Shown here piece after piece: positions 1 to 64,000 of a stretch of DNA of 64,000 bases. The first letter of the stretch is position 1, and every line of letters begins with the position of its first letter. The stretch covers positions 1-64,000 of IMG/VR virus record IMGVR_UViG_3300033073_001332, one strand, 5' to 3'. This stretch comes from a virus. Lineage: Duplodnaviria; Caudoviricetes. The translations under genes and the position numbers were made by a program. The notes beneath the pieces were generated by a model. The model did not search any database. It saw only the letters and a list, made by a program, of their open reading frames with translations, and had not been told where the DNA came from.

Positions 1-14
1 ATCCCCCCTCTCTA

Positions 15-27
15 TGACACAATGTCA
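15..27. promoter_or_regulatory. TGAC-N5-GTCA palindrome (putative operator)
   Basis: TGACACAATGTCA; same pattern occurs twice in the clpC/UVR intergenic region. Confidence 0.4.
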
Positions 28-189
28 GGGGTCAAAAAGGGGGTCAATCCCCTAAATCTAGTAAAATCATTTTTAATCAAAAAGTCCCCTTGTATCCCGT
101 AGAAATTTTTTGGGAAAAAAACTTTCAAATCTGAAAAGTCCCCTATATGTCAAAATAAATTTTCTGGAAAAATTTTAGAAAATCGGGGG

Positions 190-197
190 TATTTATA
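190..197 (+). promoter_or_regulatory. TATTTATA motif, putative phage late promoter (first of about 24 copies)
   Basis: Sense-strand TATTTAT(A/T/C) lies shortly upstream of many start codons, including the portal gene. Confidence 0.65.
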
Positions 198-212
198 ACT
201 AAAGAATATATT

Positions 213-650
213 ATGAAAAAAACTATAAGATTAACTGAGTCAGAATTAACAAACCTTGTTAAAAGAATTGTTAATGAAATGGAAGAAGATACCACACCTG
301 ATTATATCAAGGTATATCACATGTACAAAAATGGGGAGGTCTCTAAAAAGGACTTCTATGGTTATATGGGGGTTTTAGAAAAACACGAAAGACAAGACTT
401 GATTGATTATATTGAAAGTCAAAAACATTCTTCAATGTTGGACGAAGAATATGAGTCAGTTTATACAGATTCAAGAGAGGATATATCATATGATATTCAA
501 TCAGTTGATTGCGAGGGTGACTTTGGTGGGAATGTTTATATTGATGAAGATGATACCGTTGTGATTAGATATTGTGAAGGAGACGATGAGGAACTTGAGT
601 ATCTAAAAAGAAAAGGTAAGAAATTACTTTATTCAAAGTACGGAATGTGA
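213..650 (+). CDS. hypothetical acidic protein with ITES-type N-terminal leader
   Basis: Leader MKKTIRLTESELTNLVKRIVNE; TATTTATA upstream; terminator downstream. Confidence 0.8.
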   Translation: MKKTIRLTESELTNLVKRIVNEMEEDTTPDYIKVYHMYKNGEVSKKDFYGYMGVLEKHERQDLIDYIESQKHSSMLDEEYESVYTDSREDISYDIQSVDCEGDFGGNVYIDEDDTVVIRYCEGDDEELEYLKRKGKKLLYSKYGM

Positions 651-672
651 TATATACCATTATATTTAAATT

Positions 673-702
673 AACCCCTTTCTTCAACGTTAGGGGTTTT
701 TT
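673..702 (+). terminator. intrinsic terminator
   Basis: AACCCCT...AGGGGTT hairpin followed by T-run. Confidence 0.7.
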
Positions 703-749
703 GTTTTATACCCTTTGACATATCCCAACGTTTTTATTATATTTTATCT

Positions 750-935
750 ATGGAAATGGAACAGAACCCTATTGAATTTATTAAAGAACAAGTGGAACTT
801 GATTTTGATACAAACTTCAAAGACATTAATTGGGACCGATTTTATGATATATTGGAAGAAGCTTATTCAATGGATGTAAAAAGAATGGAATCTCTTAAGG
901 ATTTTGAAACGTGGAAAGAATGGAAAAACAAATAA
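750..935 (+). CDS. hypothetical protein
   Basis: 61-aa ORF ending DFETWKEWKNK. Confidence 0.65.
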   Translation: MEMEQNPIEFIKEQVELDFDTNFKDINWDRFYDILEEAYSMDVKRMESLKDFETWKEWKNK

Positions 936-937
936 CT

Positions 938-1081
938 ATGAAAAAGAATATACTCCCCATTATTTTATTTATTCTTCTTGTGGTTTTTAATATTATATGT
1001 TTCTACTACAATGGAAGAACCATGCACTTAATGACAAACCTTATTATTGGGGGTTTAATTATTTTGAATTATAAAACTTAA
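938..1081 (+). CDS. small membrane protein (two hydrophobic segments)
   Basis: Translated by hand: MKKNILPIILFILLVVFNIICFYYNGRTMHLMTNLIIGGLIILNYKT; fills the gap between neighbours. Confidence 0.55.
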   Translation: MKKNILPIILFILLVVFNIICFYYNGRTMHLMTNLIIGGLIILNYKT

Positions 1082-1092
1082 ATTATATACCT

Positions 1093-1356
1093 ATGAAAAT
1101 TAAATTGAACGCAGAAGAATCTTATACTACCACCCTTTATCGTGAGTCTATGGAAATTGATACTGATAACTATCCTGAATTGGAGGGTATGAGCGAAGAT
1201 GAAATTAGTGATTACATCGATAATAACATTTGGGACATGAAACCCGTAAACTCTGACCTATATGATTCTCTTGGTGAGGAACTAATGGATAAGGATGTTG
1301 AAAATGACCATATCGGTGGTGAGGAAACAACCTTTTATGTTGAACAAATAAATTAA
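1093..1356 (+). CDS. hypothetical acidic protein
   Basis: 87-aa ORF in operon-like run. Confidence 0.7.
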   Translation: MKIKLNAEESYTTTLYRESMEIDTDNYPELEGMSEDEISDYIDNNIWDMKPVNSDLYDSLGEELMDKDVENDHIGGEETTFYVEQIN

Positions 1357-1358
1357 TC

Positions 1359-1877
1359 GTGGATTATATTCCTAACCATTATTATGATTCTTATGGCGAA
1401 TATAAGTTTCATAAACAAGAATCTGAGTTAAGATATCTTCTTGGAACAAAATATATGAAGATATTGGGGGAGTTTATTGAAATAATGTACCCTGGTTTGA
1501 GATTCGATATTCATATTAAATATCGAAACTCTAATGAGAGAATGGTTGAATGGTATGGACATACCTATATGGAACTCGTTATATTTGATGTAATTAATAC
1601 TCCTGTATATAACCCCATGAATTTTGATGCATCTTTTAGAACCCCTAATTATGATGGTTATATAAATGGTGAATCATTTTTTTTAGATATTGAATCATAT
1701 ATCCCCGAAATTAATAAACATCTTCTAATATCTTTTAGACCTTTGATACGACCTCATGAATATGAGACCATTTCATCATTTCATATGAACATACCTGACT
1801 TTGAATGTTGGAAGGAACATTATCGTAGAGAGCGTGTGTATGAGGCTATGAATAGTTCTAGGTTTGAGATGTTTTGA
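1359..1877 (+). CDS. hypothetical protein, paralog of 4300..4731
   Basis: GTG start; shares YPxLxF, YNPM, NGxxF and SYxP motifs with the 4300 ORF. Confidence 0.7.
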   Translation: MDYIPNHYYDSYGEYKFHKQESELRYLLGTKYMKILGEFIEIMYPGLRFDIHIKYRNSNERMVEWYGHTYMELVIFDVINTPVYNPMNFDASFRTPNYDGYINGESFFLDIESYIPEINKHLLISFRPLIRPHEYETISSFHMNIPDFECWKEHYRRERVYEAMNSSRFEMF

Positions 1878-1919
1878 TTTTTTTATTTTATGATATATTT
1901 ATAGTTAAACATTGAAACT

Positions 1920-2177
1920 ATGAAAACAAGAATAACTGAAAGAGATTTATCCCGTATTGCTTCACGTATTGTTAATGAAATGGAAGAAGAGGGAATGAAT
2001 GATGAGACCATGACAGGAGACATAAATAGAGTTATGGATTTCGCTTATGAAATGATTACTGAACTTGCACCTGATGGACCGAGAAATAGAAGACAATATA
2101 TGGCGGCAATTAATCAGTTGGAACGTGATTTTAATTATGCTCTTCGTAACTTGAAAGGTAATCTTGGAATGGAGTAA
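1920..2177 (+). CDS. hypothetical protein with ITES-type leader
   Basis: MKTRITERDLSRIASRIVNE; TATTTATA at 1896-1903. Confidence 0.8.
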   Translation: MKTRITERDLSRIASRIVNEMEEEGMNDETMTGDINRVMDFAYEMITELAPDGPRNRRQYMAAINQLERDFNYALRNLKGNLGME

Positions 2178-2199
2178 TTAATTATAAAAGTATAATTTG

Positions 2200-2229
2200 A
2201 AACCTCATCTTTTATGGATGGGGTTTTTT
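2200..2229 (+). terminator. intrinsic terminator
   Basis: AAACCTCATC...GATGGGGTTT hairpin plus T-run between convergent genes. Confidence 0.65.
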
Positions 2230-2243
2230 GTTTAACAAAAAAC

Positions 2244-2627
2244 CTAATTTAGATAAGTTATAGTAATACCTAAAAAATCACATAAGTCTAATATATGTTT
2301 TATTTTTGTTGTGGTTGATGAGTAAGAGGTCACATAAAAATTATCTTTTATTTTATGTGCTTGTTTCATTCCCTCATCTGTATTTGAAATATAAGATTTT
2401 AATACACCACTTTTGAAGGTCCCATATGGGTGAATATTTGATATATCTTTAATAAACGCCACATAGTTATCTGTGAATTTATCACTATTATATTCTTTTT
2501 GAAAAACTTTAAATTTGAATATAATTTTTTTACTTTTCTTTTTGGGGAATTTTTGATTGTATAGTTTGTTGATAAACTCATTAACCTCATCAGGACATAC
2601 CTCCATTAACATTTTAAACTTTTCCAT
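2244..2627 (-). CDS. hypothetical basic protein, possibly DNA-binding
   Basis: Likely start MEKFK; C-terminus FYVTSYSSTTTKIKHILDLCDFLG loosely recalls the SeqA C-terminal domain. Confidence 0.55.
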   Translation of the reverse strand: MEKFKMLMEVCPDEVNEFINKLYNQKFPKKKSKKIIFKFKVFQKEYNSDKFTDNYVAFIKDISNIHPYGTFKSGVLKSYISNTDEGMKQAHKIKDNFYVTSYSSTTTKIKHILDLCDFLGITITYLN

Positions 2628-2773
2628 AACTAATTTTTTAATAAACATAGTATTTTAATTTTAACTGGTCAAGAATTCCAGTTAAATAATATATGGAGTG
2701 AAGGTCAATTTCTGGAAAAATTTTTTTTGACCTGAACCTCCCCCAAACCCCCTCCTTGCTGTATTTATTAAAT

Positions 2774-3358
2774 ATGAAAAGAACTATGAGACTTACTGAA
2801 TCAGAATTAACGAACCTTATTAAAAGAATCGTTAATGAAGACGTGATGGAAAATTCATTATATAACGATATTATGGATTTGATTAGAAACTCCAATTCAA
2901 GTCACGGTGAAACTATTGGTGTGTTAAATTCTATTATTGATGAAATGGAATCATCAAGAAGAGTTAGACGTGGTGCTGAAAAAAGATTTAGACACAATAT
3001 GAATGAGGAGGAAGAAATTGAACCAAAAAGACTTTCGTTTGATGAATGGGCTGACGTGTGGTTAAGTTTAAGAGAACAATATGGTGAAACATTTTTACGT
3101 CCAGATGAATTTGGTCAAAATAGAGACTATCCAATCTTTACTGGAATGAATATGGATTTTTTACCTGAAAATGGTGGTGAGTATTTGCAAGTAATGAATG
3201 AATATAGAAACCCTCGTAATTGGAGAGATGATTATGATAAAGGTATTGAAACTTTATTAAGAATTGAAGATAAACTTAGAGACCGAATTGAAAACTCTGA
3301 TGCTGGTCTTCGTTTTGAATCTGACGATAAATTTAGATTTAGAATTTATAAGAAATAA
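2774..3358 (+). CDS. hypothetical protein with ITES-type leader
   Basis: MKRTMRLTESELTNLIKRIVNE, nearly identical to the 213 leader; TATTTATT at 2762. Confidence 0.8.
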   Translation: MKRTMRLTESELTNLIKRIVNEDVMENSLYNDIMDLIRNSNSSHGETIGVLNSIIDEMESSRRVRRGAEKRFRHNMNEEEEIEPKRLSFDEWADVWLSLREQYGETFLRPDEFGQNRDYPIFTGMNMDFLPENGGEYLQVMNEYRNPRNWRDDYDKGIETLLRIEDKLRDRIENSDAGLRFESDDKFRFRIYKK

Positions 3359-3359
3359 T

Positions 3360-3833
3360 ATGTCACCATTTGAAAAACTTAATGATAAAGCACTTCTTCT
3401 TCTTATGAATCAATTAAGAGAAGAATTTGTGGATAGAGGTATTTACCAAGATGACATAGAAGAATTTTTCACAAATTATGATATGATTCAAAGTAAGACA
3501 TCATACTTTGGTATTGATAATCTGCAAGTTCCAGATTTGACTTATTTGTATGATTTATTTTTGAATGTCGATGATATAGAAGAAGAAATAACAGAATTAC
3601 CCCCAAGACCAAGACTCAAAAAATTTAGAGTGGAGTGGAGTGAAGATGTTACTGAATACAACCGATATTATTATCAAGATACTGTTGAGTCATATTGTGA
3701 TTTATCAACTCATGATATGGAAATGTTAAGAAGTGAAGATTTTTTTGACCCATGGATTGGTAAAATGTACCATAAAGAAATTTTGGATTCAGAATCAACT
3801 GAAGATGAATGTACTGATGTAAGAGAAATATAA
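3360..3833 (+). CDS. hypothetical acidic protein
   Basis: ATG at 3360 directly after the upstream stop. Confidence 0.7.
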   Translation: MSPFEKLNDKALLLLMNQLREEFVDRGIYQDDIEEFFTNYDMIQSKTSYFGIDNLQVPDLTYLYDLFLNVDDIEEEITELPPRPRLKKFRVEWSEDVTEYNRYYYQDTVESYCDLSTHDMEMLRSEDFFDPWIGKMYHKEILDSESTEDECTDVREI

Positions 3834-4249
3834 TGAGAATGATAATTACAGAATCTCAGTTAAGTTTCTTGATTGAAACAGAAAGTGATAAATCCATTTC
3901 CATGATGGAAGAAATCAAATCAAGTATCGATAAGTTATTATCGTATTATGAAAAAACTGATGATGGTAATTTTATTGACTTACAAACAAAAAAACCTGTT
4001 GGGTTAAAACCAATTGCAGGGTATTTCAAATCTAAAATTGAAAGTGTTGTTTTTGGGGTTGAGCAAGAAAACAAACCTGACGAAATAATTTCAAAAGTCA
4101 ATCAAATAAAAAATGAAATCGTTACAGGTAAATTCAAAGATTTTTTTGGTGACTACAACTTAATTAAAATCCCTTTACAAAAGTTTGATTTTTATACTGA
4201 AAAAAAATGTTCAGAAATGAACCCAAAAAGTCCTGGTTGCCAAGCTTAA
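3833..4249 (+). CDS. hypothetical protein with ITES-type leader
   Basis: MRMIITESQLSFLIE; TAATG coupling to the upstream gene. Confidence 0.75.
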   Translation: MRMIITESQLSFLIETESDKSISMMEEIKSSIDKLLSYYEKTDDGNFIDLQTKKPVGLKPIAGYFKSKIESVVFGVEQENKPDEIISKVNQIKNEIVTGKFKDFFGDYNLIKIPLQKFDFYTEKKCSEMNPKSPGCQA

Positions 4250-4299
4250 AAATTTCCATTTATTATTTAGTGTCGGTTTTTTTTAGACTATAATTTATT

Positions 4300-4731
4300 A
4301 TGGCAAATTTAACATATGATTTTGATTATTCAGAAATAAAACAAAATGAAATAATTCAAAAAATAGAATCATATGCCCCTTTGTTAGAAAACTTAGTGTC
4401 TTGTTTTTATCCTGATTTAAAATTTTCTATTGAATGTTCTTTATCACATAGAGTTAATTTATTTGCAGGTTACTATGAACCAAAAATAGAAATCATTGCT
4501 GAAAATATAGAATATAATCCTATGCTCAATTCTTATAGTCATAATACGACTTTGAAAATAAAAGATACTGATTCAGTATTAAATGGCGTTGAGTTCTGTG
4601 ATTCAATATATTCCTATTTACCCGGTGTTTTATATAACACATCTTTAATCATAAAAAATTACGTGTATGAAGATATTGAATGGGATTTTGAAGAATATGC
4701 ATTAAGAAAAGAAATCGAATCAAGATATTAA
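4300..4731 (+). CDS. hypothetical protein, paralog of 1359..1877
   Basis: Shared YPDLKF, YNPM, NGVEF, SYLP motifs. Confidence 0.7.
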   Translation: MANLTYDFDYSEIKQNEIIQKIESYAPLLENLVSCFYPDLKFSIECSLSHRVNLFAGYYEPKIEIIAENIEYNPMLNSYSHNTTLKIKDTDSVLNGVEFCDSIYSYLPGVLYNTSLIIKNYVYEDIEWDFEEYALRKEIESRY

Positions 4732-4754
4732 AGTATTTATATAAAAAAGTTTTT

Positions 4755-6662
4755 ATGAAAAAAAATTTATTAGGTATTAGCATTACTGAAAAAATGAGAA
4801 TTCTTGAGATGCATTACAATGCTGCAGGAAAAAAAATAATTTCAGAACAATCAGAAACACAAGAACCCGACCTTTCTAAATATGATTGGTCAAATAATGG
4901 TTCTGTTGATTTTTGGAAGGCAAGTATTGATAGCATCGTTGATTATATTATAGCCAGAGACTCTTCTAAATCATATTCCAAATTAGAAATATATGGACTT
5001 GTTATGGAGTGGTTTAGGGATGTGAAGAAAAAGAAAATGTCAGAAGAGGATGTAAAAAAATCTCTTTATCTATGGGTAGGAAAAGACCCGTACTACGGAC
5101 TACCAAACGCAAGAGCAAACGTACAACAAAAAACAACAGATGACGAAGGTGTTGAAGGTGCACAATATGATGAACTTTCTACTAAAGAAGAAATTGCAAA
5201 TTCAATAAAGAGAATGGAGGATTATGCAACTAAGTGGGAAACTGAAGTAATCAATCAAATGAATGGTACTTCGGATATTGACGGAAAAGTTAAAGCTCAG
5301 TTGGCAATGATACCTAAATCAGTAAGAGCAGCAATTAAAAGTAAAATTTATTTACCTGATGATGAGTTAACAAAATTAGAAACCTCTGTTAATAATTTTA
5401 TTAAAATGAAAGATAAACCAAATACTAATTTAAAGGTTTATGGTTTTTACACCAAAGGTGGTTATAATGATAACGATTTAAAATTGGTTACAAACGCTAA
5501 AGCGGGTGTTCAAAAAATGTTACAAGGAGGTAAAGATAAAGATAACGTTTACACTGAAAATACCGTTGATGATAATGTTAGATTAAGATTATTAACTGAT
5601 ATACAAAATGAGGTTGATAATTTAATTAAAAATCCTGTTAAAAGAGACCAACTAAGACAAGGTAAATTAATAGAGTTAAGTGTTGCTAAAGTAGTCTCAG
5701 AAGCAGATAGGATAGAATTTTCAGAAGATACCCCAACAATCGAAGGTCAAGAATCAGGTGTTGGTTCTCAAAAATCTATTGAGACTTTAAGGGTTATTAA
5801 TTTTTCTTATCCTGATACTAATACTGCACAAGATGAAAGAGATGCACAAGCGGATAACTTTTTTGCGGATGATGGTACAACAATAAGTAGTGATGCGGAA
5901 GAGGCCATGTACAATATTGCCACAAAAATCAGAACTTTTATTTTAGATTTACAAAAAACATACGGAGTCGATAAAGTTAAAGTATTGAATATAGGTGTTG
6001 CCTCTTATGCGTCGACGAGTACCGTTAATAGTTCTTTTGGTACGGGAGACGCCTTTAAAACTGCAAAAGTCTTTAATAAATCAAATAATGTAAGATTGGC
6101 AAATGCAAGATTAGACGCTATGGATACTGCATTTAAACAAGAGCTACAAGATGTTTTATCTAAAGTTGAAGATGGTGATGGGGAACCATTAAGTAATAAG
6201 GTTAAAACTTTATTAAAACAATCAGAAGCAAATAAAGGTCCTGAATGGAATACAATGGGAGGTTCAAATTATGGTGCCACTTATGGAATTGCAAATTACG
6301 GACCATTATATCAAGCCGCGTACGAAAAAAATAATAAATTAACCCCAAGACAATACTACTCCCAAAGAAAAAATAGCGAAGAAATCAGATTAGATTACGA
6401 ACAAACATATAAAGGTTATAGAAAATCTATGGTTGGTGTTTCGGTTCAACTTTATGTTCCTGAAGAATTGGCAAAACAAACACCTCAAGGAGAATACGTA
6501 ATATCAAGTGTAGGTAACTTTTACGCCAGTATTATTTGGTGGAAAAGAAGTAAGGTAGATATTAATTGGCCTAAACTAGGTAAAATTAGAATCGGTAGGA
6601 ATTATCCAAAAGGATTTATGCCTCCGTTTAATGGTAGAAAAACTTCTTGTCCTATATTCTAA
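4755..6662 (+). CDS. large leader-bearing protein, possible OmpA-C-like domain
   Basis: Leader ITEKMRILEMH..IISE; TATTTATA at 4734; segment YASTS...NVRLANAR recalls OmpA-like peptidoglycan-binding fold (weak). Confidence 0.7.
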   Translation: MKKNLLGISITEKMRILEMHYNAAGKKIISEQSETQEPDLSKYDWSNNGSVDFWKASIDSIVDYIIARDSSKSYSKLEIYGLVMEWFRDVKKKKMSEEDVKKSLYLWVGKDPYYGLPNARANVQQKTTDDEGVEGAQYDELSTKEEIANSIKRMEDYATKWETEVINQMNGTSDIDGKVKAQLAMIPKSVRAAIKSKIYLPDDELTKLETSVNNFIKMKDKPNTNLKVYGFYTKGGYNDNDLKLVTNAKAGVQKMLQGGKDKDNVYTENTVDDNVRLRLLTDIQNEVDNLIKNPVKRDQLRQGKLIELSVAKVVSEADRIEFSEDTPTIEGQESGVGSQKSIETLRVINFSYPDTNTAQDERDAQADNFFADDGTTISSDAEEAMYNIATKIRTFILDLQKTYGVDKVKVLNIGVASYASTSTVNSSFGTGDAFKTAKVFNKSNNVRLANARLDAMDTAFKQELQDVLSKVEDGDGEPLSNKVKTLLKQSEANKGPEWNTMGGSNYGATYGIANYGPLYQAAYEKNNKLTPRQYYSQRKNSEEIRLDYEQTYKGYRKSMVGVSVQLYVPEELAKQTPQGEYVISSVGNFYASIIWWKRSKVDINWPKLGKIRIGRNYPKGFMPPFNGRKTSCPIF

Positions 6663-6678
6663 AAAAAAGTGATGGTTA

Positions 6679-7212
6679 CTATTTAGCAACCATCACCGCT
6701 TTTAAATCATGAACGTAAAAACCATTTTTCATGTAAACAACTGAAGAGATGGAAATACCCACTTTCGTTACGTCTTTATTCAAAAGGTTTGCGTTGTGAC
6801 CAGGAGATTTAATCCAACCATCCAAAATTAAAGATGGAATTGTTTTAACCCAAGCCTCATCCAACATCAAAAATGTCCCCGCAGTTTTGAACAAGTCAAT
6901 ATTTTCTAAAGTGTAATTACCTCCATTCAAATCGCTGTGTTGGTATGTATTTGTTGATACCATACTATCTGAATATGATTTTGCGAATGTGAACATCTCT
7001 TGGTCAAAAACCAATTTAGGTAAACCATTCTTTACTCGGTATGCATTGATGTCATTCATTAGAACTTTACTCAAAACCAAGTAATCTGTAGAATTCACCA
7101 AATCTACACTTTGTTTTGTAGTCTTAGCGAATGGGTCATTTTCTTTGTAAGTAACTTGTGAAAAAGATACTTGAAAGATTAATACAAAAAGAGCAAAAAT
7201 TAAATTTTTCAT
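6679..7212 (-). CDS. secreted CAP/SCP-domain protein
   Basis: Signal peptide; INAYRxxNGLPKL, HS, EN, WIKSPGHNANLL and VGI CAP motifs. Confidence 0.85.
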   Translation of the reverse strand: MKNLIFALFVLIFQVSFSQVTYKENDPFAKTTKQSVDLVNSTDYLVLSKVLMNDINAYRVKNGLPKLVFDQEMFTFAKSYSDSMVSTNTYQHSDLNGGNYTLENIDLFKTAGTFLMLDEAWVKTIPSLILDGWIKSPGHNANLLNKDVTKVGISISSVVYMKNGFYVHDLKAVMVAK

Positions 7213-7241
7213 GGTCGTATGTTTTTGAGTGATTATTTCTA

Positions 7242-7270
7242 CAAAGATAATACATTTTTTGGATTAACAA
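7242..7270 (-). promoter_or_regulatory. Bacteroidota primary-sigma-type promoter (TTG-N18-TATCTTTG)
   Basis: Reverse complement gives a TAnnTTTG -7 box and a TTG -33 box upstream of the CAP gene. Confidence 0.65.
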
Positions 7271-7317
7271 AAAAAATATTTAATTTTTTCAAACTATTTA
7301 TCTTCAAAAACAAAATC

Positions 7318-7431
7318 ATGTCAAAAGCAAGAAAAGAAGGTAAAAAAGGGAAATCTAGAAAAAGTGTATTGAAAACATTACGTATGATTAAACGTAATGA
7401 AGAACTCATTAAAAAATATAATAGCAAATAA
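7318..7431 (+). CDS. small basic protein
   Basis: MSKARKEGKKGKSRKSVLKTLRMIKRNEELIKKYNSK; TATTTATC at 7295. Confidence 0.6.
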   Translation: MSKARKEGKKGKSRKSVLKTLRMIKRNEELIKKYNSK

Positions 7432-7478
7432 TTTTTATAATTAAAAATCTGTATCACAATATTGTAATATTTATTGAC

Positions 7479-7943
7479 ATGCAACTCAACGAGCAAATAA
7501 AACGAATTAAATCACTAATGTTTGAAGAAGTGAAAGATTATAACATTGTGACATCAGGAGATATTAATTCAACTCGTGGTATGAGAGTCTACATTGAAAA
7601 TTCAAATGGAGATTTAATTGGTGAGACAAACATCATTGATTTTGAAAACGGACTAAAGTTAAGTCCAAATCTTACAAGTTTTATGGATAATAAAAGTGAA
7701 CCATTTGGGATGGATAATGCGGTGTACCAATATAGTTTATCTGTTGAAGAACCTTTCAGAGGTCAAGGTTGGGGTGAGAAACTAAAACATGAGTGTCACG
7801 ACATTGTAAGAAACTTGGGATATAAATATGCAACTAATATTGTAAAATGTGACAACCATGCGTCACAAGGTTTAATGAAAAAATTGGGATATCAGAAACA
7901 TCAATCTAATGGGGTTAGAGATGTTCTGTATTTCGAATTATAA
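7479..7943 (+). CDS. GNAT acetyltransferase with LNEQIKRIKSLM leader
   Basis: VEEPFRGQGWG acetyl-CoA motif; NHASQGLMKKLGY. Confidence 0.85.
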   Translation: MQLNEQIKRIKSLMFEEVKDYNIVTSGDINSTRGMRVYIENSNGDLIGETNIIDFENGLKLSPNLTSFMDNKSEPFGMDNAVYQYSLSVEEPFRGQGWGEKLKHECHDIVRNLGYKYATNIVKCDNHASQGLMKKLGYQKHQSNGVRDVLYFEL

Positions 7944-7966
7944 TAAACATAACTAAACTTAAAAAA

Positions 7967-8098
7967 ATGGCAAAAATTAAAGGGGGTTCAAATGATTCTA
8001 GAAAACAGACATTTGGTAAAAAAAGAGTCGGAAAATTAAAAAGAAAATTTGGACCAAAAGAACAAAGACCAAAAAAATATAAGGGACAAGGTAGATAA
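7967..8098 (+). CDS. small basic protein ending KKYKGQGR
   Basis: Translated by hand, 43 aa; TAATG overlap with the next gene. Confidence 0.7.
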   Translation: MAKIKGGSNDSRKQTFGKKRVGKLKRKFGPKEQRPKKYKGQGR

Positions 8099-8547
8099 TG
8101 TTTACAACAGAAGAAATATCCAAGATAAATAAAACTTTAGCAAATCAGGAATTTGAAACGCCTGTTTTTATTTACCCTGAACACCGAACTGATACATCAG
8201 TTACTTACAAATTTGAGATTGTTGGAACTAGGCGAATGATTTCAGTTGGTGAATGGTATGATTATGCAATGTACGATGTAACTATTTTGGATGCAAACGA
8301 AACATTAAAAAAATGGATGTCTATAGCTATCAAAATATTCTACCAATACAAAACTGAAGAACCACTAAAACAAAGGTTGGAATACTTTTTAAAAAAAGAT
8401 AGTTATATTCTTAGAACGGTTAATGCAGATATAGATAATACTTTAGAATATTATCACACAGGTGATTATTCTCGTTCTACTATGAGAGATGTATATGTTT
8501 CTGATGAATTAGTTGAAGAAATAAAAAATATGGTTATTGAAAAATAA
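8098..8547 (+). CDS. hypothetical protein
   Basis: 149-aa ORF coupled to the upstream gene. Confidence 0.7.
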   Translation: MFTTEEISKINKTLANQEFETPVFIYPEHRTDTSVTYKFEIVGTRRMISVGEWYDYAMYDVTILDANETLKKWMSIAIKIFYQYKTEEPLKQRLEYFLKKDSYILRTVNADIDNTLEYYHTGDYSRSTMRDVYVSDELVEEIKNMVIEK

Positions 8548-8587
8548 CAAAAGAAACGGCTTAGGACCGATATAGCAACGGCTATAT

Positions 8588-8622
8588 AAAACCCCCATCA
8601 GTGTCGCTACCAATGGGGGTTT
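8588..8622. terminator. bidirectional terminator-like hairpin
   Basis: AAACCCCCAT...ATGGGGGTTT between convergent genes. Confidence 0.6.
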
Positions 8623-8629
8623 GTTATTT

Positions 8630-9055
8630 TTAGTGAATCTCTACGACTTCTAAATCAAAGATAAGATTTTTACCTGCTAAAGGATGGTTAGCATCCAAAA
8701 CTACGGTATTATCGTTAACTTCTTTCACAACAAATTGTACGGTCCCCATTTGAGTATCGGCCATTAAAGGTGTCCCAACTTCTACATCACCTGGCATTTG
8801 AGTTTTCTCAACCTCTTGAATTAAATAATCCAAATATTCACCATATGCGTCTGTGTGTGGAATTTCAACGGTTTTAGTTTCACCCTCACCCATATCAACT
8901 AATCCGTTTTCAAAACCTTTAATTAATTGACCTTGTCCTAATTGAACTTTAATTGGTTCTCTACCTTCGACCATTGAACTATCAAATACAGTCCCGTCCT
9001 CTAATCTACCCGTGTAATTTACAGTCACGGTACTGTCGTTTGCAACTTTTTTCAT
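8630..9055 (-). CDS. FKBP-type peptidyl-prolyl isomerase (SlyD/SlpA-like)
   Basis: VNYTGRLEDGTVFDSS, LIKGFE, AYG and DANHPLAGKNLIFD motifs; no His-rich tail. Confidence 0.92.
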   Translation of the reverse strand: MKKVANDSTVTVNYTGRLEDGTVFDSSMVEGREPIKVQLGQGQLIKGFENGLVDMGEGETKTVEIPHTDAYGEYLDYLIQEVEKTQMPGDVEVGTPLMADTQMGTVQFVVKEVNDNTVVLDANHPLAGKNLIFDLEVVEIH

Positions 9056-9121
9056 AATATACTTTTTGAAAATGATAATTAACTTTATTTAGATTGTAAA
9101 ACTATTTATAAAACAAAAACT

Positions 9122-9442
9122 ATGAAAAGTAGAAAAAGTAAAATTATATCATCGGTTAATTTAATTGCAGAAGAAAGATATTTGAATTCAAAGTTTAATT
9201 TGAAGGAAGAAGAAGAAAACGGTTTACCTGAATTTCAAGTAACACCTGAAGGGTTTGGTAAATACAAAATTAAATACACTTGGGATAAAGTTGGAACTAA
9301 ATTGCCAAAAGATGTTAGAGGTGATGAAAATTTCAGTGATAAAGAGTTTGAACCTTTGTCAAAAATTTATGCAAATCAAAAAGATGCCCAAGTTACCGTT
9401 GATGATTTTTTAAGAACAAAATCATATTTGTTTAAGAAATAA
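9122..9442 (+). CDS. hypothetical protein
   Basis: TATTTATA at 9103; leader-like NLIAEERYL..NLKE. Confidence 0.7.
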   Translation: MKSRKSKIISSVNLIAEERYLNSKFNLKEEEENGLPEFQVTPEGFGKYKIKYTWDKVGTKLPKDVRGDENFSDKEFEPLSKIYANQKDAQVTVDDFLRTKSYLFKK

Positions 9443-9466
9443 AATATTTTTACTATATTTGTGTCT

Positions 9467-9751
9467 ATGGAAAATTTAGACACATTAGACTTACAAGAAA
9501 TCAAACAACTTTGTAAAAAGTACGGTATTGGAACCGTTGGTGATAAGAAATCTCTTATTAAGAAGTTAAAATATTTTTTGGACCCAGTTCAAGATACGTT
9601 GAACACTCATACGGGTAGAAAAATACCAAAAGAAAAAGAAATTGTAGGAGTTCCTGTTAACTCTACTGAAAAAATTAATGCCGTTTTGAAAAAAAAGGGT
9701 CAGTTTCTTTATTATTCATTGGGGTATCAATACTACATGGTAAATAAATAA
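9467..9751 (+). CDS. SAP-like domain protein
   Basis: LQEIKQLCKKYGIGTVGDKKSLIKKL resembles a SAP/HeH motif; TATATTTG box at 9454. Confidence 0.6.
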   Translation: MENLDTLDLQEIKQLCKKYGIGTVGDKKSLIKKLKYFLDPVQDTLNTHTGRKIPKEKEIVGVPVNSTEKINAVLKKKGQFLYYSLGYQYYMVNK

Positions 9752-9781
9752 AAAATAACAAGTATTTATATATAAAAAACT

Positions 9782-10165
9782 ATGGACAAGAATATTAAAA
9801 ACGAGATTAATGAAATGAAATATCTTTTTGGGTATCAAAGAGGTGTTGTTATTTCAGAACAAAAAGAAGTACCAATGGAAGAAGATATCGATACAGACGT
9901 TGTTGGTGTTGTGGATGATGTTGATTATGACGAAGATGGTGATGATGTTAGTTTAGACGATATCGAAATGTCTGGTCGTGAAGTACAAATTCCTGTTAAA
10001 CCCGATGTTGATACACCAACTAAACCATCTAAACCCGGTACACCATATAGACCAAAACCAGGACCAAAGAAAAATCCTAAAGCGGGTCACGATGATGTAA
10101 TGGACGTTGATATGCCAAATTGGTTATCATTTGATGAACTTGGATTAAACTTTGACGAAGAATAA
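9782..10165 (+). CDS. acidic/Pro-Lys-rich protein with leader
   Basis: NIKNEINEMKYLFGY..VISE; TATTTATA at 9763. Confidence 0.75.
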   Translation: MDKNIKNEINEMKYLFGYQRGVVISEQKEVPMEEDIDTDVVGVVDDVDYDEDGDDVSLDDIEMSGREVQIPVKPDVDTPTKPSKPGTPYRPKPGPKKNPKAGHDDVMDVDMPNWLSFDELGLNFDEE

Positions 10166-11439
10166 TGAAAAACTTAATAGAACAAAGAGACCACTTAAGA
10201 GCTAAGTTGGTAATGGAGGGGTTAACGGAAAAAGAAATGAACCGTTTAGCATTAATCAATTCTAAATTGAATGAAGCTCCTATTGATTATGAAGGACCTG
10301 AAAGAATGGAACCAGGGATTGAAAGAAAAATCACAAGAAAAGAAACTCCGTATCACAACTTTCCTGCAATTCCAAAAATGGATAGAGACTTTATTGAACT
10401 TATTTCTTCAAAAAGATTTAAGGATTCAGTAGATAAGGTAAGAAGATACATGGGAGGTACTGAAGTTATTCAAGGAGGTAACCCACTTATGCAATTGATG
10501 ATGACCGTTGGTCAGGCAATGCAACAAATCATTGGAATCCAAATGAGACACAAAGAAGATTTGGAGCAACTCGCAATCAAACTTGTAAAAGATGAAATGG
10601 GCATTCCTGATGATGCAATGCAATTCAAAGCTGAACTTGTAATGCAACCTATGGGTGCTGCTGAAGGGATGCAAGGAGAGGCTGAACTACCAAGTGAAGA
10701 AGAAGTTGAGGAGTTTATGGGTGACATGGAGACATTTAATTTAGAAAGGTCCAAAAGAAGATTCATCAATTCACTTATTCAAGGTGCAGCATTTAAGGGT
10801 GGTCACATGTACGTATTAGTTTCAAACGAACTTAATGATATGGACCCAAGATTGTTAAATCTTTACGGTGTATCACAATCGTTAATGGAACATGCGTATT
10901 GGATTTTCCCTGACATGGAACAAATGGCTGGCGGTGGCGGTGGTCAAATGGGACAATCAGAAGTTGATGAAGAAACTGACCCACCTACAGTAAAGGCTAA
11001 GGCGGTTACATTCCCATTATTAGTTCACGAATTGGTTAAAGGTGTGTATGAAATCTTTGGAACACATGGTTTACCCGATGACCCAAGACAACAAGAAATG
11101 ATTTTGAATGCTGAAGATACTTTACCTGCTGAAATTTGGGATTCTCGTTTGGGTCCAATCTTTTGGGAGAAGTTTATGGCTACATATCCTATGGAATTAT
11201 TCGATGAAGATAAAAAACACATTCAACACTACTTGTTTATGCGTTTTTCAGCACTTGATGCTAAAGAATTCTTCAGAGTTGCTAATCTTATCTTAGCCGG
11301 TGACCCTAAAGGAAACAAATACATTCAAGATATGGTTGACGACATTGTACGTGAACTTAAAAAAGAAGAATATAGACAAGCACTTCCAAATGAAGATGAT
11401 GATAACCTTGATGATATTGATATATCAGGCTTATTTTAA
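10165..11439 (+). CDS. hypothetical phage protein
   Basis: 424-aa ORF coupled to the upstream gene; no family recognised. Confidence 0.8.
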   Translation: MKNLIEQRDHLRAKLVMEGLTEKEMNRLALINSKLNEAPIDYEGPERMEPGIERKITRKETPYHNFPAIPKMDRDFIELISSKRFKDSVDKVRRYMGGTEVIQGGNPLMQLMMTVGQAMQQIIGIQMRHKEDLEQLAIKLVKDEMGIPDDAMQFKAELVMQPMGAAEGMQGEAELPSEEEVEEFMGDMETFNLERSKRRFINSLIQGAAFKGGHMYVLVSNELNDMDPRLLNLYGVSQSLMEHAYWIFPDMEQMAGGGGGQMGQSEVDEETDPPTVKAKAVTFPLLVHELVKGVYEIFGTHGLPDDPRQQEMILNAEDTLPAEIWDSRLGPIFWEKFMATYPMELFDEDKKHIQHYLFMRFSALDAKEFFRVANLILAGDPKGNKYIQDMVDDIVRELKKEEYRQALPNEDDDNLDDIDISGLF

Positions 11440-11452
11440 TTATTAAAAAACT

Positions 11453-11746
11453 ATGAAAACAAAAATTACAGAATCAGACATCAATAGAATTGTTAATCGT
11501 GTGATTAACGAAGACGCGGAAGGTAAAGAATTAAGATTTGGAGTTGCCTTTAATAAACAAACTGAATTGGTTGATGATGTAATCAACAGAATCAAAGAGT
11601 ATGGTGATGAATATACAAGAGCACTTAATAAATTAAACTTTGATTTCCCAACTGAAAAATATAAAAGGGTTGAAAGACCAAGAAGAGATAATTTTGAATT
11701 ACCAAAAGGAGTTAGAGTTCAAAGTAGTGTGTTTGGTGATGAATAA
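11453..11746 (+). CDS. hypothetical protein with ITES-type leader
   Basis: MKTKITESDINRIVNRVINE. Confidence 0.75.
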   Translation: MKTKITESDINRIVNRVINEDAEGKELRFGVAFNKQTELVDDVINRIKEYGDEYTRALNKLNFDFPTEKYKRVERPRRDNFELPKGVRVQSSVFGDE

Positions 11747-11751
11747 TTCCT

Positions 11752-12408
11752 ATGGATACTGACAAAATATTAGAATTATTCAAAAAATATGCGGGAGACA
11801 AGATTAATTTGTATGGATTAATCGTGACTCCCGTTTTAATTGAGCCAAGTTTCCAAATTAGAAACGCATATAATATATTTTTTGATATAGAAAATCCAAA
11901 TAACGTATCTTACTTTACTGAAATTGTAGTAAACGAGATAGATGATGACGTAGAGACGTTTCAGACAATAATTAACGAACGTTTATTTGTTTTACTTTCC
12001 CCAAAAACAAAAAAAGGTATTTTTTTCAATAAAGAACTACAACAAAAAATTCAAAATGTATTTGATTCTGTCAAAACTATAAAATTTGTCACAGGAACGC
12101 CATTTATTGGTTACCAAAGGTACGAAATACAAATAGAATCTATTGGTCACAAGGCGCATGCGTATGACAATGAAAGCCTATACATTTATAATAATGTAAA
12201 ACCAATCAAAGCAACCAAAAATGGTGAAGAAATAGATACACAAGAAGCAATTTATAAATATGTCGACGAATTTTTACCAAATGTTGAAACTTATTGGGAA
12301 ACAGAAAATTTATATAGCCCAATTGACTATATTTTAAACGATTATCCCTTATTAACTGACAGATGGGGTCACATCGCCGGTTATTACGACACAAAATTTA
12401 TCCAATAA
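11752..12408 (+). CDS. hypothetical protein
   Basis: 218-aa ORF. Confidence 0.7.
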   Translation: MDTDKILELFKKYAGDKINLYGLIVTPVLIEPSFQIRNAYNIFFDIENPNNVSYFTEIVVNEIDDDVETFQTIINERLFVLLSPKTKKGIFFNKELQQKIQNVFDSVKTIKFVTGTPFIGYQRYEIQIESIGHKAHAYDNESLYIYNNVKPIKATKNGEEIDTQEAIYKYVDEFLPNVETYWETENLYSPIDYILNDYPLLTDRWGHIAGYYDTKFIQ

Positions 12409-13672
12409 CTGATTTACTACGTTTTTTTCTGTGAAATGTAATAACAAATCGGTGAACCTCATCCTGAATTGTTGCAAGTAAGTTAAAAAACTTCTTATTT
12501 TCAAATTTTACACTATTTCCATCAGTAAAATGTATCATATCTGACCTGTGCTGTGAGTTTTTGGATATAGATAGTAAATCTATACGGTTAGATAGTGAAA
12601 GTTCGTCAAATACTCTCTTTGCTATACCTAATTGACCTTTACCCCCATCAATAATAACCATATCAGGTAGTTTTTTACGTTCTTTGAGTAATCTTGTAAA
12701 CCTTCTACGTAAAACCTCATCAAATGATGCGTAATCATCAGGACCAACAACGGTTTTGATGTTGAATTTACGGTATTCTGATGTGTTTTTCTTACCATTT
12801 GTGTATCTAACAAGGGCAGATACCTGACAATCCCCATTTGTATGGGAGTTATCATACATTTCTATGTCAATTGGGGTGTTTTGTAGACCAAAAGTAGTTT
12901 TGAACTCATCAGCAATCACCAAATAACCACCAATTCTTGCTGATTCCACACATTTTTCATACTTATCGAGGGAATTTAGTCGAAATTTGATGGTATTTGC
13001 CTTTTCAAACTCCATAATCTTACTAAATGCGTTCATTTTACGGGTCAATTTACCACGTAATTGGTCAAAATTGAATGAAACTACCTGTTTTAGGTCTAAA
13101 ATAACCTCACGATAGACAAATTTATTGATATTTGATACACATGGGGCGTCACATCTACCCATATGGGACTCTAAACACACTTTGAACTTGTTATTTTCAA
13201 TGTTTTCAGGTGTTAATTCATAAGAACATGACCGTAAATTAAAAATATCATGTAATAAATCATACATTTCATGGCATAAACTACTACTTGGGACCTCAAT
13301 TAGGGGGTTTGAGTCCAAATTAGTGTCATTTTTTACCTCTAAACGTGGAAAATCATCATTTGTAAGGGTTAAATACCACTTTTTTGACCTATCATCCTTC
13401 AATTTGATGTTAAATTTAGGATTATGAGTCTTAATTAGGTCATTTTCTAAGATAAGAGCTGAATTTTCGTCTAAAGTGGTTAAAAAATCAACATCTACTA
13501 TGTTTTCTACCAATAATTTGGTCTTACTTGAATGATTTTTGTTAGAAAAGTACGATTTTACCCTATTTGGGAGGTATTTTGCCTTACCAATATAGATAAT
13601 TTGACCTTTTTTATCTTTAAAAAGGTAACAACCACTACTTTTTGGGATATTTTGGAGCTTTTCTACTAACAT
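12398..13672 (-). CDS. uvrC: UvrC-like excinuclease lacking the C-terminal HhH domain
   Basis: GCYLF..IYIGKAK..RVKSYF GIY-YIG domain, Cys cluster, MEFEKA UVR motif, DNSH/DDYAS/IIDGGKGQL/DEVHRF RNase H-like domain. Confidence 0.88.
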   Translation of the reverse strand: MLVEKLQNIPKSSGCYLFKDKKGQIIYIGKAKYLPNRVKSYFSNKNHSSKTKLLVENIVDVDFLTTLDENSALILENDLIKTHNPKFNIKLKDDRSKKWYLTLTNDDFPRLEVKNDTNLDSNPLIEVPSSSLCHEMYDLLHDIFNLRSCSYELTPENIENNKFKVCLESHMGRCDAPCVSNINKFVYREVILDLKQVVSFNFDQLRGKLTRKMNAFSKIMEFEKANTIKFRLNSLDKYEKCVESARIGGYLVIADEFKTTFGLQNTPIDIEMYDNSHTNGDCQVSALVRYTNGKKNTSEYRKFNIKTVVGPDDYASFDEVLRRRFTRLLKERKKLPDMVIIDGGKGQLGIAKRVFDELSLSNRIDLLSISKNSQHRSDMIHFTDGNSVKFENKKFFNLLATIQDEVHRFVITFHRKKRSKSVIG

Positions 13673-13677
13673 TTATA

Positions 13678-13708
13678 CAAATATAACGATTTATGTGTCA
13701 AATTACAA
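13678..13708 (-). promoter_or_regulatory. Bacteroidota-type promoter for the uvrC-like gene
   Basis: TATATTTG on the minus strand with TTG 20 nt upstream. Confidence 0.55.
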
Positions 13709-13729
13709 CAAAAACAGGTATTTATTGGT

Positions 13730-14281
13730 ATGAAAATCATAATTACAGAGTCACAATACCGTTTTTTGGTCGAAAATACCCAAGAAATCGACCAAATATT
13801 GGATAAAATGAGTGAAATTGGGTACGAAAACCTTGAAAATGAGGAAAAAATGACCCTAAATGCCTATTCTGAGTGGTTAAATAGTGGAAAAAAGGGTGAA
13901 TTTACCCCCCAAAATACCCCTAAAAACACCAATTTTGATGATAAATCAGGTGAAAAATGGACCAGAACACTACAGGATGGAAGTCAATTTACGTTCCAAT
14001 TTGACTATGAAGAAATAGAAGAAGACGTAGAATTATACTTTGGTGTTGTATCTTGGGGTGGAACTGAATGGGTAGGTTGTATTGTTGCTGAAAAAGATGG
14101 TTCTTTAGCTCTTTTAGACTTTGTTGAAGATACTGGTGATTATGAAACTTATGACAATGCACAAATAACCTCTAAATTCCAACCAAAAGAACATAAATAC
14201 CTTTATAATGAACTTGGTAAATTACAAGATGAGGTTGATTATTATGTTGAAGAGGTAATTATTCCTGAGTTAATGGATTAA
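13730..14281 (+). CDS. hypothetical protein with ITES-type leader
   Basis: MKIIITESQYRFLVE; TATTTATT at 13719. Confidence 0.78.
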   Translation: MKIIITESQYRFLVENTQEIDQILDKMSEIGYENLENEEKMTLNAYSEWLNSGKKGEFTPQNTPKNTNFDDKSGEKWTRTLQDGSQFTFQFDYEEIEEDVELYFGVVSWGGTEWVGCIVAEKDGSLALLDFVEDTGDYETYDNAQITSKFQPKEHKYLYNELGKLQDEVDYYVEEVIIPELMD

Positions 14282-14881
14282 ATCGTTGGATTTCAAATAA
14301 TCAAACATAGATTTAGCTAACTTTTCACCAAATTTTATATCTGATGGGTAATGTGCTTTTGCCATTTGACGTGAATTTGTAATATCTTTACAAATCTTAT
14401 TAAAATCTTTTTTGTATTCGGGATATAATTCACTTAAAACTAAACATAGAAGGTTAGATGTTGTTGAGTGACCTGAAGGGTATGCAAAACCCTCCATTGA
14501 ATCTAACATGGTATCAGTTAAGGATGAGTCTAATCTAAATGGTCTTGGTCTTTTGTAAAAGGATTTCAAATCTAAAACGATGTAATATAAATCATCGTAA
14601 ACTTTTTTTAAGAACTTTTTATCGTATTTGACTTTCTTCTCATCTAAAAACTTCAAAAAGTTTCCCAACATATCATCTTTTTCTTGAATAAACAATTTAT
14701 CTAACTTGATTGACTTTAGATAATCTAATTCTTTTTTGGTTTGGAGGCTATTATCGGAAGGGGGTGGAACGTCCTTGAATTCTGAATAATCAAACCCATA
14801 GAATAGATTATTCTTTGATAACTTTGACTCATTCAAAGACATTAATTTTTTAATTTTCAAAATTTCTTCTAGTAATAACAT
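14270..14881 (-). CDS. PAP2 / class A acid phosphatase family protein with leader
   Basis: KxxxxRPRP, YPSGH and SRxxxxxHYPSD catalytic motifs; leader LLEEILKIKKLMSLNE. Confidence 0.85.
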   Translation of the reverse strand: MLLLEEILKIKKLMSLNESKLSKNNLFYGFDYSEFKDVPPPSDNSLQTKKELDYLKSIKLDKLFIQEKDDMLGNFLKFLDEKKVKYDKKFLKKVYDDLYYIVLDLKSFYKRPRPFRLDSSLTDTMLDSMEGFAYPSGHSTTSNLLCLVLSELYPEYKKDFNKICKDITNSRQMAKAHYPSDIKFGEKLAKSMFDYLKSNDLIH

Positions 14882-14948
14882 ATTTATAAATATAAATAAT
14901 ACTAGACTAAGCAGCAAGCCTAGAATAAATAACTAGAACTAGACTAGA

Positions 14949-15419
14949 ATGATTACTAAAAAGCAACTATTAAATAGAAAATTTGATTCATATTCTTTTT
15001 TGAATGAAGAAGAGGAAGACACAAAAGATGTAAAAAAAGAACAAGAAACTAATAACGGAGATTTCGCAGAAATGATGTCTTTATTACTTCACTCAAGAAC
15101 TCAAGCTCATACATTACATTTACAAACTGAATCATATCCTGAGCACATGGCTCTTAATGGTTTTTATACTGAGATTGGAGATTTAGTAGACGGACTTATA
15201 GAATCATATCAAGGAAAATATGGTATCATAAAAGGATATAAAAGTATGGACCTACAAGAATGGAAAAGTACTGATGATACCGTAAAATATATGAATGGTT
15301 TGTGTGAGAAGATTGAAGAATTAAGAGATTGTTGTAAAGACTCTTATATTCAAAACCAAATCGATACGGTTTGTGAGTTAATTAACTCAACAACTTATAA
15401 GTTAAGATTCTTAAAGTAA
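14949..15419 (+). CDS. ferritin/Dps-like four-helix protein (DUF5856-like)
   Basis: QAHTLHLQT..HMALNGFY..DGLIESYQG..YKLRFL pattern. Confidence 0.7.
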   Translation: MITKKQLLNRKFDSYSFLNEEEEDTKDVKKEQETNNGDFAEMMSLLLHSRTQAHTLHLQTESYPEHMALNGFYTEIGDLVDGLIESYQGKYGIIKGYKSMDLQEWKSTDDTVKYMNGLCEKIEELRDCCKDSYIQNQIDTVCELINSTTYKLRFLK

Positions 15420-16034
15420 TCTTCCGTAACCCAAAAAGTGTTTTTTGTAAAATCTGTGACTTAAAAAATCTTTTACAATCTCAACACCTTTTGATGTTGA
15501 TGAATGTATCATATCTATTTTTCCTTTAGATGGAATGTCATAGACTAAACCTACGTGACTAGCAACTCCATCCCCTAATGCTTTTTGCGTGTTCTCAAAG
15601 AAAATTAAATCACCTTTCTTTAAATCGTTTTCTGTGATTTTTTCAGATTTTTCATATTGTAGTTTTGCGGTTCTTGGAATACTTATCCCATTCTTCTTAT
15701 AAAACGCATATGCGAATCCACTACAATCATATCCACCTTCAGACATACTCTCACCTCCCCAGCAATATTTAACACCTAATGATGTTTTTGCATCAGAAAC
15801 AATTTTATCTCTCAGTGATGATTCTTCAGTACTAATTTCTGTTTCTGGTACATTTAAGGATTCAACATCTGAAACGGTTTTTAAATCTTTTGGTATTGAT
15901 TGATTTTTTGTAAAGTCATAACCTGAGGTGTCACCAATACGTTCACCCGAACTAGTTTTAGTTGATGGGAAGTATCTACCATACCCCTGCTCCTCAATTT
16001 CTTCTTTTAATATGTTTAATAAAGACAAACGCAT
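15411..16034 (-). CDS. NlpC/P60 cell-wall peptidase with leader
   Basis: YCWGG..YDCSGF, IPRTA, GDLIFF, HVG, IHS motifs; TATTTATA upstream on the minus strand. Confidence 0.9.
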   Translation of the reverse strand: MRLSLLNILKEEIEEQGYGRYFPSTKTSSGERIGDTSGYDFTKNQSIPKDLKTVSDVESLNVPETEISTEESSLRDKIVSDAKTSLGVKYCWGGESMSEGGYDCSGFAYAFYKKNGISIPRTAKLQYEKSEKITENDLKKGDLIFFENTQKALGDGVASHVGLVYDIPSKGKIDMIHSSTSKGVEIVKDFLSHRFYKKHFLGYGRLL

Positions 16035-16133
16035 ATGATATAAATATCAATGAAAGTTAATTTAGGGTGAATATTCATTTGCATTAACACAACCATGTAT
16101 TGTTAATGTCGTTTTTATATTTATTATTATACT

Positions 16134-18368
16134 ATGAAAAATTTAATACTATTCTTATTACTTATAAGTTCTTATACCTTTGGACAATATTGCCCATCTT
16201 TAGGTCCCGACCAAATCCTTCCGTGTGGAATAGGAAGTACAACATTAACTGCAGACCTTAGTCAGTGTGGTCCCGGTGGACCGAACCCAAATCAGACAAC
16301 AAACTACAATGTGTCAAACATCCCTTATATTAATCAAACAAATACGGGGAATCAGTTGTTTATGGGTGACGATACACAACAAGGACCATTTAACATAGGA
16401 TTCACCTTCTGTTATTTTGGTCAAACATATAATCAATTTTGGGTTGGTTCGAATGGGTGGATTTCATTTTCAGCGGGACAACCAACAACATTTACTTCAG
16501 CCGCGATTCCAAACGCGGGTTTTGCAATTCCAAAAAATTGTATCATGGGTCCGTGGCAAGATTGGCATCCTGGTCTTGGTGGACAAATTAGATATCAAGT
16601 ACAAGGGGTTGCTCCTTGTAGAAAATTGGTTGTTAGTTGGATTGGAGTGCCTATGTTCGGGTGTATTCAAACAACAGGTACATTTCATATTGTAATTTAC
16701 GAATCTACGAATGTTATTGAAAATCATATTCAGTCCAAACAATTTTGTAATTGGGCAAACGGAACGGCTGTACAAGGTATACATAATTTACCAGGAAATG
16801 TTGGTATAGTAGTACCCGGTAGAAACTCAACTCAATGGATTGCAAATAATGACGCATATAGATGGACTCCATCAGGACCTGTTGTCACACCTACTTTAAC
16901 TTGGTATCAAGTTGGTAATCCTAATCCAATTGGTACAGGTCCGACTATTAATGTCACCCCACCACAACAAGGTGCATATTATACTTGTCATTTAGTCTAC
17001 CCCACTTGTAATGCGGGTTGGAGTACATGTAATATAGGACAAGGAGGTAATTTAGGTCCTGATACGGTATTTGTTTTACCTGGACCACCAAACCTACCAC
17101 AACCAATTATTAATTTTGGAAACCCAACCTGTTATCAATATTGTGATGGTTTTGTTGATATAATCACACAAGGGGGTAATGGAGTTCAGACAATTTCTTG
17201 GAATGGTCTATTACCTAATAACTTCTTAAATGTTGGTTTATGTCAGGGGAATTATCCGTTTACTATTACTGATGCGTTAGGTTGTACGGTTTCTGGTGTT
17301 GTTAATTTAGTTGACCCACCACAAGTAACCATTACCCCTATCACAGGTTCAGACACCGTTTGTTACAATTCCACATTGAATCCATATAATGTGGGAAGTG
17401 TGTTCCCTAATTTAATTTATAATTGGAGTACAACATTAGGAAATATCACATTTGGTCAAGGTAGTCAACAAATTAATTTAGATGTTACTGGTGAGAATAG
17501 TGGTTTTTATAATAATACCCTATCGGTATATGGTGAAGACCAATTTGGATGCATTAGTCAACCACAATATTTTTCTATTGTAGATTTTAATTTATTACCT
17601 CAAATTACTCCGATTGGTCCTTTTTGTGAATATGACGGTTGTACACCGCTTATAGGTGTTCCAGTAGGTGGTACGTTTAGTGGCAATAATGTTTGGGTTA
17701 ATGATTATTGTCCTGATAATGGTTTTATCGGTTTAGATAATGTAAACTACCAAGTCACAGAATCTGGATGTTGGTTTGATACAACTATAAATGTTCAAGT
17801 GTATTCAAGACCTATAATAATTCCTGTGGTTGATGGTAGAGTTGGAGCATCAAGTGAATACCACGAAATATGTGAAGGAGACACAATACAAGATGTATAT
17901 GAAGGTCAATCACCAAATGGTGGTTACAATGAATGGTATGTATTAGGTGATACCCTACAAGGACCTACAATTACCGTTACTTGGGACCAAGATGGTGTTT
18001 TCACTTTTGACGTTGTAAGATGGGAAAATGGATGTGTGTCACAACCTGAAACATTTACGGTAACTTTGGATTTATGTCCTGATGAATTAATTTATATACC
18101 TAATTCATTCACACCAGATGATAACGAACATAACCAATACTTTGCACCTGTAATAACATCGGGTGTAGACTTATATCAATATCACATGATAATATACAAC
18201 AGATGGGGCGAACCTGTTTGGGAAACGTATGACACCAAATCAAAATGGGACGGAACATATAATAACTTAAAATGTCCTGATGGTATGTACACTTGGGTTA
18301 TGACGTTTGGGTCACCAAAAACAGATGAAGTCAAAGAATATCATGGTTATATTCAAATCCTGAGATAA
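16134..18368 (+). CDS. secreted protein with T9SS type-B (gliding-motility/CHU_C) C-terminal sorting domain
   Basis: Signal peptide; SprB-like GNYPFTITDALGC; C-terminal YIPNSFTPD..YNRWGE..WDGTYN..GMYTW. Confidence 0.85.
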   Translation: MKNLILFLLLISSYTFGQYCPSLGPDQILPCGIGSTTLTADLSQCGPGGPNPNQTTNYNVSNIPYINQTNTGNQLFMGDDTQQGPFNIGFTFCYFGQTYNQFWVGSNGWISFSAGQPTTFTSAAIPNAGFAIPKNCIMGPWQDWHPGLGGQIRYQVQGVAPCRKLVVSWIGVPMFGCIQTTGTFHIVIYESTNVIENHIQSKQFCNWANGTAVQGIHNLPGNVGIVVPGRNSTQWIANNDAYRWTPSGPVVTPTLTWYQVGNPNPIGTGPTINVTPPQQGAYYTCHLVYPTCNAGWSTCNIGQGGNLGPDTVFVLPGPPNLPQPIINFGNPTCYQYCDGFVDIITQGGNGVQTISWNGLLPNNFLNVGLCQGNYPFTITDALGCTVSGVVNLVDPPQVTITPITGSDTVCYNSTLNPYNVGSVFPNLIYNWSTTLGNITFGQGSQQINLDVTGENSGFYNNTLSVYGEDQFGCISQPQYFSIVDFNLLPQITPIGPFCEYDGCTPLIGVPVGGTFSGNNVWVNDYCPDNGFIGLDNVNYQVTESGCWFDTTINVQVYSRPIIIPVVDGRVGASSEYHEICEGDTIQDVYEGQSPNGGYNEWYVLGDTLQGPTITVTWDQDGVFTFDVVRWENGCVSQPETFTVTLDLCPDELIYIPNSFTPDDNEHNQYFAPVITSGVDLYQYHMIIYNRWGEPVWETYDTKSKWDGTYNNLKCPDGMYTWVMTFGSPKTDEVKEYHGYIQILR

Positions 18369-18404
18369 TTTATTATTATTCTTTTGTACAAACTATTTAT
18401 AGTT

Positions 18405-19085
18405 ATGAAAAAAGGATTAAACCCTAAGCTCGAGCCTGGCGATAGAATTATTCTTGTCCATATGGAGGGAGAAGATGTTGGTGCAGGTACAAAGGGAAAG
18501 GTAATCAAAATAGAAAAAACCCCTTCTTTTGGTAATTCACCTGATTATCAATACCGTGTTGAATGGTTTGACGACGAAGGTAAAGTAATAAGTACACTCG
18601 CATTATTACCAGATGTTGATGGGTGGATTATTGACGAAGAAGAAAAGGAAAATATCCAAGAAATAAATTTCAGAAGTCTTGATGATTTGATTTCGAAGGG
18701 TGATTTTTTAGCGTGTTTTTCAAAAAGAGATTTAGATGAAATTTATAAGTTTTTAGAACTTGAAAGACAGATTGGTTCGCACAACATGGCAATGGAAGGT
18801 GGTAAGTTTTTATTGATGGGTCCTGACTACATACGAGATTTTTTCAAATTACAAAGTTACCACAGAACCCCTGACGAAGATAAGCAGATACTTATAGATA
18901 AACTTATAGACCGAGCTCAAGATATGTATGATTTGTTTGTAAGAGCATCCATCAAATATCTTGAAAATAAGGATAGTGAAATTACTATACCTGCAGTTCA
19001 AAGAACTATGCGTAGGTTAGCAACAACCGCTAAACAATTTTGGATGTTTGGTGGACATAAATTTTTAAATAAAGAAATAGAATGA
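18405..19085 (+). CDS. hypothetical protein (SH3-like N-terminus possible)
   Basis: TATTTATA at 18394; PGDRIILVHM..GTKGKV..YRVEW. Confidence 0.7.
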   Translation: MKKGLNPKLEPGDRIILVHMEGEDVGAGTKGKVIKIEKTPSFGNSPDYQYRVEWFDDEGKVISTLALLPDVDGWIIDEEEKENIQEINFRSLDDLISKGDFLACFSKRDLDEIYKFLELERQIGSHNMAMEGGKFLLMGPDYIRDFFKLQSYHRTPDEDKQILIDKLIDRAQDMYDLFVRASIKYLENKDSEITIPAVQRTMRRLATTAKQFWMFGGHKFLNKEIE

Positions 19086-19588
19086 GAGGATTTTCAGTAA
19101 TGTCTGACGAAGAAAGACAATCAATTTTAAAACAACATTCAACACCATATGATGGTTATGCTACAGGAAATGTTCAATCAAACATGACACCATTAACGGT
19201 ATATGATGCAGCAGGAGACAAATTAGGGGTAACCGTAGATAATCAAGGTAATGTAAAAGAGTACACAAATCATAATGTTAATGAGAGTGTAAATGAAATA
19301 ACGGCAAAACCTTTGAATTACGATGAGATTGAACCGGCTTATGAGTTTGAGTCTGATGGACCACAACAATCAATGACACAGATGGGTATGGGTAAAAAAC
19401 CATATGATTTTGTTTCGAAAGGACCATCTGATGTTTATGAAGATGAGTTAGAAGGTGGTGTTTACGATGACATCGACTTTGACGAACTTGTAAACGATGA
19501 CGAAGAATTACAACAACAGAGAGACCAAATAGAGGAGAGTGTAATCAAATCATTGGATATGTTTAAAAGATTTCAAAAATATAATTAA
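19082..19588 (+). CDS. acidic hypothetical protein
   Basis: ATGA overlap; leader-like EERQSILKQH. Confidence 0.75.
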   Translation: MRGFSVMSDEERQSILKQHSTPYDGYATGNVQSNMTPLTVYDAAGDKLGVTVDNQGNVKEYTNHNVNESVNEITAKPLNYDEIEPAYEFESDGPQQSMTQMGMGKKPYDFVSKGPSDVYEDELEGGVYDDIDFDELVNDDEELQQQRDQIEESVIKSLDMFKRFQKYN

Positions 19589-19905
19589 TGGAAGTTGTTG
19601 AAATAATATCACATTATATTGATAAAAATCAAAACATCATCAACATTGAATTTAAATTAATGGGGGATGATGATGATATAGTAAGAGAAGATATTATTGA
19701 ATATAATTTTTTTGAGGAGTTTGGTTACGACAATAAAAAACCATATGAAATGTTTGAGTCATTCATTAATGAAGATGATGACGAAGACGAATGGGAATTA
19801 GATGAGGATGTGGATTATATTGATGACGAAGATGTATTAATATCTTTTTTAAATGAATACTACATTGTTTACCCTAAAAAATTACCAAAAGGACAAATTA
19901 AATGA
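19588..19905 (+). CDS. very acidic hypothetical protein
   Basis: Coupled ORF. Confidence 0.7.
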   Translation: MEVVEIISHYIDKNQNIINIEFKLMGDDDDIVREDIIEYNFFEEFGYDNKKPYEMFESFINEDDDEDEWELDEDVDYIDDEDVLISFLNEYYIVYPKKLPKGQIK

Positions 19906-21371
19906 AAACTATTTTAAGTGAAATAAAAAATTTTAAAAGACTGGTTAAACTTGTAGAATCAGACGACAAGGATGTAAAAGTTGTATTAATAGGTGACCAA
20001 TTAACAAATTACTTAAATAGTAACGATTTTATCAGTACCCCTAATTTGAGAGATGATGAAATGACAATAGATAAACTATTGTTACGTTTATCAAAACAAG
20101 ACAAAATGCCAGAGGTAGACCACGTATTTGTTTCTATTGGTGTAAACGACAAATTCCAAAATAAAAAAACAATACCATTCTTAGTCGATGCATTGGACAA
20201 TATTTTTCCTAACGCCGAAATTGATATCGTCAAAGGAATTGTTGGTTCAGATTATTTTTATGGTGGAGAAGAAGTTGAAGACTTCAAAGAGTTAGAAAAT
20301 GAAATTTTGGATTACTACAATAACTTTAAACAAAAAGGAATTTCTGTTTTAGGTAATTACCCATCTATTGATTATGGGTTAGGTAACTCCGAAAAAAGCA
20401 TCAGTATATTAAAAAATCAAATGTCGGATTCGTTATATCAAAATATAACAAACTACGGCGAAAGAGTTGAACCATTATCGATAGATGAACCTTTTATCTA
20501 CAAAGATAACGTAGACATTAGTGGTGACGATTCCACAGACTTTGATACCATATATGAATTTTTGGATAGGTTTGAGGAAATGGTTAAATCGGGGAATAAC
20601 TACGATTCAAGAGTTAGAAATAGTTTCAAACCGGATATCGAACAAATACAAATCGCTTTAAAATTCTTATTACCAAACTTTGATTTAGAAATAACAGGTA
20701 AGTATGATACCGATACCGAAGAGGCTATATATAAATTCCAAGAACAACAAGGAATTGAATCTACGGGTATTGCTAATCAAGAAACTTTAGAAGAAATATT
20801 ATTTGATTTAAAAGTAAAAAGTTTTGATGATAACGACTTATCAATGTTTTTAAAAGATGAATCAATTTTTAAAGATGATTTAAAAATAGATGATGTATTA
20901 ATTGATAGTGGTATAAGTGCAAAAGTAGGTTCTATACACTCACAAGACGAGTCATTCTATGAAGAAATATTAGATTGTATAGGTGCACCAAATACTGGTG
21001 AAAACAAGTTATTTTTCTATGCTTGGAGACAAGCTGAGGGAGCGAAGGCAAAATTCAATCCATTCAATACTACACAACCTTTTGGTGATGATACAAAATA
21101 TAATTCTGTGGGTGTTAGAAATTACGAAACAGAGGAAGATGGTATAAATGCTACATGTAAAACATTAAAGAATGGTCATTATCCATGTATAGTTGATGGT
21201 CTTAAATCTGATATCGGTGCTAAAAATATCGCAGAAAAATGTCTTTCTAATTTAAAAACGTGGGGTACTGGCGAGTTAGTATTTAAAGTTTTAAATGGGG
21301 GTGGAAGTGTTAACCCACCTGCTATTGAGAGAGGTGAAAAAATAAACATCATCAAAAAAATGATGAGTTAG
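19902..21371 (+). CDS. leader + peptidoglycan-binding domain + putative lysozyme-like hydrolase
   Basis: TGKYDTDTEEAIYKFQ..GIESTGIA (PG_binding_1); AWRQAEG..NPFNTT..VRNY C-terminal domain; SGNH-like N-terminal part. Confidence 0.7.
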   Translation: MKTILSEIKNFKRLVKLVESDDKDVKVVLIGDQLTNYLNSNDFISTPNLRDDEMTIDKLLLRLSKQDKMPEVDHVFVSIGVNDKFQNKKTIPFLVDALDNIFPNAEIDIVKGIVGSDYFYGGEEVEDFKELENEILDYYNNFKQKGISVLGNYPSIDYGLGNSEKSISILKNQMSDSLYQNITNYGERVEPLSIDEPFIYKDNVDISGDDSTDFDTIYEFLDRFEEMVKSGNNYDSRVRNSFKPDIEQIQIALKFLLPNFDLEITGKYDTDTEEAIYKFQEQQGIESTGIANQETLEEILFDLKVKSFDDNDLSMFLKDESIFKDDLKIDDVLIDSGISAKVGSIHSQDESFYEEILDCIGAPNTGENKLFFYAWRQAEGAKAKFNPFNTTQPFGDDTKYNSVGVRNYETEEDGINATCKTLKNGHYPCIVDGLKSDIGAKNIAEKCLSNLKTWGTGELVFKVLNGGGSVNPPAIERGEKINIIKKMMS

Positions 21372-21384
21372 TTATTGTTGTATA

Positions 21385-21729
21385 ATGAAAAACTTGAATG
21401 AAGATATCTACAGAATTAGACAACTTATGACTATTATAGAAAATAGTGAAAGCGATAACTATGAAAAAAATTTAGATGAGGAAATTGAGGTAAATGAAGA
21501 AGGTGAGGAAACTACTGACACAACAACAGATACGACTACAGATACCTCATCAGAAACAGGTTCTTCTATGACGCCATGGGAAAGTGGTGTTGCTAGAGGA
21601 CCAGGAAACCCAATTACAAGTGCGAAACGTGAAGATAAAACCACAAGAGGTAAAGGGAACCCAATAGGTGCAACTAAATGGGCATCAGGAAGAACTATGG
21701 GACCTACCGGTAAAAACTATAAAGTGTGA
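21385..21729 (+). CDS. small protein with LNEDIYRIRQLM leader and RG(P/K)GNPI repeats
   Basis: Leader; WESGVARGPGNPI, TRGKGNPI and WASG repeats. Confidence 0.75.
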   Translation: MKNLNEDIYRIRQLMTIIENSESDNYEKNLDEEIEVNEEGEETTDTTTDTTTDTSSETGSSMTPWESGVARGPGNPITSAKREDKTTRGKGNPIGATKWASGRTMGPTGKNYKV

Positions 21730-23615
21730 TGGAAAAATTAATAACAGAACAGATTTTAAAACAACTTAGACTTATAAAATATGATAGGTCTAAAAGTTTA
21801 TTAGAACAATCTGAAATTCCAAGTGACTATTTAGGTGATACAGGTAGTTTTGAAAAACAAATACAAAAAAAAGAATTACCTAAAACAGGTAAAGAATCAC
21901 TAGAAGATAAAACTATGGGTCGTTACATAGAAAAAGGTGAATTTGAAAAGAGACTATGCGACACACCTTCAATTTTAATGTGGGACACAGATGATGAAAA
22001 ATATTATTACCATAAACCATCTGAATTTTGTAAATCTTTTGGTGGTACTGAATTAATTTACGTTGATACAAATTATTTGTTGTCTCCTGTCAACATGGCA
22101 GAACCGAGATATCGTTGTGCGTGTAAACAAAACGGAGAAATTTTAGTACCTACACCTGATGGTGGAAAAACAATGAAGGTTAATAATTTTATCATAAGTA
22201 ATGAAAGTGTGGGTGGTAAAACAGGAACAGCGATTTACGATTGGTTTCATGATATGCATAATTTCCTTATGGTTGGGTCACTTACTTTAACTTTGTTTGG
22301 TGGACCAGTTGGTGCTGCACTTGCAATAGGTTTGGATATTGCGGATTCTGCTTTATACCTTGAGGAGGGTGACCCGTGGATGGCTGGGTTAATGTTTATG
22401 ATGGCAGTTGTTCCATTTGGTAAACTAATGAAGTTGGTTGGTGGTAAGTCGTGGGCCAAAGGACTTACAAAAGAAATATATGAAAAAATATTAAAAAAAT
22501 TAAAATTAAAAAAAGAATTAACTGAGGCTGAAAAAAATATTGTAGAAGCACTATCTAAGGCTGAGTTGAGAAACAAGGCTTTTTGGAGGTTAATTAAAGG
22601 AAAATTGAATGTGGCTATAAAAAAATATGATATATTTTACTTTGTTAGGGCAATTATTTACTTAGTAGATAAAGGTCTTTTACTTTCATCGTTTCTAATA
22701 AAATTTGGTCTTGTAATTGCTGGTGTTTGGTGGTCGTGGAGTCAACTAGCGGATATTTTAGGTATCACAAAAGGAGATGATGATATCATAAAAAAACAGA
22801 TGAGTGAATCTGAAATGTTAAAATTATCTTTAATAAATTTAGTTCAAACGGCAATAAATAAAAATTTTGTTTATAGTGAAAAATATAAAGATGTAAATCA
22901 ACCAATAGTCGGTTTATTTCAAATATTATTACAAGGATATGGAAACGAACCTCACATCGTTAAAGGAGAATCCTCATCTAATAATATGATAAATTTATAT
23001 AATACTTCAAAAATAAAAGAAATAAAAGCATACAACGTAGCAGGAAAAGAAGTTGCTAAAGTATTGAATAATGATAAAAAAAATAATTTATCACTAAAAT
23101 TACCAAGTAAAGGGGTTTATATATTCATGTCAAATTATTTTGATGGTAGTAAAGGTAAGGGTAAATTTATTTTTGACCCGGCTTCAAAAGGAATTTACTC
23201 TAAATTTGAAATCATTAGTGATTCACTTGAAAAGAATTTCAAGTGGGGTTATTATACACCTAAAACAACCTCAGCTGTTAGTGAATTTCAAAAAGAAAAA
23301 AATCTACCTTCTGATGGTGTGATAGGTAGTGAGACCATGAAAAAACTTTTATTGACTTTAAGAAATAAAAACGCAGATACCTTATTGAAGGAGTTAACAT
23401 TATGGGGTATAGATTTTTCTAACTTATCTGAAACTAAGATTATTGAAAAAGTACCAACAAAGGAGGAAATAATGTCTGCATATGAAAAACAAAAAACCCA
23501 AGTATCAGATTCACTGAATGTTGCGTATGAAATGAAGTATATAAAAATAAAAGAAAAGGCCGATTCGTTGTCTGCTATCGGGGAGGGTTTAAGTATTATT
23601 ATACCTGAAAAATAA
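21729..23615 (+). CDS. leader + hydrophobic segments + peptidoglycan-binding domain protein
   Basis: Hydrophobic FGGPVGAALAIG..MAVVPFG region; WGYYTPKTTSAVSEFQKEKNLPSDGVIG PG_binding_1 motif. Confidence 0.75.
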   Translation: MEKLITEQILKQLRLIKYDRSKSLLEQSEIPSDYLGDTGSFEKQIQKKELPKTGKESLEDKTMGRYIEKGEFEKRLCDTPSILMWDTDDEKYYYHKPSEFCKSFGGTELIYVDTNYLLSPVNMAEPRYRCACKQNGEILVPTPDGGKTMKVNNFIISNESVGGKTGTAIYDWFHDMHNFLMVGSLTLTLFGGPVGAALAIGLDIADSALYLEEGDPWMAGLMFMMAVVPFGKLMKLVGGKSWAKGLTKEIYEKILKKLKLKKELTEAEKNIVEALSKAELRNKAFWRLIKGKLNVAIKKYDIFYFVRAIIYLVDKGLLLSSFLIKFGLVIAGVWWSWSQLADILGITKGDDDIIKKQMSESEMLKLSLINLVQTAINKNFVYSEKYKDVNQPIVGLFQILLQGYGNEPHIVKGESSSNNMINLYNTSKIKEIKAYNVAGKEVAKVLNNDKKNNLSLKLPSKGVYIFMSNYFDGSKGKGKFIFDPASKGIYSKFEIISDSLEKNFKWGYYTPKTTSAVSEFQKEKNLPSDGVIGSETMKKLLLTLRNKNADTLLKELTLWGIDFSNLSETKIIEKVPTKEEIMSAYEKQKTQVSDSLNVAYEMKYIKIKEKADSLSAIGEGLSIIIPEK

Positions 23616-23635
23616 ATTGATATATTTATTATATT

Positions 23636-26600
23636 ATGAATATAATATTAGAAGAACATTTAAGGATTTTAGAAATCATGGGGATAGACTCCAATTATAA
23701 ATCACTTATAATGGAGGGGGAAATTCCACCTGAATTAGCTAAAAAACTTGGGAAATTTTTAGAGGAAGTTTTAGAAAAGGAAGGTGACGAAGCTTCCGAA
23801 GGGATAATAAGAGCCGTGAAAGACTCAGGTGAAGAATTAAGTGCAGCAGAAATAAAATTTCTAAGAGATAATGTTGATGAAATCGTTAAGGCTGCTAAAA
23901 ATTTAAAAGACCCTGCAACTAGTGTAATATATAAAGATTTTTTGAAAATTGCAACTAAAATTTCAAAATCAGAAATGGATAGTTTGGTTAATAAAGCAAT
24001 TAATAACTTTATTGAAAAAAACCCAACGATAGATGATGTTATAACAACAACAACTCAAAATATTGAAGAGTTGGCGAGAAAATATATGAACGGTGAGCCA
24101 ATTGATGAGGCTATTGAAGAGTATATTAATAATGGAGGAACGTTTAGAAAATTATATGAAAGTACCCTTAAAGGTAATGGAGTAACTGATGATTTATTAG
24201 AACATTATTTAGGTAAATTTGATAACGAATCAGATGCATTTGCTCAACAATCTAAAAACGCTGACGATTATTTAAAAGACCCCACAGGAAAACAAAAAAG
24301 AGCAATTGAGGAATTAACATCAAAAAATTTACCTAGCGTTGGTTTTTGGACTAAATGGGTTTCAACTGAATGGCCTACAATATATGATATTTTTAAATCA
24401 AAATTTGGTTTTGCATCATCAGAGGTTGCGGAAAAAGAAGTTGAGAAAATTGTTGACGACCTTTATAAAAAAATTAACGTAAAAAAAGAGATTCAACCTG
24501 ACGAAGCTTTTAATGTTATTAAGGAATTGAAAGCCCAAATAAAACAAGCCGAAAACTTCAGTAGAGATAAAACTGCTAAAATGGTTTGGGATGAAGTTAC
24601 TGCGGAACTTAACAAAACACCCGAAGGTAAGGCTTACATCAAATATATTGAAGATTATAGTCATGGTGACTCATTTGAATCGATTGGTTATTTTATAGAC
24701 CAAACTCAAAAAGTTTTCGATGACCCTGGATTTTTTAAGAAAATAAAAAATTCAAATTCTGAAAGATTAAGAAATGAGGTTAAAGATGTTAAGAAAAAAT
24801 ATGGTGATTTTGGTGAAGGGTTTAAAAAATCAGAATCAACTTTTCTTTTTGGTAAACGTAAAGTGGCTCTTTTTGTTTGGAATTTAATAAGAGGTATCGG
24901 TTATAGTATTTTTAATAGTAGAATTATGAATTTTCTTCTTTTTGAAAATGCTAGATTTTTAAGAGAAATACTTCAATCATTAAGAAAAGGTGGATTAAGA
25001 GATAAAAGACTTTACGTTAATATCATAAGAACTTGGTTCTCTATGGTAGTAACAAAATATATTTTTGGTGCTTTTGCTGTTGCCGTAACTCAATTAATTA
25101 ATGAGGTTAAAGAAACATTTGGATACAGTGTAGAACCCGAATACTCAAAAAATGGTTGGGTTGAATTAGGTAACCAATTATTAGAACAATTAACTATAGG
25201 TTTAAATCAAGGAGTTGATGTATTCTTTGAAAAAGTAGGTTGGCAACTATTACCGATAGGTAAAGGTCCTTTATTAGAATTATTTATCGATGTGTTATAT
25301 TCCCTAACAGGATGGCAAACAGGTGAAAAAGAAAAAGTGGAAACAGAAGTCGAAAGATATGAAAGAGAATTAAAAGAAATGACTGAAAAATACTCAGAAA
25401 ATGCGGCTAAGGTAATAGAAAAAAATAAAAATTTAGATGCTACTGATATGCAGGCTCTCCTTACTTTTAAAACAAGTATAATTAAACCTGTATACAATTT
25501 AACAACTAAACAAAAAAGTGTCCTTGAAGGTTTAGTATATAGAAACGCAGATAAAGATAATTTTGAAATTATTAACCCAAAAACCAATAATTTATACACG
25601 ATTACTCTAACAAGAGATGAGTCAAAAAAGAAAGACGGACCGGTTTATTTACAAACTTATGGGTGGAATGACAATGGGGAAATAAAGTCACTAAAAGAAC
25701 TAATGGATAACAATTTCAAATTTGTAGATAGTAAAGGTAAAGATTTAGATTTCTTATCAAAATTAGAAAATTCATTAGATGGTACTAATGAAAGTTATAG
25801 AAATGTAAAAAATATGATTATGGAAGATAATGGAAAAAAATTCGGAGAAGATAACTTCAAACATTGGAATGATACATTTGTGTTCAAAACTGAAGATAAA
25901 AAGAATCCGGGACAATACAAAGAAGTTAAAATTAATGTGGAAGATGTAATGGATAGAATTGACCATTACAGAAAAAAATATGATGAGGATGATGCCTTTG
26001 TTCGTGCAGTTGTGGATACCCATGATGATGTTATAAAAATTATGTATACGAAAGGTTTGGCTGACATTCATGAGTCAGCAACACCAAGAGGGTTAGCATT
26101 AGTATTAAGAACTATAAATGAGTCAAGAGGAGAAATGGAAATTTTCTCAGTTGCTAGACCTGCGAACGGAAATTGGTTTTTAGTAAAAGGTGATTTCACA
26201 CAATCACAATTAGCTAACATGGATTTAGAAAAAAAAGAACCTAAAGACAAAGAAGAAGAAACTGAAGTTAGTGGTTCAGAAGAGTTAAAAAAAAAAGAAA
26301 AAACGGCAATAGAAACTCTTAAAGTTAATGAAAGAGAAGGGTTGGACGGATTACCAAAAAAAATAAGACAAAAGGTTTTAGAAAAAATGGGTAAAGGTTG
26401 GACAACTGAATCCTTACCTGAATTTCTAAAAAAAATAGCAACAAAAAGTGAAATCAATTCTATCTTCAACGATAAAATAGAAATTTACAAACTACAACCA
26501 ACTGAAGAAATTTTTAACTCTATTGTTGATAACTCGTCACGCGTCTTCATCAAAAGAGGATTTTGTAGAAGTTTATATGTTGCGGCAGATAATGCAAATT

Positions 26601-26689
26601 TAAATGAAAAACAAGAAAAAGTGATAGACCATATTTTAAATAAATGTGACACAAAATTTGCAGGTAAACTAGGAGTTAGAAATTTTTAA
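23636..26689 (+). CDS. large helical leader-bearing protein with hydrophobic segments
   Basis: ILEEHLRILEIMG leader; TATTTATT at 23623. Confidence 0.75.
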   Translation: MNIILEEHLRILEIMGIDSNYKSLIMEGEIPPELAKKLGKFLEEVLEKEGDEASEGIIRAVKDSGEELSAAEIKFLRDNVDEIVKAAKNLKDPATSVIYKDFLKIATKISKSEMDSLVNKAINNFIEKNPTIDDVITTTTQNIEELARKYMNGEPIDEAIEEYINNGGTFRKLYESTLKGNGVTDDLLEHYLGKFDNESDAFAQQSKNADDYLKDPTGKQKRAIEELTSKNLPSVGFWTKWVSTEWPTIYDIFKSKFGFASSEVAEKEVEKIVDDLYKKINVKKEIQPDEAFNVIKELKAQIKQAENFSRDKTAKMVWDEVTAELNKTPEGKAYIKYIEDYSHGDSFESIGYFIDQTQKVFDDPGFFKKIKNSNSERLRNEVKDVKKKYGDFGEGFKKSESTFLFGKRKVALFVWNLIRGIGYSIFNSRIMNFLLFENARFLREILQSLRKGGLRDKRLYVNIIRTWFSMVVTKYIFGAFAVAVTQLINEVKETFGYSVEPEYSKNGWVELGNQLLEQLTIGLNQGVDVFFEKVGWQLLPIGKGPLLELFIDVLYSLTGWQTGEKEKVETEVERYERELKEMTEKYSENAAKVIEKNKNLDATDMQALLTFKTSIIKPVYNLTTKQKSVLEGLVYRNADKDNFEIINPKTNNLYTITLTRDESKKKDGPVYLQTYGWNDNGEIKSLKELMDNNFKFVDSKGKDLDFLSKLENSLDGTNESYRNVKNMIMEDNGKKFGEDNFKHWNDTFVFKTEDKKNPGQYKEVKINVEDVMDRIDHYRKKYDEDDAFVRAVVDTHDDVIKIMYTKGLADIHESATPRGLALVLRTINESRGEMEIFSVARPANGNWFLVKGDFTQSQLANMDLEKKEPKDKEEETEVSGSEELKKKEKTAIETLKVNEREGLDGLPKKIRQKVLEKMGKGWTTESLPEFLKKIATKSEINSIFNDKIEIYKLQPTEEIFNSIVDNSSRVFIKRGFCRSLYVAADNANLNEKQEKVIDHILNKCDTKFAGKLGVRNF

Positions 26690-26690
26690 T

Positions 26691-28121
26691 ATGTTAAGAA
26701 AACTAAAAATTACAGAATCTGAAAGAAAAGAAATTTTATCAATCTTCAATGAAATATTAAATGAGGAAGATGATAAGGGTACGCCGATACCTTGCACTAT
26801 TGTGGATGTTTCGGTTGTTGATGAAAGTGGAAACGCGGTTCCTAATGTAAAATTAAAATTTTATTTAAATAATGAGTTAATTGATATTAAAAACGGAAGA
26901 GTCCCTAAGACTGATGAAAACGGACAATTTAATAATTTTGCTGTCGATTATGATGAAGGTACATTTTTAAGTTTTGATAAAAATAGACTTAGAACGTTAG
27001 AAAAAGAATATTATAGAAATTGTGGTAATAAAAAAACAATCAAAATAGAAACTTCTTACTTAAAAAATAAAAATACAACGGAGCATGAAGTTTGTTTTAA
27101 TAACGGATATCTTTATAATAGTGACCCTGAAAAACTTTTCAGACATCAAACAGCTTTAAACACCAACAAAATTGAAATCACTATTAAGGTTCCTGTTGAA
27201 CCAGAAAAACCTTTAACTCAAAGAGCTTGTTTGAAACTAACCAATAAACATTATAGAGATATGGGTAATGTTGATTCTGGAAATATCACAATATCGGAAT
27301 TAGGAGGTGTTGATGCAATTAAACAAAATGCTGAAGCTGTAAAAAATTGTTATTTAACATATAGAAAAGATTACCCCGATAGGGAACAAAAAATTATTAA
27401 TAGATTATTAAATACTCGTGCAGATTTAGATTTTTTTGAAATCAAATTAACTAAACAACAAGTCAAAGATATTTATGGTGAAAGTAAGAGTATGTCACTA
27501 AACAACACAATCAGAAAAGTGATTTCAGAATCCGCCGAAAGAAAAAATCTATTATCAGAAGAAAAAAAATTAGTTGAGAATAGATTATTATTTTCACTAA
27601 ACGGTGTTAGAAAAAATAATATCAACGAAGCTAAAACTAAATTAAAAAACGAAAGGGTTAAACTTATTCGTTTTGGTTATGACAAAAATATCGTTAATGA
27701 GTCATTTTTGGACGTAATGAAAGGACTTTATGGGAATGATGGAACGGATGTATTAACCGACATTAAAACTCGTTTAGGTCAAAGAATTGCTGACCAAGTA
27801 AAAAACAAACAAGAAGAACATGAGATGATTTTATCAGCTTTTAATGATTTACCAACAGAAATGATTGAAAGAGCGATTAAAGAAAATCGTGTTGATGAGT
27901 TAAGTAATGAAATTGCAACAAAGGCTTTAGAAAATTATAAAACACAATTTGGAACAGAAGGTTTATCAGGAATTATGATTGCAAGTGTTGATGAAAATAA
28001 ATTCAAACAAGAGGTTTCAAAATTAATTGAACCAGCAATCAAAGATATCACCACTAAAATGGACGAGAAATTAAAACAAGTCCAAGATGCCGTTAGTGGT
28101 GGGTTAAATCCAACGGCTTAA
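26691..28121 (+). CDS. leader-bearing protein with a beta-sandwich (CarboxypepD_reg-like) segment
   Basis: KITESERKEIL leader; VVDESGNAVPNVKL..KTDENGQF. Confidence 0.7.
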   Translation: MLRKLKITESERKEILSIFNEILNEEDDKGTPIPCTIVDVSVVDESGNAVPNVKLKFYLNNELIDIKNGRVPKTDENGQFNNFAVDYDEGTFLSFDKNRLRTLEKEYYRNCGNKKTIKIETSYLKNKNTTEHEVCFNNGYLYNSDPEKLFRHQTALNTNKIEITIKVPVEPEKPLTQRACLKLTNKHYRDMGNVDSGNITISELGGVDAIKQNAEAVKNCYLTYRKDYPDREQKIINRLLNTRADLDFFEIKLTKQQVKDIYGESKSMSLNNTIRKVISESAERKNLLSEEKKLVENRLLFSLNGVRKNNINEAKTKLKNERVKLIRFGYDKNIVNESFLDVMKGLYGNDGTDVLTDIKTRLGQRIADQVKNKQEEHEMILSAFNDLPTEMIERAIKENRVDELSNEIATKALENYKTQFGTEGLSGIMIASVDENKFKQEVSKLIEPAIKDITTKMDEKLKQVQDAVSGGLNPTA

Positions 28122-28189
28122 ATTTGGAATCAAGAGGTAGAACTCTTTATTCATAAACTTTTCAAAGAAAAGGGGGTGTTCACGTATCT

Positions 28190-28222
28190 AAGAAAGGTGT
28201 CCGTTTGGACACCTTTTCTTTT
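28190..28222 (+). terminator. intrinsic terminator
   Basis: AAAGGTGTCC-GTTT-GGACACCTTT hairpin plus T-run. Confidence 0.75.
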
Positions 28223-28240
28223 ATAAAAGTATTTATAGAT

Positions 28241-28594
28241 ATGGAATTCTATATACGAAAAAAGGCAACTCTTCCCTTATTAGAAATCAATCTAAATAAA
28301 GACGGGAAATTAGATTATAACTATCAAAAAACATCTTTAACAGGAGCGACAATAACCGTATCAATGAAAGATGTTGAGACGGGTATATATAAAATCACAA
28401 ACGGTGTTTGTACGTTTGATTCGACAAATTTTACGATTATTTATCAGTTTACAAAAAGAAACACAACTTATACAGGAAGGTATGAAGTTGAGTTCAAAGT
28501 AACAAACGAACAAGGAACTATATTATTACCATTAAGGGATAAAATTTTTGTCACGGTATTAGACTCCATAGTAGAAAGTGAATTTTGTTGTTAA
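28241..28594 (+). CDS. BppU-N-like structural/baseplate-associated protein
   Basis: FYIRKKATLP..YQF....T..TGRYEVEF..LP pattern; TATTTATA at 28230. Confidence 0.6.
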   Translation: MEFYIRKKATLPLLEINLNKDGKLDYNYQKTSLTGATITVSMKDVETGIYKITNGVCTFDSTNFTIIYQFTKRNTTYTGRYEVEFKVTNEQGTILLPLRDKIFVTVLDSIVESEFCC

Positions 28595-28661
28595 TCACAA
28601 CTTTTACATTCAATTCACACCAACTTTCTAAATCAATCAATATTTATTTAAAAAATGTTTA

Positions 28662-31600
28662 ATGGCGAATAAGAGGATATCCGAATTACCATACTTACCC
28701 AAGTCAGGGATTACATCAGGAGATTTAGTACCACTTGTAACTTACTACTCAGCAGTTACAGGTGATACCGTACATACGTACATGTCTGACTTACAGGATT
28801 ATCTTCTTACAGGTGTATCTTTTTCTGATGTATATGTAACAGGAGGAACATATAATAAAACAACAGGAGTACAAACATTTACAAATTCAACAGGAGGTAC
28901 TTTTACCGTCACAGGTATTACTGATTTTTATGTGACAGGGGGTACTTACACATCAGGTAGTAGTACATTAAATTTATTTTTAAATGGTGGAAACTCTGTA
29001 AGTATTACAGGTTTAACAACGTCAATAGGGTCCGCAGGAACAAGTGGTACAAATGGTACTTCAGGGACTGACGGGACTTCAGGTATAAATGGAACGAGCG
29101 GTACCAATGGTACTTCAGGGACAAACGGCACATCAGGTACAAACGGTACTAATGGTTCTTCTGGAAGTAGCGGAAGTTCAGGTACATCAGGAACTAGCGG
29201 TTCTAGTGGGTCTTCAGGTGCGGACGGAACTAGTGGTACAAATGGTACATCAGGAACAAACGGAACGTCAGGAACAAACGGAACTGACGGTACAAGTGGA
29301 ACAAACGGGACTGATGGTACAAGTGGAACTTCGGGTTCTTCTGGAACTAGCGGTAGTTCAGGCTCATCAGGTTTAAGCGGAACTTCAGGTTCTTCAGGTA
29401 TTAACGGAACGTCAGGTACTAGCGGGTCTTCAGGTTCTAGTGGAACTTCAGGAAGTAGCGGTAGCTCAGGCTCCAGTGGTTCTTCAGGAACATCAGGGAG
29501 TAGTGGTTCTTCAGGAACATCAGGTTCAAGTGGAATAAATGGTACATCAGGTTCGAGTGGGTCCTCAGGCTCTTCAGGTTCAAGCGGTTCTTCAGGTATT
29601 TCAGGAACATCTGGCTCTTCAGGTACGAGTGGTTTATCAGGTGTAAACGGAACGAGTGGTACATCAGGTTCTAGTGGTTTAAATGGTACTTCAGGTACTA
29701 ATGGAACTTCAGGTAGTTCAGGTTCTTCTGGTTCAAGCGGTTCATCAGGTTCAAGTGGTAGTTCAGGAATTAGTGGTACATCAGGTAGTTCAGGAACTAG
29801 TGGTTCATCAGGTTCTTCGGGGTCTAGCGGCTCTTCAGGGACTTCAGGAAGTAGTGGTAGTTCAGGATTATCAGGTAGTTCAGGTTCATCAGGTTCAAGT
29901 GGGACTTCAGGTTCTTCAGGTATTAACGGAACATCAGGAAGTTCAGGTAGCTCAGGTTCAAGTGGTTCTTCAGGCACTAGCGGTAGTTCAGGCTCAAGTG
30001 GTACTTCAGGTAGTTCTGGTTCTAGCGGAATTAATGGAACTTCAGGAACAAGTGGTTCTTCAGGAACAAGCGGGTCTAGTGGTTCTTCAGGAACTTCAGG
30101 GAGCAGTGGGAGTTCAGGTAGCTCAGGTTCAAGTGGAACATCTGGTTCAAGTGGTTCTTCAGGTATTAACGGAACAAGTGGAACAAGTGGTTCTTCAGGT
30201 TTAAGTGGCACTAGTGGCTCATCGGGGTCAAGCGGAACAAGCGGGTCTTCAGGTTCATCAGGTTCATCAGGAACAAGCGGTAGTTCAGGTTTGAATGGTA
30301 CTTCAGGAACAAGTGGAAGTAGTGGTAGTTCAGGTTCATCTGGTTTGAGTGGTACTTCAGGTTCAAGTGGAACTTCAGGAACAAGTGGCTCTTCAGGTTC
30401 TAGCGGTTCCTCAGGTTCTAGCGGAACAAGCGGTTCCTCAGGTTCTAGTGGGACTTCAGGTTCTTCAGGTTTAAGTGGGACTTCAGGTAGTTCAGGTTCT
30501 AGCGGTAGTTCAGGTTCAAGTGGTAGTAGTGGTACTAGTGGAAGTTCAGGTTCAAGTGGTATAAATGGAACATCAGGTTCAAGTGGTTTATCCGGTACAT
30601 CAGGTTCGAGTGGAACTAGTGGTGTAAGTGGTGCATCGGGAACATCAGGAACTAACGGTACAAATGGTACAAGTGGTTCTTCAGGTTCTAGTGGGTTATC
30701 AGGTACATCAGGAAGTTCAGGCTCATCAGGTACAAGTGGTTCGTCTGGTAGTAGTGGCTCATCAGGGTTGAGCGGTACTAATGGTACATCAGGAACAAAC
30801 GGTACAAATGGTACTAGCGGAACAAATGGTACTTCAGGAACAAATGGTACGAGTGGAACAAATGGGTCAAGCGGAACTAGCGGAACAAATGGTACTTCAG
30901 GAACAAATGGAACGTCAGGCACAAATGGTACAAGTGGTTCTTCAGGTTCAAGCGGTTCTTCAGGTTCAAGCGGAACAAGCGGTTCTTCAGGTTCAAGCGG
31001 AACAAGCGGTTCTTCAGGTTCAAGTGGTTCGTCAGGAACAAGCGGTTCTTCAGGTTCAAGCGGTTCTTCAGGTAGTTCAGGTTCTTCAGGTATAAACGGA
31101 ACATCAGGCACAAACGGTACTAGTGGTTCTTCAGGAACTAGTGGGACAAATGGTACTTCAGGTACAAACGGAACATCAGGTACTAACGGTACTAGTGGGA
31201 CAAACGGAACAAGCGGTTCTTCAGGGTCTAGCGGCTCTTCAGGAACTAGCGGGACAAATGGTACTTCAGGTACAAACGGAACATCAGGAACTAACGGAAC
31301 ATCAGGTACAAATGGAACTAATGGTACGTCAGGTACAAATGGAACGTCAGGTACAAACGGAACATCAGGTTCTAGTGGTTCTTCAGGATTAAATGGAACT
31401 TCAGGTTCTTCAGGTTCTTCAGGTAGTTCAGGTTCAAGCGGAACAAGTGGTTCGTCAGGTTCAAGTGGATTAAGCGGAACTTCAGGTTCAAGCGGAACAA
31501 GCGGTTCTTCAGGTTCAAGTGGTACATCAGGTACTAGCGGTTCAAATGGGACATCGGGTACAAATGGAACTTCAGGAACAAGCGGTTCTTCAGGTTCAAG

Positions 31601-34600
31601 CGGTTCTTCAGGTTCAAGTGGATTATCAGGAACAAATGGAACAAATGGAACATCAGGGTCTAGCGGTTCATCAGGAACATCAGGGTCTAGTGGTTCGTCA
31701 GGAACATCAGGCAGTTCAGGTTCAAGTGGTACATCAGGTACTAGCGGTTCAAATGGGACATCAGGTACAAACGGAACATCAGGTTCAAGTGGGTCAAGTG
31801 GTACTTCAGGCTCAAGTGGGTCAAGTGGTACTTCAGGCTCAAGTGGTTCAAGCGGTACTTCAGGAACTAGTGGTTCATCAGGGTCAAGTGGAAGTTCAGG
31901 TTTAAGTGGAACTTCAGGTTCTTCAGGCTCAAGTGGGTCTTCAGGCTCAAGTGGCTCTTCAGGTATAAATGGTACAAGTGGAACTAACGGAACGTCAGGT
32001 TCAAGTGGTTCTTCAGGTACTAGTGGGACAAATGGAACGTCTGGAACTAATGGAACAAGTGGTTCATCAGGTTCTTCAGGTTCCAGCGGAACAAGCGGAA
32101 CAAACGGTACTTCAGGTACAAATGGTACAAATGGAACTAACGGTTCTAATGGTACTAGTGGTTCTTCAGGAACTAGTGGAACTAACGGAACAAGTGGTAC
32201 AAATGGAACTTCAGGTACTAATGGTACAAGTGGTTCTTCAGGTATAAATGGTACATCAGGGTCAAGTGGCTCTTCAGGTATAAATGGTACAAGTGGTACT
32301 AATGGTACTTCCGGTACTAACGGAACGTCAGGAACTAATGGTACTTCAGGTACGAATGGTACTAGCGGCTCTTCAGGTTTGAGTGGTACATCGGGTAGTT
32401 CAGGAACTAGTGGTTCATCAGGTTCTTCAGGAGTTAATGGAACTGCAGGCTCTTCAGGAACAAGTGGTGTTGATGGTGTAACAGGAACAAGTGGGACATC
32501 AGGTACTAACGGTACTTCAGGTACGAATGGTACTAATGGTTCATCAGGAAGTAGTGGTAGTTCAGGTTTATCCGGAACATCAGGAAGCAGTGGGTCTTCA
32601 GGGTTGAATGGTACTTCAGGTACAAATGGTACTAGCGGTTCATCAGGTAGTTCAGGTTCAAGTGGATTGAATGGTACTTCAGGTACAAATGGCACTAGCG
32701 GTTCATCAGGTAGTTCAGGTTCAAGTGGATTGAATGGTACTTCAGGTACAAATGGTACTAGTGGTTCGTCAGGAACTTCGGGTAGTTCAGGTTCGAGTGG
32801 AACTAGTGGTTCTAGCGGGTCTTCAGGTACAAATGGGACATCAGGGTCTTCAGGTTCAAGTGGGTCTTCAGGTATAAATGGTACGTCAGGTACAAACGGA
32901 ACAAGTGGAACTAACGGAACAAGTGGTACGTCAGGCTCAAGCGGGTCTTCAGGTATAAATGGAACGTCAGGTACTAACGGAACTAGTGGAACATCAGGTT
33001 CAAGTGGTTCTTCAGGTTCATCTGGTTTAAATGGTACATCAGGTACAAACGGAACATCAGGTACAAACGGAACATCAGGTTCTTCAGGTTCTTCAGGGAC
33101 AAGCGGAACAAATGGTACATCAGGGACAAACGGAACATCAGGAACTTCAGGTAGTTCAGGTTCAAGCGGATTGAATGGAACTTCAGGCACTAATGGTACG
33201 AGTGGAACTTCAGGTTCAAGTGGGTCTTCAGGTTCTTCAGGTACAAGTGGAACAAATGGAACTTCAGGTTCAAGCGGAAGTAGTGGTTCATCAGGTATTA
33301 GCGGCACTAGTGGAACAAATGGTACTAGTGGGTCATCAGGTACTTCTGGCTCATCAGGAACATCAGGAACGAATGGTACAAGTGGAACAAACGGAACATC
33401 AGGTTCAAGTGGTAGTAGCGGAACATCAGGTAGTAGTGGTAGTTCAGGGTTAAATGGAACTTCGGGAACTAACGGTACAAGTGGTTCTTCAGGTTCTAGC
33501 GGCTCTAGCGGTTCGTCAGGAACAAGTGGAACTAACGGAACTTCAGGTACAAATGGAACTAACGGAACTTCAGGTACGAATGGGACTTCAGGTTCAAGTG
33601 GGTCTTCAGGTATAAATGGTACTTCTGGAACAAACGGCACTAGCGGGACAAACGGAACATCAGGAACTTCAGGTTCAAGTGGCTCATCAGGTATAAATGG
33701 AACTAGTGGTACCAATGGTACTAATGGAACATCGGGCTCAAGTGGTACTAGCGGAACATCAGGTAGTAGTGGAACTTCAGGTACTAATGGTACTTCGGGA
33801 ACGAACGGTACATCGGGAACTTCAGGTTCTAGTGGTTCTTCAGGAACTAATGGAACAAGTGGTACAAACGGAACTTCAGGAAGTAGTGGTAGCTCAGGTA
33901 CAAGTGGTACAAATGGTACATCAGGGTCTTCAGGTTCAAGCGGTTCTTCAGGGACTTCAGGAACAAATGGCACTAGTGGAACCAATGGTACTAATGGAAC
34001 ATCGGGTTCTAGTGGAAGTAGTGGTACGAGTGGTTCATCAGGTAGTTCGGGAATAAATGGTACATCAGGTACTAATGGTACATCCGGTACTTCTGGTTCA
34101 AGTGGTAGTTCAGGTTCTAGTGGTACATCTGGAACAAATGGTACTTCCGGTACTAATGGAACAAGCGGTTCTTCGGGTAGTAGTGGTACTAGTGGTAGTT
34201 CAGGTTCAAGTGGATTGAATGGTACTAGCGGTACAAATGGTACTTCAGGGACAAGTGGTTCATCAGGCTCATCAGGTTCTAGTGGAACATCAGGTACGAA
34301 TGGAACTAGCGGAACTAACGGAACAAGTGGTACATCAGGGTCTTCAGGTATAAATGGAACTTCTGGTACATCAGGAAGTTCAGGTTCAAGCGGAACATCA
34401 GGAAGCAGTGGGTCTTCAGGTACAAGTGGTGTAAGTGGAGCATCAGGTACTTCAGGAACTAATGGTACAAATGGAACTTCAGGTTCTTCAGGTTCTTCAG
34501 GAAGTAGTGGTATTAACGGTACTTCAGGAACAAACGGTACATCAGGAACTAACGGAACAAATGGTACTTCGGGAACAAATGGAACTAGTGGTACTAGCGG

Positions 34601-37600
34601 AAGTAGTGGAAGTTCAGGAACTAGTGGTACCAATGGTACATCAGGAACTAACGGAACATCAGGTACTAACGGAACATCAGGAACCTCAGGTTCAAGTGGT
34701 TCGTCAGGATTAAATGGTACTAGCGGTACAAATGGCACTTCTGGAACAAATGGGACTAGCGGCACTTCAGGTTCAAGTGGTTCTTCAGGAATAAACGGTA
34801 CTTCAGGTACAAATGGTACTAGTGGTACTAACGGAACATCAGGTACTAGTGGTAGTTCAGGTTCTTCGGGAATCAATGGAACTTCAGGTACAAACGGAAC
34901 TAATGGGACATCAGGAACAAATGGAACATCAGGAACAAGTGGAAGTTCGGGTTCATCAGGAATAAATGGGACTTCAGGAACTAGTGGTTCATCTGGCTCA
35001 AGCGGAACGTCAGGTACAAATGGAACTAGCGGAACAAACGGTACAAATGGGACTAGTGGTACTTCGGGAAGTTCAGGTTCATCAGGATTGAATGGTACTA
35101 GTGGAACTAACGGGACTAGCGGCACATCGGGGTCTTCAGGTAGTAGTGGTTCGTCAGGTAGTTCAGGTACTAGTGGTACAAACGGTACTTCGGGCACAAA
35201 CGGTACCAATGGAACTAGCGGTACATCAGGAAGTTCAGGTTCATCAGGTATAAATGGTACTAGCGGTACAAATGGTACTTCTGGAACTAATGGTACGAGT
35301 GGGACTTCAGGTTCTTCAGGTAGTTCAGGTACTAGTGGAACAAACGGTACTTCAGGTACTAATGGTACAAACGGTACTAATGGAACTAGCGGTTCAAGTG
35401 GGTCTTCAGGATTGAATGGTACATCAGGTACTAACGGTACTAGCGGTGTTAATGGAACATCAGGAACGAGTGGAAGTTCAGGTTCATCAGGATTGAACGG
35501 TACTAGTGGTACAAATGGTACATCAGGTGCGAACGGAACATCTGGTACGAGTGGTTCATCCGGTAGTTCCGGATTGAATGGTACGTCAGGTACTAACGGA
35601 ACTTCAGGTACTAACGGCACTTCAGGAACTAATGGTACGAATGGTACAAGCGGAACAAATGGTACATCAGGTGCGAACGGAACATCTGGTACGAGTGGTA
35701 GTTCAGGTTCTTCAGGCACAAATGGAACATCAGGAACTAATGGAACAAGTGGTGTAAACGGTACATCGGGTACAAGCGGTTCTTCAGGTTCAAGTGGTAC
35801 GTCAGGTACTAATGGTACGAGTGGTACGAATGGAACATCAGGTGTTAACGGAACAAGTGGTACATCAGGCTCAAGTGGAAGTTCAGGTACTTCAGGAACT
35901 AACGGTACAAGCGGTACAAACGGGACTTCAGGTACTAGTGGTACAAATGGTACATCAGGAGTGAATGGAACTTCAGGTACTAGTGGTAGTTCGGGGTCAA
36001 GTGGAACTTCAGGTTCATCTGGTTCGAGTGGAACTTCTGGTACATCGGGTTCGAGTGGGACTTCAGGTACGAGTGGTAGTTCAGGTTCTAGTGGTTCTTC
36101 AGGTTCTAGTGGAACATCAGGTTCTAGTGGTAGAAACGGAACTAATGGTACTAACGGAACTTCAGGTACAAACGGTACTAATGGTACTAGCGGTACAAAC
36201 GGTACTTCAGGAACTAATGGTACCAATGGTACTAGCGGTACAAATGGTACTTCAGGTACTAACGGCACAAATGGGACATCAGGTACAAGTGGTTCATCAG
36301 GTTCAAGTGGTACTTCAGGAACAAACGGAACTAGTGGTGTAAATGGTACGTCAGGTACAAGTGGTTCATCAGGCTCAAGCGGAACATCAGGTACTAATGG
36401 TACTAGTGGCGTAAATGGAGCTAACGGTACATCAGGAACCAACGGAACTTCAGGTACAAACGGAACGAATGGAACTAGTGGTGTGAATGGAGCTAACGGT
36501 ACATCAGGAACAAATGGAACTAGTGGTTTGAATGGTGCTAACGGAACTTCAGGTACAAATGGAACTTCAGGGACAAACGGAACGAATGGTACTAGTGGTA
36601 CTAACGGAACATCAGGTACAAATGGCACTAGTGGTGTGAATGGAACAAGCGGTTCTTCGGGTTCAAGTGGTTCATCGGGTAGTTCAGGTTCATCGGGTAC
36701 TAGTGGAACAAATGGTACTTCAGGTTTATCAGGAGCTGCGGGTACTTCTGGAACTTCAGGTACTAATGGAACAAACGGAACTAGTGGTGCGAATGGTACT
36801 AATGGAACAAACGGAACTAGTGGTGTAAATGGGGCTAATGGTACAAACGGTACTAACGGAACTAGTGGTGTAAATGGAGCTAACGGGACTTCAGGTTCTA
36901 GCGGTTCTTCTGGTAGTTCAGGAACTAGCGGTGCTAACGGAGCTAATGGAACAAGCGGTTCTTCAGGTTCTTCAGGAACAAGTGGTGCCAACGGAGCTAA
37001 CGGAACTAATGGTACCAATGGAACATCAGGTTCAAGTGGTTCATCAGGTTCAAGTGGCTCATCAGGCACTAGCGGTGTAAATGGTGCTAACGGAACTAAT
37101 GGTACTAATGGAACAAGTGGTGTAAATGGAGCTAACGGAACAAATGGTACTAATGGAACAAGCGGTACAAATGGTACGAGCGGTGTGAATGGTGCTAATG
37201 GTACAAACGGTACGAGTGGTGTGAATGGGGCTAATGGTACATCAGGAACAAGCGGTTCTTCAGGTAGTTCAGGTTCTAGTGGTATTGATGGTCGAAGCGG
37301 TTCAAGTGGGGTAAGTGGTACAAATGGTACGAGTGGAACAAATGGAACGTCGGGAACTAATGGGACTTCAGGTACGAACGGAACGTCAGGTTCAAGTGGT
37401 AGTTCTGGAACTTCAGGTTTAGCAACACAAGTTGACGTACTTACTGGTACATCTGCAGGTCTTACATGGACTGAACCGGCAAATGCTAAAGCGGTATACG
37501 TAATGTGTATTGGTGGTGGTGCTGGTGGTGGTTCAGGAAGAAGAGGTTCTTCAGGGCTTGTTCGTGGAGGCGGCGGAGGCGGCGGAGGCGGAGGTATGAG

Positions 37601-38252
37601 TTTTGCAACCTTTAATGCGTCTGTTGTTTCTTCACCTGTTGCTTACACTTGTGGTACGGGCGGTGCTGGTGCTGGTTCAGTTGCTGTTGATAACACGAAT
37701 GGCTCAAACGGAGTTCAAGGGGGTCAAACAAACTTTGGAACGTTAATACTTGCTACAGGTGGCCTTGGTGGTGGGGGTGGTACTGCTTTAGGTAGTGGTG
37801 GAGCACCATCAGGCGCTAGTGGTTTAGGAATGATTTCAGCAGGAGGAACGGGACCTACGTCAAGTAGTACAGGAGCGGCAGGAACGATAGGAGGTTCTGC
37901 TAACTTTGCAGGTGGTTCTGGTGCTTCAGGAGGAGGAATTACAACAGGTAACGCGACAAGTGCAGGTGGTGTAGGTGGTACTGTTACATTTATCACGGGT
38001 GGTGCTGTTGGTGGAACTGCAGGTGCTGCTGGTGGTGGTGTCGGTGGTGCTGGAAACACAAATACACCTTCTTATATTGGTACTGGAGGTGGTGGTGGTG
38101 GTTCTAACACTGGAGGAAATGCAGGTGCTGGTGGAAACGGTGGTCTTTACGGTGGTGGAGGTGGAGGCGGTGGTGCTTCGACAAACGGTTTCGGAAGCGG
38201 CGGTGGAGGCGGCGGCGCTCAAGGTATGATTTTAGTTATCACATATTTTTAA
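28662..38252 (+). CDS. giant Gly-X-Y (Ser/Thr/Asn) repeat fibre protein with glycine-rich C-terminal domain
   Basis: 3196-aa open frame; MANKRISELP-type N-terminus, YVTGGTY repeats, about 930 GxY triplets, C-terminal CIGGGAGGG..GAQGMILVITYF domain. Confidence 0.88.
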   Translation: MANKRISELPYLPKSGITSGDLVPLVTYYSAVTGDTVHTYMSDLQDYLLTGVSFSDVYVTGGTYNKTTGVQTFTNSTGGTFTVTGITDFYVTGGTYTSGSSTLNLFLNGGNSVSITGLTTSIGSAGTSGTNGTSGTDGTSGINGTSGTNGTSGTNGTSGTNGTNGSSGSSGSSGTSGTSGSSGSSGADGTSGTNGTSGTNGTSGTNGTDGTSGTNGTDGTSGTSGSSGTSGSSGSSGLSGTSGSSGINGTSGTSGSSGSSGTSGSSGSSGSSGSSGTSGSSGSSGTSGSSGINGTSGSSGSSGSSGSSGSSGISGTSGSSGTSGLSGVNGTSGTSGSSGLNGTSGTNGTSGSSGSSGSSGSSGSSGSSGISGTSGSSGTSGSSGSSGSSGSSGTSGSSGSSGLSGSSGSSGSSGTSGSSGINGTSGSSGSSGSSGSSGTSGSSGSSGTSGSSGSSGINGTSGTSGSSGTSGSSGSSGTSGSSGSSGSSGSSGTSGSSGSSGINGTSGTSGSSGLSGTSGSSGSSGTSGSSGSSGSSGTSGSSGLNGTSGTSGSSGSSGSSGLSGTSGSSGTSGTSGSSGSSGSSGSSGTSGSSGSSGTSGSSGLSGTSGSSGSSGSSGSSGSSGTSGSSGSSGINGTSGSSGLSGTSGSSGTSGVSGASGTSGTNGTNGTSGSSGSSGLSGTSGSSGSSGTSGSSGSSGSSGLSGTNGTSGTNGTNGTSGTNGTSGTNGTSGTNGSSGTSGTNGTSGTNGTSGTNGTSGSSGSSGSSGSSGTSGSSGSSGTSGSSGSSGSSGTSGSSGSSGSSGSSGSSGINGTSGTNGTSGSSGTSGTNGTSGTNGTSGTNGTSGTNGTSGSSGSSGSSGTSGTNGTSGTNGTSGTNGTSGTNGTNGTSGTNGTSGTNGTSGSSGSSGLNGTSGSSGSSGSSGSSGTSGSSGSSGLSGTSGSSGTSGSSGSSGTSGTSGSNGTSGTNGTSGTSGSSGSSGSSGSSGLSGTNGTNGTSGSSGSSGTSGSSGSSGTSGSSGSSGTSGTSGSNGTSGTNGTSGSSGSSGTSGSSGSSGTSGSSGSSGTSGTSGSSGSSGSSGLSGTSGSSGSSGSSGSSGSSGINGTSGTNGTSGSSGSSGTSGTNGTSGTNGTSGSSGSSGSSGTSGTNGTSGTNGTNGTNGSNGTSGSSGTSGTNGTSGTNGTSGTNGTSGSSGINGTSGSSGSSGINGTSGTNGTSGTNGTSGTNGTSGTNGTSGSSGLSGTSGSSGTSGSSGSSGVNGTAGSSGTSGVDGVTGTSGTSGTNGTSGTNGTNGSSGSSGSSGLSGTSGSSGSSGLNGTSGTNGTSGSSGSSGSSGLNGTSGTNGTSGSSGSSGSSGLNGTSGTNGTSGSSGTSGSSGSSGTSGSSGSSGTNGTSGSSGSSGSSGINGTSGTNGTSGTNGTSGTSGSSGSSGINGTSGTNGTSGTSGSSGSSGSSGLNGTSGTNGTSGTNGTSGSSGSSGTSGTNGTSGTNGTSGTSGSSGSSGLNGTSGTNGTSGTSGSSGSSGSSGTSGTNGTSGSSGSSGSSGISGTSGTNGTSGSSGTSGSSGTSGTNGTSGTNGTSGSSGSSGTSGSSGSSGLNGTSGTNGTSGSSGSSGSSGSSGTSGTNGTSGTNGTNGTSGTNGTSGSSGSSGINGTSGTNGTSGTNGTSGTSGSSGSSGINGTSGTNGTNGTSGSSGTSGTSGSSGTSGTNGTSGTNGTSGTSGSSGSSGTNGTSGTNGTSGSSGSSGTSGTNGTSGSSGSSGSSGTSGTNGTSGTNGTNGTSGSSGSSGTSGSSGSSGINGTSGTNGTSGTSGSSGSSGSSGTSGTNGTSGTNGTSGSSGSSGTSGSSGSSGLNGTSGTNGTSGTSGSSGSSGSSGTSGTNGTSGTNGTSGTSGSSGINGTSGTSGSSGSSGTSGSSGSSGTSGVSGASGTSGTNGTNGTSGSSGSSGSSGINGTSGTNGTSGTNGTNGTSGTNGTSGTSGSSGSSGTSGTNGTSGTNGTSGTNGTSGTSGSSGSSGLNGTSGTNGTSGTNGTSGTSGSSGSSGINGTSGTNGTSGTNGTSGTSGSSGSSGINGTSGTNGTNGTSGTNGTSGTSGSSGSSGINGTSGTSGSSGSSGTSGTNGTSGTNGTNGTSGTSGSSGSSGLNGTSGTNGTSGTSGSSGSSGSSGSSGTSGTNGTSGTNGTNGTSGTSGSSGSSGINGTSGTNGTSGTNGTSGTSGSSGSSGTSGTNGTSGTNGTNGTNGTSGSSGSSGLNGTSGTNGTSGVNGTSGTSGSSGSSGLNGTSGTNGTSGANGTSGTSGSSGSSGLNGTSGTNGTSGTNGTSGTNGTNGTSGTNGTSGANGTSGTSGSSGSSGTNGTSGTNGTSGVNGTSGTSGSSGSSGTSGTNGTSGTNGTSGVNGTSGTSGSSGSSGTSGTNGTSGTNGTSGTSGTNGTSGVNGTSGTSGSSGSSGTSGSSGSSGTSGTSGSSGTSGTSGSSGSSGSSGSSGTSGSSGRNGTNGTNGTSGTNGTNGTSGTNGTSGTNGTNGTSGTNGTSGTNGTNGTSGTSGSSGSSGTSGTNGTSGVNGTSGTSGSSGSSGTSGTNGTSGVNGANGTSGTNGTSGTNGTNGTSGVNGANGTSGTNGTSGLNGANGTSGTNGTSGTNGTNGTSGTNGTSGTNGTSGVNGTSGSSGSSGSSGSSGSSGTSGTNGTSGLSGAAGTSGTSGTNGTNGTSGANGTNGTNGTSGVNGANGTNGTNGTSGVNGANGTSGSSGSSGSSGTSGANGANGTSGSSGSSGTSGANGANGTNGTNGTSGSSGSSGSSGSSGTSGVNGANGTNGTNGTSGVNGANGTNGTNGTSGTNGTSGVNGANGTNGTSGVNGANGTSGTSGSSGSSGSSGIDGRSGSSGVSGTNGTSGTNGTSGTNGTSGTNGTSGSSGSSGTSGLATQVDVLTGTSAGLTWTEPANAKAVYVMCIGGGAGGGSGRRGSSGLVRGGGGGGGGGGMSFATFNASVVSSPVAYTCGTGGAGAGSVAVDNTNGSNGVQGGQTNFGTLILATGGLGGGGGTALGSGGAPSGASGLGMISAGGTGPTSSSTGAAGTIGGSANFAGGSGASGGGITTGNATSAGGVGGTVTFITGGAVGGTAGAAGGGVGGAGNTNTPSYIGTGGGGGGSNTGGNAGAGGNGGLYGGGGGGGGASTNGFGSGGGGGGAQGMILVITYF
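29028..37421 (+). repeat. degenerate 9-bp coding tandem repeat (GGN-NNN-NNN)
   Basis: GTS/GSS/GTN/GIN/GLN/GVN/GAN triplets with synonymous variation. Confidence 0.95.
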
Positions 38253-40173
38253 TAGAGATATAAAAATCATAATATTTGCTACTAAAATCTTCATTGCAAG
38301 ACTTAATTTCATGGTTAGATTTATTGAATAAAGTGGTTTTAACTTGATTAATCATAACACCGACATTATCCGATAAAACACTTTCAAAATCATTATTTAG
38401 AATTTTAGGTGATGTCTTTAAAATGGATTTACCATATGTTATAAATTCGTATGGTAAACTATTAGTGTTGGTTGTAAAATCTAAAACTAAATCAGACATT
38501 AAAATAAAATCGTTATAATCCACACTTTCCAACCATAATCTACAATAAGTTGGTAATTTCATAATTACTTTTTTACTTTCTTCATCTTCATAATTTAAGT
38601 AATCAAAAAAATGAAATTCAACATTATTATTATATTGAAATGAATTGATTATTTTTTGTAAATTTTTAGGAATATCATATATATCATCAACAAAGCATAT
38701 TATATGTTTATGAGTATAATCTAATGAATATAATAAACAAGTTTTTATTTTTTCATGAAGTGGAATTTCATTTTTATTAAAATCATACCCCATATTTGGT
38801 ATATAAGATAATATGTTATTAGGCAATGGATAATCTATTTTTAAATCTTTATTAACATTAGAAAATAAATTAATCCCATCTTCTGATTTTATCACTTTCA
38901 AGTTTTGATTATTAAAAATTAAAGACATTAAATCATTAAATAATACATCATAGTTTGATGATTCATATTGACAGATATCAATATTATTTTTATTAATAAG
39001 ATTTAAAATTGATTCTATATTTTTATCAATTGTAATAAAATTTTTACTACCTATTATATTAATAATTTTATTAATCAAAGGTTGGTTATTTTTACCTTTA
39101 CCATTAAAATTTACTACGAAAAATTCAATACCCAAATCGGTATTATAAAGATATTGGATTCTTTTAAGTAAAATGTTGGTTTGACTATTTGTTATTATTT
39201 GAGGTATAAATAACATTACCTTGATTCTATCTTTATTGAATTTTTTAGTTGGTAAAATAATACCTGAGGTTTTTTCTATTAATTCTAAAACATCAGATAA
39301 ATCAAACTTATCTAAATCGTATTCTTTTGTTGTTATATATAACGTTTTAAAAATCTCCTCAAGTATATTACCATAACCAAAACTTTTTTTCAATCCCCAA
39401 ACATGTTTAATTTTATTAAAATTAAAATAATGATTTTCGTTCCACTCAGTTACAGGTGGACTCCATAAATTTGGGTGAAATACGTCATCAACAATGTATG
39501 AATTAAATTTTTGAGACATTAGAAGTCCGTAATCTTTTTGGTCTTTAGTTGATTTCATTGGCAACAACCATTGTTCTAAAAACGTAGTTTTTTGTGTGTT
39601 TGTTAATTCACACTCTTTGTTTTCGGATAAAATCTCATAAACAATTTCATACCAAGAGTCCAATAAGTTTTTATCATTCCAAAGTAGTAAAGCAACATTT
39701 GTTGGATTAACATTTAAGTCAAAATAATTAATATATTTTTCAGGAACAAAACTATCGAAATTAACATAAAAATTATATGGCTGAGACCAATCATAATTTT
39801 CTTCGTGGTATGCAACAAAAGATTTACTTAAGTCAAATTCTAACTCATCAGTTAACCACAAATCAGTATCAACCATAACAAAAGGTGGTTCTAACTTTGA
39901 GGAAATATATATCTTACAAAAACTCCAACAATTACTTCTATCTATATTTTTTGGGATGATATCAATTAACGAGGTATCAATTTTATCATATATTTTATCA
40001 ACTCCCCATTTTTTCAAACTTTCTAAATGTTCTTCATTACAATAAAGTTCAATCCTTCCATGATGTTTTTTCCATGTTAGTGCAGATATTGCTTGAATTG
40101 CAATTAATTCATCCTCCCATTCAATAGGACCTAATTTTTCAAAAACATGAACTCCTGTTAATTGTTGACCCAT
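38239..40173 (-). CDS. DUF6734-like/GT-A-type N-terminal domain fused to a degenerate GT4-like domain
   Basis: PFVMVDTD DxD-like motif; C-terminal half aligns by eye with the neighbour's GT4 domain. Confidence 0.7.
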   Translation of the reverse strand: MGQQLTGVHVFEKLGPIEWEDELIAIQAISALTWKKHHGRIELYCNEEHLESLKKWGVDKIYDKIDTSLIDIIPKNIDRSNCWSFCKIYISSKLEPPFVMVDTDLWLTDELEFDLSKSFVAYHEENYDWSQPYNFYVNFDSFVPEKYINYFDLNVNPTNVALLLWNDKNLLDSWYEIVYEILSENKECELTNTQKTTFLEQWLLPMKSTKDQKDYGLLMSQKFNSYIVDDVFHPNLWSPPVTEWNENHYFNFNKIKHVWGLKKSFGYGNILEEIFKTLYITTKEYDLDKFDLSDVLELIEKTSGIILPTKKFNKDRIKVMLFIPQIITNSQTNILLKRIQYLYNTDLGIEFFVVNFNGKGKNNQPLINKIINIIGSKNFITIDKNIESILNLINKNNIDICQYESSNYDVLFNDLMSLIFNNQNLKVIKSEDGINLFSNVNKDLKIDYPLPNNILSYIPNMGYDFNKNEIPLHEKIKTCLLYSLDYTHKHIICFVDDIYDIPKNLQKIINSFQYNNNVEFHFFDYLNYEDEESKKVIMKLPTYCRLWLESVDYNDFILMSDLVLDFTTNTNSLPYEFITYGKSILKTSPKILNNDFESVLSDNVGVMINQVKTTLFNKSNHEIKSCNEDFSSKYYDFYISIKNM

Positions 40174-40175
40174 AC

Positions 40176-43100
40176 TTAGTTTTTAATGTATAAAATAACT
40201 TCAAAATAGTATTCAATAAAATGCTCATTCCATAAATCCCATTTTATATCAACACCATCAACTGAATAAACTTCGTAGTTTTCAAATTGTGGTAAGATAT
40301 TATCTCTAAAATATCTAAATCTAACTTTATCTTTTTGACTTCTTAAATGCCATTCACCTGCAATTTTTTTAATGTTTTGTTTAATGAATGGTATATTTTC
40401 TTGTTTGAAAATTTCATATTCTCCACCTTCACAATCCGTCTTTAAAAAATCAATTTTTTGTAAACCATAAAGATTAACCAACTTATCAAATGTTATTGAT
40501 TCCATATGTGATTCACCTCCGAATAATTGGTCACATTCAACAATGCCATTGGTGTCAGATAAACCTTTGTTGATGTGAGTTACAGGGTGACCTATTGTGT
40601 TTTTAATAAGTGTTGTAAATTCACTTTCACTTGGTTCTACACAAAATACATGTTTTGGTTTTTTATGTAAAATTGAATATGTAAATGGTCCGATACTTGC
40701 TCCAACATCCAAAACAACATCACCTTTTTCGACCTCAAAGAATTTCTCATAAATGTTATTATTAAAAATTTCTTCTGTTATTGCACCTTTATGGAATTCT
40801 GCCAATTCTCTATCTGTGTCCATCCAACCCCAATCAAATTCAGATTTTGTAATAATTTCTTCTTTTGTTGGTTCTTCTTTGTTTATTATTTTTTCAATTC
40901 GTTCAATAACCATTTGGGAAGTTATTTCTTTTGTACACTCAAATTGTTTTTTAGTTCCTTTATGTTTTGGACACCAATTCCAATCACCAGCATCTAATCT
41001 ATTCCAATTAAAACATCCGTGACATACATTTTCATTAATCACTCTATATGTATCTAATGTTGTTTCTGCCCATTTTTCACTAAATCCTGAAATCAAAACA
41101 ACAGGTAATTCACACGCCCAAGCCAACCACGAAAGACCTGAACCTAAACCGATAAAGAACTCACAAGTTGATAAATCATTAATTACTTCTTGAACTGAAC
41201 CTCCTTTGAATTTTGTAACTCCTTTTGGATGTTTATTACCCATATACCCATCTTCTTCTCTTGAATATATCATAACTTCATATCCTAAGTTTTTTAAATA
41301 ATCAACAACTTCTTGCCATCCCGTTGGGTTGTTCCAATATTTTGCTTGTGCCGTTGAGTGAACTCCAATGCCGACTTTTTTCTTTTTTTCTACTTTTGGT
41401 AAATTAAGTTTCGGTCTAATTTCTTTATAATCTAATCCTAAAATATCCGATGCGCATTGTTGTAATGGAATTTGTTTGAAATCTGTTTTATGAACATTTC
41501 GGTCCCAATTCTCATCTGTACCCTCCTCTTCTGTGTAATACCAACCAATATTATATTGTGCTACAATATTGTTTACAACGGTTCCTGGCTCAACAAATTG
41601 AATTTCAGGGTATTGGTCTTTGAATAAGTCATTTAAGAATGTGCAAACAATTAATTCACATTGGTGTTTCTTTCTAAACTCCTCAACATATGGGAACCAA
41701 GATAAAGTATCACCTAACGATTTAGAACCAAATGAAATGAAAACCCTTTTATTTTTGTAATCATTTGTATTCGTATAAATTAATTCATCATTTTCTCTAA
41801 CCTCAACTCTCCAATTCGTATAATATTGTTTATTCATTTTAACCCAACTATTAATACCAATATCTTGATTATAAACAAGTTGGTTGTTGTCAAAAAATCT
41901 TATGTTTAGTTTATTGTCCGTCTTACCGTTGATTTCTAAATACGGATTAATTATGTAATGATTTAAAATACTATAATCATTTTTAATTTCTTCATTTTTC
42001 ATAAAATCTAATTCTAACACTTTTTTATAAAATTTAAGTAAATCACCACCCAAGTCAGATTTTTCTTTTAGTTGGTAGGTTTCTTTATTTTTAATCAATG
42101 ATAATAACTTATCTGATTTTAAATCAATTGTGTCAGAATCATTTATTTCTGTAATATAACCATCAAACATACCCATATATTGAGGTAAATTTCTAGCCAT
42201 TATTTTCATTCCATAACTTGCAGCTTCTCTAATAACCAATGGATTACACTCCCATGTTGAGTTAAACATTAAAACATCACAAGCCCTCATAAAATCATCC
42301 ACATCATTTCGTTCATACCATACCGTTACATTTGGTGGTAAGTTTTGCATGATAGGGGACCAATAATCTTCAAAGTTCGGTGCTTGGTTCCCTAAAAAAT
42401 GGAAATGAACATCTTTATTTTTTTCCCATAAATTTCTTGCGATTTCAACACCTTCACCTTGATTTTTACCTGATGTCCACAAACCAACATTCAACACATG
42501 AGTTTTGAAAAGGTCTAATCCTAATTTTTCTCTTTTGTTAATTTTTTCAATCATTGGGACTTTGAATTCATCGTTGTAGATTTGGTGACTTTCCTTTATT
42601 TCTGAAACAAAATCTTCAATCGGATAAAGGTGTAGTTCTTTATATGAAGGTTCGTTTTTAAATGTTTCTTTTAAATGAAATGGAGTTACAAGTGAATATG
42701 CATCTGGTCTAACTTTTCTATTTGCAGGATTAAACCAAATATTATGACACGACTCAACAATTTTCCAAGTCCTATCATTTGAAAAAATACCATTTAATAA
42801 AGTTTTTGAAACTCTGTTAAACTCTTCAAAGCCTTCACTTATTTCTTCAAAATGAACAATATCAATATTGTTATCTCTGATTATATCAATAAGTCTTTCT
42901 TTTTTCTCTTCTTCTTTTTCTTCGCCAATAACACTTAAATTGAAGAAATGATTTTCATCAAATAAATCTAATATTTGATTTCTTTGAACAATATACGTCC
43001 CGCTAAATAAACAAAACTCAACTAAAAATATTTCTAATTCATCTTTATGTTTTTGTAACTCCTGTATTCTTTTTAAAAGGAATTGTGGCATACCTCCTGT

Positions 43101-44756
43101 TGAAAGGTGTGGTGTAACATAAAGTAATTTAATTTTATTGTTTGATTTATTTTTATTTAAACTTTCCCAATAGGCTATTTCCATATCATCTTCATAATCT
43201 TGGTCTCTACCTTCTGAATCTGAAAAACTTGGTCCTTGTGTAAATAACATTGGTACGGTGATGCCAAAATCAAATTTCTTATGTCTATCATTATGAATAA
43301 ATCTGTAAGTGTCGGACGAACAATCATTTAAAAACATATCAACCGCACACATATAAAAAGGACTTGATGGTGTTAAATACTCGGTCATAATAGTCATCCA
43401 ATGTTCAACAAAATGTCTTTTGTAAAATAGCGATTGCGTACATAACATTTCTTCAAATGAACCATGTGTTTTACCTTTTAATTTAATCTCAGTTCTTGGT
43501 AATAATTTAACTCCTAAACCAACAACATCATAATTAGAAATGGTCTCATCCCAATTATCAAAAATCGCATCTATTTCACTTTTCGATACTCCATTCATTA
43601 ATTTAATATCATCTTCAAATACTATTACATTTTGAGCATCAGTTGATAAAAATTTAGAAAACAAATTAACGTATGCTGCATTACATCCCATTTTTCTATA
43701 TTCGGGATTATATAATATCACACCATCAATAAATTCATATCCCGTAATTTCTAATTCATTCAAAAGTTTAATAACACTTTCTTTTCTATCTGTTCGATGA
43801 GGTAAATTTATCACGTAACCCGCATCTGCAATTTTCTTATTTTTATAGTATAAACCTTTTAATTGTTCCATCATTTTATCTATTATGTTTAATCTTTTTT
43901 CTCCGTGAATGAAGAATAAATCTTCCCTTTTTGCTGGGACCATTAACCAATCCTTAATATATCTTGGTTCACCTGTAAATGTAGTTTTATTGTTTATTAA
44001 ATCAATTGTTTCTAAAGTCCCATTCACATAAACACTTGGGAGACCCTTATCAATTTTATATTTCCATAATAGACAATTAACAATAGTCTCTTCATGGTAT
44101 GCTGCATATTTTACCGTATTGTTTTTAATAATTGGATTATGACACATTTCCATCCATTCATTTATAAAATCTAATGAATTTTGACCTGCAAGATAATACC
44201 CTGTTTGTCTATATCCGGCTTGAAATCTAAATGATTGGTCTACATTATACAAATCACAGATTGGGTGTTCTAAAGTTTTTGTTAAATCGTCACCACCATT
44301 TCCAACACCATCCCACGACATAAAATCATATACTCCTTTTGTAAAATATGGAGTTGTTTCATCTTCAGGATATAAATCAAATATCTTTTCTAAGTTTGGT
44401 AAACAGACCGTATCTGCGTCTAAATAACATACCGTTTCTGAGTAATTTTCTAAAACATCTTTTGTGATAAAAGGTCTTTGAATTAAAGTATCATAAATTT
44501 CAATTTGGTTTCTATCAATATAAAAAGACCCGTCATTGTTTACCTCGTATAGGGTTTCACTTTTTCTAATATCACAAATTAGTTTTTTTACATAAACGTT
44601 TTCTTCGTTTATTTCTTCAAAATAATTTAACAAATAGACAAAGATTGGTAGATTAGAATAAGACCTTATACTTTTGATTGTTTTTTTTATTATTGGTAGA
44701 TAGTTCACATTCCCGTATAATAGAAATGATTTTTTGAATTTTTCTTTATTTTCCAT
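40176..44756 (-). CDS. multidomain glycosyltransferase: GT-A + GT25-like + GT4-like + AAH/TibC-like heptosyltransferase + FkbM methyltransferase
   Basis: YLDADT; YVINLPHRTDRK..FEDD; STGGMP..ECNPLVIRE; SLGDTL..GLGSGLSWLAW..VCHGC..WCP..FECT; LDVGASIG..FLKTDCEGGE. Confidence 0.85.
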   Translation of the reverse strand: MENKEKFKKSFLLYGNVNYLPIIKKTIKSIRSYSNLPIFVYLLNYFEEINEENVYVKKLICDIRKSETLYEVNNDGSFYIDRNQIEIYDTLIQRPFITKDVLENYSETVCYLDADTVCLPNLEKIFDLYPEDETTPYFTKGVYDFMSWDGVGNGGDDLTKTLEHPICDLYNVDQSFRFQAGYRQTGYYLAGQNSLDFINEWMEMCHNPIIKNNTVKYAAYHEETIVNCLLWKYKIDKGLPSVYVNGTLETIDLINNKTTFTGEPRYIKDWLMVPAKREDLFFIHGEKRLNIIDKMMEQLKGLYYKNKKIADAGYVINLPHRTDRKESVIKLLNELEITGYEFIDGVILYNPEYRKMGCNAAYVNLFSKFLSTDAQNVIVFEDDIKLMNGVSKSEIDAIFDNWDETISNYDVVGLGVKLLPRTEIKLKGKTHGSFEEMLCTQSLFYKRHFVEHWMTIMTEYLTPSSPFYMCAVDMFLNDCSSDTYRFIHNDRHKKFDFGITVPMLFTQGPSFSDSEGRDQDYEDDMEIAYWESLNKNKSNNKIKLLYVTPHLSTGGMPQFLLKRIQELQKHKDELEIFLVEFCLFSGTYIVQRNQILDLFDENHFFNLSVIGEEKEEEKKERLIDIIRDNNIDIVHFEEISEGFEEFNRVSKTLLNGIFSNDRTWKIVESCHNIWFNPANRKVRPDAYSLVTPFHLKETFKNEPSYKELHLYPIEDFVSEIKESHQIYNDEFKVPMIEKINKREKLGLDLFKTHVLNVGLWTSGKNQGEGVEIARNLWEKNKDVHFHFLGNQAPNFEDYWSPIMQNLPPNVTVWYERNDVDDFMRACDVLMFNSTWECNPLVIREAASYGMKIMARNLPQYMGMFDGYITEINDSDTIDLKSDKLLSLIKNKETYQLKEKSDLGGDLLKFYKKVLELDFMKNEEIKNDYSILNHYIINPYLEINGKTDNKLNIRFFDNNQLVYNQDIGINSWVKMNKQYYTNWRVEVRENDELIYTNTNDYKNKRVFISFGSKSLGDTLSWFPYVEEFRKKHQCELIVCTFLNDLFKDQYPEIQFVEPGTVVNNIVAQYNIGWYYTEEEGTDENWDRNVHKTDFKQIPLQQCASDILGLDYKEIRPKLNLPKVEKKKKVGIGVHSTAQAKYWNNPTGWQEVVDYLKNLGYEVMIYSREEDGYMGNKHPKGVTKFKGGSVQEVINDLSTCEFFIGLGSGLSWLAWACELPVVLISGFSEKWAETTLDTYRVINENVCHGCFNWNRLDAGDWNWCPKHKGTKKQFECTKEITSQMVIERIEKIINKEEPTKEEIITKSEFDWGWMDTDRELAEFHKGAITEEIFNNNIYEKFFEVEKGDVVLDVGASIGPFTYSILHKKPKHVFCVEPSESEFTTLIKNTIGHPVTHINKGLSDTNGIVECDQLFGGESHMESITFDKLVNLYGLQKIDFLKTDCEGGEYEIFKQENIPFIKQNIKKIAGEWHLRSQKDKVRFRYFRDNILPQFENYEVYSVDGVDIKWDLWNEHFIEYYFEVILYIKN

Positions 44757-44808
44757 CAATAAAAAGATAAGACTTACGAACGACTAAATGAAGTATTTAT
44801 AAAATAAA

Positions 44809-45816
44809 ATGCCAACACCAAACAAAATAAAATTTACAACAACTCAATCTAATGGGACTATAAAGGTTGGTAATTATATTGTTGGTGTAAGTAGTGGGGT
44901 AACCTACGGACCAACATCGGTAACAGGATTTTATCAAAGTTTAGCTCCCGTAACGAGTGGTTTTACTATACATCAAAATAAAGCAACTTTAGGACCATCC
45001 ACTTTTAGACCTAATAATGATACTGAATTTATTAATTTAACAAAAAAATTAGGGGGTAATGTTACAGGAGTAACTGATAGTTTAGTATACCTGTCATCTC
45101 AATCCGATATAATCGTATTGAATCGAACATATGAGGAAATTGTAACCAGTGGTTTAACTTTTTGTGTGGATGCTGGATATACTCCATCATATTTAAGGTC
45201 AGGAACTACTTGGACTGATTTAAGTTTTAGTGGTAGTAATGGGACTTTAACTAATGGACCAACATTCGATATTAATAATGGTGGTTCTATAGTGTTTGAT
45301 GGTGTGAATGATTATGTAAATTTTGGTAATAAGAATTTAGGTTTAGATTTAGTAAATAAATCATTTTGTGCTTGGGTTTATCTTGGGTCGACACTTGCAA
45401 ATCCAACTGGTATTATTGATAAAGATTTTGATACAGGTCCTGGTGTTTACGGTGGTTGGGGATTTTGGGTAGGTTCTGACAGAAAGCTTTGGTGGTGGAA
45501 TACTGCAAACCAAGATATAAGAGATACGGGAACTGCAATTGGAACTAATGTTTGGACTCACGTTGCGGTAACATATAATGCCTCAACAAAAACAGCTACA
45601 TTCTATCTAAACGGAACCTTTAATTCAAGTGCTTCAAACTCAAGTGTAAGTGAACTATCCTCAAGTACCCAACCATTGGTAATAGGTTGTATAAGAAACG
45701 CCGTTGGAGCGTTTTTGAACGGTAGAATCGCAAATGTTTTAGCTTATAATCGAATTTTATCAGCATCTGAAGTTTCACAAAATTACAACGCTCAAAAATC
45801 AAGATTCGGTCTTTAA
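44809..45816 (+). CDS. LamG/concanavalin-like domain virion protein
   Basis: DAG..SY..SGTTW.DLS, FDGVNDY, WTHVAVTY, YNRILSASEV.QNYNA. Confidence 0.82.
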   Translation: MPTPNKIKFTTTQSNGTIKVGNYIVGVSSGVTYGPTSVTGFYQSLAPVTSGFTIHQNKATLGPSTFRPNNDTEFINLTKKLGGNVTGVTDSLVYLSSQSDIIVLNRTYEEIVTSGLTFCVDAGYTPSYLRSGTTWTDLSFSGSNGTLTNGPTFDINNGGSIVFDGVNDYVNFGNKNLGLDLVNKSFCAWVYLGSTLANPTGIIDKDFDTGPGVYGGWGFWVGSDRKLWWWNTANQDIRDTGTAIGTNVWTHVAVTYNASTKTATFYLNGTFNSSASNSSVSELSSSTQPLVIGCIRNAVGAFLNGRIANVLAYNRILSASEVSQNYNAQKSRFGL

Positions 45817-45859
45817 TTAAATTCTTTTTTTTTATTATTACTTTCTTATCTTTCATAGT

Positions 45860-46792
45860 ATGAAAGACATTTGTTTAGATTTAACGGGATGTAGGGCTTT
45901 AGGTGATACTTTATGTGTTACACCAACAATTAGAAAATTATATAATTCATATAATAGAAAAATATCAGTTATTACAAATAATCCTGACCTATTTCAAACA
46001 AACAATTATATCAAAAACATTTATGATATTAATGTTGATAGGGACGTATTAAAAATGTCATACGATATATTTGATACTTTTGATTTATCATACAAAGATA
46101 ATGGTGTATGTAATAAACATAACGCCATGGATATTAGACAATTTCATGCGGTGTCATTAGGGTTTATGTTAAATAAAGAAGAAATGACTTTAGATTACAG
46201 ACCGAACACCAATTGTATGATACCTAACTTACCTAAAAAATATGTATTAATACATTCAGTTCAGAATTGGAATTCAAGAACTTGGTCGTTTGATAATTGG
46301 AGGTTATTAACAAAATTATTAAATGAGAAGGGTATTGCGGTTATATCGGTAGGGAAAGACTCATCAGAAACAGGAGGTTCAAATGTTGAAAAACCTGCCT
46401 TTGATTTCGATATTGAAAATGGTTTGAATTTAGTTAATAAAACTACTCTTGATGAAACATGGCATTTAATATCAAATTCTTTATGTTTTGTAACGATGGA
46501 TTCAGGTCTACTACATTTAGCAGGAACAACCGATGCTGAAATTATTCAACTTGGTAGTTCAATAAATCCTGAGTTTAGGTCACCATTTAGAAATGGTTCA
46601 CAAGAATACAAATATCATTATGTAAGAGGTGGTTGCGGATTAAATTGTGCGTCTGATGTAAAATATGGTGTTAGAGAGTGGGGTTCAATACATGGAGTTC
46701 CTCCTTTAGTTGATTGTTTAGAACGAAAATCAACATTCGAGTGTCACCCAACGGTAATGCAAGTCTATAATAAAATAATAGAACTGATTTAA
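45860..46792 (+). CDS. GT9-family (heptosyltransferase-like) glycosyltransferase
   Basis: ALGDTLCVTP, MDSGLLHLAG, C-terminal Cys cluster ending FECHP. Confidence 0.8.
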   Translation: MKDICLDLTGCRALGDTLCVTPTIRKLYNSYNRKISVITNNPDLFQTNNYIKNIYDINVDRDVLKMSYDIFDTFDLSYKDNGVCNKHNAMDIRQFHAVSLGFMLNKEEMTLDYRPNTNCMIPNLPKKYVLIHSVQNWNSRTWSFDNWRLLTKLLNEKGIAVISVGKDSSETGGSNVEKPAFDFDIENGLNLVNKTTLDETWHLISNSLCFVTMDSGLLHLAGTTDAEIIQLGSSINPEFRSPFRNGSQEYKYHYVRGGCGLNCASDVKYGVREWGSIHGVPPLVDCLERKSTFECHPTVMQVYNKIIELI

Positions 46793-46817
46793 ATGGTATT
46801 TATCTAATAAAGATTAG

Positions 46818-48449
46818 ATGCCAAACGGAATTAAATATAATATAAGTGCAGAATCTTTAGCATTAAAAAAAGGTAATTTTTATATTGCAACAGGTGATGT
46901 AGGTAAAGGACCGACAAGTACTTCAGGATTTTATAACGGTATAACACCTCCTGCCAATGGATATACAATATATTTAAATAAGGGTAGTGGAGGGCCATCA
47001 ATTTATGTCGCGTCAAATGATTCAGAATTAATCTCAGTAACTAATAAAATTTCCGGGTCAAATTATAGTACAGTGGCTCAATGCCTATCCTACTTTGCTG
47101 AACAGACAGATAAGATGGTTTTGAATAATGATTACTCCCCAACCATCACAAATGGTTTAGTTTTGAATTTAGATGCTGGATTTACACCATCTTATCCAAG
47201 AAATGGTACAACTTGGTATGATATAAGTGTTTCTGGTCCCAATAACGTTACATTAACAAACGGTCCCACATATAATAGTATCGGTTACTTAACTTTTGAT
47301 GGGTCAGATGATTATGCTAATTTTTATGCTCCTAGTTTAGGAACAACAACAACTGTTGAGATGTTATGTAAGATGGGTTCGGCATATGATGGTAAAATGT
47401 TTTTTGGGTTTCTATATTATGACGTTTGGTGTGGAAATTCATGTTTAGGATATAATACATCTTTTGGTGATTTGTATGGTATATCGTCATCGTCAGTATC
47501 TTCACTAGGGTTGGTAGGTAATTGGAAACATTATGTATTTGAAATGAGAAGTGATGTTTCATATACAAATAATAAAATATTTATAAACGGCGTTTCACAA
47601 ACCCTGTCACAACAATTTGGGAGTGAAAACTCAAACGCAAGAAACTTCAATTCAGGTTCAGGTCGAATCTCATCTTGGTTAGCCGATTTGAATTATCCTA
47701 TGCCAATGGACACTATATATTTTAGGGTGTATAATAGAGCTTTAACTACATCAGAAATTACTCAAAATTATTATGGAGGTAATGTAGTGACAAATGGATT
47801 GATATTATTTTTAGACGGTGGGAATATTATATCGTACCCCGAAACAGGAACGGTATGGTATGATATGACAACAAGTAATTATTCTGTCACAGGAAGTAAT
47901 CTTCAACTAGGTAAAAATAGTAGATATTCATTATTTAGTGATGGTAATAATCCTGAAATTGCAACATCAGCTATCCTGAATAATGATTACCATACTATTG
48001 AAATGGTATTGATGTTTAAGGGTACAGGAGATTATCCAAACGGATGGACAGGAAGTTGGGAGCAGTTTTTTGGGTACTATAGTGGTGGTAGTGATAGGTC
48101 GCCAGGTGTATGGAGATGGCCTTCTGAGAGAAGAATACACTGGAGATATGACCCTGGAAATACTGGTGTAGATTTTGGAAAAAATTTAGCATATGATGAA
48201 TTTGATTTAAATACGTATTACCATATAACCGTTACAAAAAATGGTGGTATAGCAGAAGCATGGGTAAATGGTACATTTGTAAATTCTAATAGTGTTTCAT
48301 CACCAAAAACATCAGGTAACTCTGTATTAAGATTTTTTGACTACTATACTAGTGGTCTTATGGAAATACAGGTGTGTAAAATATATAACCGAGTTTTGAC
48401 AAACCAAGAAATATATCAAAACTATAACTCTTTGGCTAATAGATTTTAA
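46818..48449 (+). CDS. tandem LamG-domain virion protein
   Basis: Two LDAG/LDGG...YNR(A/V)LT..EI.QNY units; N-terminal domain shared with paralogs. Confidence 0.82.
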   Translation: MPNGIKYNISAESLALKKGNFYIATGDVGKGPTSTSGFYNGITPPANGYTIYLNKGSGGPSIYVASNDSELISVTNKISGSNYSTVAQCLSYFAEQTDKMVLNNDYSPTITNGLVLNLDAGFTPSYPRNGTTWYDISVSGPNNVTLTNGPTYNSIGYLTFDGSDDYANFYAPSLGTTTTVEMLCKMGSAYDGKMFFGFLYYDVWCGNSCLGYNTSFGDLYGISSSSVSSLGLVGNWKHYVFEMRSDVSYTNNKIFINGVSQTLSQQFGSENSNARNFNSGSGRISSWLADLNYPMPMDTIYFRVYNRALTTSEITQNYYGGNVVTNGLILFLDGGNIISYPETGTVWYDMTTSNYSVTGSNLQLGKNSRYSLFSDGNNPEIATSAILNNDYHTIEMVLMFKGTGDYPNGWTGSWEQFFGYYSGGSDRSPGVWRWPSERRIHWRYDPGNTGVDFGKNLAYDEFDLNTYYHITVTKNGGIAEAWVNGTFVNSNSVSSPKTSGNSVLRFFDYYTSGLMEIQVCKIYNRVLTNQEIYQNYNSLANRF

Positions 48450-48451
48450 TT

Positions 48452-48550
48452 ATGGGGCAAATTCATGGAAATTGTGCGGAATGTGGTCAAAACGGACCAT
48501 TAGATAAAAACAACAAATGCTCTGTTTGTGGAACAAAAAATAATAGATAA
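48452..48550 (+). CDS. tiny CxxC..CxxC zinc-ribbon peptide
   Basis: Translated by hand: MGQIHGNCAECGQNGPLDKNNKCSVCGTKNNR; TAATG coupling to the next gene. Confidence 0.55.
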   Translation: MGQIHGNCAECGQNGPLDKNNKCSVCGTKNNR

Positions 48551-49548
48551 TGGCAAACACTATAAAATATTCAACAACGGGAGACACTTTATCAATTAAA
48601 AAAGGTAATTGGTTTATTGGTACTGGAGATGTTGGTAAAGGTCCTTCATCCACCACAGGTCATTGGGCTGCAATAGCACCAAATACAGGAGGTTATACAA
48701 TTTATGAAAATAAAAATGCAAATGGACCATCCATTAGAGTTGCTCCAGATGGTGGTGAATTAGTAAAATGGACAGGAACTTTTTATAGTGGTGTTAATAT
48801 TACGGATGTATATAGTGCGATAACTCATTTAAATACAAACACAACAACGATGGTTGTAAATAAAGAGTACGAGTCAATTATTACAAATGGTTTAGTATTT
48901 TCTGTAGATGCGGGATTTGTAACTTCATATTATACAAGTGGTTCAGTATGGAGAGATATTAGTTTGAATGGTACCACAGGTACACTATTTAATTCCCCTA
49001 CCTATTCAGGAGTGTCAGGTGGATTTTTAAGATTTAGTAAATCTAGTTCACAATATGCAACATCAACAAATATTGGTAGTATATCTAATTGGACTGCAGA
49101 GGTATGGGTCAGATTCAACTCATCTTTGAATGGTCAAGTTGCTATGGTGATTGGTAATCAGTTTAACGGTACTAACGCAATAAACTTCACAATAGGTACA
49201 AATGGAGCTCCTGGCTCATATAACATTCAGGCAGGTTTTTTTGATGGTTCATGGAGAAATACAACGGGATTCGCACCTGCACTTAATACTTGGTATCATA
49301 TTGTAGGTACTTATGATGGTTCAACAATCCGACAATACGTAAACGGTGTTGCTTCAGGAGGAACTTTGAATTATGTCGGAACACCTACATCAGGAGGTGA
49401 AATAAGAATGATGAGAAGATGGGACGACATTGTAAGTTCATCAAATCTTATTGATGGAGATTTAGCAATTGCTAGAGTTTATAATAGAGCGTTATCCGCA
49501 ACTGAAGTTTCAACAAACTATAACGCACAACTAGCAAGATTCTCATAA
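48550..49548 (+). CDS. LamG-domain virion protein
   Basis: Shared N-terminal domain; WYHIVGTYDG, YNRALSATEV..NYNA. Confidence 0.82.
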   Translation: MANTIKYSTTGDTLSIKKGNWFIGTGDVGKGPSSTTGHWAAIAPNTGGYTIYENKNANGPSIRVAPDGGELVKWTGTFYSGVNITDVYSAITHLNTNTTTMVVNKEYESIITNGLVFSVDAGFVTSYYTSGSVWRDISLNGTTGTLFNSPTYSGVSGGFLRFSKSSSQYATSTNIGSISNWTAEVWVRFNSSLNGQVAMVIGNQFNGTNAINFTIGTNGAPGSYNIQAGFFDGSWRNTTGFAPALNTWYHIVGTYDGSTIRQYVNGVASGGTLNYVGTPTSGGEIRMMRRWDDIVSSSNLIDGDLAIARVYNRALSATEVSTNYNAQLARFS

Positions 49549-49566
49549 TAAATAAAAAATAATATA

Positions 49567-49833
49567 ATGGTGATTTTACAAGATTATGACGACAGAAAAT
49601 TCATGATTTTTAATGTAAGTGAATTAGGTCAAATAGATTTTACAACCGTATTAGAAACATCCGCAGAAACGGTAAGAAAATCAGTTGATGGTACAAAAAC
49701 ATTTGTTAAATGGGAGGGTGTAATACCATCCTGTGTAAATAATTTAACCACTAAACAAGGTCCATATACGTATGATGAAATGATAACAATTTTATCAACA
49801 CCTGAATGGACAACACCAATGACATTAATATAA
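49567..49833 (+). CDS. small phage protein associated with the LamG genes
   Basis: ETSAETVRKSVDGTKTFVKW..EW. Confidence 0.7.
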   Translation: MVILQDYDDRKFMIFNVSELGQIDFTTVLETSAETVRKSVDGTKTFVKWEGVIPSCVNNLTTKQGPYTYDEMITILSTPEWTTPMTLI

Positions 49834-50624
49834 TGCCAACATCAAGACCATTCGCATATAATACAGGTTCTGCGATTGCGGGAACTCAACAATTTGGTAG
49901 TATTGCGGTAGGAACGCCAACATCAGGAGTTACTGGTAACCCAAGATGGTGGAATGGTCCCGATGAAGAGTTAGGTTATGTAATTGCTCAATCAGTTCCT
50001 GAAAACACTCAACCGGCACCTGATGGGTCAACATCATCGATTGGTTTTTTTAGGTCAACCGCACTTACGGAAAGTTCATTTATTCAAATCGCACAAAGGG
50101 TATCCGTAAATCAAACATTTGCCACGGGAAATGATGCGTACTTGTGGTTAACGGGGAATAGTTATTGGTCGTCTTGGGTATATAGTGCAACAAGTAGTGG
50201 TGTTACATTTGCCCAAACGTTTACGTCAGGAGCCGCTCCTGGAACAACAATAGAAAATGCTTGGACTACGTTTAGAGGTCAGTTAACAGGAACATATACT
50301 AAATTTGATTTTTATAGTTCAAACGGTCAAGGATATACTGGTATTACTGACGCAGTGAAAGTACAACAATTAGCAAATGCTCTACGTACAGGAACTACAG
50401 GTGTTTCCTTTACAACTTCAATTAGTGGTGTTACATGGTTAGTGACTTGTTGTGCTTGCAGGGCCGGTGGAGTTATAAATGGAGCGGTTGAGTTTTCAAA
50501 TGTTGCCGCATGTAGTGGTAGTAGTACTGCATCGTTAAGACCATTTATTAATAATGCGAACTGGGGAGGTATCGGGTCAACTGTAGGTGCAGCTACTCAA
50601 ACATTAACTCTTAAATTTTATTAG
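49833..50624 (+). CDS. putative structural protein
   Basis: Start MPTSRPFAYNTG; WWNGPDEELGYVI; Gly/Thr-rich. Confidence 0.7.
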   Translation: MPTSRPFAYNTGSAIAGTQQFGSIAVGTPTSGVTGNPRWWNGPDEELGYVIAQSVPENTQPAPDGSTSSIGFFRSTALTESSFIQIAQRVSVNQTFATGNDAYLWLTGNSYWSSWVYSATSSGVTFAQTFTSGAAPGTTIENAWTTFRGQLTGTYTKFDFYSSNGQGYTGITDAVKVQQLANALRTGTTGVSFTTSISGVTWLVTCCACRAGGVINGAVEFSNVAACSGSSTASLRPFINNANWGGIGSTVGAATQTLTLKFY

Positions 50625-50626
50625 AT

Positions 50627-50761
50627 ATGGTAACATACGACGTAATAGAAATAGAAACAGGAAACATTATCTTATCAGACACAACACAAGAGGAATGTTT
50701 ACAATGGATAGAAGATTATGGTAATATTATAGATTATACTATACAAGAACATCAATATTAA
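50627..50761 (+). CDS. small acidic hypothetical protein
   Basis: Translated by hand, 44 aa, starting MVTYDVIEIETGNII. Confidence 0.5.
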   Translation: MVTYDVIEIETGNIILSDTTQEECLQWIEDYGNIIDYTIQEHQY

Positions 50762-51230
50762 AATACACTCGCTCTTTAGAACCAACCATTTGTTTATACC
50801 ATTTACCTTTGTCGTCCATCCACACATAAGGGTCATCAGGATTCTCAGTCCAACCGTGTTTAGTGTAATACTCAGAATCTTTACGTAAAAGATTCGCCCT
50901 ATGAGAAGAGTGAAATTCTTCAGTACCTAACCAATGAGGTAAAACAAATTCACCTTCAATAATTTCGTGTTCCATTGTATTTTTGAATCCACGAGATACC
51001 CATACATCGATTGAATCGTTGTAATATTGTTTGAGTGCGTTGACGTAGTCTCTCCACATAACAGAACATGGGTGATTTAACCAACCCTTATATGGTTTAC
51101 CATCTTTACGCGTACGACCTGTGATTGCAGATATAATTTGATATGCCTCAACACGTTGTTTTCCAAGACGTTTGTTGTCTAAACTTTCTAATGATTTTCT
51201 AAAATCTGTGTATGGAAGGAATGTCTGCAT
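50739..51230 (-). CDS. pyrimidine-dimer DNA glycosylase family protein (DenV/MSMEG_6728-like)
   Basis: MQTFLPY..LDNKRLGKQRVEAYQI..HPCSVMW..HSSHRANLLRKD; TATCTTTG box upstream at 51263-51270. Confidence 0.85.
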   Translation of the reverse strand: MQTFLPYTDFRKSLESLDNKRLGKQRVEAYQIISAITGRTRKDGKPYKGWLNHPCSVMWRDYVNALKQYYNDSIDVWVSRGFKNTMEHEIIEGEFVLPHWLGTEEFHSSHRANLLRKDSEYYTKHGWTENPDDPYVWMDDKGKWYKQMVGSKERVYFNIDVLV

Positions 51231-51300
51231 GAACTTTTTTGAATTACGATATATTTATAAAACAAAGATAATAAAAAAAATAAAATAATTAAAAAAAATT

Positions 51301-51798
51301 ATGAAAAGAATTGTTAGACTAACAGAAAATGATTTAGCTCGCATCGTTAAGAGAGTTATTTCTGAACAAGCAACTGGAATGGCAGCATTAGGTAAATTTG
51401 GTGACTTTTTAGTGAACGAAAATCATAGAAGTAACCAAACTTCAGCGGGCATCCCTGTTCAAGTATACGCATCTATGGGTTCAACGGCAACTCCAATGAT
51501 GTTGGCGGATGAAAGTGGAAATAAAGTACAAGGTGTTAAAATTGATGTTAACGCGGTTACTTATTCAGTTAACGGTCAAGAAGTTAAAAAAGTGGCATCA
51601 GGGAATATTCCTTTTTATCAAATTTGTGGAGCTCAAGCTAACTTCTTTGCTAAAGATACTATCAAAAGTGTAACTACTGGTGGTGCTGGATATAACTCAA
51701 AACCTAATGGACCTATCCAAACTAAAGCGACTGAAGCTTGTAAAGCTGCTGGGTTCAAAGGACAAATTCAAAAACCAGCAGGTGCTCAACTTGCGTAA
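51301..51798 (+). CDS. hypothetical protein with ITES-type leader
   Basis: MKRIVRLTENDLARIVKRVISE; TATTTATA at 51252. Confidence 0.8.
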   Translation: MKRIVRLTENDLARIVKRVISEQATGMAALGKFGDFLVNENHRSNQTSAGIPVQVYASMGSTATPMMLADESGNKVQGVKIDVNAVTYSVNGQEVKKVASGNIPFYQICGAQANFFAKDTIKSVTTGGAGYNSKPNGPIQTKATEACKAAGFKGQIQKPAGAQLA

Positions 51799-51822
51799 TT
51801 TATATAAAAACTTTATATAATT

Positions 51823-51850
51823 AAAAACCCCTCCGAAGAGGGGTTTTTTG
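51823..51850. terminator. bidirectional intrinsic terminator
   Basis: AAAAACCCCTC-CGAA-GAGGGGTTTTT. Confidence 0.8.
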
Positions 51851-51853
51851 TTT

Positions 51854-52390
51854 TTAGTCGTTAAAAATTTTACTTGGGTCAGGACCTTGAGTAAATAAAC
51901 CGTCAAATGGGTTTGTATCGATTGAGTAAGTAGAACTCATTTTGTTTTTATTCTTCCAAAACACGGTAATCATTGGGTATTTTGGGTTACTATTCAAATT
52001 CAAAATAACGTATTTTTCATTTGTTTTAGAGTATACGTGACTTTTGTCTTCGATTGTTAGGTATGCAAACTCACCATCAGACTCAATACTTTTGATTTTT
52101 GATTTCTTTTGTATGTCGATGACTTCATCACCTTTACCTTTAAGTAAGTAGTCGTGTGTTACAATGTTTGAATCAAAGTCAAAAGTGTAAAGTTGGAAAC
52201 CTTCGTAAATACTATCACTTACTCTATCCTTGAATGAATTTGGTGACATTTCAGTAGAGTTAACTACTTTGAAGCTGTTTACGAATACTTGAAAATTACC
52301 GTTAAGGTTATCTTCTTTAGTATTCATAAAGGTGAAAGCTAAACCGAAGATTGCTGTGAAAGCTAAGAGACCAAAGATTAATTTTTTCAT
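51854..52390 (-). CDS. secreted or membrane-anchored hypothetical protein
   Basis: N-terminal MKKLIFGLLAFTAIFGLAF; TTTG-N19-TATCTTTG promoter at 52429-52459. Confidence 0.75.
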   Translation of the reverse strand: MKKLIFGLLAFTAIFGLAFTFMNTKEDNLNGNFQVFVNSFKVVNSTEMSPNSFKDRVSDSIYEGFQLYTFDFDSNIVTHDYLLKGKGDEVIDIQKKSKIKSIESDGEFAYLTIEDKSHVYSKTNEKYVILNLNSNPKYPMITVFWKNKNKMSSTYSIDTNPFDGLFTQGPDPSKIFND

Positions 52391-52488
52391 GACTTTTATT
52401 TTTTAGAGGTTAATTAATGATTACACTACAAAGATAGGACCTTTTTTTGATTTGCCAAAAGATTTTGAAAATATTTTTATTTTTTTTA

Positions 52489-52510
52489 TCCCCACCGTTA
52501 AGTGGGGATT
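52489..52510 (-). terminator. terminator downstream of tmRNA
   Basis: ATCCCCAC-CGTTAA-GTGGGGAT hairpin just past the tmRNA 3' end. Confidence 0.55.
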
Positions 52511-52515
52511 TTAAT

Positions 52516-52914
52516 TGGTGGAGGTGGAGGGACTCGAACCCTCGTCCAGCCTATCCTGTCAGATAAGGACTACACGTTTAGGTCAAGGTTTTTCATACCT
52601 TCCGAACTATCCGAGTTTTCACACCGCTCAGCGACGGTGATAGTTCTTTCGGGGAACCATACCCGTTTTGTTTTCTTTTAGAGTGAAAACCAACTCATCT
52701 ACGACTTCTGTTGCTAGGTTATATGTCTGACCGACCCCCCGTTTCCGTGCTTTACTTAAGCTACAGTAACTTGCTCAGTTGCAATTAAACCAACCACTGA
52801 AAGGTTATCAAGTACGTTGCCGTATATAATGTGAATCAGTTTTTAAAGAGATTAATTCAGTCCCTACGTGCCCTTATTCCTCAGCCAATACCTGTCAAAT
52901 CCAAAAACACCCCC
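52516..52914 (-). ncRNA. ssrA: tmRNA (transfer-messenger RNA)
   Basis: 5' GGGGGTG..GGATTTGAC pairs with 3' CACCTCC-ACCA (G3:U alanine determinant); T-arm GAGGGTTCGAGTCCCTC; internal tag ORF at 52756-52821. Confidence 0.92.
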
Positions 52915-52936
52915 ATATTTTCAAAGAACTATATTA

Positions 52937-52967
52937 CAAAGATAAGTATTTTCTTTTATCTTTTCAA
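52937..52967 (-). promoter_or_regulatory. Bacteroidota-type promoter for tmRNA
   Basis: TTG-N20-TATCTTTG on the minus strand. Confidence 0.55.
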
Positions 52968-52982
52968 TATATTTATAAATAC

Positions 52983-54152
52983 ATGCGAAAAATATTAGAT
53001 ATTTTTGAACAAGAGGAAGATGATGTAGAATTGACTGACTACGAAAAAATTCTTGCACTTAATAAAAGAAAGATTAGTCCATATGATGTAGAGTTTTATG
53101 ATTCTGAGGGTAAGGATTACAGTGATGTGATTGAGGTTACCCAAGATGGTCTTATTTTTACTTTTGATGGTCTTGATGAATATTTAAGATTTTTCTTTCC
53201 TGAGGAATTTGGTGATGAGGGTACAGATGCATGGTATGAAGCTGGATACTTAGATTCTATGTATCGAGGTAATTGGGATTGGGATTATTGGGATAGAAGT
53301 AATGATGATTGGGATGAAGGGTATGTTATTGACTCTATTAGAGGAGAATCTAGAAATGTATTATATCAAATATTACAAAAAACTTCACCATCTTTATCAA
53401 AAAACATTAAAGTGGACACAGAAGGTAATCTCAGATTTACCGATACATTAAATCAAGAAGTAAGTGATTTTATTGAAATATTAAGTGAGAAAACTAAAGA
53501 TGAGCTTATATCTGCATATGTTTATGCAAATGAAATTGCAAATAGAGAAGCCACTCCAAAATATTTAGAAGACCATTATTGTGACGGATTAAAAGATATT
53601 GGTATTGAAAGATACTCAAACAAATATTGTTTTTGGAAATATGAATTATCTTGGGGACCTGCAATTATGTTATTTGTAAGACATGGCTCTCCTGATGATA
53701 ACTTACTTGATTTAATGTTTGAGGCAATAAGAAAAGATTTTAGAAACCACACATCAGATTACTATGAAATTCAATATGAAGCGTGGGATAATGATGCATT
53801 TAAAGAATACTTTGGTAAAAAATCTTTATCAATACTTCAAAATCTACTTTCTGAACTTGAAGAAGAAGATGAAGATAACCCAAGCCAATTTAAAAAATAC
53901 CTTAAAATATTAGAAATAATAAATAATAAAATCGGGTTCAATACATGGAAAAAACTACCAACACCTAGTGAAAATGGCGGTTACCCATATCAATTATTAA
54001 TTGATGATGTTGATAAAGATACATTACTTATTCGTTACAATGTAAAAAATATTTTAAGTCATGGTGTTAAAGTCGGTAGAGTTCCTTTAGAAACTATATT
54101 TGATATGTTGAACTCCCCCCAACTATTTGACCCCACAGAATTTAGGTCCTAA
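52983..54152 (+). CDS. acidic hypothetical protein
   Basis: 389-aa ORF; TATTTATA at 52970. Confidence 0.75.
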   Translation: MRKILDIFEQEEDDVELTDYEKILALNKRKISPYDVEFYDSEGKDYSDVIEVTQDGLIFTFDGLDEYLRFFFPEEFGDEGTDAWYEAGYLDSMYRGNWDWDYWDRSNDDWDEGYVIDSIRGESRNVLYQILQKTSPSLSKNIKVDTEGNLRFTDTLNQEVSDFIEILSEKTKDELISAYVYANEIANREATPKYLEDHYCDGLKDIGIERYSNKYCFWKYELSWGPAIMLFVRHGSPDDNLLDLMFEAIRKDFRNHTSDYYEIQYEAWDNDAFKEYFGKKSLSILQNLLSELEEEDEDNPSQFKKYLKILEIINNKIGFNTWKKLPTPSENGGYPYQLLIDDVDKDTLLIRYNVKNILSHGVKVGRVPLETIFDMLNSPQLFDPTEFRS

Positions 54153-55201
54153 TAATTTTTCATCAATCTATCTCTAATAATTTCATAAAGAGATACTAAG
54201 TCCTCATCAGGGATAAATAAAAATCCATCGTCGTAAGCATCACTTAATGTGATACCATCTTTTTCTTCATATACGTCTACAGAATCTAAACGATGAAAAG
54301 TTTCTTCGGGGACATCAAATACATCCGTATCTAAATTTTCTACAAGTGAGTTCATAATTAATTGTGGTGTGTATTTAATTGGTGAATATTGGTATGTATA
54401 TTTTTTAAGACCTAAAACCTCTACCATTTTCTTTCCAGCCTTGATTGCGTTTTCAACGTCTTCTAAGGATACAAACTCTTGTGCTGAGTGCATATTGTAA
54501 TAACCACAAGACATGTTGATACAAGAAACGTCAATCTTCTTTTTAAGTTGTGAAATATCGGTATAAGGGTGAGATTGAACTAACATCTCATTTCCAAAAG
54601 ATTCTGTAATAACTTCTAATGATTTTTGAAAAAATTCACTTTCACGTTCAAACAAACGAACTCCCGAGCAAATCTCGGTAATTAAGTGATTACCTGGTGC
54701 ATCATATTGAGTAATATACCCAACATCCTGTAGAAAGTTTTCATCACATTTTGATGACCCGTGACAACCAGTTTCTTCTGATACAAAAAAACCAACTTTC
54801 ACTTTATCCAATTGTTTTAACAATTCAAGACAAATAAAAATACCACACTTATCATCACCACCAATACCGGTTGGGTTATCGTTTGTGTCATAAGCCTTCA
54901 ATACGTCTACCGGTGTGTCGTCAAAGGATTTACCGAACGTATACGGACGAACAAGTTTTTCTTCTTTTACTACAATCTTTTCAATTTTGCTGTGTACCGT
55001 ATCGGTATGTGCAATAAACATAGGAAAATATTCACCTTCTTCTAACACACCTTTTGTTGCGTAGATGTTCATCATTATATCACGATAGAAAGTAACCCCT
55101 TCCATGACTCCCAATTCGTTACAAATAAACTCCACCATATCTTCTTCTTGATATGTTTTGCTTGGGACTGAAAGGAGTTCTTTAAATTTTTCTATGTTCA
55201 T
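54149..55201 (-). CDS. M20/M28-family zinc peptidase
   Basis: AHTDTV, GGDDKCG, SEETG, YD and HS metal-binding motifs; TTTG-N19-TACATTTG promoter at 55215-55245 supports a start at 55201. Confidence 0.82.
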   Translation of the reverse strand: MNIEKFKELLSVPSKTYQEEDMVEFICNELGVMEGVTFYRDIMMNIYATKGVLEEGEYFPMFIAHTDTVHSKIEKIVVKEEKLVRPYTFGKSFDDTPVDVLKAYDTNDNPTGIGGDDKCGIFICLELLKQLDKVKVGFFVSEETGCHGSSKCDENFLQDVGYITQYDAPGNHLITEICSGVRLFERESEFFQKSLEVITESFGNEMLVQSHPYTDISQLKKKIDVSCINMSCGYYNMHSAQEFVSLEDVENAIKAGKKMVEVLGLKKYTYQYSPIKYTPQLIMNSLVENLDTDVFDVPEETFHRLDSVDVYEEKDGITLSDAYDDGFLFIPDEDLVSLYEIIRDRLMKNY

Positions 55202-55246
55202 CTCGATTTTTTTACAAATGTACAAAAGTTTTTAACATTTGCAAAA

Positions 55247-57286
55247 TTATTTCTTTCTTTTTGTGGGTTTTTTTATTTTAACGTCAGTTTTCTTTTCCTT
55301 CTCGTTGTAAGTTAGAACAAACTTGGAACCTTTTTCAGGGTTATCAGTTAATATCTTTTCTGTGATGGCATCATCCACCCATTTTTGTACTGTACGTTTT
55401 AGAATACGTGCTCCAAAACGAGTATCGGTACCAACTTCAATTAGGTGTTTTTTCAATACATCATCTACCTCAGCAGAAAACTCTAACTTCTCAATTCTTT
55501 CATAAAACTTATCAAGTTCCAAATCAACAATTTTTAATAAGTCATCTTGATTCAAATCTTTGAAGTAGATGATATCATCAAATCTGTTGATGAACTCAGG
55601 TGCAAATTTTTTGAATAATTCTTTTTCTAATAAAGATTTAATTTCTTCATCTTTTCTTTCGGTCTTTGCAGTTGTAGAGAACCCTACACCCGAACCAAAG
55701 TCTTGTACTACTTTTGTACCGACATTAGATGTCATTAAAATGATACAATTTTTGAAATTGATTTTTCTTCCATGTCCATCAGTCAACATACCTTCATCTA
55801 ACATCTGTAGAAACACATTAAAGATTTCAGGATGTGCTTTTTCAATCTCGTCTAAAAGGATAACTGAATATGGTTTGTTTTTAATTTTATTCAAAAACGG
55901 TGAACCTTCTTCATATCCAACATAACCTGGTGATGTTCCTGTTAGTTTTGACGTTGAGATTTTATCTGTGTATTCACTCATGTCCAATCGGATAAGAGCA
56001 TCTTCACTATTGAACATGTGTTTTGCTAATTGTTTCGCCAACTCAGTTTTACCAACACCTGAGTTACCAATTAACAATCCACTAAAGATTGGTTTTTTAG
56101 GGTCACTTAATCCAACTTTATTTCTTTGAATTGCTCTTGAAATTTTTGCGACAGCATCTTCCTGACCAATTACTCTTGTTGAAAGTGTGTCCTTAAGTGT
56201 AATCAACTGACTTGTTTCATCCGTACTAATTTTGTTGATTGGAATTTTTGTCATCAAAGATACCACGTCATAAACAACATCCTCAGTTACTTCACGACGA
56301 TACAAATCACGATTTTTCTCAAAGTTTTGTTTTTCAGCCTCAAGTTCTGCTAATACCTTTCTTTCTTTATCACGAAGATTTGCGGCTTCCTCATACTTTT
56401 GTTTATTGATTACGTCTAACTTTTCTTCTTTGATTTTCTGTGCTTCTTTTTTAAGTTGCTCAATAATTTCAGGTAGTTTGATTTCCACTTGTGAACGAGC
56501 TCCAACCTCATCAATAATATCAAATGCCTTATCAGGGAATTCACGGTCAGTAATATACCTATCTGCTAATTCAACACACAATTTCAAAATGTCATCACTA
56601 TATGTTACTTTGTGATGGTTTTCATAACGGTCTTTTGATTGTTGAAGAATCTGTAATGTTTCTTCTTTGGAAGATGGGTCAACTACCACTTTTTGAAAAC
56701 GTCTTTCTAACGCCCCATCCTTTTCAATATTTTTACGATATTCTTCTAATGTCGTAGCACCAATACATTGTAATTCACCACGAGATAATGCCGGTTTGAA
56801 GATGTTTGATGCATCCATTGAACCTGATGAGTTACCTGCACCAATCATAGTGTGGATTTCATCGATAAAAACAATAATGTCGGGGTGATTGTATAACTCC
56901 TCCATAATTACTTTCATACGCTCCTCAAATTGACCTCTATACTTTGTTCCTGCAACAACTGAAGTCATATCTAAAGAAACTATTCTTTTACCTTGTAAAT
57001 TTTGAGGACAATCACCTTCAAAAATTTTCTTGGCTAAACCTTCCACAATTGCAGTTTTACCACAACCTGGTTCACCAATAATAATCGGGTTATTTTTCTT
57101 TCTCCTTGAAAGAATTTGTGCGATACGATTAATTTCATTTTCCCTACCGACAACAGGGTCCAACTTACCTTCTTCCGCCGCTTTTATTAAATCACGTGAG
57201 AAGTTATCCAATACAGGAGTTTTACTTGAACCGTCTTGTTGTGTTTTGTTTTTTGGTTTTTCGTTTCCGTCTGCTGAGTCAATCAT
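55247..57286 (-). CDS. clpC: ClpC-like AAA+ unfoldase lacking the N-terminal Clp repeat domain
   Basis: GEPGCGKT/FIDEIH and GNSGVGKT/LLDEIEK cassettes, KYRGQFEER pore loop, UVR-type M-domain QKYEEAANLRD, VGF ClpP-docking loop. Confidence 0.9.
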   Translation of the reverse strand: MIDSADGNEKPKNKTQQDGSSKTPVLDNFSRDLIKAAEEGKLDPVVGRENEINRIAQILSRRKKNNPIIIGEPGCGKTAIVEGLAKKIFEGDCPQNLQGKRIVSLDMTSVVAGTKYRGQFEERMKVIMEELYNHPDIIVFIDEIHTMIGAGNSSGSMDASNIFKPALSRGELQCIGATTLEEYRKNIEKDGALERRFQKVVVDPSSKEETLQILQQSKDRYENHHKVTYSDDILKLCVELADRYITDREFPDKAFDIIDEVGARSQVEIKLPEIIEQLKKEAQKIKEEKLDVINKQKYEEAANLRDKERKVLAELEAEKQNFEKNRDLYRREVTEDVVYDVVSLMTKIPINKISTDETSQLITLKDTLSTRVIGQEDAVAKISRAIQRNKVGLSDPKKPIFSGLLIGNSGVGKTELAKQLAKHMFNSEDALIRLDMSEYTDKISTSKLTGTSPGYVGYEEGSPFLNKIKNKPYSVILLDEIEKAHPEIFNVFLQMLDEGMLTDGHGRKINFKNCIILMTSNVGTKVVQDFGSGVGFSTTAKTERKDEEIKSLLEKELFKKFAPEFINRFDDIIYFKDLNQDDLLKIVDLELDKFYERIEKLEFSAEVDDVLKKHLIEVGTDTRFGARILKRTVQKWVDDAITEKILTDNPEKGSKFVLTYNEKEKKTDVKIKKPTKRKK

Positions 57287-57348
57287 AGTTTTGTTTTTTT
57301 TGTAAAATTAACCTTTCTATTTAGAATAATCAATTATTTAATGAATTT

Positions 57349-57393
57349 TGACGAATTGTCAGTAGTAAATAATAATATACTGACATAATGTCA
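57349..57393. promoter_or_regulatory. paired TGAC-N5-GTCA palindromes in the divergent clpC/UVR intergenic region
   Basis: TGACGAATTGTCA (57349-57361) and TGACATAATGTCA (57381-57393), 32 bp apart; TGGCAC at 57406. Confidence 0.6.
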
Positions 57394-57460
57394 TATTTTA
57401 TGTATTGGCACATATTTCGTACAAAGATACGAAAATAAACTTAATAAATGAAAAAATAAT

Positions 57461-57829
57461 ATGTTTAATTGGAATGAATTTGATAAAATGTTTGATGAGA
57501 TGTTTTCTATGAGGTCTAATTTTTTTAATGACAATAATTGGAACAAGAAAACTTATAAATCACCTGACGGTAGGTATTCATTTACCTATATGTCAAGGGG
57601 ATTTGATAACAAATCAACAGATGAGTTGGATGAAATGAAACGTAAATTAGAATTGGCAGTTGAAGAGCAAGATTTTGAAAAGGCGGTAGAATTAAGAGAC
57701 AAAATTAAAAGTTTAGAAAAAAACAAAGAAAAGATTTCAGAGTTAGAGAAAAAACTAAGTGAATGTGTTGAAAAACAAGATTATGAAAAGGCGATAGAAT
57801 ACCGTGACAAAATAAAAGCTCTCAAATAA
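57461..57829 (+). CDS. tandem UVR (UvrB/UvrC) motif protein
   Basis: LELAVEEQDFEKAVELRDKI and LSECVEKQDYEKAIEYRDKI. Confidence 0.85.
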   Translation: MFNWNEFDKMFDEMFSMRSNFFNDNNWNKKTYKSPDGRYSFTYMSRGFDNKSTDELDEMKRKLELAVEEQDFEKAVELRDKIKSLEKNKEKISELEKKLSECVEKQDYEKAIEYRDKIKALK

Positions 57830-57830
57830 A

Positions 57831-57860
57831 AAAGTCCACCTTCGGGTGGATTTTTTTTTT
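57831..57860 (+). terminator. intrinsic terminator
   Basis: GTCCACC-TTCG-GGTGGAT followed by a 10-T run. Confidence 0.85.
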
Positions 57861-57875
57861 CGTATATTTATAGTT

Positions 57876-58184
57876 ATGAAATCTTGGAAAAAATTTGCGG
57901 ACACCTTAGAACTAACAAAAGATTTAGAACAGAACTATTACGAGATGAGAAAAATCTTTCAAAGAGAAGGGTGGACAGAAGAAGAGTTATCAAGTCCAAG
58001 ATACTTTCCCCAAGATTTACTGAATTTACATTCTACGTTTATGCCTAGATTGTTGGGGATTATAAAAACAATTGGAGAATATGGTTTTGATGTTGACAGA
58101 GATGAGATTAATGGATATATTATGGATAAACTTCGTCACATAGATGACATAACTCCATTAAGAAAATCAGATGGCAATAACTAA
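57876..58184 (+). CDS. hypothetical protein
   Basis: Start MKSWKKF after TATTTATA at 57865. Confidence 0.7.
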   Translation: MKSWKKFADTLELTKDLEQNYYEMRKIFQREGWTEEELSSPRYFPQDLLNLHSTFMPRLLGIIKTIGEYGFDVDRDEINGYIMDKLRHIDDITPLRKSDGNN

Positions 58185-58425
58185 AACAGAAATACTTGGC
58201 ACAAAAATTATTTGTGAAATTGAATCGTCAAATTTAATAAAAACAGAATACGACTCTGAGACAAGTAAACTTATAGCAACATTCAAAAACGGTATGATGT
58301 ATGAATATGAGGAAGTCCCTCACAAAATTTATGCTCAATTTAGACTGGCAGAATCACAAGGAAAATATTTCAATACAGAAATAGCTAAGGCTTACAAATA
58401 CAAAAAATTGGAAGAATTAGAATAA
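58171..58425 (+). CDS. KTSC-domain protein
   Basis: SSNL....YD....L...FKNG..YEY..VP..........SQGKYFN..I. Confidence 0.85.
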   Translation: MAITKTEILGTKIICEIESSNLIKTEYDSETSKLIATFKNGMMYEYEEVPHKIYAQFRLAESQGKYFNTEIAKAYKYKKLEELE

Positions 58426-58442
58426 CCTATGTATTTATAGGT

Positions 58443-59216
58443 ATGGAAAGTGATAGTAAAATCATTAATAGTTTTTATCTACAAGACGAATTAAACCCCG
58501 ACATTTGGTATCTACCAAAAGAAAAGTACATGGGGGACCCTGATGGTCAAGAAGAAAAATTAAAACCAGAAGTAAGAGCAAGGTTACTAAAAGTTGCTGA
58601 AATATTTTTGGATTATATAGACATCGACATTCATGTTCATGATATTATTTTAATTGGTTCATTAACAGGATATAATTGGTCTGAGTTTTCTGATTTTGAT
58701 GTACATATACTTTATGACTTCACCGATGCTGGTGAAAATTCAGAATTATACAAAGAACTTTTTCATCTTAAAAAAACCGTGTTCAATGCAAAACACGATA
58801 TAAAAATAAAAGGTTTTGAAGTGGAGGTTTTCGTACAAGATTTAAATGAAAAAGAAACTAGTGTAGGTTCATATTCCGTTTTATATGATAAGTGGATAAG
58901 ATATCCAGAAAAAGAAGAATTCAAGGTCGATAAAAAACAAATCAAAGAAAAGGCTCAACAATGGATGGACATTATTGATGGTGTTTTAGAAAACGCAGAA
59001 GATGAAGACCTTAATGATGCAATTAAATTAGTTGCGAAATATAGAGACAAGTTAAGAAAGTATAGAACTTGTGGTTTAAAAAAAGAGGGAGAATATTCCT
59101 ATGAAAATTTAGTTTTCAAATTCCTTAGAAGGAATGGTTATATTTCAAAATTAGAAGACTTCAAAAACAAAATTACTGACAAAAAATTATCGTTAGAACA
59201 AGAAAATGGCGAATAA
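58443..59216 (+). CDS. Pol-beta-superfamily nucleotidyltransferase
   Basis: IGSLTGYNWSEFSDFDVH (GS..DxD) and EVEVFVQD. Confidence 0.78.
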   Translation: MESDSKIINSFYLQDELNPDIWYLPKEKYMGDPDGQEEKLKPEVRARLLKVAEIFLDYIDIDIHVHDIILIGSLTGYNWSEFSDFDVHILYDFTDAGENSELYKELFHLKKTVFNAKHDIKIKGFEVEVFVQDLNEKETSVGSYSVLYDKWIRYPEKEEFKVDKKQIKEKAQQWMDIIDGVLENAEDEDLNDAIKLVAKYRDKLRKYRTCGLKKEGEYSYENLVFKFLRRNGYISKLEDFKNKITDKKLSLEQENGE

Positions 59217-59259
59217 TTGAAAATTATCAATTAATGATATATTTATATAGAAAAATATT

Positions 59260-59445
59260 ATGCCAACAACAGCTTGCACATCGTATTATACTACCACAAT
59301 AACAGGTTACAATCCCGCTTCGGGTGATACTGTTGGTTCAATAGTTACATTTTACGCACCTAAACCTGTATGGGGAACGGAAACAAATGCGACTAATTTA
59401 CAATGTAATGCTGTGACGCTTGGCGGAAATGGATTAAACAATTAA
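59260..59445 (+). CDS. small Thr/Gly-rich protein
   Basis: 61 aa; TATTTATA at 59240. Confidence 0.65.
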   Translation: MPTTACTSYYTTTITGYNPASGDTVGSIVTFYAPKPVWGTETNATNLQCNAVTLGGNGLNN

Positions 59446-59457
59446 AAAAAAATAGAA

Positions 59458-60780
59458 ATGGCCGATTTAAAACCAATTGGAAGTGAAAAACTTGAAGGTG
59501 TTGATAAATTAAGAAGGATAATGGAAATTGCCACTTATAGAGAAACTCCTAAAACAAATGTAGATAACCTGTCTACGGTAGATTATACTATACGTCTATC
59601 TGACGGAAATGTTTATGGAATTGTTAAAGAAAGACAAGGTTATATTCTAAAAAAAGGTATCAATGAATCTGAATTAGATTATTCAGAACCAATGAAAAAT
59701 AGAAAATACTATCGTTCATATTCTGAGGCTATGAAAAAATTGAATTTAATTGTAGCTGAAACAAATAGAATTACAGGTAATGAATATGAAATTCCTTTAA
59801 TCGGTGAACAACCTGAAGGAAAAAAAAAATTCGTTTTAAAAACCAATAAGAAAAAAACAGAACCTACAGATGTAGGGATGGAAACTCCTCCACCAGCACC
59901 TGAATTACCAGCAGCAGAAGCACCCGCACCTGAATTACCATCAGATGATATGGGTGGAGAAATGATGCCTGATATGGGCGGAGAAATGACACCTGAAACT
60001 GGTGATGAAATGGGTGCTGAAACAACACCTGATATGGGAGAAGAGGAACCTCCAATGGCTACCGCACCTGGTGATACTGATTTCGATACGGATGATGAAG
60101 AAGGTGGACCAAGTAACTTAAAATTAATTCAAAAACTTACAGGTAAATTAAGTCAAAAACTAAGAATGTTTGAAAAAGACAAAGGACTTGATTCACAAGA
60201 TATTAAATATGTTATGAATTCTATTATTTCTGCGATTGATTTAGGAAAATTAGATGATGATGATAGAGAAGATATCGTAAATAAACTTGAAGGTTTTGAT
60301 GAATACGGTAAAGAAGGTGAAGGCGAACTAGATTTTGGAGTTGAGGACGATTTCGATGCGGATAATGACATGGGAATGGGTGATGAAGAAATGGGTGACG
60401 AAGGAATTGGTGGTGAAGAAATGCCTGAAGAACCAATGGCACCTGAAGCAACTGAAGGTTATCAAAACGTAATGGATTCTATTTTTGGTGAATCGAAAGT
60501 AGAAAAGGTTTTATCAAATTATTTCAAAATTGAACCTGAAGAGGCTCCAATATTAGAAAACAAAAATAAATTAGATTATTTAAAAAGTAAAATCAATAAA
60601 ATAACACAAAAAGAAGAAGTGTTAAGACTTTCTATTAGTGAAAATCAAACTAAAAAGTCTTTAGTACTTTTGGAAGATTATTCAAATACTAGATTTATTG
60701 GTAAAACAAACAAAAATAATTTAATTTTTAATATTAACGGAAAAGAAGTAAAAGTCACACCAGAAGGACGAACTCTATGA
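59458..60780 (+). CDS. acidic low-complexity protein, possibly prohead core/scaffold-related
   Basis: D/E/M/G/P-rich linkers; located in the head gene cluster. Confidence 0.65.
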   Translation: MADLKPIGSEKLEGVDKLRRIMEIATYRETPKTNVDNLSTVDYTIRLSDGNVYGIVKERQGYILKKGINESELDYSEPMKNRKYYRSYSEAMKKLNLIVAETNRITGNEYEIPLIGEQPEGKKKFVLKTNKKKTEPTDVGMETPPPAPELPAAEAPAPELPSDDMGGEMMPDMGGEMTPETGDEMGAETTPDMGEEEPPMATAPGDTDFDTDDEEGGPSNLKLIQKLTGKLSQKLRMFEKDKGLDSQDIKYVMNSIISAIDLGKLDDDDREDIVNKLEGFDEYGKEGEGELDFGVEDDFDADNDMGMGDEEMGDEGIGGEEMPEEPMAPEATEGYQNVMDSIFGESKVEKVLSNYFKIEPEEAPILENKNKLDYLKSKINKITQKEEVLRLSISENQTKKSLVLLEDYSNTRFIGKTNKNNLIFNINGKEVKVTPEGRTL

Positions 60781-61181
60781 ATTTAGTTTTTATAAACGAA
60801 TTAGGTCCAAATTTTAGAGGAGATAATATATATGAATTTATCTTTTCAGATATTGATGACGTGCATGGTGATGAATGGGAAAGTGAGACCGCAAATGGTA
60901 AACCAACACCACCTTATGTTGAGTTTATAAAAAAAGTAGGTGTGTTAAAAAATTCAGAAATAGAATTAGAGTTAATACAAAACTCTGATTTTTTTGGAAT
61001 GTATGATGCTGTCGATGGAGTTATAGCATTAGGTTGGGAAAAACCTGATAACTACGACGGAAAAAGGTTAGTATTTCATTTTGGTGATGAATTAAAAAAT
61101 GTAGAAAATAAATTATACGAAAAAGATATCGTATTAAAATGGGAAAAAAATTTAATTAGTGATGAAAAATATGAATCCTAA
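60777..61181 (+). CDS. hypothetical protein
   Basis: ATGA-coupled ORF before terminase. Confidence 0.75.
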   Translation: MNLVFINELGPNFRGDNIYEFIFSDIDDVHGDEWESETANGKPTPPYVEFIKKVGVLKNSEIELELIQNSDFFGMYDAVDGVIALGWEKPDNYDGKRLVFHFGDELKNVENKLYEKDIVLKWEKNLISDEKYES

Positions 61182-61842
61182 ATTAGTTAGACTACTTCAC
61201 GAAGGGTTTTCAATTAATACATTAGAAAACTTATCAAACCAACAATTAAATGCGTTATATTCTAAACTTGTAAACGAACAACCAAAACCAGTTGAAAAAA
61301 CCGTGACTTCTAAAGTGGTAGAACTTCCTTCAGGTGCTCAAACGGTTATTGGAGGAGCTAAAGTAACTAATCAAGCAGGTAAAACGGTTATCACCACAAC
61401 ACCAAATGAAGGTGAATTAGAAGAAGATTTAGAAGACCCTATGGATTTTGAAATGGGTCAAAGAACGCAAAGACCAAAACAAGTAGGACCATCTACAGAT
61501 GATGGACAAGATAATTATGGTGATGGAATGCCTGCTGAGTCACTACAAGAAAAAGCGGTTTCAAAACAACAACAAAAAATTATGGGATTGGCTCTTTCAG
61601 TAAAAAGAGGAGATACTCCAAAATCAAAAGTTTCAAAGTCAGTCCAAAAAATGGCAAAAGAAATGTCAAAAAAAGAGCTTGAGGATTTCGCATCAACAAA
61701 ACATAAAGGATTACCAAAAACCGTAGATGAAAAAGAAGAGGTTGAGAAATTAGAAGAAAGTATTTTAAGAATTATTGAAAATCACTTACCTCCTCACACT
61801 ACAAAAGGTGAATTGTTAAACTACATTAGAAGAAACGCATAA
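61171..61842 (+). CDS. protein with DUF3008-like motif
   Basis: AVSKQQQKIMGLALSVKRG..MSKKELEDFASTKHKGLP. Confidence 0.7.
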   Translation: MNPKLVRLLHEGFSINTLENLSNQQLNALYSKLVNEQPKPVEKTVTSKVVELPSGAQTVIGGAKVTNQAGKTVITTTPNEGELEEDLEDPMDFEMGQRTQRPKQVGPSTDDGQDNYGDGMPAESLQEKAVSKQQQKIMGLALSVKRGDTPKSKVSKSVQKMAKEMSKKELEDFASTKHKGLPKTVDEKEEVEKLEESILRIIENHLPPHTTKGELLNYIRRNA

Positions 61843-61845
61843 TGA

Positions 61846-63621
61846 ATGTCGTTATCAAAAGAACAAATATTATTAGAGTATGCTAAATGCGTAAACGATA
61901 CGCCTTACGCACTTAGAACTTATCTACAAACTTACGATAACACACAATCCAAATACGTACCGTTAGAATTATTTAATGACCAAGTAACGTTAGTAAAAGA
62001 CTACGATACTTGTGAAGAAAATATTGCACTTAAGTATCGTCAGGCTGGAGTATCTACCGTAACATCTGCTTGGGCATCAAAACGATTGGTATTTGCTAAA
62101 AAATCAAAACCAGAAAAAATCCTAATTATCGCTAACAAACTTGATACTGCCGTGGAAATGGCAAACAAAGTTCGTGCGTTTGTTGAACAATGGCCTTCGT
62201 GGTTAGGTGTAGGATTTTCTCCTGAAAAAAACGCAGCAAGACATTTTAAGTTAACTAATGGTTGTGAGGTAAAGGCCGTTGCAACATCAAAAGATGCCTT
62301 ACGTGGGTATACCCCGACCATTCTTATATTTGATGAGGCTGCATACATCGATGCCGATGAAGATTTCTGGTCTGCGTGTATGGCATCCCTTTCAACAGGA
62401 GGTAAAGTTATTGTAATTTCAACACCAAACGGATTTGACCCAATCTACTATTCAATTTATAGTCAAGCAATCAAGGGTATGAATGACTTCAAGATTACTG
62501 AGATGTATTGGTTCAGAGACCCTAGATATTCTAAAGATTTGAAGTTAGTGAAGTGCGAGGACATAATTCACTATATGTTAAATAGAGGTGATTACAGAGA
62601 TGAGGATATTACTTTAGATTATTCAGAAATCAAAGTATCAGACCGTGACTTTGAAGATATAAAACAAAAAATAGAAAAAGGATATAAACCATATTCGTCT
62701 TGGTTTGAAGCGATGTCAAAAAAATTAAAGTTTGACAAACGTAAGATTTCCCAAGAGTTGGAATGTAACTTTTTAGGTTCGGGGGATAATGTTGTTCCTG
62801 CTGAAACCATGAAGAAAATTAAAGAAAACCATATCCGTGAACCCGAAAACAAATTTATGGGGGGTGCCCTTTGGCAATGGAAAGAACCCGTATCAGGTCA
62901 TAGATATATTATGGGTGTGGATGTATCACGAGGTGATAGTGAAGATTTTAGTACTTTATGTATCATAGATTTTGACTCAAGAGAACAAGTTTTAGAATAT
63001 ATTGGAAAAGTTCCACCTGACGTATTAGCTGAAATTGCATATAAATGGGGTACCATGTATAACGCATTTATTGTGATAGATATCACAGGAGGTATGGGTG
63101 TTTCTACATCAAGAAAATTACAAGAATTAGGATATAAACATTTATATGTTGACGGGGTTAATCCTGCCGATAAATGGAAATGGGACCCTAAAGCTCAAGA
63201 TAAAATACCGGGGATTAACTTTAACGCGAAAAGAGTTTTAATTATACAAGCGTTTGAGGAAGCATTAAGATTTGATTTTGCATTACGTTCACAAAGGTTA
63301 TTTAATGAACTGAATACGTTTGTTTACGTAAACGGAAGACCTGACCACCAAAAAGGACAGCATGACGATTTAATCATGTCCATGGCGATGGCTATCTATG
63401 TTGGTGAGTCTTCTTTTGCTCAACTTGAGAAGGCAACTGAACAAGCTAAAGCAATGATAGAATCATGGACAACAGAAAAAAATGAATTTAGAGATTCCTC
63501 TCAAAATTTCAATCCAGGATTACCTGTTGATATGTATAACCAATATGGTATGAGTGGATATCAGGCAACAAGAAGTGATTATGAGAAGTATTTATGGTTA
63601 TTCGGTAATAGAAGAGTTTAA
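61846..63621 (+). CDS. terL: terminase large subunit (T4 gp17-like)
   Basis: KYRQAGVST Walker A, LIFDEAA Walker B, ISTPNG, QELECNF, GVDVSRG nuclease motif, HDDLIM. Confidence 0.93.
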   Translation: MSLSKEQILLEYAKCVNDTPYALRTYLQTYDNTQSKYVPLELFNDQVTLVKDYDTCEENIALKYRQAGVSTVTSAWASKRLVFAKKSKPEKILIIANKLDTAVEMANKVRAFVEQWPSWLGVGFSPEKNAARHFKLTNGCEVKAVATSKDALRGYTPTILIFDEAAYIDADEDFWSACMASLSTGGKVIVISTPNGFDPIYYSIYSQAIKGMNDFKITEMYWFRDPRYSKDLKLVKCEDIIHYMLNRGDYRDEDITLDYSEIKVSDRDFEDIKQKIEKGYKPYSSWFEAMSKKLKFDKRKISQELECNFLGSGDNVVPAETMKKIKENHIREPENKFMGGALWQWKEPVSGHRYIMGVDVSRGDSEDFSTLCIIDFDSREQVLEYIGKVPPDVLAEIAYKWGTMYNAFIVIDITGGMGVSTSRKLQELGYKHLYVDGVNPADKWKWDPKAQDKIPGINFNAKRVLIIQAFEEALRFDFALRSQRLFNELNTFVYVNGRPDHQKGQHDDLIMSMAMAIYVGESSFAQLEKATEQAKAMIESWTTEKNEFRDSSQNFNPGLPVDMYNQYGMSGYQATRSDYEKYLWLFGNRRV

Positions 63622-63659
63622 TTTATTACTGATGAACCTATTATTTATATAAAAAAACT

Positions 63660-64000
63660 ATGGCAGAACAAAAATATACCGTTTGGCAAAGATTGAGTAA
63701 AGTTTTCGGACCGAATGCTACTTTGGACCAACAATCGCCTGTTTTCAAATTTGATAAAAAAGAGTTACTTAAAACAACAAGTAAAAGTGAATTTGAAAAA
63801 GAAAAATTACAAGCTCAACAAACCATGTATATTGGTAAACAATGGCAAAAAGTTGAGAATAATTTATATACCCAAGCCGTTTATTACGAACCAACAAGAA
63901 TGGCGTCGTATTACGACTACGAATCAATGGAATATACACCAGAAATTTCAGCAGCGTTAGATATCTATGCTGAAGAATCTACAACACCGGATAAAGACGG
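63660..64000 (+). CDS. portal protein (T4 gp20-like), 5' part, truncated by window end
   Basis: Translated by hand: MAEQKYTVWQRL...YDYESMEYTPEISAALDIYAEES; follows terminase; TATTTATA at 63642. Confidence 0.8.
   Translation, partial: MAEQKYTVWQRLSKVFGPNATLDQQSPVFKFDKKELLKTTSKSEFEKEKLQAQQTMYIGKQWQKVENNLYTQAVYYEPTRMASYYDYESMEYTPEISAALDIYAEESTTPDKD

Follow-up and report, generated by a model that had tools for sequence, protein, structure and literature searches.

The window analysed here is a 64,000-nt stretch from the 219.5 kb (∼220 kb) genome of an uncultured T4-like lake phage whose host belongs to Bacteroidota. A head module of the T4 type adjoins the window, just outside it, with genes for the gp20 portal, the S77 (gp21-type) protease, a scaffold and the gp23 major capsid protein (MCP); the family matches are Portal_T4, Peptidase_S77 and Gp23. 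In an alignment to wild-type T4 gp21 the protease has its His-Ser-Asp triad intact (His92, Ser155 and Asp181). Inside the window, proteins of unrelated kinds start with short shared peptides (‘tags’) bounded by (L/I/V)-x-Glu, or h-x-E. A first-pass annotation had listed ∼20 such proteins. All 20 positions prove to be real ORF starts, and the peptides are as quoted, but the list over-counts: 12 of the 20 are robust, five are plausible and three (9122, 52983 and 16034) are unsupported. The features are listed below, where ‘motif’ denotes the upstream sequence TATTTATA (TATTTAT[AT]), and G001 and G003 are relatives of this phage.

190..197, + strand: example of TATTTAT[AT] ahead of gene 213; putative late promoter
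213..278, + strand: tag A1, MKKTIRLTESELTNLVKRIVNE; gene 213-650, 145 aa, no recognised family; leave-one-out E = 8.5e-11
1920..1979, + strand: tag A1, MKTRITERDLSRIASRIVNE; gene 1920-2177, 85 aa; leave-one-out E = 2.5e-6; motif at 1896-1903
2774..2839, + strand: tag A1, MKRTMRLTESELTNLIKRIVNE; gene 2774-3358, 194 aa; leave-one-out E = 9.5e-10; TATTTATT lies a few bases 5′ of the ATG
3833..3877, + strand: tag A2 (short form), MRMIITESQLSFLIE; gene 3833-4249, 138 aa; leave-one-out E = 8.7e-5; no upstream motif of its own, same strand as gene 2774 and after it
4755..4847, + strand: tag D, MKKNLLGISITEKMRILEMHYNAAGKKIISE; gene 4755-6662, 635 aa, no recognised family; the external-HMM match (E = 1.2e-7) spans the full model; motif at 4734
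7479..7526, + strand: tag B, MQLNEQIKRIKSLMFE; gene 7479-7943, 154 aa, GNAT acetyltransferase; E = 1.7e-3; motif at 7468
9782..9859, + strand: tag C, MDKNIKNEINEMKYLFGYQRGVVISE; gene 9782-10165, 127 aa; external HMM E = 3.4e-20
11453..11512, + strand: tag A1, MKTKITESDINRIVNRVINE; gene 11453-11746, 97 aa; E = 9e-10; tag kept in the G001 ortholog
13730..13774, + strand: tag A2, MKIIITESQYRFLVE; gene 13730-14281, 183 aa, DUF6576 match at residues 15-48; E = 3.7e-6; motif at 13719
14828..14881, − strand: tag B, MLLLEEILKIKKLMSLNE; gene 14270-14881, 203 aa, PAP2 phosphatase lacking a strong TM segment; E = 5.9e-3, rank 1; the G001 ortholog has MILNEKINRIQKLMLLE
19082..19141, + strand: marginal tag-D-like N-terminus, MRGFSVMSDEERQSILKQHS, with the terminal h-x-E absent; gene 19082-19588; external HMM E = 0.097
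19902..28121, + strand: block of four genes, enclosing gene 21385, whose N-termini are weakly tag-like, not HMM-significant and plausible only; h-x-E lies ∼19-27 residues from Met in each
19902, + strand: 489 aa, PG_binding
21729, + strand: 628 aa, PG_binding and hydrophobic segments; the G001 ortholog starts MKKIIEEEILRQLQLINFDKGKTISEQ
23636 and 26691, + strand: 1017 aa and 476 aa
21385..21441, + strand: tag B, MKNLNEDIYRIRQLMTIIE; gene 21385-21729, 114 aa, acidic; E = 2.5e-4, rank 1
51301..51366, + strand: tag A1, MKRIVRLTENDLARIVKRVISE; gene 51301-51798, 165 aa; leave-one-out E = 3.8e-5
1896, 4734, 7468, 9103, 9763, 13719, 14931(−), 16046(−), 16118, 23623, 28641, 44794, 51252, 52970, 58432, 59240, 63642: further TATTTAT[AT] sites

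Type A membership was tested with a leave-one-out HMM. Genes 213, 1920, 2774, 3833, 11453, 13730 and 51301 each ranked 1 (E from 9e-11 to 9e-5), and the next best non-member had E ≥ 0.003. Type B genes 7479, 14881(−) and 21385 ranked 1 by leave-one-out HMM as well (E from 2e-4 to 6e-3), and gene 9782 was robust against an HMM built from other phage contigs only (E = 3e-20). Gene 4755, previously described as a related form of type A, was robust against a second, externally built HMM (E = 1e-7) and belongs to a separate family, D. The plausible cases fell short of significance: 26691 (leave-one-out rank 7), 19902 (rank 18), 21729, 23636 and 19082 (E = 0.1). Outside the window the genome holds another three robust members (genome 180900, 211794 and 217361); tagged genes in the genome number about 15-25.

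In place of the two leader types recognised earlier, the genome has at least four tag families (A, B, C and D), unrelated in sequence and borne by at least a dozen unrelated proteins. Their consensus sequences are MKKxIRLTESELxxhhKRhhxE for tag A (short form, MKIIITESQ..hhE), LNExIxRIKxLM..hxE for tag B, ..MKYLFGYxRGxxISE for tag C and ISExEKxRILEMH....hhSE for tag D. A tag consists of an amphipathic helix with an acidic linker behind it; (L/I/V)-x-Glu stands at both its start and its end, and conservation stops at the second Glu. Tags C and D, although unrelated in sequence, have the same two-h-x-E architecture. Three columns, M1, E9 and E22, are invariant among 26 A tags from at least eight records, and both Glu stand in h-x-E context. 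In a sample in which in-silico E-to-D mutants remain detectable, E9 was Glu in 31 of 31 and E22 in 22 of 22, never Asp, whereas the acidic position 11 was mixed (16 E, 14 D). By itself h-x-E is a weak motif, as [LI]xE occurs 843 times in the proteome. Two longer patterns nevertheless lie near the N-terminus more often than chance predicts: the core [LIV]TE[SNRTAQD][EDQ] occurs 19 times, with 10 copies inside the first 13 residues, and seven of the 12 occurrences of the ending [LIVM]xEQ[SPKAQ] lie in the first 45 residues versus 1.7 expected.

Tags also occur internally (including in tandem) and at C-termini, as in the doubly tagged protein 194535. The tag is thus portable rather than a leader in the strict sense, and these copies show that it need not stand at the N-terminus. 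Most tags are nevertheless found at the extreme N-terminus: among the best 150 matches of the tag-A profile, 139 start at residues 1-3, and tag C is N-terminal in all 33 viral-contig matches, across 10 cargo clusters. The tag-A profile matches 9,184 clusters in public data (50% identity, E ≤ 0.001), on unrelated cargo. None of the isolated relatives that were checked carries these tags.

As the first-pass annotation had proposed, the cargo parts are mutually unrelated; blastp agrees, save for one shared PG_binding domain. The Pfam assignments of cargo were confirmed (GNAT in 7479, PAP2 in 14881, PG_binding in 19902 and 21729, NlpC/P60 in 16034), with the leader of 16034 remaining unsupported. 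The description of the cargo as ‘many enzymes’ needs correcting: most type A cargos are proteins of 85-200 aa of no recognisable family in Pfam or PHROG, and their turnover is fast. A G001 ortholog is missing for about half of the tag genes. Where orthologs can be compared, leaders are conserved far better than cargo; gene 51301 and its G001 ortholog share 33% identity overall and ∼20 of 22 residues within the tag. For one DHH-like cargo family (211794), whose members in relatives are fused with SET or GNAT domains, 45 different leaders were counted, and these represent at least four types. In all 45 the P1 residue is Glu, directly before a conserved SGIR, the predicted mature start. Swapping of tags on one cargo with an invariant h-x-E junction supports the proposal that new cargo is recruited by leader fusion. 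The conserved stretch ahead of SGIR, LI(K/N)E, may simply be where the folded cargo begins.

The TATTTAT[AT] motif is common to tag genes and to head and tail genes, being present 5′ of the portal, protease, scaffold, sheath and adaptor genes. It precedes nine of 14 robust tag genes versus 41 of 214 others (p = 5e-4); in G001 the counts are 12 of 17 versus 50 of 225 (p = 7e-5). Orientation in upstream windows is sense in 50 cases versus antisense in 20. By association, we regard TATTTATA as a putative late element. The protease gene of G003 has eight tag genes on its flanks, in the stretch from the portal gene to the scaffold/MCP genes; in G001 a single tag gene sits between those for the protease and the scaffold.

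We consider it probable (∼70%) that the tags are capsid-targeting propeptides of the kind represented by the T4 capsid-targeting sequence (CTS). This reading, favoured by all the indirect evidence gathered, draws on the T4-type head module with its intact gp21-type protease, on (L/I/V)-x-Glu at both tag ends with Glu never replaced by Asp, on the eight G003 tag genes around the protease gene and on the upstream motif common to tag, head and tail genes. It also draws on the tag swapping described above and on the MCP, where HLINE|A, 10 residues N-terminal to the conserved GSFET block (HLLRE|A in the G003 MCP), resembles a tag end; the position of the MCP cleavage site is a guess. In a straight alignment to T4 gp23 the T4 site falls opposite GSFE|T, not an L/I-x-E motif.

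The steps of such a system (late timing, docking to the core, packaging, cleavage, retention in the head and ejection) are ones that we infer. Tagged proteins would be produced late in infection, alongside head proteins, and the amphipathic tag helix would dock the cargo on the portal-seated scaffolding core before the gp23 shell closes. The S77 prohead protease would then cut after Glu of the (L/I/V)-x-E motifs at tag start and end. The tag peptide would exit, and the freed cargo would stay in the head with the DNA, probably to be ejected into the Bacteroidota host. The tag itself is a portable module that passes between cargos; internal or C-terminal copies make for precursors resembling polyproteins, or for proteins tagged twice, such as 194535.

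It is unlikely, though conceivable, that the tags stay uncleaved and serve as docking or adaptor helices for some other hub that these diverse proteins have in common. The hub could be the capsid exterior, head fibres, the neck or tail, or a compartment for replication or assembly, and the helices would resemble the conserved anchor domains at the N-termini of phage tailspikes and fibres. An amphipathic helix with an acidic linker, internal and C-terminal copies and an upstream motif shared with structural genes all suit such helices, and cleavage and packaging are themselves steps that we infer. However, a Glu-specific protease accounts better than a docking surface for a Glu that is invariant, and never Asp, at either end of three unrelated tags; the G003 tag genes cluster near the prohead protease gene and not near tail or fibre genes; and tag types swap freely on one cargo, with only the h-x-E junction fixed. 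Far less probable is a role as degrons or chaperone handles by which a phage quality or turnover machine would time protein activity. Recognition tags of AAA+ machines are typically terminal amphipathic peptides, and candidate machines exist in the window:

55247-57286: ClpB-like AAA+ ATPase
54149-55225: M42/M20 peptidase
8630-9055: FKBP

The first two genes and one for a UVR-domain protein adjoin one another, but the ATPase is ClpB-like and a ClpP-type partner was not seen, no positional link connects turnover genes with tags, and the h-x-E boundaries, the likeness to the MCP site and the G003 clustering at the S77 protease gene would be left unexplained.

Two further readings are very improbable. 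In one, now largely refuted, a mobile promoter or translation-initiation cassette of the T4 PeSL kind shuffles genes and the peptide is a by-product. Most tag genes do have the conserved upstream motif, variant contigs join at or beside motifs and inside a leader (with short flanks), and PeSL-type shuffling is on record for T4-like phages (PMC4122927). Yet paralog leaders differ synonymously (Leu as TTA/CTT/CTA/TTG, Arg as AGA/CGT), pattern scans found the family only with fully degenerate codons, amino-acid conservation extends across thousands of clusters, and internal and C-terminal copies have no promoter context. In the other, the tagged proteins form one fast-evolving paralog family with only an N-terminal functional domain conserved, in line with the small size, quick turnover and missing Pfam/PHROG families of most type A cargos; the presence of tags on unrelated folds (GNAT, PAP2 and DHH-like), of several tag types on one orthologous cargo and of one tag on many unrelated cargo clusters speaks against it.

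We take the tags to be, most probably, a greatly expanded form of the signal by which T4 loads proteins into its capsid. The principle is already known from T4; tag sequences and the number of families differ. T4 gp21 cleaves after L/I-x-E, and processing is blocked when P1 is Asp; a CTS of 10 residues is enough for packaging, and several sites in one propeptide are frequent (PMC9026906; PMC5694885). The CTS is described on IPI, IPII, IPIII and Alt and is removed by gp21 (Mullaney and Black 1996, as cited in PMC9026906, PMC3012670 and PMC5694885), and these reviews propose it as an evolutionary device to recruit new cargo. Like the CTS, the tags are short terminal peptides on unrelated proteins with an (L/I)-x-Glu end; the head module (gp20 portal, S77 protease, scaffold, gp23 MCP) and the mostly small cargo are also shared with T4, and tags at both ends of 194535 recall Alt. 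Unlike the 10-aa CTS, tags are 15-31 aa long (compared by length and motif), fall into at least four unrelated families in one genome and occur in internal tandem copies. About 15-25 genes are tagged versus four or five in T4, the host is a member of Bacteroidota, and the cargo includes envelope-active PAP2 and PG_binding proteins and a DHH-like protein.

In phiKZ-like phages (phiKZ gp175, 201phi2-1, SPN3US gp245) a gp21-related protease cuts head proteins after Glu, with about 19 processed head proteins in 201phi2-1 (PMC5694885, PMC9026906). Multi-site propeptides, inferred there to target proteins into the prohead, are a common trait. The phiKZ-like motif is S/A-x-E, in propeptides that are often >100 aa and protein-specific, whereas the tags of the present phage have a hydrophobic P3 and are short, portable and common to many proteins; MCP and portal, too, are plainly T4-type here, unlike those of phiKZ-like phages. 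A parallel to the cargo pattern is given by the T-even polymorphic internal-protein loci, which share the CTS only (reference 23 in PMC3012670). Hypervariable cargo behind a conserved leader and rapid gene turnover between close relatives are features of both; the present system differs in its lineage and tag sequence and in having 9,184 public-metagenome clusters (50% identity) with a single tag.

The first-pass annotation had read N-terminal leaders of two types, A and B, on about 20 proteins in the window. All 20 coordinates are true ORF starts carrying the quoted peptides; on the results of leave-one-out and external HMM tests, 12 of the tagged proteins are robust, five are plausible and three are unsupported. 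Leave-one-out testing was used against circularity. Genome-wide, 9 of 10 type A members (seven in the window) regained rank 1 with E-values from 9e-11 to 9e-5; in the type B test rank 1 was regained by 7479, 14881(-) and 21385 (genes are named by their start positions). The whole-genome scan with leader HMMs, proposed earlier as a check, did not recover 26691 in the type A leave-one-out test or 19902 in the type B test. Two further genes, 9782 and 4755, were scored with HMMs built from other phage contigs only (E = 3e-20 and 1e-7, respectively), and 19082 is marginal (E = 0.1). Leaders of 21729 and 23636 are tag-like in appearance, with HMM scores that are not significant; a protein atlas search with the 1017-aa protein of 23636 gave no usable match. 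Genes 9122, 52983 and 16034, taken earlier as weaker type B forms, found no support. Three more robust tagged genes lie beyond the window (genome positions 180900, 211794 and 217361). The type A core pattern occurs 19 times in the proteome, 10 times inside the first 13 residues; the regular expression for the hhK(K/R)hhxE core was post hoc; it is circular for this genome (G000) and used only as a replicate in the related phage genome G001.

External scans give at least four tag families rather than two, and 4755 and 19082 belong with tag D, not with A as related forms.

Families of shared N-terminal leaders (h, hydrophobic residue)
Tag A: long form (A1) MKKxIRLTESELxxhhKRhhxE; short form (A2) MKIIITESQ..hhE
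Tag B: LNExIxRIKxLM..hxE
Tag C: ..NEEhxxMKYLFGYxRGxxISE; includes 9782
Tag D: MxKFhISExEKxRILEMHQNATSxxYLxE; includes 4755, with 19082 marginal

Tag C was found 12-19 residues from Met in 33 of 33 viral-contig matches, on 10 unrelated cargo clusters (cargo being the protein part behind the tag); tag D was N-terminal in 25 of 25 matches, with 13 cargo clusters among 24. Type B resembles a shortened tag C; an intermediate, MNLNEHIKRMKTLFNAEHGIVKPLVSEQ, is present in G001. Although tags C and D are unrelated to A in sequence, both carry h-x-E at the start and again at the end. Across 26 A tags drawn from eight or more records, only M1, E9 and E22 are invariant; both Glu residues stand within (L/I/V)-x-E, and conservation drops abruptly past E22. 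The residue after the final Glu is Q, S, N or D, and an acidic linker follows. The helical hydrophobic moment of tag A is high; the cargos are mostly soluble.

The T4 prohead protease gp21 cleaves after L/I-x-E, and Asp at P1 (the residue before the cut) stops processing, not targeting (PMC9026906; PMC5694885); for this reason we compared the usage of Asp and Glu. Counts from the best 150 database matches were discarded, given the score bias of that list. The sample kept was a small local set of 31 non-redundant tags collected at a loose threshold, at which all in silico E9D mutants were still detected. In this sample Glu was found in 31 of 31 tags at E9 and in 22 of 22 at E22, as against 16 Glu and 14 Asp at the acidic position 11 between them.

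The viral record behind the window is a single one of 219,553 bp with 32% GC, of which the window covers the initial 64 kb. Its head module sits just beyond the window end:

61846-63621, TerL
63660-65483, T4 gp20-type portal (Pfam Portal_T4, 2.6e-68)
65505-66236 (L001:1505-2236), core-like protein of 243 aa, between portal and protease
67288-67998, Peptidase_S77 (gp21-type) prohead protease (Pfam PF03420, E = 9e-25)
68369-69904, very acidic scaffold-like protein of 511 aa, between protease and major capsid protein (MCP), so called from position and composition only
69938-71776, gp23-type MCP (Gp23, 1.7e-73)

A match to phrog_138 further supports the T4-type prohead components. Protease residues H92, S155 and D181 align to ELNHP, GVSSRG and the Asp of wild-type T4 gp21. 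The 243-aa protein is conserved, has many [LI]xE sites and matches T4 gp67 and gp68 in position; within it, the tag-like stretch LESLTESERKEIISIVSLSNEE is similar to the 26691 N-terminus. At residues 56-61 the MCP reads HLINE/AAST (HLLRE/ATAS in its counterpart in the related genome G003), 10 residues ahead of a conserved GSFET..VRR block and similar to the tag end R(I/V)(V/I)NE. As plain alignment sets the T4 gp23 cleavage site against GSFE/T, not HLINE/A, the site of MCP cleavage stays a guess. Complex prediction for tag A with a scaffold homolog scored 0.00 and points neither way. By MCP, the closest isolated phages (Flavobacterium phage immuto, Microcystis phage Mel-JY01 and Rhodothermus phage RM378) are only ∼42% identical. 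A Bacteroidota host is pointed to by one phage-encoded protein (16134-18368, + strand) that combines a CHU_C sorting domain for type IX secretion (T9SS) with a Sec signal and a PKD-like domain; its architecture implies secretion via the host T9SS.

The cargos behind the leaders were claimed to be unrelated, and blastp of the cargo parts bears this out; Pfam likewise upheld the domains assigned to them in the first-pass annotation. In G001 (229 kb; 150 of 228 proteins common with G000 at ∼61% identity; S77 protease and gp23 present) we found 12 A tags and three B tags, of which one heads a gene that lies between protease and scaffold. For about half of the G000 tag genes, G001 lacks an ortholog. 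Among orthologs, tag conservation far exceeds that of the cargo (in 51301, overall identity is 33% versus ∼20 of 22 residues in the tag), and 217361 has the tag alone in common with its G001 counterpart. In G003, whose MCP is 54% identical, eight tag genes directly flank the protease gene on both sides, on the same strand, between the portal and scaffold/MCP genes; in T4 this place is occupied by the core genes 67 and 68.

The strongest indication that tags are interchangeable around a fixed h-x-E junction comes from a tagged DHH-like protein (genome 211794-213293; L005:11794-13293), whose Pfam DHH match is weak and which has >3,900 relatives. Among 120 listed relatives there are 45 distinct leaders of 5 to 26 residues and at least four types; all 45 have Glu at P1, and h-x-E abuts a conserved SGIRDI. 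Fusion at the C-terminus to a SET methyltransferase domain (forms of 722 aa) or to GNAT domains (forms of 644-665 aa) is seen in some relatives; were they packaged, such fused proteins would be candidate injected host-modifying enzymes.

Among 1.84 billion representatives, the A-tag profile matched 9,184 clusters (50% identity) at E ≤ 0.001. The match begins at residues 1-3 in 139 of the best 150 hits. The proteins are mostly small (80-250 aa) and continue in wholly different ways; only two A1-tagged proteins longer than 254 aa were returned. A second tag copy, internal or at the extreme C-terminus and often without Met, is present in 65 of the best 150, which makes the tag a portable module rather than a leader in the strict sense. 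The G000 protein 194535 combines a short N-terminal tag with a tag-C-like segment at its C-terminus, a likeness to T4 Alt, which has propeptides at both ends (PMC9026906). No match was found in isolated phages by tblastn of one tag protein and of the tag alone; the A1 profile returned nothing from immuto, Mel-JY01 or RM378; PHROGs held no family for 10 tag proteins; and a literature search found no publication describing these tags. Two adjacent genes of immuto beside terL (193 and 194; L065:2712-4012) share another leader, ..NFxLxxFL(T/V)ENKLTxNxxxLKE; therefore this cultured Bacteroidota T4-like phage may have a tag of its own and be usable as an experimental model. In the uncultured 484-kb megaphage LR756508 (L069-L072), several ORFs open with shorter relatives of tag A, M(K/R)LTE(S/R)KLxxhV...E; its MCP is the best database match for the G000 MCP.

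A motif TATTTAT[AT], located 11-49 nt upstream, precedes the genes for portal, 243-aa core-like protein, protease, scaffold, sheath, head-tail adaptor and many tail proteins. It stands ahead of 9 of 14 robust tag genes in G000 versus 41 of 214 others (p = 5e-4), with a replicate in G001 (12 of 17 versus 50 of 225; p = 7e-5). The five robust G000 tag genes without it come after motif-bearing genes on the same strand. With 50 sense and 20 antisense occurrences in upstream windows, the motif is real but noisy. We consider the motif a candidate promoter, presumably late; T4's TATAAATA is the reverse complement of TATTTAT[AT], which is read here in sense orientation. It is seen at 190-63649 in the window and genome-wide; in all three genomes (G000, G001, G003) it stands ahead of genes for head and tail proteins and of tag genes. 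The phage encodes its own sigma-70-type factor (189211-190026). Two runs labelled RNA-Seq comprised contigs only and appear to be DNA.

In related strains, contigs run directly from 1695 to 4736 and from 1903 to 4788, with both junctions at or beside TATTTATA motifs and with loss of tag genes 1920, 2774 and 3833. A solid joint of 936 to 1363 deletes ORF 1093-1356, and a loose contig end within the leader of gene 213 runs on as a different leader. These joints, whose flanks are short, suggest cassette shuffling at promoters and leaders in 1695-4788.

Other genes in the window were observed as follows:

8630-9055 (-), FKBP-type PPIase, auxiliary gene
12398-13672 (-), UvrC-like GIY-YIG/RNase H nuclease, auxiliary gene
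28662-38252 (+), giant ORF of 3,196 aa, 43-46% GC against 30% for the genome, with TATTTATT motif upstream; beyond a globular N-terminus the product is nearly all G-(S/T)-(S/N) triplets, collagen-like (33% Gly, 32% Ser, 18% Thr, 8% Asn); an antisense ORF of 2,707 aa is a repeat by-product
45860-46792 (+), GT9 heptosyltransferase-like protein amid virion-protein genes, auxiliary gene
50739-51230 (-), denV-like pyrimidine-dimer DNA glycosylase, auxiliary gene
54149-57829, cluster of M42/M20-type peptidase (54149-55225, -), ClpB-like double-AAA+ ATPase (55247-57286, -) and small protein with two UVR motifs (57461-57829, +)

What kind of signal are the tags? The first-pass annotation had proposed a capsid-targeting cargo system; its h-x-E architecture and a T4-type head module were both found, packaging and cleavage being putative. 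Four marks of the T4 capsid targeting sequence (CTS) system are seen here: a gp21-type protease that keeps its catalytic residues, a T4-type prohead, a terminal peptide common to otherwise unrelated proteins, and a tag end in (L/I)-x-Glu whose Glu is never replaced by Asp. A purely DNA-level repeat was rejected on the synonymous differences among the leaders, and a single paralog family on the unrelated cargos. As Sec, lipoprotein or T9SS signals the tags do not qualify, being charged and amphipathic, without a hydrophobic core or C-terminal sorting domain; genuine Sec signals and the CHU_C domain sit on other phage genes, such as 16134-18368. Propeptides of phiKZ-like giant phages are long and protein-specific with an S/A-x-E motif, whereas the tags are short and common to many proteins, with L, I, V or M at P3 throughout. 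The leader observation is confirmed in part, and capsid-targeting propeptides are the best available, though unproven, reading, to which we give a probability of roughly 0.7. That the tag families further make up an addressing code (different place, amount or order of ejection in the head, with internal copies yielding protease-cut polyproteins) seems to us an improbable extension.

Should the tags have the proposed role, sequence alone would allow prediction of packaged, and probably injected, proteins in a very abundant group of uncultured freshwater phages. Were the addressing code true, the proteins injected by thousands of uncultured T4-like phages could be read directly from sequence, including envelope-active enzymes (PAP2, PG-binding) and host-modifying ones (DHH-like with SET/GNAT). 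The injected proteins of T4 include IPI (anti-restriction) and Alt (a modifier of host RNA polymerase); the tagged set, few of whose members match known families, would then be a rich pool of candidate counter-defence and host-takeover factors. The tags could also provide portable packaging signals for engineering Bacteroidota phages.

Membership in a T4-type CTS system would rest on function and analogy rather than on homology of the tags, because these and the T4 CTS, a 10-mer, have only a Met-Lys start and an h-x-E end in common. Several sites per propeptide are usual (PMC9026906; PMC5694885), and the CTS may serve the recruitment of new cargo, according to reviews (PMC9026906). The principle is already established for the T4 CTS and the polymorphic internal-protein loci of T-even phages; as it is textbook biology, the present system is of value for its scale, its diversity and its use in prediction rather than for any new mechanism. 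Compared with T4, the tags differ in length, fall into several unrelated families in one genome, occur as internal copies and belong to a phage of a putative Bacteroidota host, with 15-25 tagged genes here and very many tagged clusters in metagenomes.

Follow-up and report, generated by a model that had tools for sequence, protein, structure and literature searches.

A giant collagen-like fibre gene of an uncultured phage and its TibC/AAH-type neighbour: a candidate system for fibre glycosylation

Enzymes of the TibC/AAH type (BAHT; PDB 4RAP/4RB4; PMC4358343) hyper-glycosylate, in the cytoplasm, Ser residues of a long protein with repeats whose gene adjoins their own. They are built from an N-terminal beta-barrel, an atypical GT-B core, a hairpin thumb bearing two hydrophobic residues at its tip and a four-Cys iron finger. 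For TibC, which glycosylates an adhesin of E. coli, Asp-110 was described as catalytic base, Thr-226 and Lys-230 as binding the beta-phosphate, Trp-305 the heptose O4 and Arg-286 the adenine N1 (ADP specificity); exchange of Arg-286 for Ala abolished or largely diminished the activity (PMC4358343). Ser rather than Thr serves as the acceptor, at ..QNS*GG.. and ..NTS*AA.. (asterisk after the modified residue), and free peptides are also accepted. The classical enzyme is a dodecameric ring acting on a beta-helical autotransporter.

Collagen-like proteins with sugars are known from other systems. For BclA of the Bacillus anthracis exosporium a Thr-rich collagen-like region with O-linked oligosaccharides, including methylated sugars, is reported (Daubenspeck et al. 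2004, as cited in PMC9614988, PMC11923368). Like the fibre described below, BclA is a surface filament with a globular C-terminal domain, but it is a spore and not a viral protein, its much shorter repeats consist largely of Gly-Pro-Thr, and its glycosyltransferases (GTs) have no relationship to TibC. In Mimivirus, the virus-encoded enzyme L230 modifies collagen-like proteins of the virus itself; it hydroxylates Lys and glucosylates the hydroxylysine (PMC9614988); in contrast, the phage repeats contain no Lys, and the host of L230 is eukaryotic. Mycobacteriophages modify capsid and tail-tube proteins with their own GTs, and antibody shielding was shown (Freeman et al. 2023, summarised in PMC12363180). 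Phage-encoded GTs acting on virion proteins of the same phage are likewise proposed here, whereas the mycobacteriophage GTs are unrelated, and neither a collagen-like acceptor nor a TibC-type enzyme features in that summary. In Riftia cuticle collagen and in (Gly-Pro-Thr)10, which folds into a triple helix only if galactosylated, O-glycosylation replaces hydroxyproline as helix stabiliser; the usual clamp of collagen-like proteins is formed by Lys-Glu/Asp salt bridges (PMC11923368). In these glycosylated-Thr collagens Pro occupies X and Thr occupies Y, whereas the phage protein has Thr/Ser at X, Ser/Asn at Y and no Pro.

The window analysed here comprises 64,000 nucleotides (positions 1 to 64,000 of IMG/VR record IMGVR_UViG_3300033073_001332) of a large uncultured phage. 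ORF 28662-38252 (+) encodes a product of 3196 aa. The initial annotation had described a giant fibre of about 930 triplets, and this was confirmed: residues 123-2921 (29028..37424, +) form a collagen-like stalk of 933 Gly-X-Y triplets with zero interruptions. The sole Pfam match of the product was Collagen (1100 bits). Position X is occupied by Thr (520), Ser (312) and Leu/Ile/Val/Ala (99), position Y by Ser (672), Asn (250) and others (11). Asn does not occur at X, Thr occurs only once at Y, and the hydrophobic residues are confined to X. The repeat region of 2799 residues contains 2 Arg, 6 Asp and no Pro, Lys or Glu, and neither of the known collagen stabilisers, Pro/Hyp or Lys-Glu/Asp salt bridges, was found in it. 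At the DNA level the repeats are degenerate (68-96% matches, every period a multiple of 9 nt), each of the four GGN codons is used for Gly, and Ser at Y is encoded by TCN (391) as well as AGY (281). Thus, the array is old and under selection, and recent expansion or an assembly artefact is ruled out as its origin. Relatives from independent assemblies carry Gly-X-Y arrays of 664-877 or more triplets. If the stalk forms a triple helix, its length would be about 800 nm (~0.8 micrometre). A second Gly-Thr-Ser fibre is encoded in the same genome at 169102-172566, with no TibC-like enzyme nearby.

The stalk is flanked by two non-collagen domains. Residues 1-122 (28662..29027, +) gave no match in Pfam, PHROG and PDB sequence searches; their position suggests attachment to the virion. 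Directly upstream of the fibre gene lies the gene of a 129-aa protein (28205..28594, +), a candidate adaptor or attachment protein, with a weak BppU_N match below the cut-off (E 0.0086) and a match to PHROG 1627. In loci L049-L051, too, a homologue immediately precedes the collagen-like gene. The C-terminal 275 aa of the fibre (37425..38249, +) are a glycine-rich domain of the polyglycine-II bundle type, assigned by both profile and predicted fold. It matched PF21722 (Gly_rich_2) with 24.7 bits (cut-off 24.3) as well as PHROG 863 and 8859, and its AF2 model (pLDDT 92.9) resembled the Bxb1 tail tip (9d93 Qa/Qb; Foldseek E 3e-11, TM 0.66/0.78) and the Pam3 fibre (7ypx; E 1.7e-4). Polyglycine-II domains are described for the Salmonella phage S16 gp38 adhesin, the cyanophage Pam3 fibre and Bxb1 gp33/gp29 (PMC13243192; PDB 9D93, 7YPX); here, the domain differs in capping a giant collagen-like stalk. 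Furthermore, 309 longer homologues were found, and this type of domain also terminates proteins with tailspike beta-helix, Mtd_N or DUF2793 domains. The domain is probably a distal tip or adhesin. Its resemblance to solved tail-fibre domains supports the earlier reading of the product as a virion fibre.

Close to the fibre gene, on the opposite strand, lies ORF 40176-44759 (-), which encodes a fusion of 1527 aa with five domains. A GT8 domain (44064..44714, -; residues 16-232; Pfam Glyco_transf_8, E 1.8e-6, above cut-off) is present in 7 of 80 related loci. It is followed by a GT25 domain at about residues 310-520 with matched core residues 357-391 (43587..43691, -; Glyco_transf_25); this match is weak (26.8 bits, cut-off 24), and the domain occurs in 2/80 loci. 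The L230 transferase of Mimivirus resembles GLT25D1, a GT25-family enzyme, so that this family is common to both systems. The GT4-type domain (42096..42542, -; residues 740-888; Glycos_transf_1, E 1e-8) has the EX7E motif and was detected in 77/80 loci, mostly fused to the TibC-like domain at residues 952-1291 (40887..41906, -). An FkbM methyltransferase (51/80 loci) forms the C-terminus at about residues 1310-1527, with residues 1414-1479 matched (40323..40520, -; Methyltransf_21, E 5.3e-8).

The SLGD..SGLSWLAW..CHGC..WCP..FEC motifs, on which the assignment to the BAHT family had been based, are present in the 1527-aa protein. Sequence, key residues and the predicted fold identify the TibC-like domain as a genuine TibC/AAH-type domain, homologous to the whole enzyme. 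A phmmer search against TibC (4RB4/4RAP) aligned enzyme residues 952-1291 with TibC 42-386 (E 1.4e-67), and identities of 37-41% were found to plasmid-borne genes annotated as 'autotransporter strand-loop-strand O-heptosyltransferase'. The AF2 model (pLDDT 87) contains the N-terminal beta-barrel and the atypical GT-B core and matched 4RAP with E 7e-34, TM 0.79/0.83 and an rmsd of 3.2 A over 382 columns, compared to a TM of only ~0.5 for LPS heptosyltransferases. The equivalents of Asp-110, Thr-226, Lys-230 and Trp-305 are found without exception in the window and 24 phage copies, a set of sequences only 35-81% identical. The same applies to Cys-339/342/358/370, aligned with CHGC..WCP..FEC, which is a putative four-Cys iron finger. 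In the thumb, Tyr-Met stands opposite TibC Phe-265/Val-266, and Phe-368 is retained. In contrast to TibC, the window has Val in place of Arg-286; with one exception, the aligned phage copies have Val, Ile, Leu or Thr there, and Gly replaces Pro-300/Ser-294. Two further differences are the fusion architecture, with two to five domains in the phages, and the neighbour, which is a Gly-X-Y collagen-like protein instead of a beta-helical autotransporter adhesin.

The co-occurrence of BAHT-like and Gly-X-Y genes was examined with DNA-polymerase loci of the same phage group as controls. A Gly-Thr-Ser collagen-like ORF (at least 15 triplets) was present in 56 of 80 phage enzyme loci and in 3 of 80 control loci; this is strongly non-random, but the counts do not represent independent events, because related phages account for a large part of it. 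Restricted to full-length loci, the numbers were 33/38 and 1/34, and at five full-length enzyme loci no collagen-like gene was detected within 10 kb. In the reverse direction, the enzyme was found in 16 of 50 further viral records bearing the GTSGTNGTSGTNG-coding motif, mostly fragments less than 30% complete; three records at least 64% complete had no enzyme. For comparison, the enzyme search of the whole IMG/VR gave 373 hits in 2.9 million contigs. The pairing outlasts changes of orientation, side and fusion architecture, with enzyme ORFs from 378 to 1527 aa.

In a quick tree, the enzymes fell into a classical and a separate, collagen-linked clade (split support 100%). The classical clade has kept Arg-286 and adjoins autotransporter-like ORFs, with Gly-X-Y neighbours in 0/20 cases; in the collagen-linked clade the residue at 286 is aliphatic and Gly-X-Y neighbours occurred in 46/74. 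The latter clade includes chromosomal stand-alone enzymes of Methylococcales, Polaromonas and Burkholderiaceae, likewise with an aliphatic residue at this position. Their partners are small secreted proteins with a signal peptide and (Gly-Thr-Ser)n tracts of 12-39 triplets, and the pairs are set among housekeeping genes, with no phage structural genes around. The strongly non-random pairing has survived transfer between phages and bacteria as well as rearrangements, and this is stronger evidence for coupling than the counts. Hence, the fibre is the most likely acceptor, and the TibC-like enzyme would most likely sugar-coat it.

The other neighbours had been annotated largely correctly: besides the five-domain fusion, a GT9 and three LamG proteins were verified with Pfam. 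A supposed GT-A/GT4 fusion proved roughly right. This 644-aa accessory protein (38239..40173, -) combines DUF6734 (GT-A-like, DTD motif; E 1.2e-8) with a divergent GT4-like half. This C-terminal half, paralogous to the adjoining enzyme's GT4 domain (BLASTP 1e-11), lacks the first Glu of EX7E; the N-terminal half was found in 0/80 related loci. The stand-alone GT9 (45860..46792, +; Glyco_transf_9, E 5.4e-14) has an LGD motif and a C-terminal Cys cluster, and was present in 43/80 loci. The three LamG/ConA-like proteins are encoded at 44809..45816 (+; Laminin_G_3, E 3.9e-22; PHROG 8510 'virion structural protein', 24074), 46818..48449 (+; E 3.6e-10; PHROG 24074, 8510) and 48550..49548 (+; E 1.2e-18; PHROG 8510, 8147 'tail fiber protein'). 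A Ser/Thr/Gly-rich protein of 272 aa (49806..50624, +) gave no match in Pfam and PHROG searches; it is conserved in the module, with homologues in 22/80 enzyme loci and 0/80 control loci.

With these neighbours, the GTs might act on host LPS or lipid-linked glycans, or on other virion proteins (LamG, 272-aa, capsid, sheath), and adjoin the giant fibre gene merely through a shared late structural block. GT9, GT4, GT8 and GT25 are classic LPS-core families, the best PDB match of the stand-alone GT9 was RfaF (1PSW, E 2.4e-5, weak) and the GT4 domain hit WaaG/RfaG (E 0.6, not significant); moreover, the LamG and 272-aa genes are also conserved in the module. We nevertheless consider other targets unlikely, since the TibC-type subfamily is known solely for protein Ser O-glycosylation, the enzyme recurs with (Gly-Thr-Ser)n partners in bacterial chromosomes away from phage structural genes, and the pairing holds through rearrangements while collagen-like genes are rare in control loci of the same phages.

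We therefore favour glycosylation of the fibre, and for this explanation as a whole, including fibre anatomy, TibC-like action and helix stabilisation, we estimate a probability of about 0.6. The fibre would consist of a short N-terminal attachment domain, the 933-triplet Gly-[Thr/Ser]-[Ser/Asn] stalk and the polyglycine-II distal tip. In the cytoplasm of the infected cell the TibC-like domain would O-glycosylate it, as proposed by analogy with TibC/AAH. The likeliest sites are Y-position Ser residues in Thr/Ser-Ser-Gly context, of which the stalk contains 648 per chain ([T/S]-S-G); this fits the acceptor chemistry of TibC at the two sites given above. The stand-alone GT9, together with GT4, GT8 and GT25 of the fusion protein, may then extend the first sugar, and the FkbM domain may methylate it. 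The sugar coat probably folds or stabilises the triple helix and also covers the fibre surface. It is probably needed for the helix, because without proline and Lys/Glu pairs both known modes of holding one are missing. Stabilisation of a Pro-free and charge-free triple helix is at least as likely a purpose as adhesion, receptor mimicry or protease shielding, which had been suggested before. Against this mechanism, classical TibC works as a dodecameric ring on a beta-helical acceptor very different from the fibre, and the domain here is embedded in a 1527-aa fusion. Further points against it are the second Gly-Thr-Ser fibre of this genome, the three more complete records and the five full-length loci in which the pairing is missing.

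The lack of Pro and charged pairs could also mean that the array is glycosylated but not helical, and serves in phages and bacteria as a flexible, mucin-like spacer or brush. The Gly periodicity would then reflect the acceptor motif of the enzyme and not helix packing. The known sites, Ser followed by Gly or Ala, are in line with this, as are the small, secreted bacterial partners with just 12-39 triplets, and the Bxb1 chains matched by the tip may be the 'tail wing brush' gp33, a listed polyglycine-II protein. In contrast, helix packing is favoured by the strict X/Y asymmetry, by the Pfam Collagen score and by the fact that all 933 triplets have kept Gly and frame although the DNA has diverged and X and Y carry ~110 substitutions; glycosylated Thr is a known substitute for hydroxyproline. 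We regard a non-helical array as improbable.

The O-heptosylation claimed initially is not established. The adenine-reading Arg of TibC is lost, and an ADP-heptose pathway was not found in this genome or in four other near-complete phage genomes with the enzyme, a search of five other records giving nothing above cut-off; HldE-type and NTP_transferase genes were absent from the genome, which has only a GmhA-like isomerase. These two points, together with the crippling effect of the Ala mutation in TibC, might indicate a catalytically dead or repurposed domain, e.g. a repeat-binding chaperone or scaffold, but this is very improbable given the invariance of the catalytic Asp, Thr and Lys, Trp and four Fe-Cys among such divergent copies and the fusion to intact-looking transferases and a methyltransferase. 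Concerning other donors, it was correctly noted that none is encoded in the window. A supply from the host, which had been considered probable, no longer follows, since the same genome carries GDP-sugar and CMP-sugar pathway genes at ~83-92 kb: GDP-mannose 4,6-dehydratase, a DegT aminotransferase, an epimerase/reductase, NeuB, the GmhA-like isomerase and a CMP-transferase.

The 1527-aa fusion enzyme encoded next to the fibre gene (40176-44759, minus strand) contains a GT9-like domain of the TibC/AAH type. A phmmer search against the PDB aligned its residues 952-1291 with residues 42-386 of E. coli TibC at E 1.4e-67, and the next match had E 0.6. The AlphaFold2 model of residues 900-1300 (pLDDT 87) was superposed on TibC with TM scores of 0.79/0.83 and an rmsd of 3.2 Å over 382 columns; LPS heptosyltransferases reached only about 0.5 against this model. 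The relationship to TibC/AAH, assigned in the initial annotation by a signature motif, was thus confirmed by sequence search and by fold. The alignment comprised the window copy, 24 copies from other phages and three bacterial enzymes encoded on plasmids. The equivalents of Asp-110, Thr-226, Lys-230 and Trp-305 (TibC numbering) and all four cysteines were invariant. In TibC, the catalytic base is Asp-110; the beta-phosphate is held by Thr-226 and Lys-230, O4 of the heptose by Trp-305, and iron by Cys-339, Cys-342, Cys-358 and Cys-370 (PMC4358343). The one exception is Arg-286, which touches N1 of the adenine in TibC and confers ADP specificity (PMC4358343). It is replaced by Val in the window and by Val, Leu, Ile or Thr in all phage copies but one. 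Thus, the predicted catalytic machinery is intact, but the residue reading the nucleotide is not. In addition, the equivalent of Pro-300 is Gly and the thumb tip is Tyr-Met; in TibC, Pro-300 (Ser-294 in AAH) governs D,D versus L,D stereoselectivity, and Phe-265/Val-266 form the hydrophobic thumb tip required for the dodecamer (PMC4358343). Regarding the claim of a heptosyltransferase of this family (BAHT), family, key residues and fold stand, whereas transfer of heptose is unproven: Arg-286 is replaced and genes for heptose activation were not found.

The same polypeptide carries a GT8 domain (residues 16-232, E 1.8e-6), a GT25 domain matched at residues 357-391 (26.8 bits, cut-off 24), a GT4-type domain with EX7E motif (residues 740-888, E 1e-8) and an FkbM methyltransferase matched at residues 1414-1479 (E 5e-8). 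The coordinate 44756 given for this enzyme previously agrees with the likely start, an ATG one codon into the open reading frame. The neighbouring 644-aa protein (38239-40173, minus strand) combines DUF6734 with a divergent GT4 copy (BLASTP 1e-11) without the first Glu of EX7E. No counterpart of the DUF6734 half was detected in 80 related loci, not even in the closest relative, whose genes for the fibre and the five-domain enzyme are immediate neighbours; this half is a recent insertion in the window phage. A stand-alone GT9 (45860-46792, plus strand) shows an LGD motif and a C-terminal cluster of four cysteines (GGCGLNC ... DC ... FEC). The cluster recalls the iron finger of TibC; the rest of the protein is nearer to LPS heptosyltransferase II. 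Three LamG/ConA-like proteins and a Ser/Thr/Gly-rich protein of 272 aa (49806-50624, plus strand) are also encoded in this region. No PHROG family was found for the TibC-like domain, for the stand-alone GT9, or for the DUF6734 and GT4-like halves of the 644-aa protein.

The proposed acceptor is the 3196-aa fibre (28662-38252, plus strand; 268 kDa). Its stalk, residues 123-2921, consists of 933 consecutive Gly-X-Y triplets with no interruption, in agreement with the roughly 930 triplets of Ser, Thr and Asn noted initially. Position X is occupied by Thr (520), Ser (312) and otherwise Leu, Ile, Val or Ala, and position Y by Ser (672), Asn (250) and 11 others. The asymmetry is strong, with Asn 250 times at Y versus never at X, and Thr 520 times at X versus once at Y. 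Pro, Lys, Glu and His are absent from the repeat region, and only two Arg and six Asp occur. As a triple helix, the 2799 residues would extend over about 800 nm. On the DNA level the repeat copies match by 68-96%, with every period a multiple of 9 nt; all four Gly codons are used, and Ser at Y is encoded by both TCN and AGY codons. With DNA so degenerate and codons so mixed, Gly periodicity and Ser identity are kept by selection. The degenerate repeats rule out a recent expansion of the array and, together with arrays of 664-877 or more triplets in independently assembled relatives, also an assembly artefact or a collapsed assembly. The G+C content of the fibre gene (46%) is high as a by-product of codon composition. 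The same composition accounts for an antisense open reading frame of 2707 aa (28946-37069, minus strand; Ser+Thr fraction 0.01), which was rejected as a gene. Asn at Y followed by Gly-Thr/Ser creates 240 Asn-Gly-Thr/Ser sequons in the stalk (29028-37424); a GT41 cytoplasmic N-glycosyltransferase, a possible user of them, was not found in the genome.

The association of enzyme and repeat was examined in both directions. In IMG/VR, 373 stretches encode a relative of the TibC-like domain. Among the best 80 of these loci (55-81% identity), a collagen-like open reading frame with at least 15 triplets of the Thr/Ser-Ser/Asn type was present in 56, in 33 of the 38 loci of at least 20 kb, and in 36 of the 41 flanked by 8 kb or more on each side. 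Control loci from the same phage group, taken around the family-B DNA polymerase (80 loci; 1.43 Mb versus 1.35 Mb) contained such a frame in only three cases, one of them among 34 full-length loci; these counts take in related phages and are not independent events. Co-occurrence with Gly-X-Y genes, suggested earlier as a check on the idea that the phage glycosylates its own fibre, was thus observed. The convergent, adjacent layout of the window is the commonest. The pairing is also kept where the fibre gene lies upstream or runs in the same direction as the enzyme gene, and across enzyme frames of anywhere between 378 and 1527 aa. GT4 and the TibC-like domain form the conserved core of the module, occurring in 77-80 of 80 loci. 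FkbM (51/80), GT9 (43/80) and the 272-aa protein (22/80) are less regular; GT8 (7/80) and GT25 (2/80) are extras of the window phage and its closest relative. More distantly, Microcystis phage Mel-JY01 (50% identity) encodes a GT4-methyltransferase-TibC fusion with a 162-triplet frame nearby, and a 735-kb uncultured phage (42% identity) has a 29-triplet frame 5 kb from the enzyme. No collagen-like frame was found in a third distant phage (35% identity). For the reverse direction, a DNA pattern coding for GTSGTNGTSGTNG matched at least 119 viral stretches. The enzyme was present in 16 of 50 records outside the starting set, among them three of the four that are at least 90% complete; the remaining records were mostly fragments less than 30% complete.

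The most informative result is a clade of bacterial relatives. When prokaryotes were scanned with a single genome for each species, 44 loci in two groups were obtained. Enzymes of the first group, from Selenomonadaceae, Acidaminococcaceae, Burkholderiaceae, Acetobacteraceae and plasmids of E. coli and Salmonella, keep Arg-286 and adjoin large autotransporter-like frames rich in Ser, Thr, Gly and Asn or annotated AIDA-I; no collagen-like neighbour was found in this group. Enzymes of the second group, from Methylococcales, Polaromonas, other Burkholderiales and a Binatia MAG, have Val or Ile at this position. They are stand-alone proteins of 375-440 aa and adjoin small signal-peptide proteins with a (Gly-Thr-Ser)n tract, for example in loci L183 (11142-12023, minus strand; 39 triplets), L184 (8917-9762, plus strand) and L177 (9097-9204, plus strand). 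Several loci initially scored as lacking a repeat, including that of cultured Methylobacter luteus, have shorter tracts beside the enzyme. Since the surroundings are housekeeping genes (Hsp70, thymidylate synthase, alkaline phosphatase, a MiaB-like enzyme), these repeat proteins are not prophage fibres. Among 94 distinct sequences, an aliphatic residue at 286 accompanied a collagen-like neighbour in 45 of 46 cases, and Arg-286 an autotransporter-like neighbour in 8 of 10. A quick maximum-likelihood tree, rooted at the midpoint only, separated the classical clade (20 rows, none with a collagen-like neighbour) from the collagen-linked clade (74 rows, 46 with one) with 100% SH-aLRT support. If the repeat were not the acceptor, it would be difficult to account for one enzyme variant accompanying one short repeat across unrelated genomic settings. 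The stand-alone enzyme and the (Gly-Thr-Ser)n protein look like an undescribed bacterial protein-glycosylation pair.

The chemistry of the family is compatible with such an acceptor. TibC acts on synthetic peptides, and its targets at ..QNS*GG.. and ..NTS*AA.. are Ser rather than Thr residues (PMC4358343). Each fibre chain offers 648 Thr/Ser-Ser-Gly sites. BAHTs work in the cytoplasm, before export, which suits both phage assembly in the cytoplasm and the bacterial signal-peptide proteins. Collagen-like proteins are normally stabilised by Pro/Hyp or by salt bridges of Lys with Glu/Asp, and (Gly-Pro-Thr)10 stays a random coil as long as its Thr residues carry no galactose (PMC11923368). Glycosylated Thr is used by the cuticle collagen of vent worms and by the collagen-like protein BclA (PMC11923368; PMC9614988). 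For a stalk without Pro and without charges, a helix stabilised by sugar would be the most economical reading.

A more far-reaching reading is given a probability of roughly 0.35. The collagen-linked enzymes would be a sister clade, so far undescribed, of the autotransporter heptosyltransferases with (Gly-Thr/Ser-Ser)n collagen-like repeats as dedicated acceptors, distributed over hundreds of aquatic phages as multi-enzyme fusions and over Methylococcales and Comamonadaceae as stand-alone proteins beside small secreted repeat proteins. Their donor would differ from ADP-heptose, because the adenine-reading Arg is lost. The glycan would let proline-free, charge-free triple helices of up to about 0.8 micrometres fold, a third, enzyme-written kind of collagen stabilisation. 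All evidence being computational, incorporation of the fibre into the virion, its trimerisation and triple helix, the site that is modified and the sugar attached are inferred for the window phage. Surface shielding, adhesion or mimicry are possible functions as well and are compatible with helix stabilisation. GT9, GT4, GT8 and GT25 are also families of LPS-core synthesis, and a fibre glycan resembling core oligosaccharide is a speculation. DNA glycosylation by the module was rejected, the TibC-type enzyme being a protein Ser transferase.

Precedents exist for parts of this reading. Mimivirus L230 acts on viral collagen-like proteins (PMC9614988), BclA is likewise a collagen-like protein with glycosylated Thr, and mycobacteriophages have capsid and tail-tube proteins glycosylated by phage-encoded functions according to Freeman 2023, as cited in PMC12363180. 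Our literature searches found nothing joining phages, collagen-like proteins and TibC-type enzymes; 'autotransporter heptosyltransferase' with 'phage' returned unrelated reviews. Glycosylation of the fibre by this enzyme would bring an adhesin-glycosylating family, so far known from bacteria only, to viruses and to collagen-like repeats as a new class of acceptor. It would also account for triple helices of great length that lack both proline and salt bridges. Whether Thr/Ser glycosylation takes place on unfolded chains or folded helices is stated as unknown (PMC11923368); a two-gene system would allow this question to be asked. Cultured Methylobacter luteus IMV-B-3098 carries a bacterial member and would be a tractable genetic host. 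Furthermore, a processive enzyme on a simple Gly-Thr-Ser repeat could serve glycosylated collagen-like biomaterials, and a sugar-coated fibre would bear on phage adsorption and on recognition of phages.

Donors were initially assumed to come from the host. None of the donor-pathway families tested was found in the window, as stated then, but the same genome has a sugar-nucleotide block at about 83-92 kb (L091:4188-13330), which weakens this assumption. It encodes GDP-mannose 4,6-dehydratase, a DegT aminotransferase, an epimerase/reductase, NeuB, a GmhA-like SIS isomerase, an SDR, a class IV aminotransferase and a CMP-transferase. A heptose kinase or nucleotidyltransferase was not found in this genome (record about 75% complete); families for ADP- or GDP-heptose activation (NTP_transferase, cytidylyltransferase-like, rfaE domain II) were absent or far below cut-off. 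Likewise, four other near-complete enzyme-bearing phage genomes and Mel-JY01 gave nothing above cut-off for heptose genes.

The C-terminal 275 aa of the fibre matched Pfam PF21722 (Gly_rich_2), barely over cut-off, and PHROGs 863 and 8859; a PDB sequence search gave nothing meaningful. Its 309 homologues end longer proteins, many with tailspike-type beta-helix, Mtd_N or DUF2793. With an AlphaFold2 model from 30 sequences (pLDDT 92.9, pTM 0.90), Foldseek identified chains Qa/Qb of the tail tip of mycobacteriophage Bxb1 (E 3e-11, TM 0.66/0.78) and the fibre of cyanophage Pam3 (E 1.7e-4), with ALK glycine-rich domains far behind. Such domains have been identified as bundles of polyglycine-II helices, resembling the domain with which gp38 of Salmonella phage S16 binds its receptor (PMC13243192, 2026). 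This modelled tip fold is the best, though indirect, support for the protein being a tail fibre of the virion that carries a binding head at its far end. The N-terminal 122 aa had no match in family or PDB sequence searches. A second collagen-like fibre of about 1154 aa (169102-172566, plus strand; locus L090) lies outside the window, far from the glycosyltransferase module. Four short Gly-Thr-Ser, Gly-Ser-Ser or Gly-Thr-Asn segments with 59 triplets in total alternate with globular parts, and it could be another acceptor, in trans. No similarity was detectable between the N-termini of the two fibres.

The record comprises 219.5 kb, estimated as 75% complete, of which the window is the first 64 kb (G+C about 30%). 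Many window proteins are without known families. Even the closest phages in culture are remote: the large terminase (61846-63621) shares no more than 27-29% identity with its counterparts in Microcystis phage Mel-JY01 and in Flavobacterium phages. No tRNA genes were found in the window, so this route gives no clue to the host. Two MAG contigs labelled Bacteroides/Bacteroidetes (L173 and L174, 33% G+C) encode GT4-TibC-type fusions of 924-960 aa and collagen-like frames. They look like phage DNA that was binned into Bacteroidota genomes, which points weakly to the phylum of the host. A Lon-like ATP-dependent protease (54149-57286, minus strand; PHROG 4871, E 1.5e-224) adjoins a peptidase (PHROG 4191), an unusual pair for a phage. 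Finally, a 129-aa protein (28205-28594, plus strand) has a weak BppU_N-like match. In other phages, homologues immediately precede the collagen-like gene; a paralogue occurs near the DNA polymerase in 69 of the 80 control loci.
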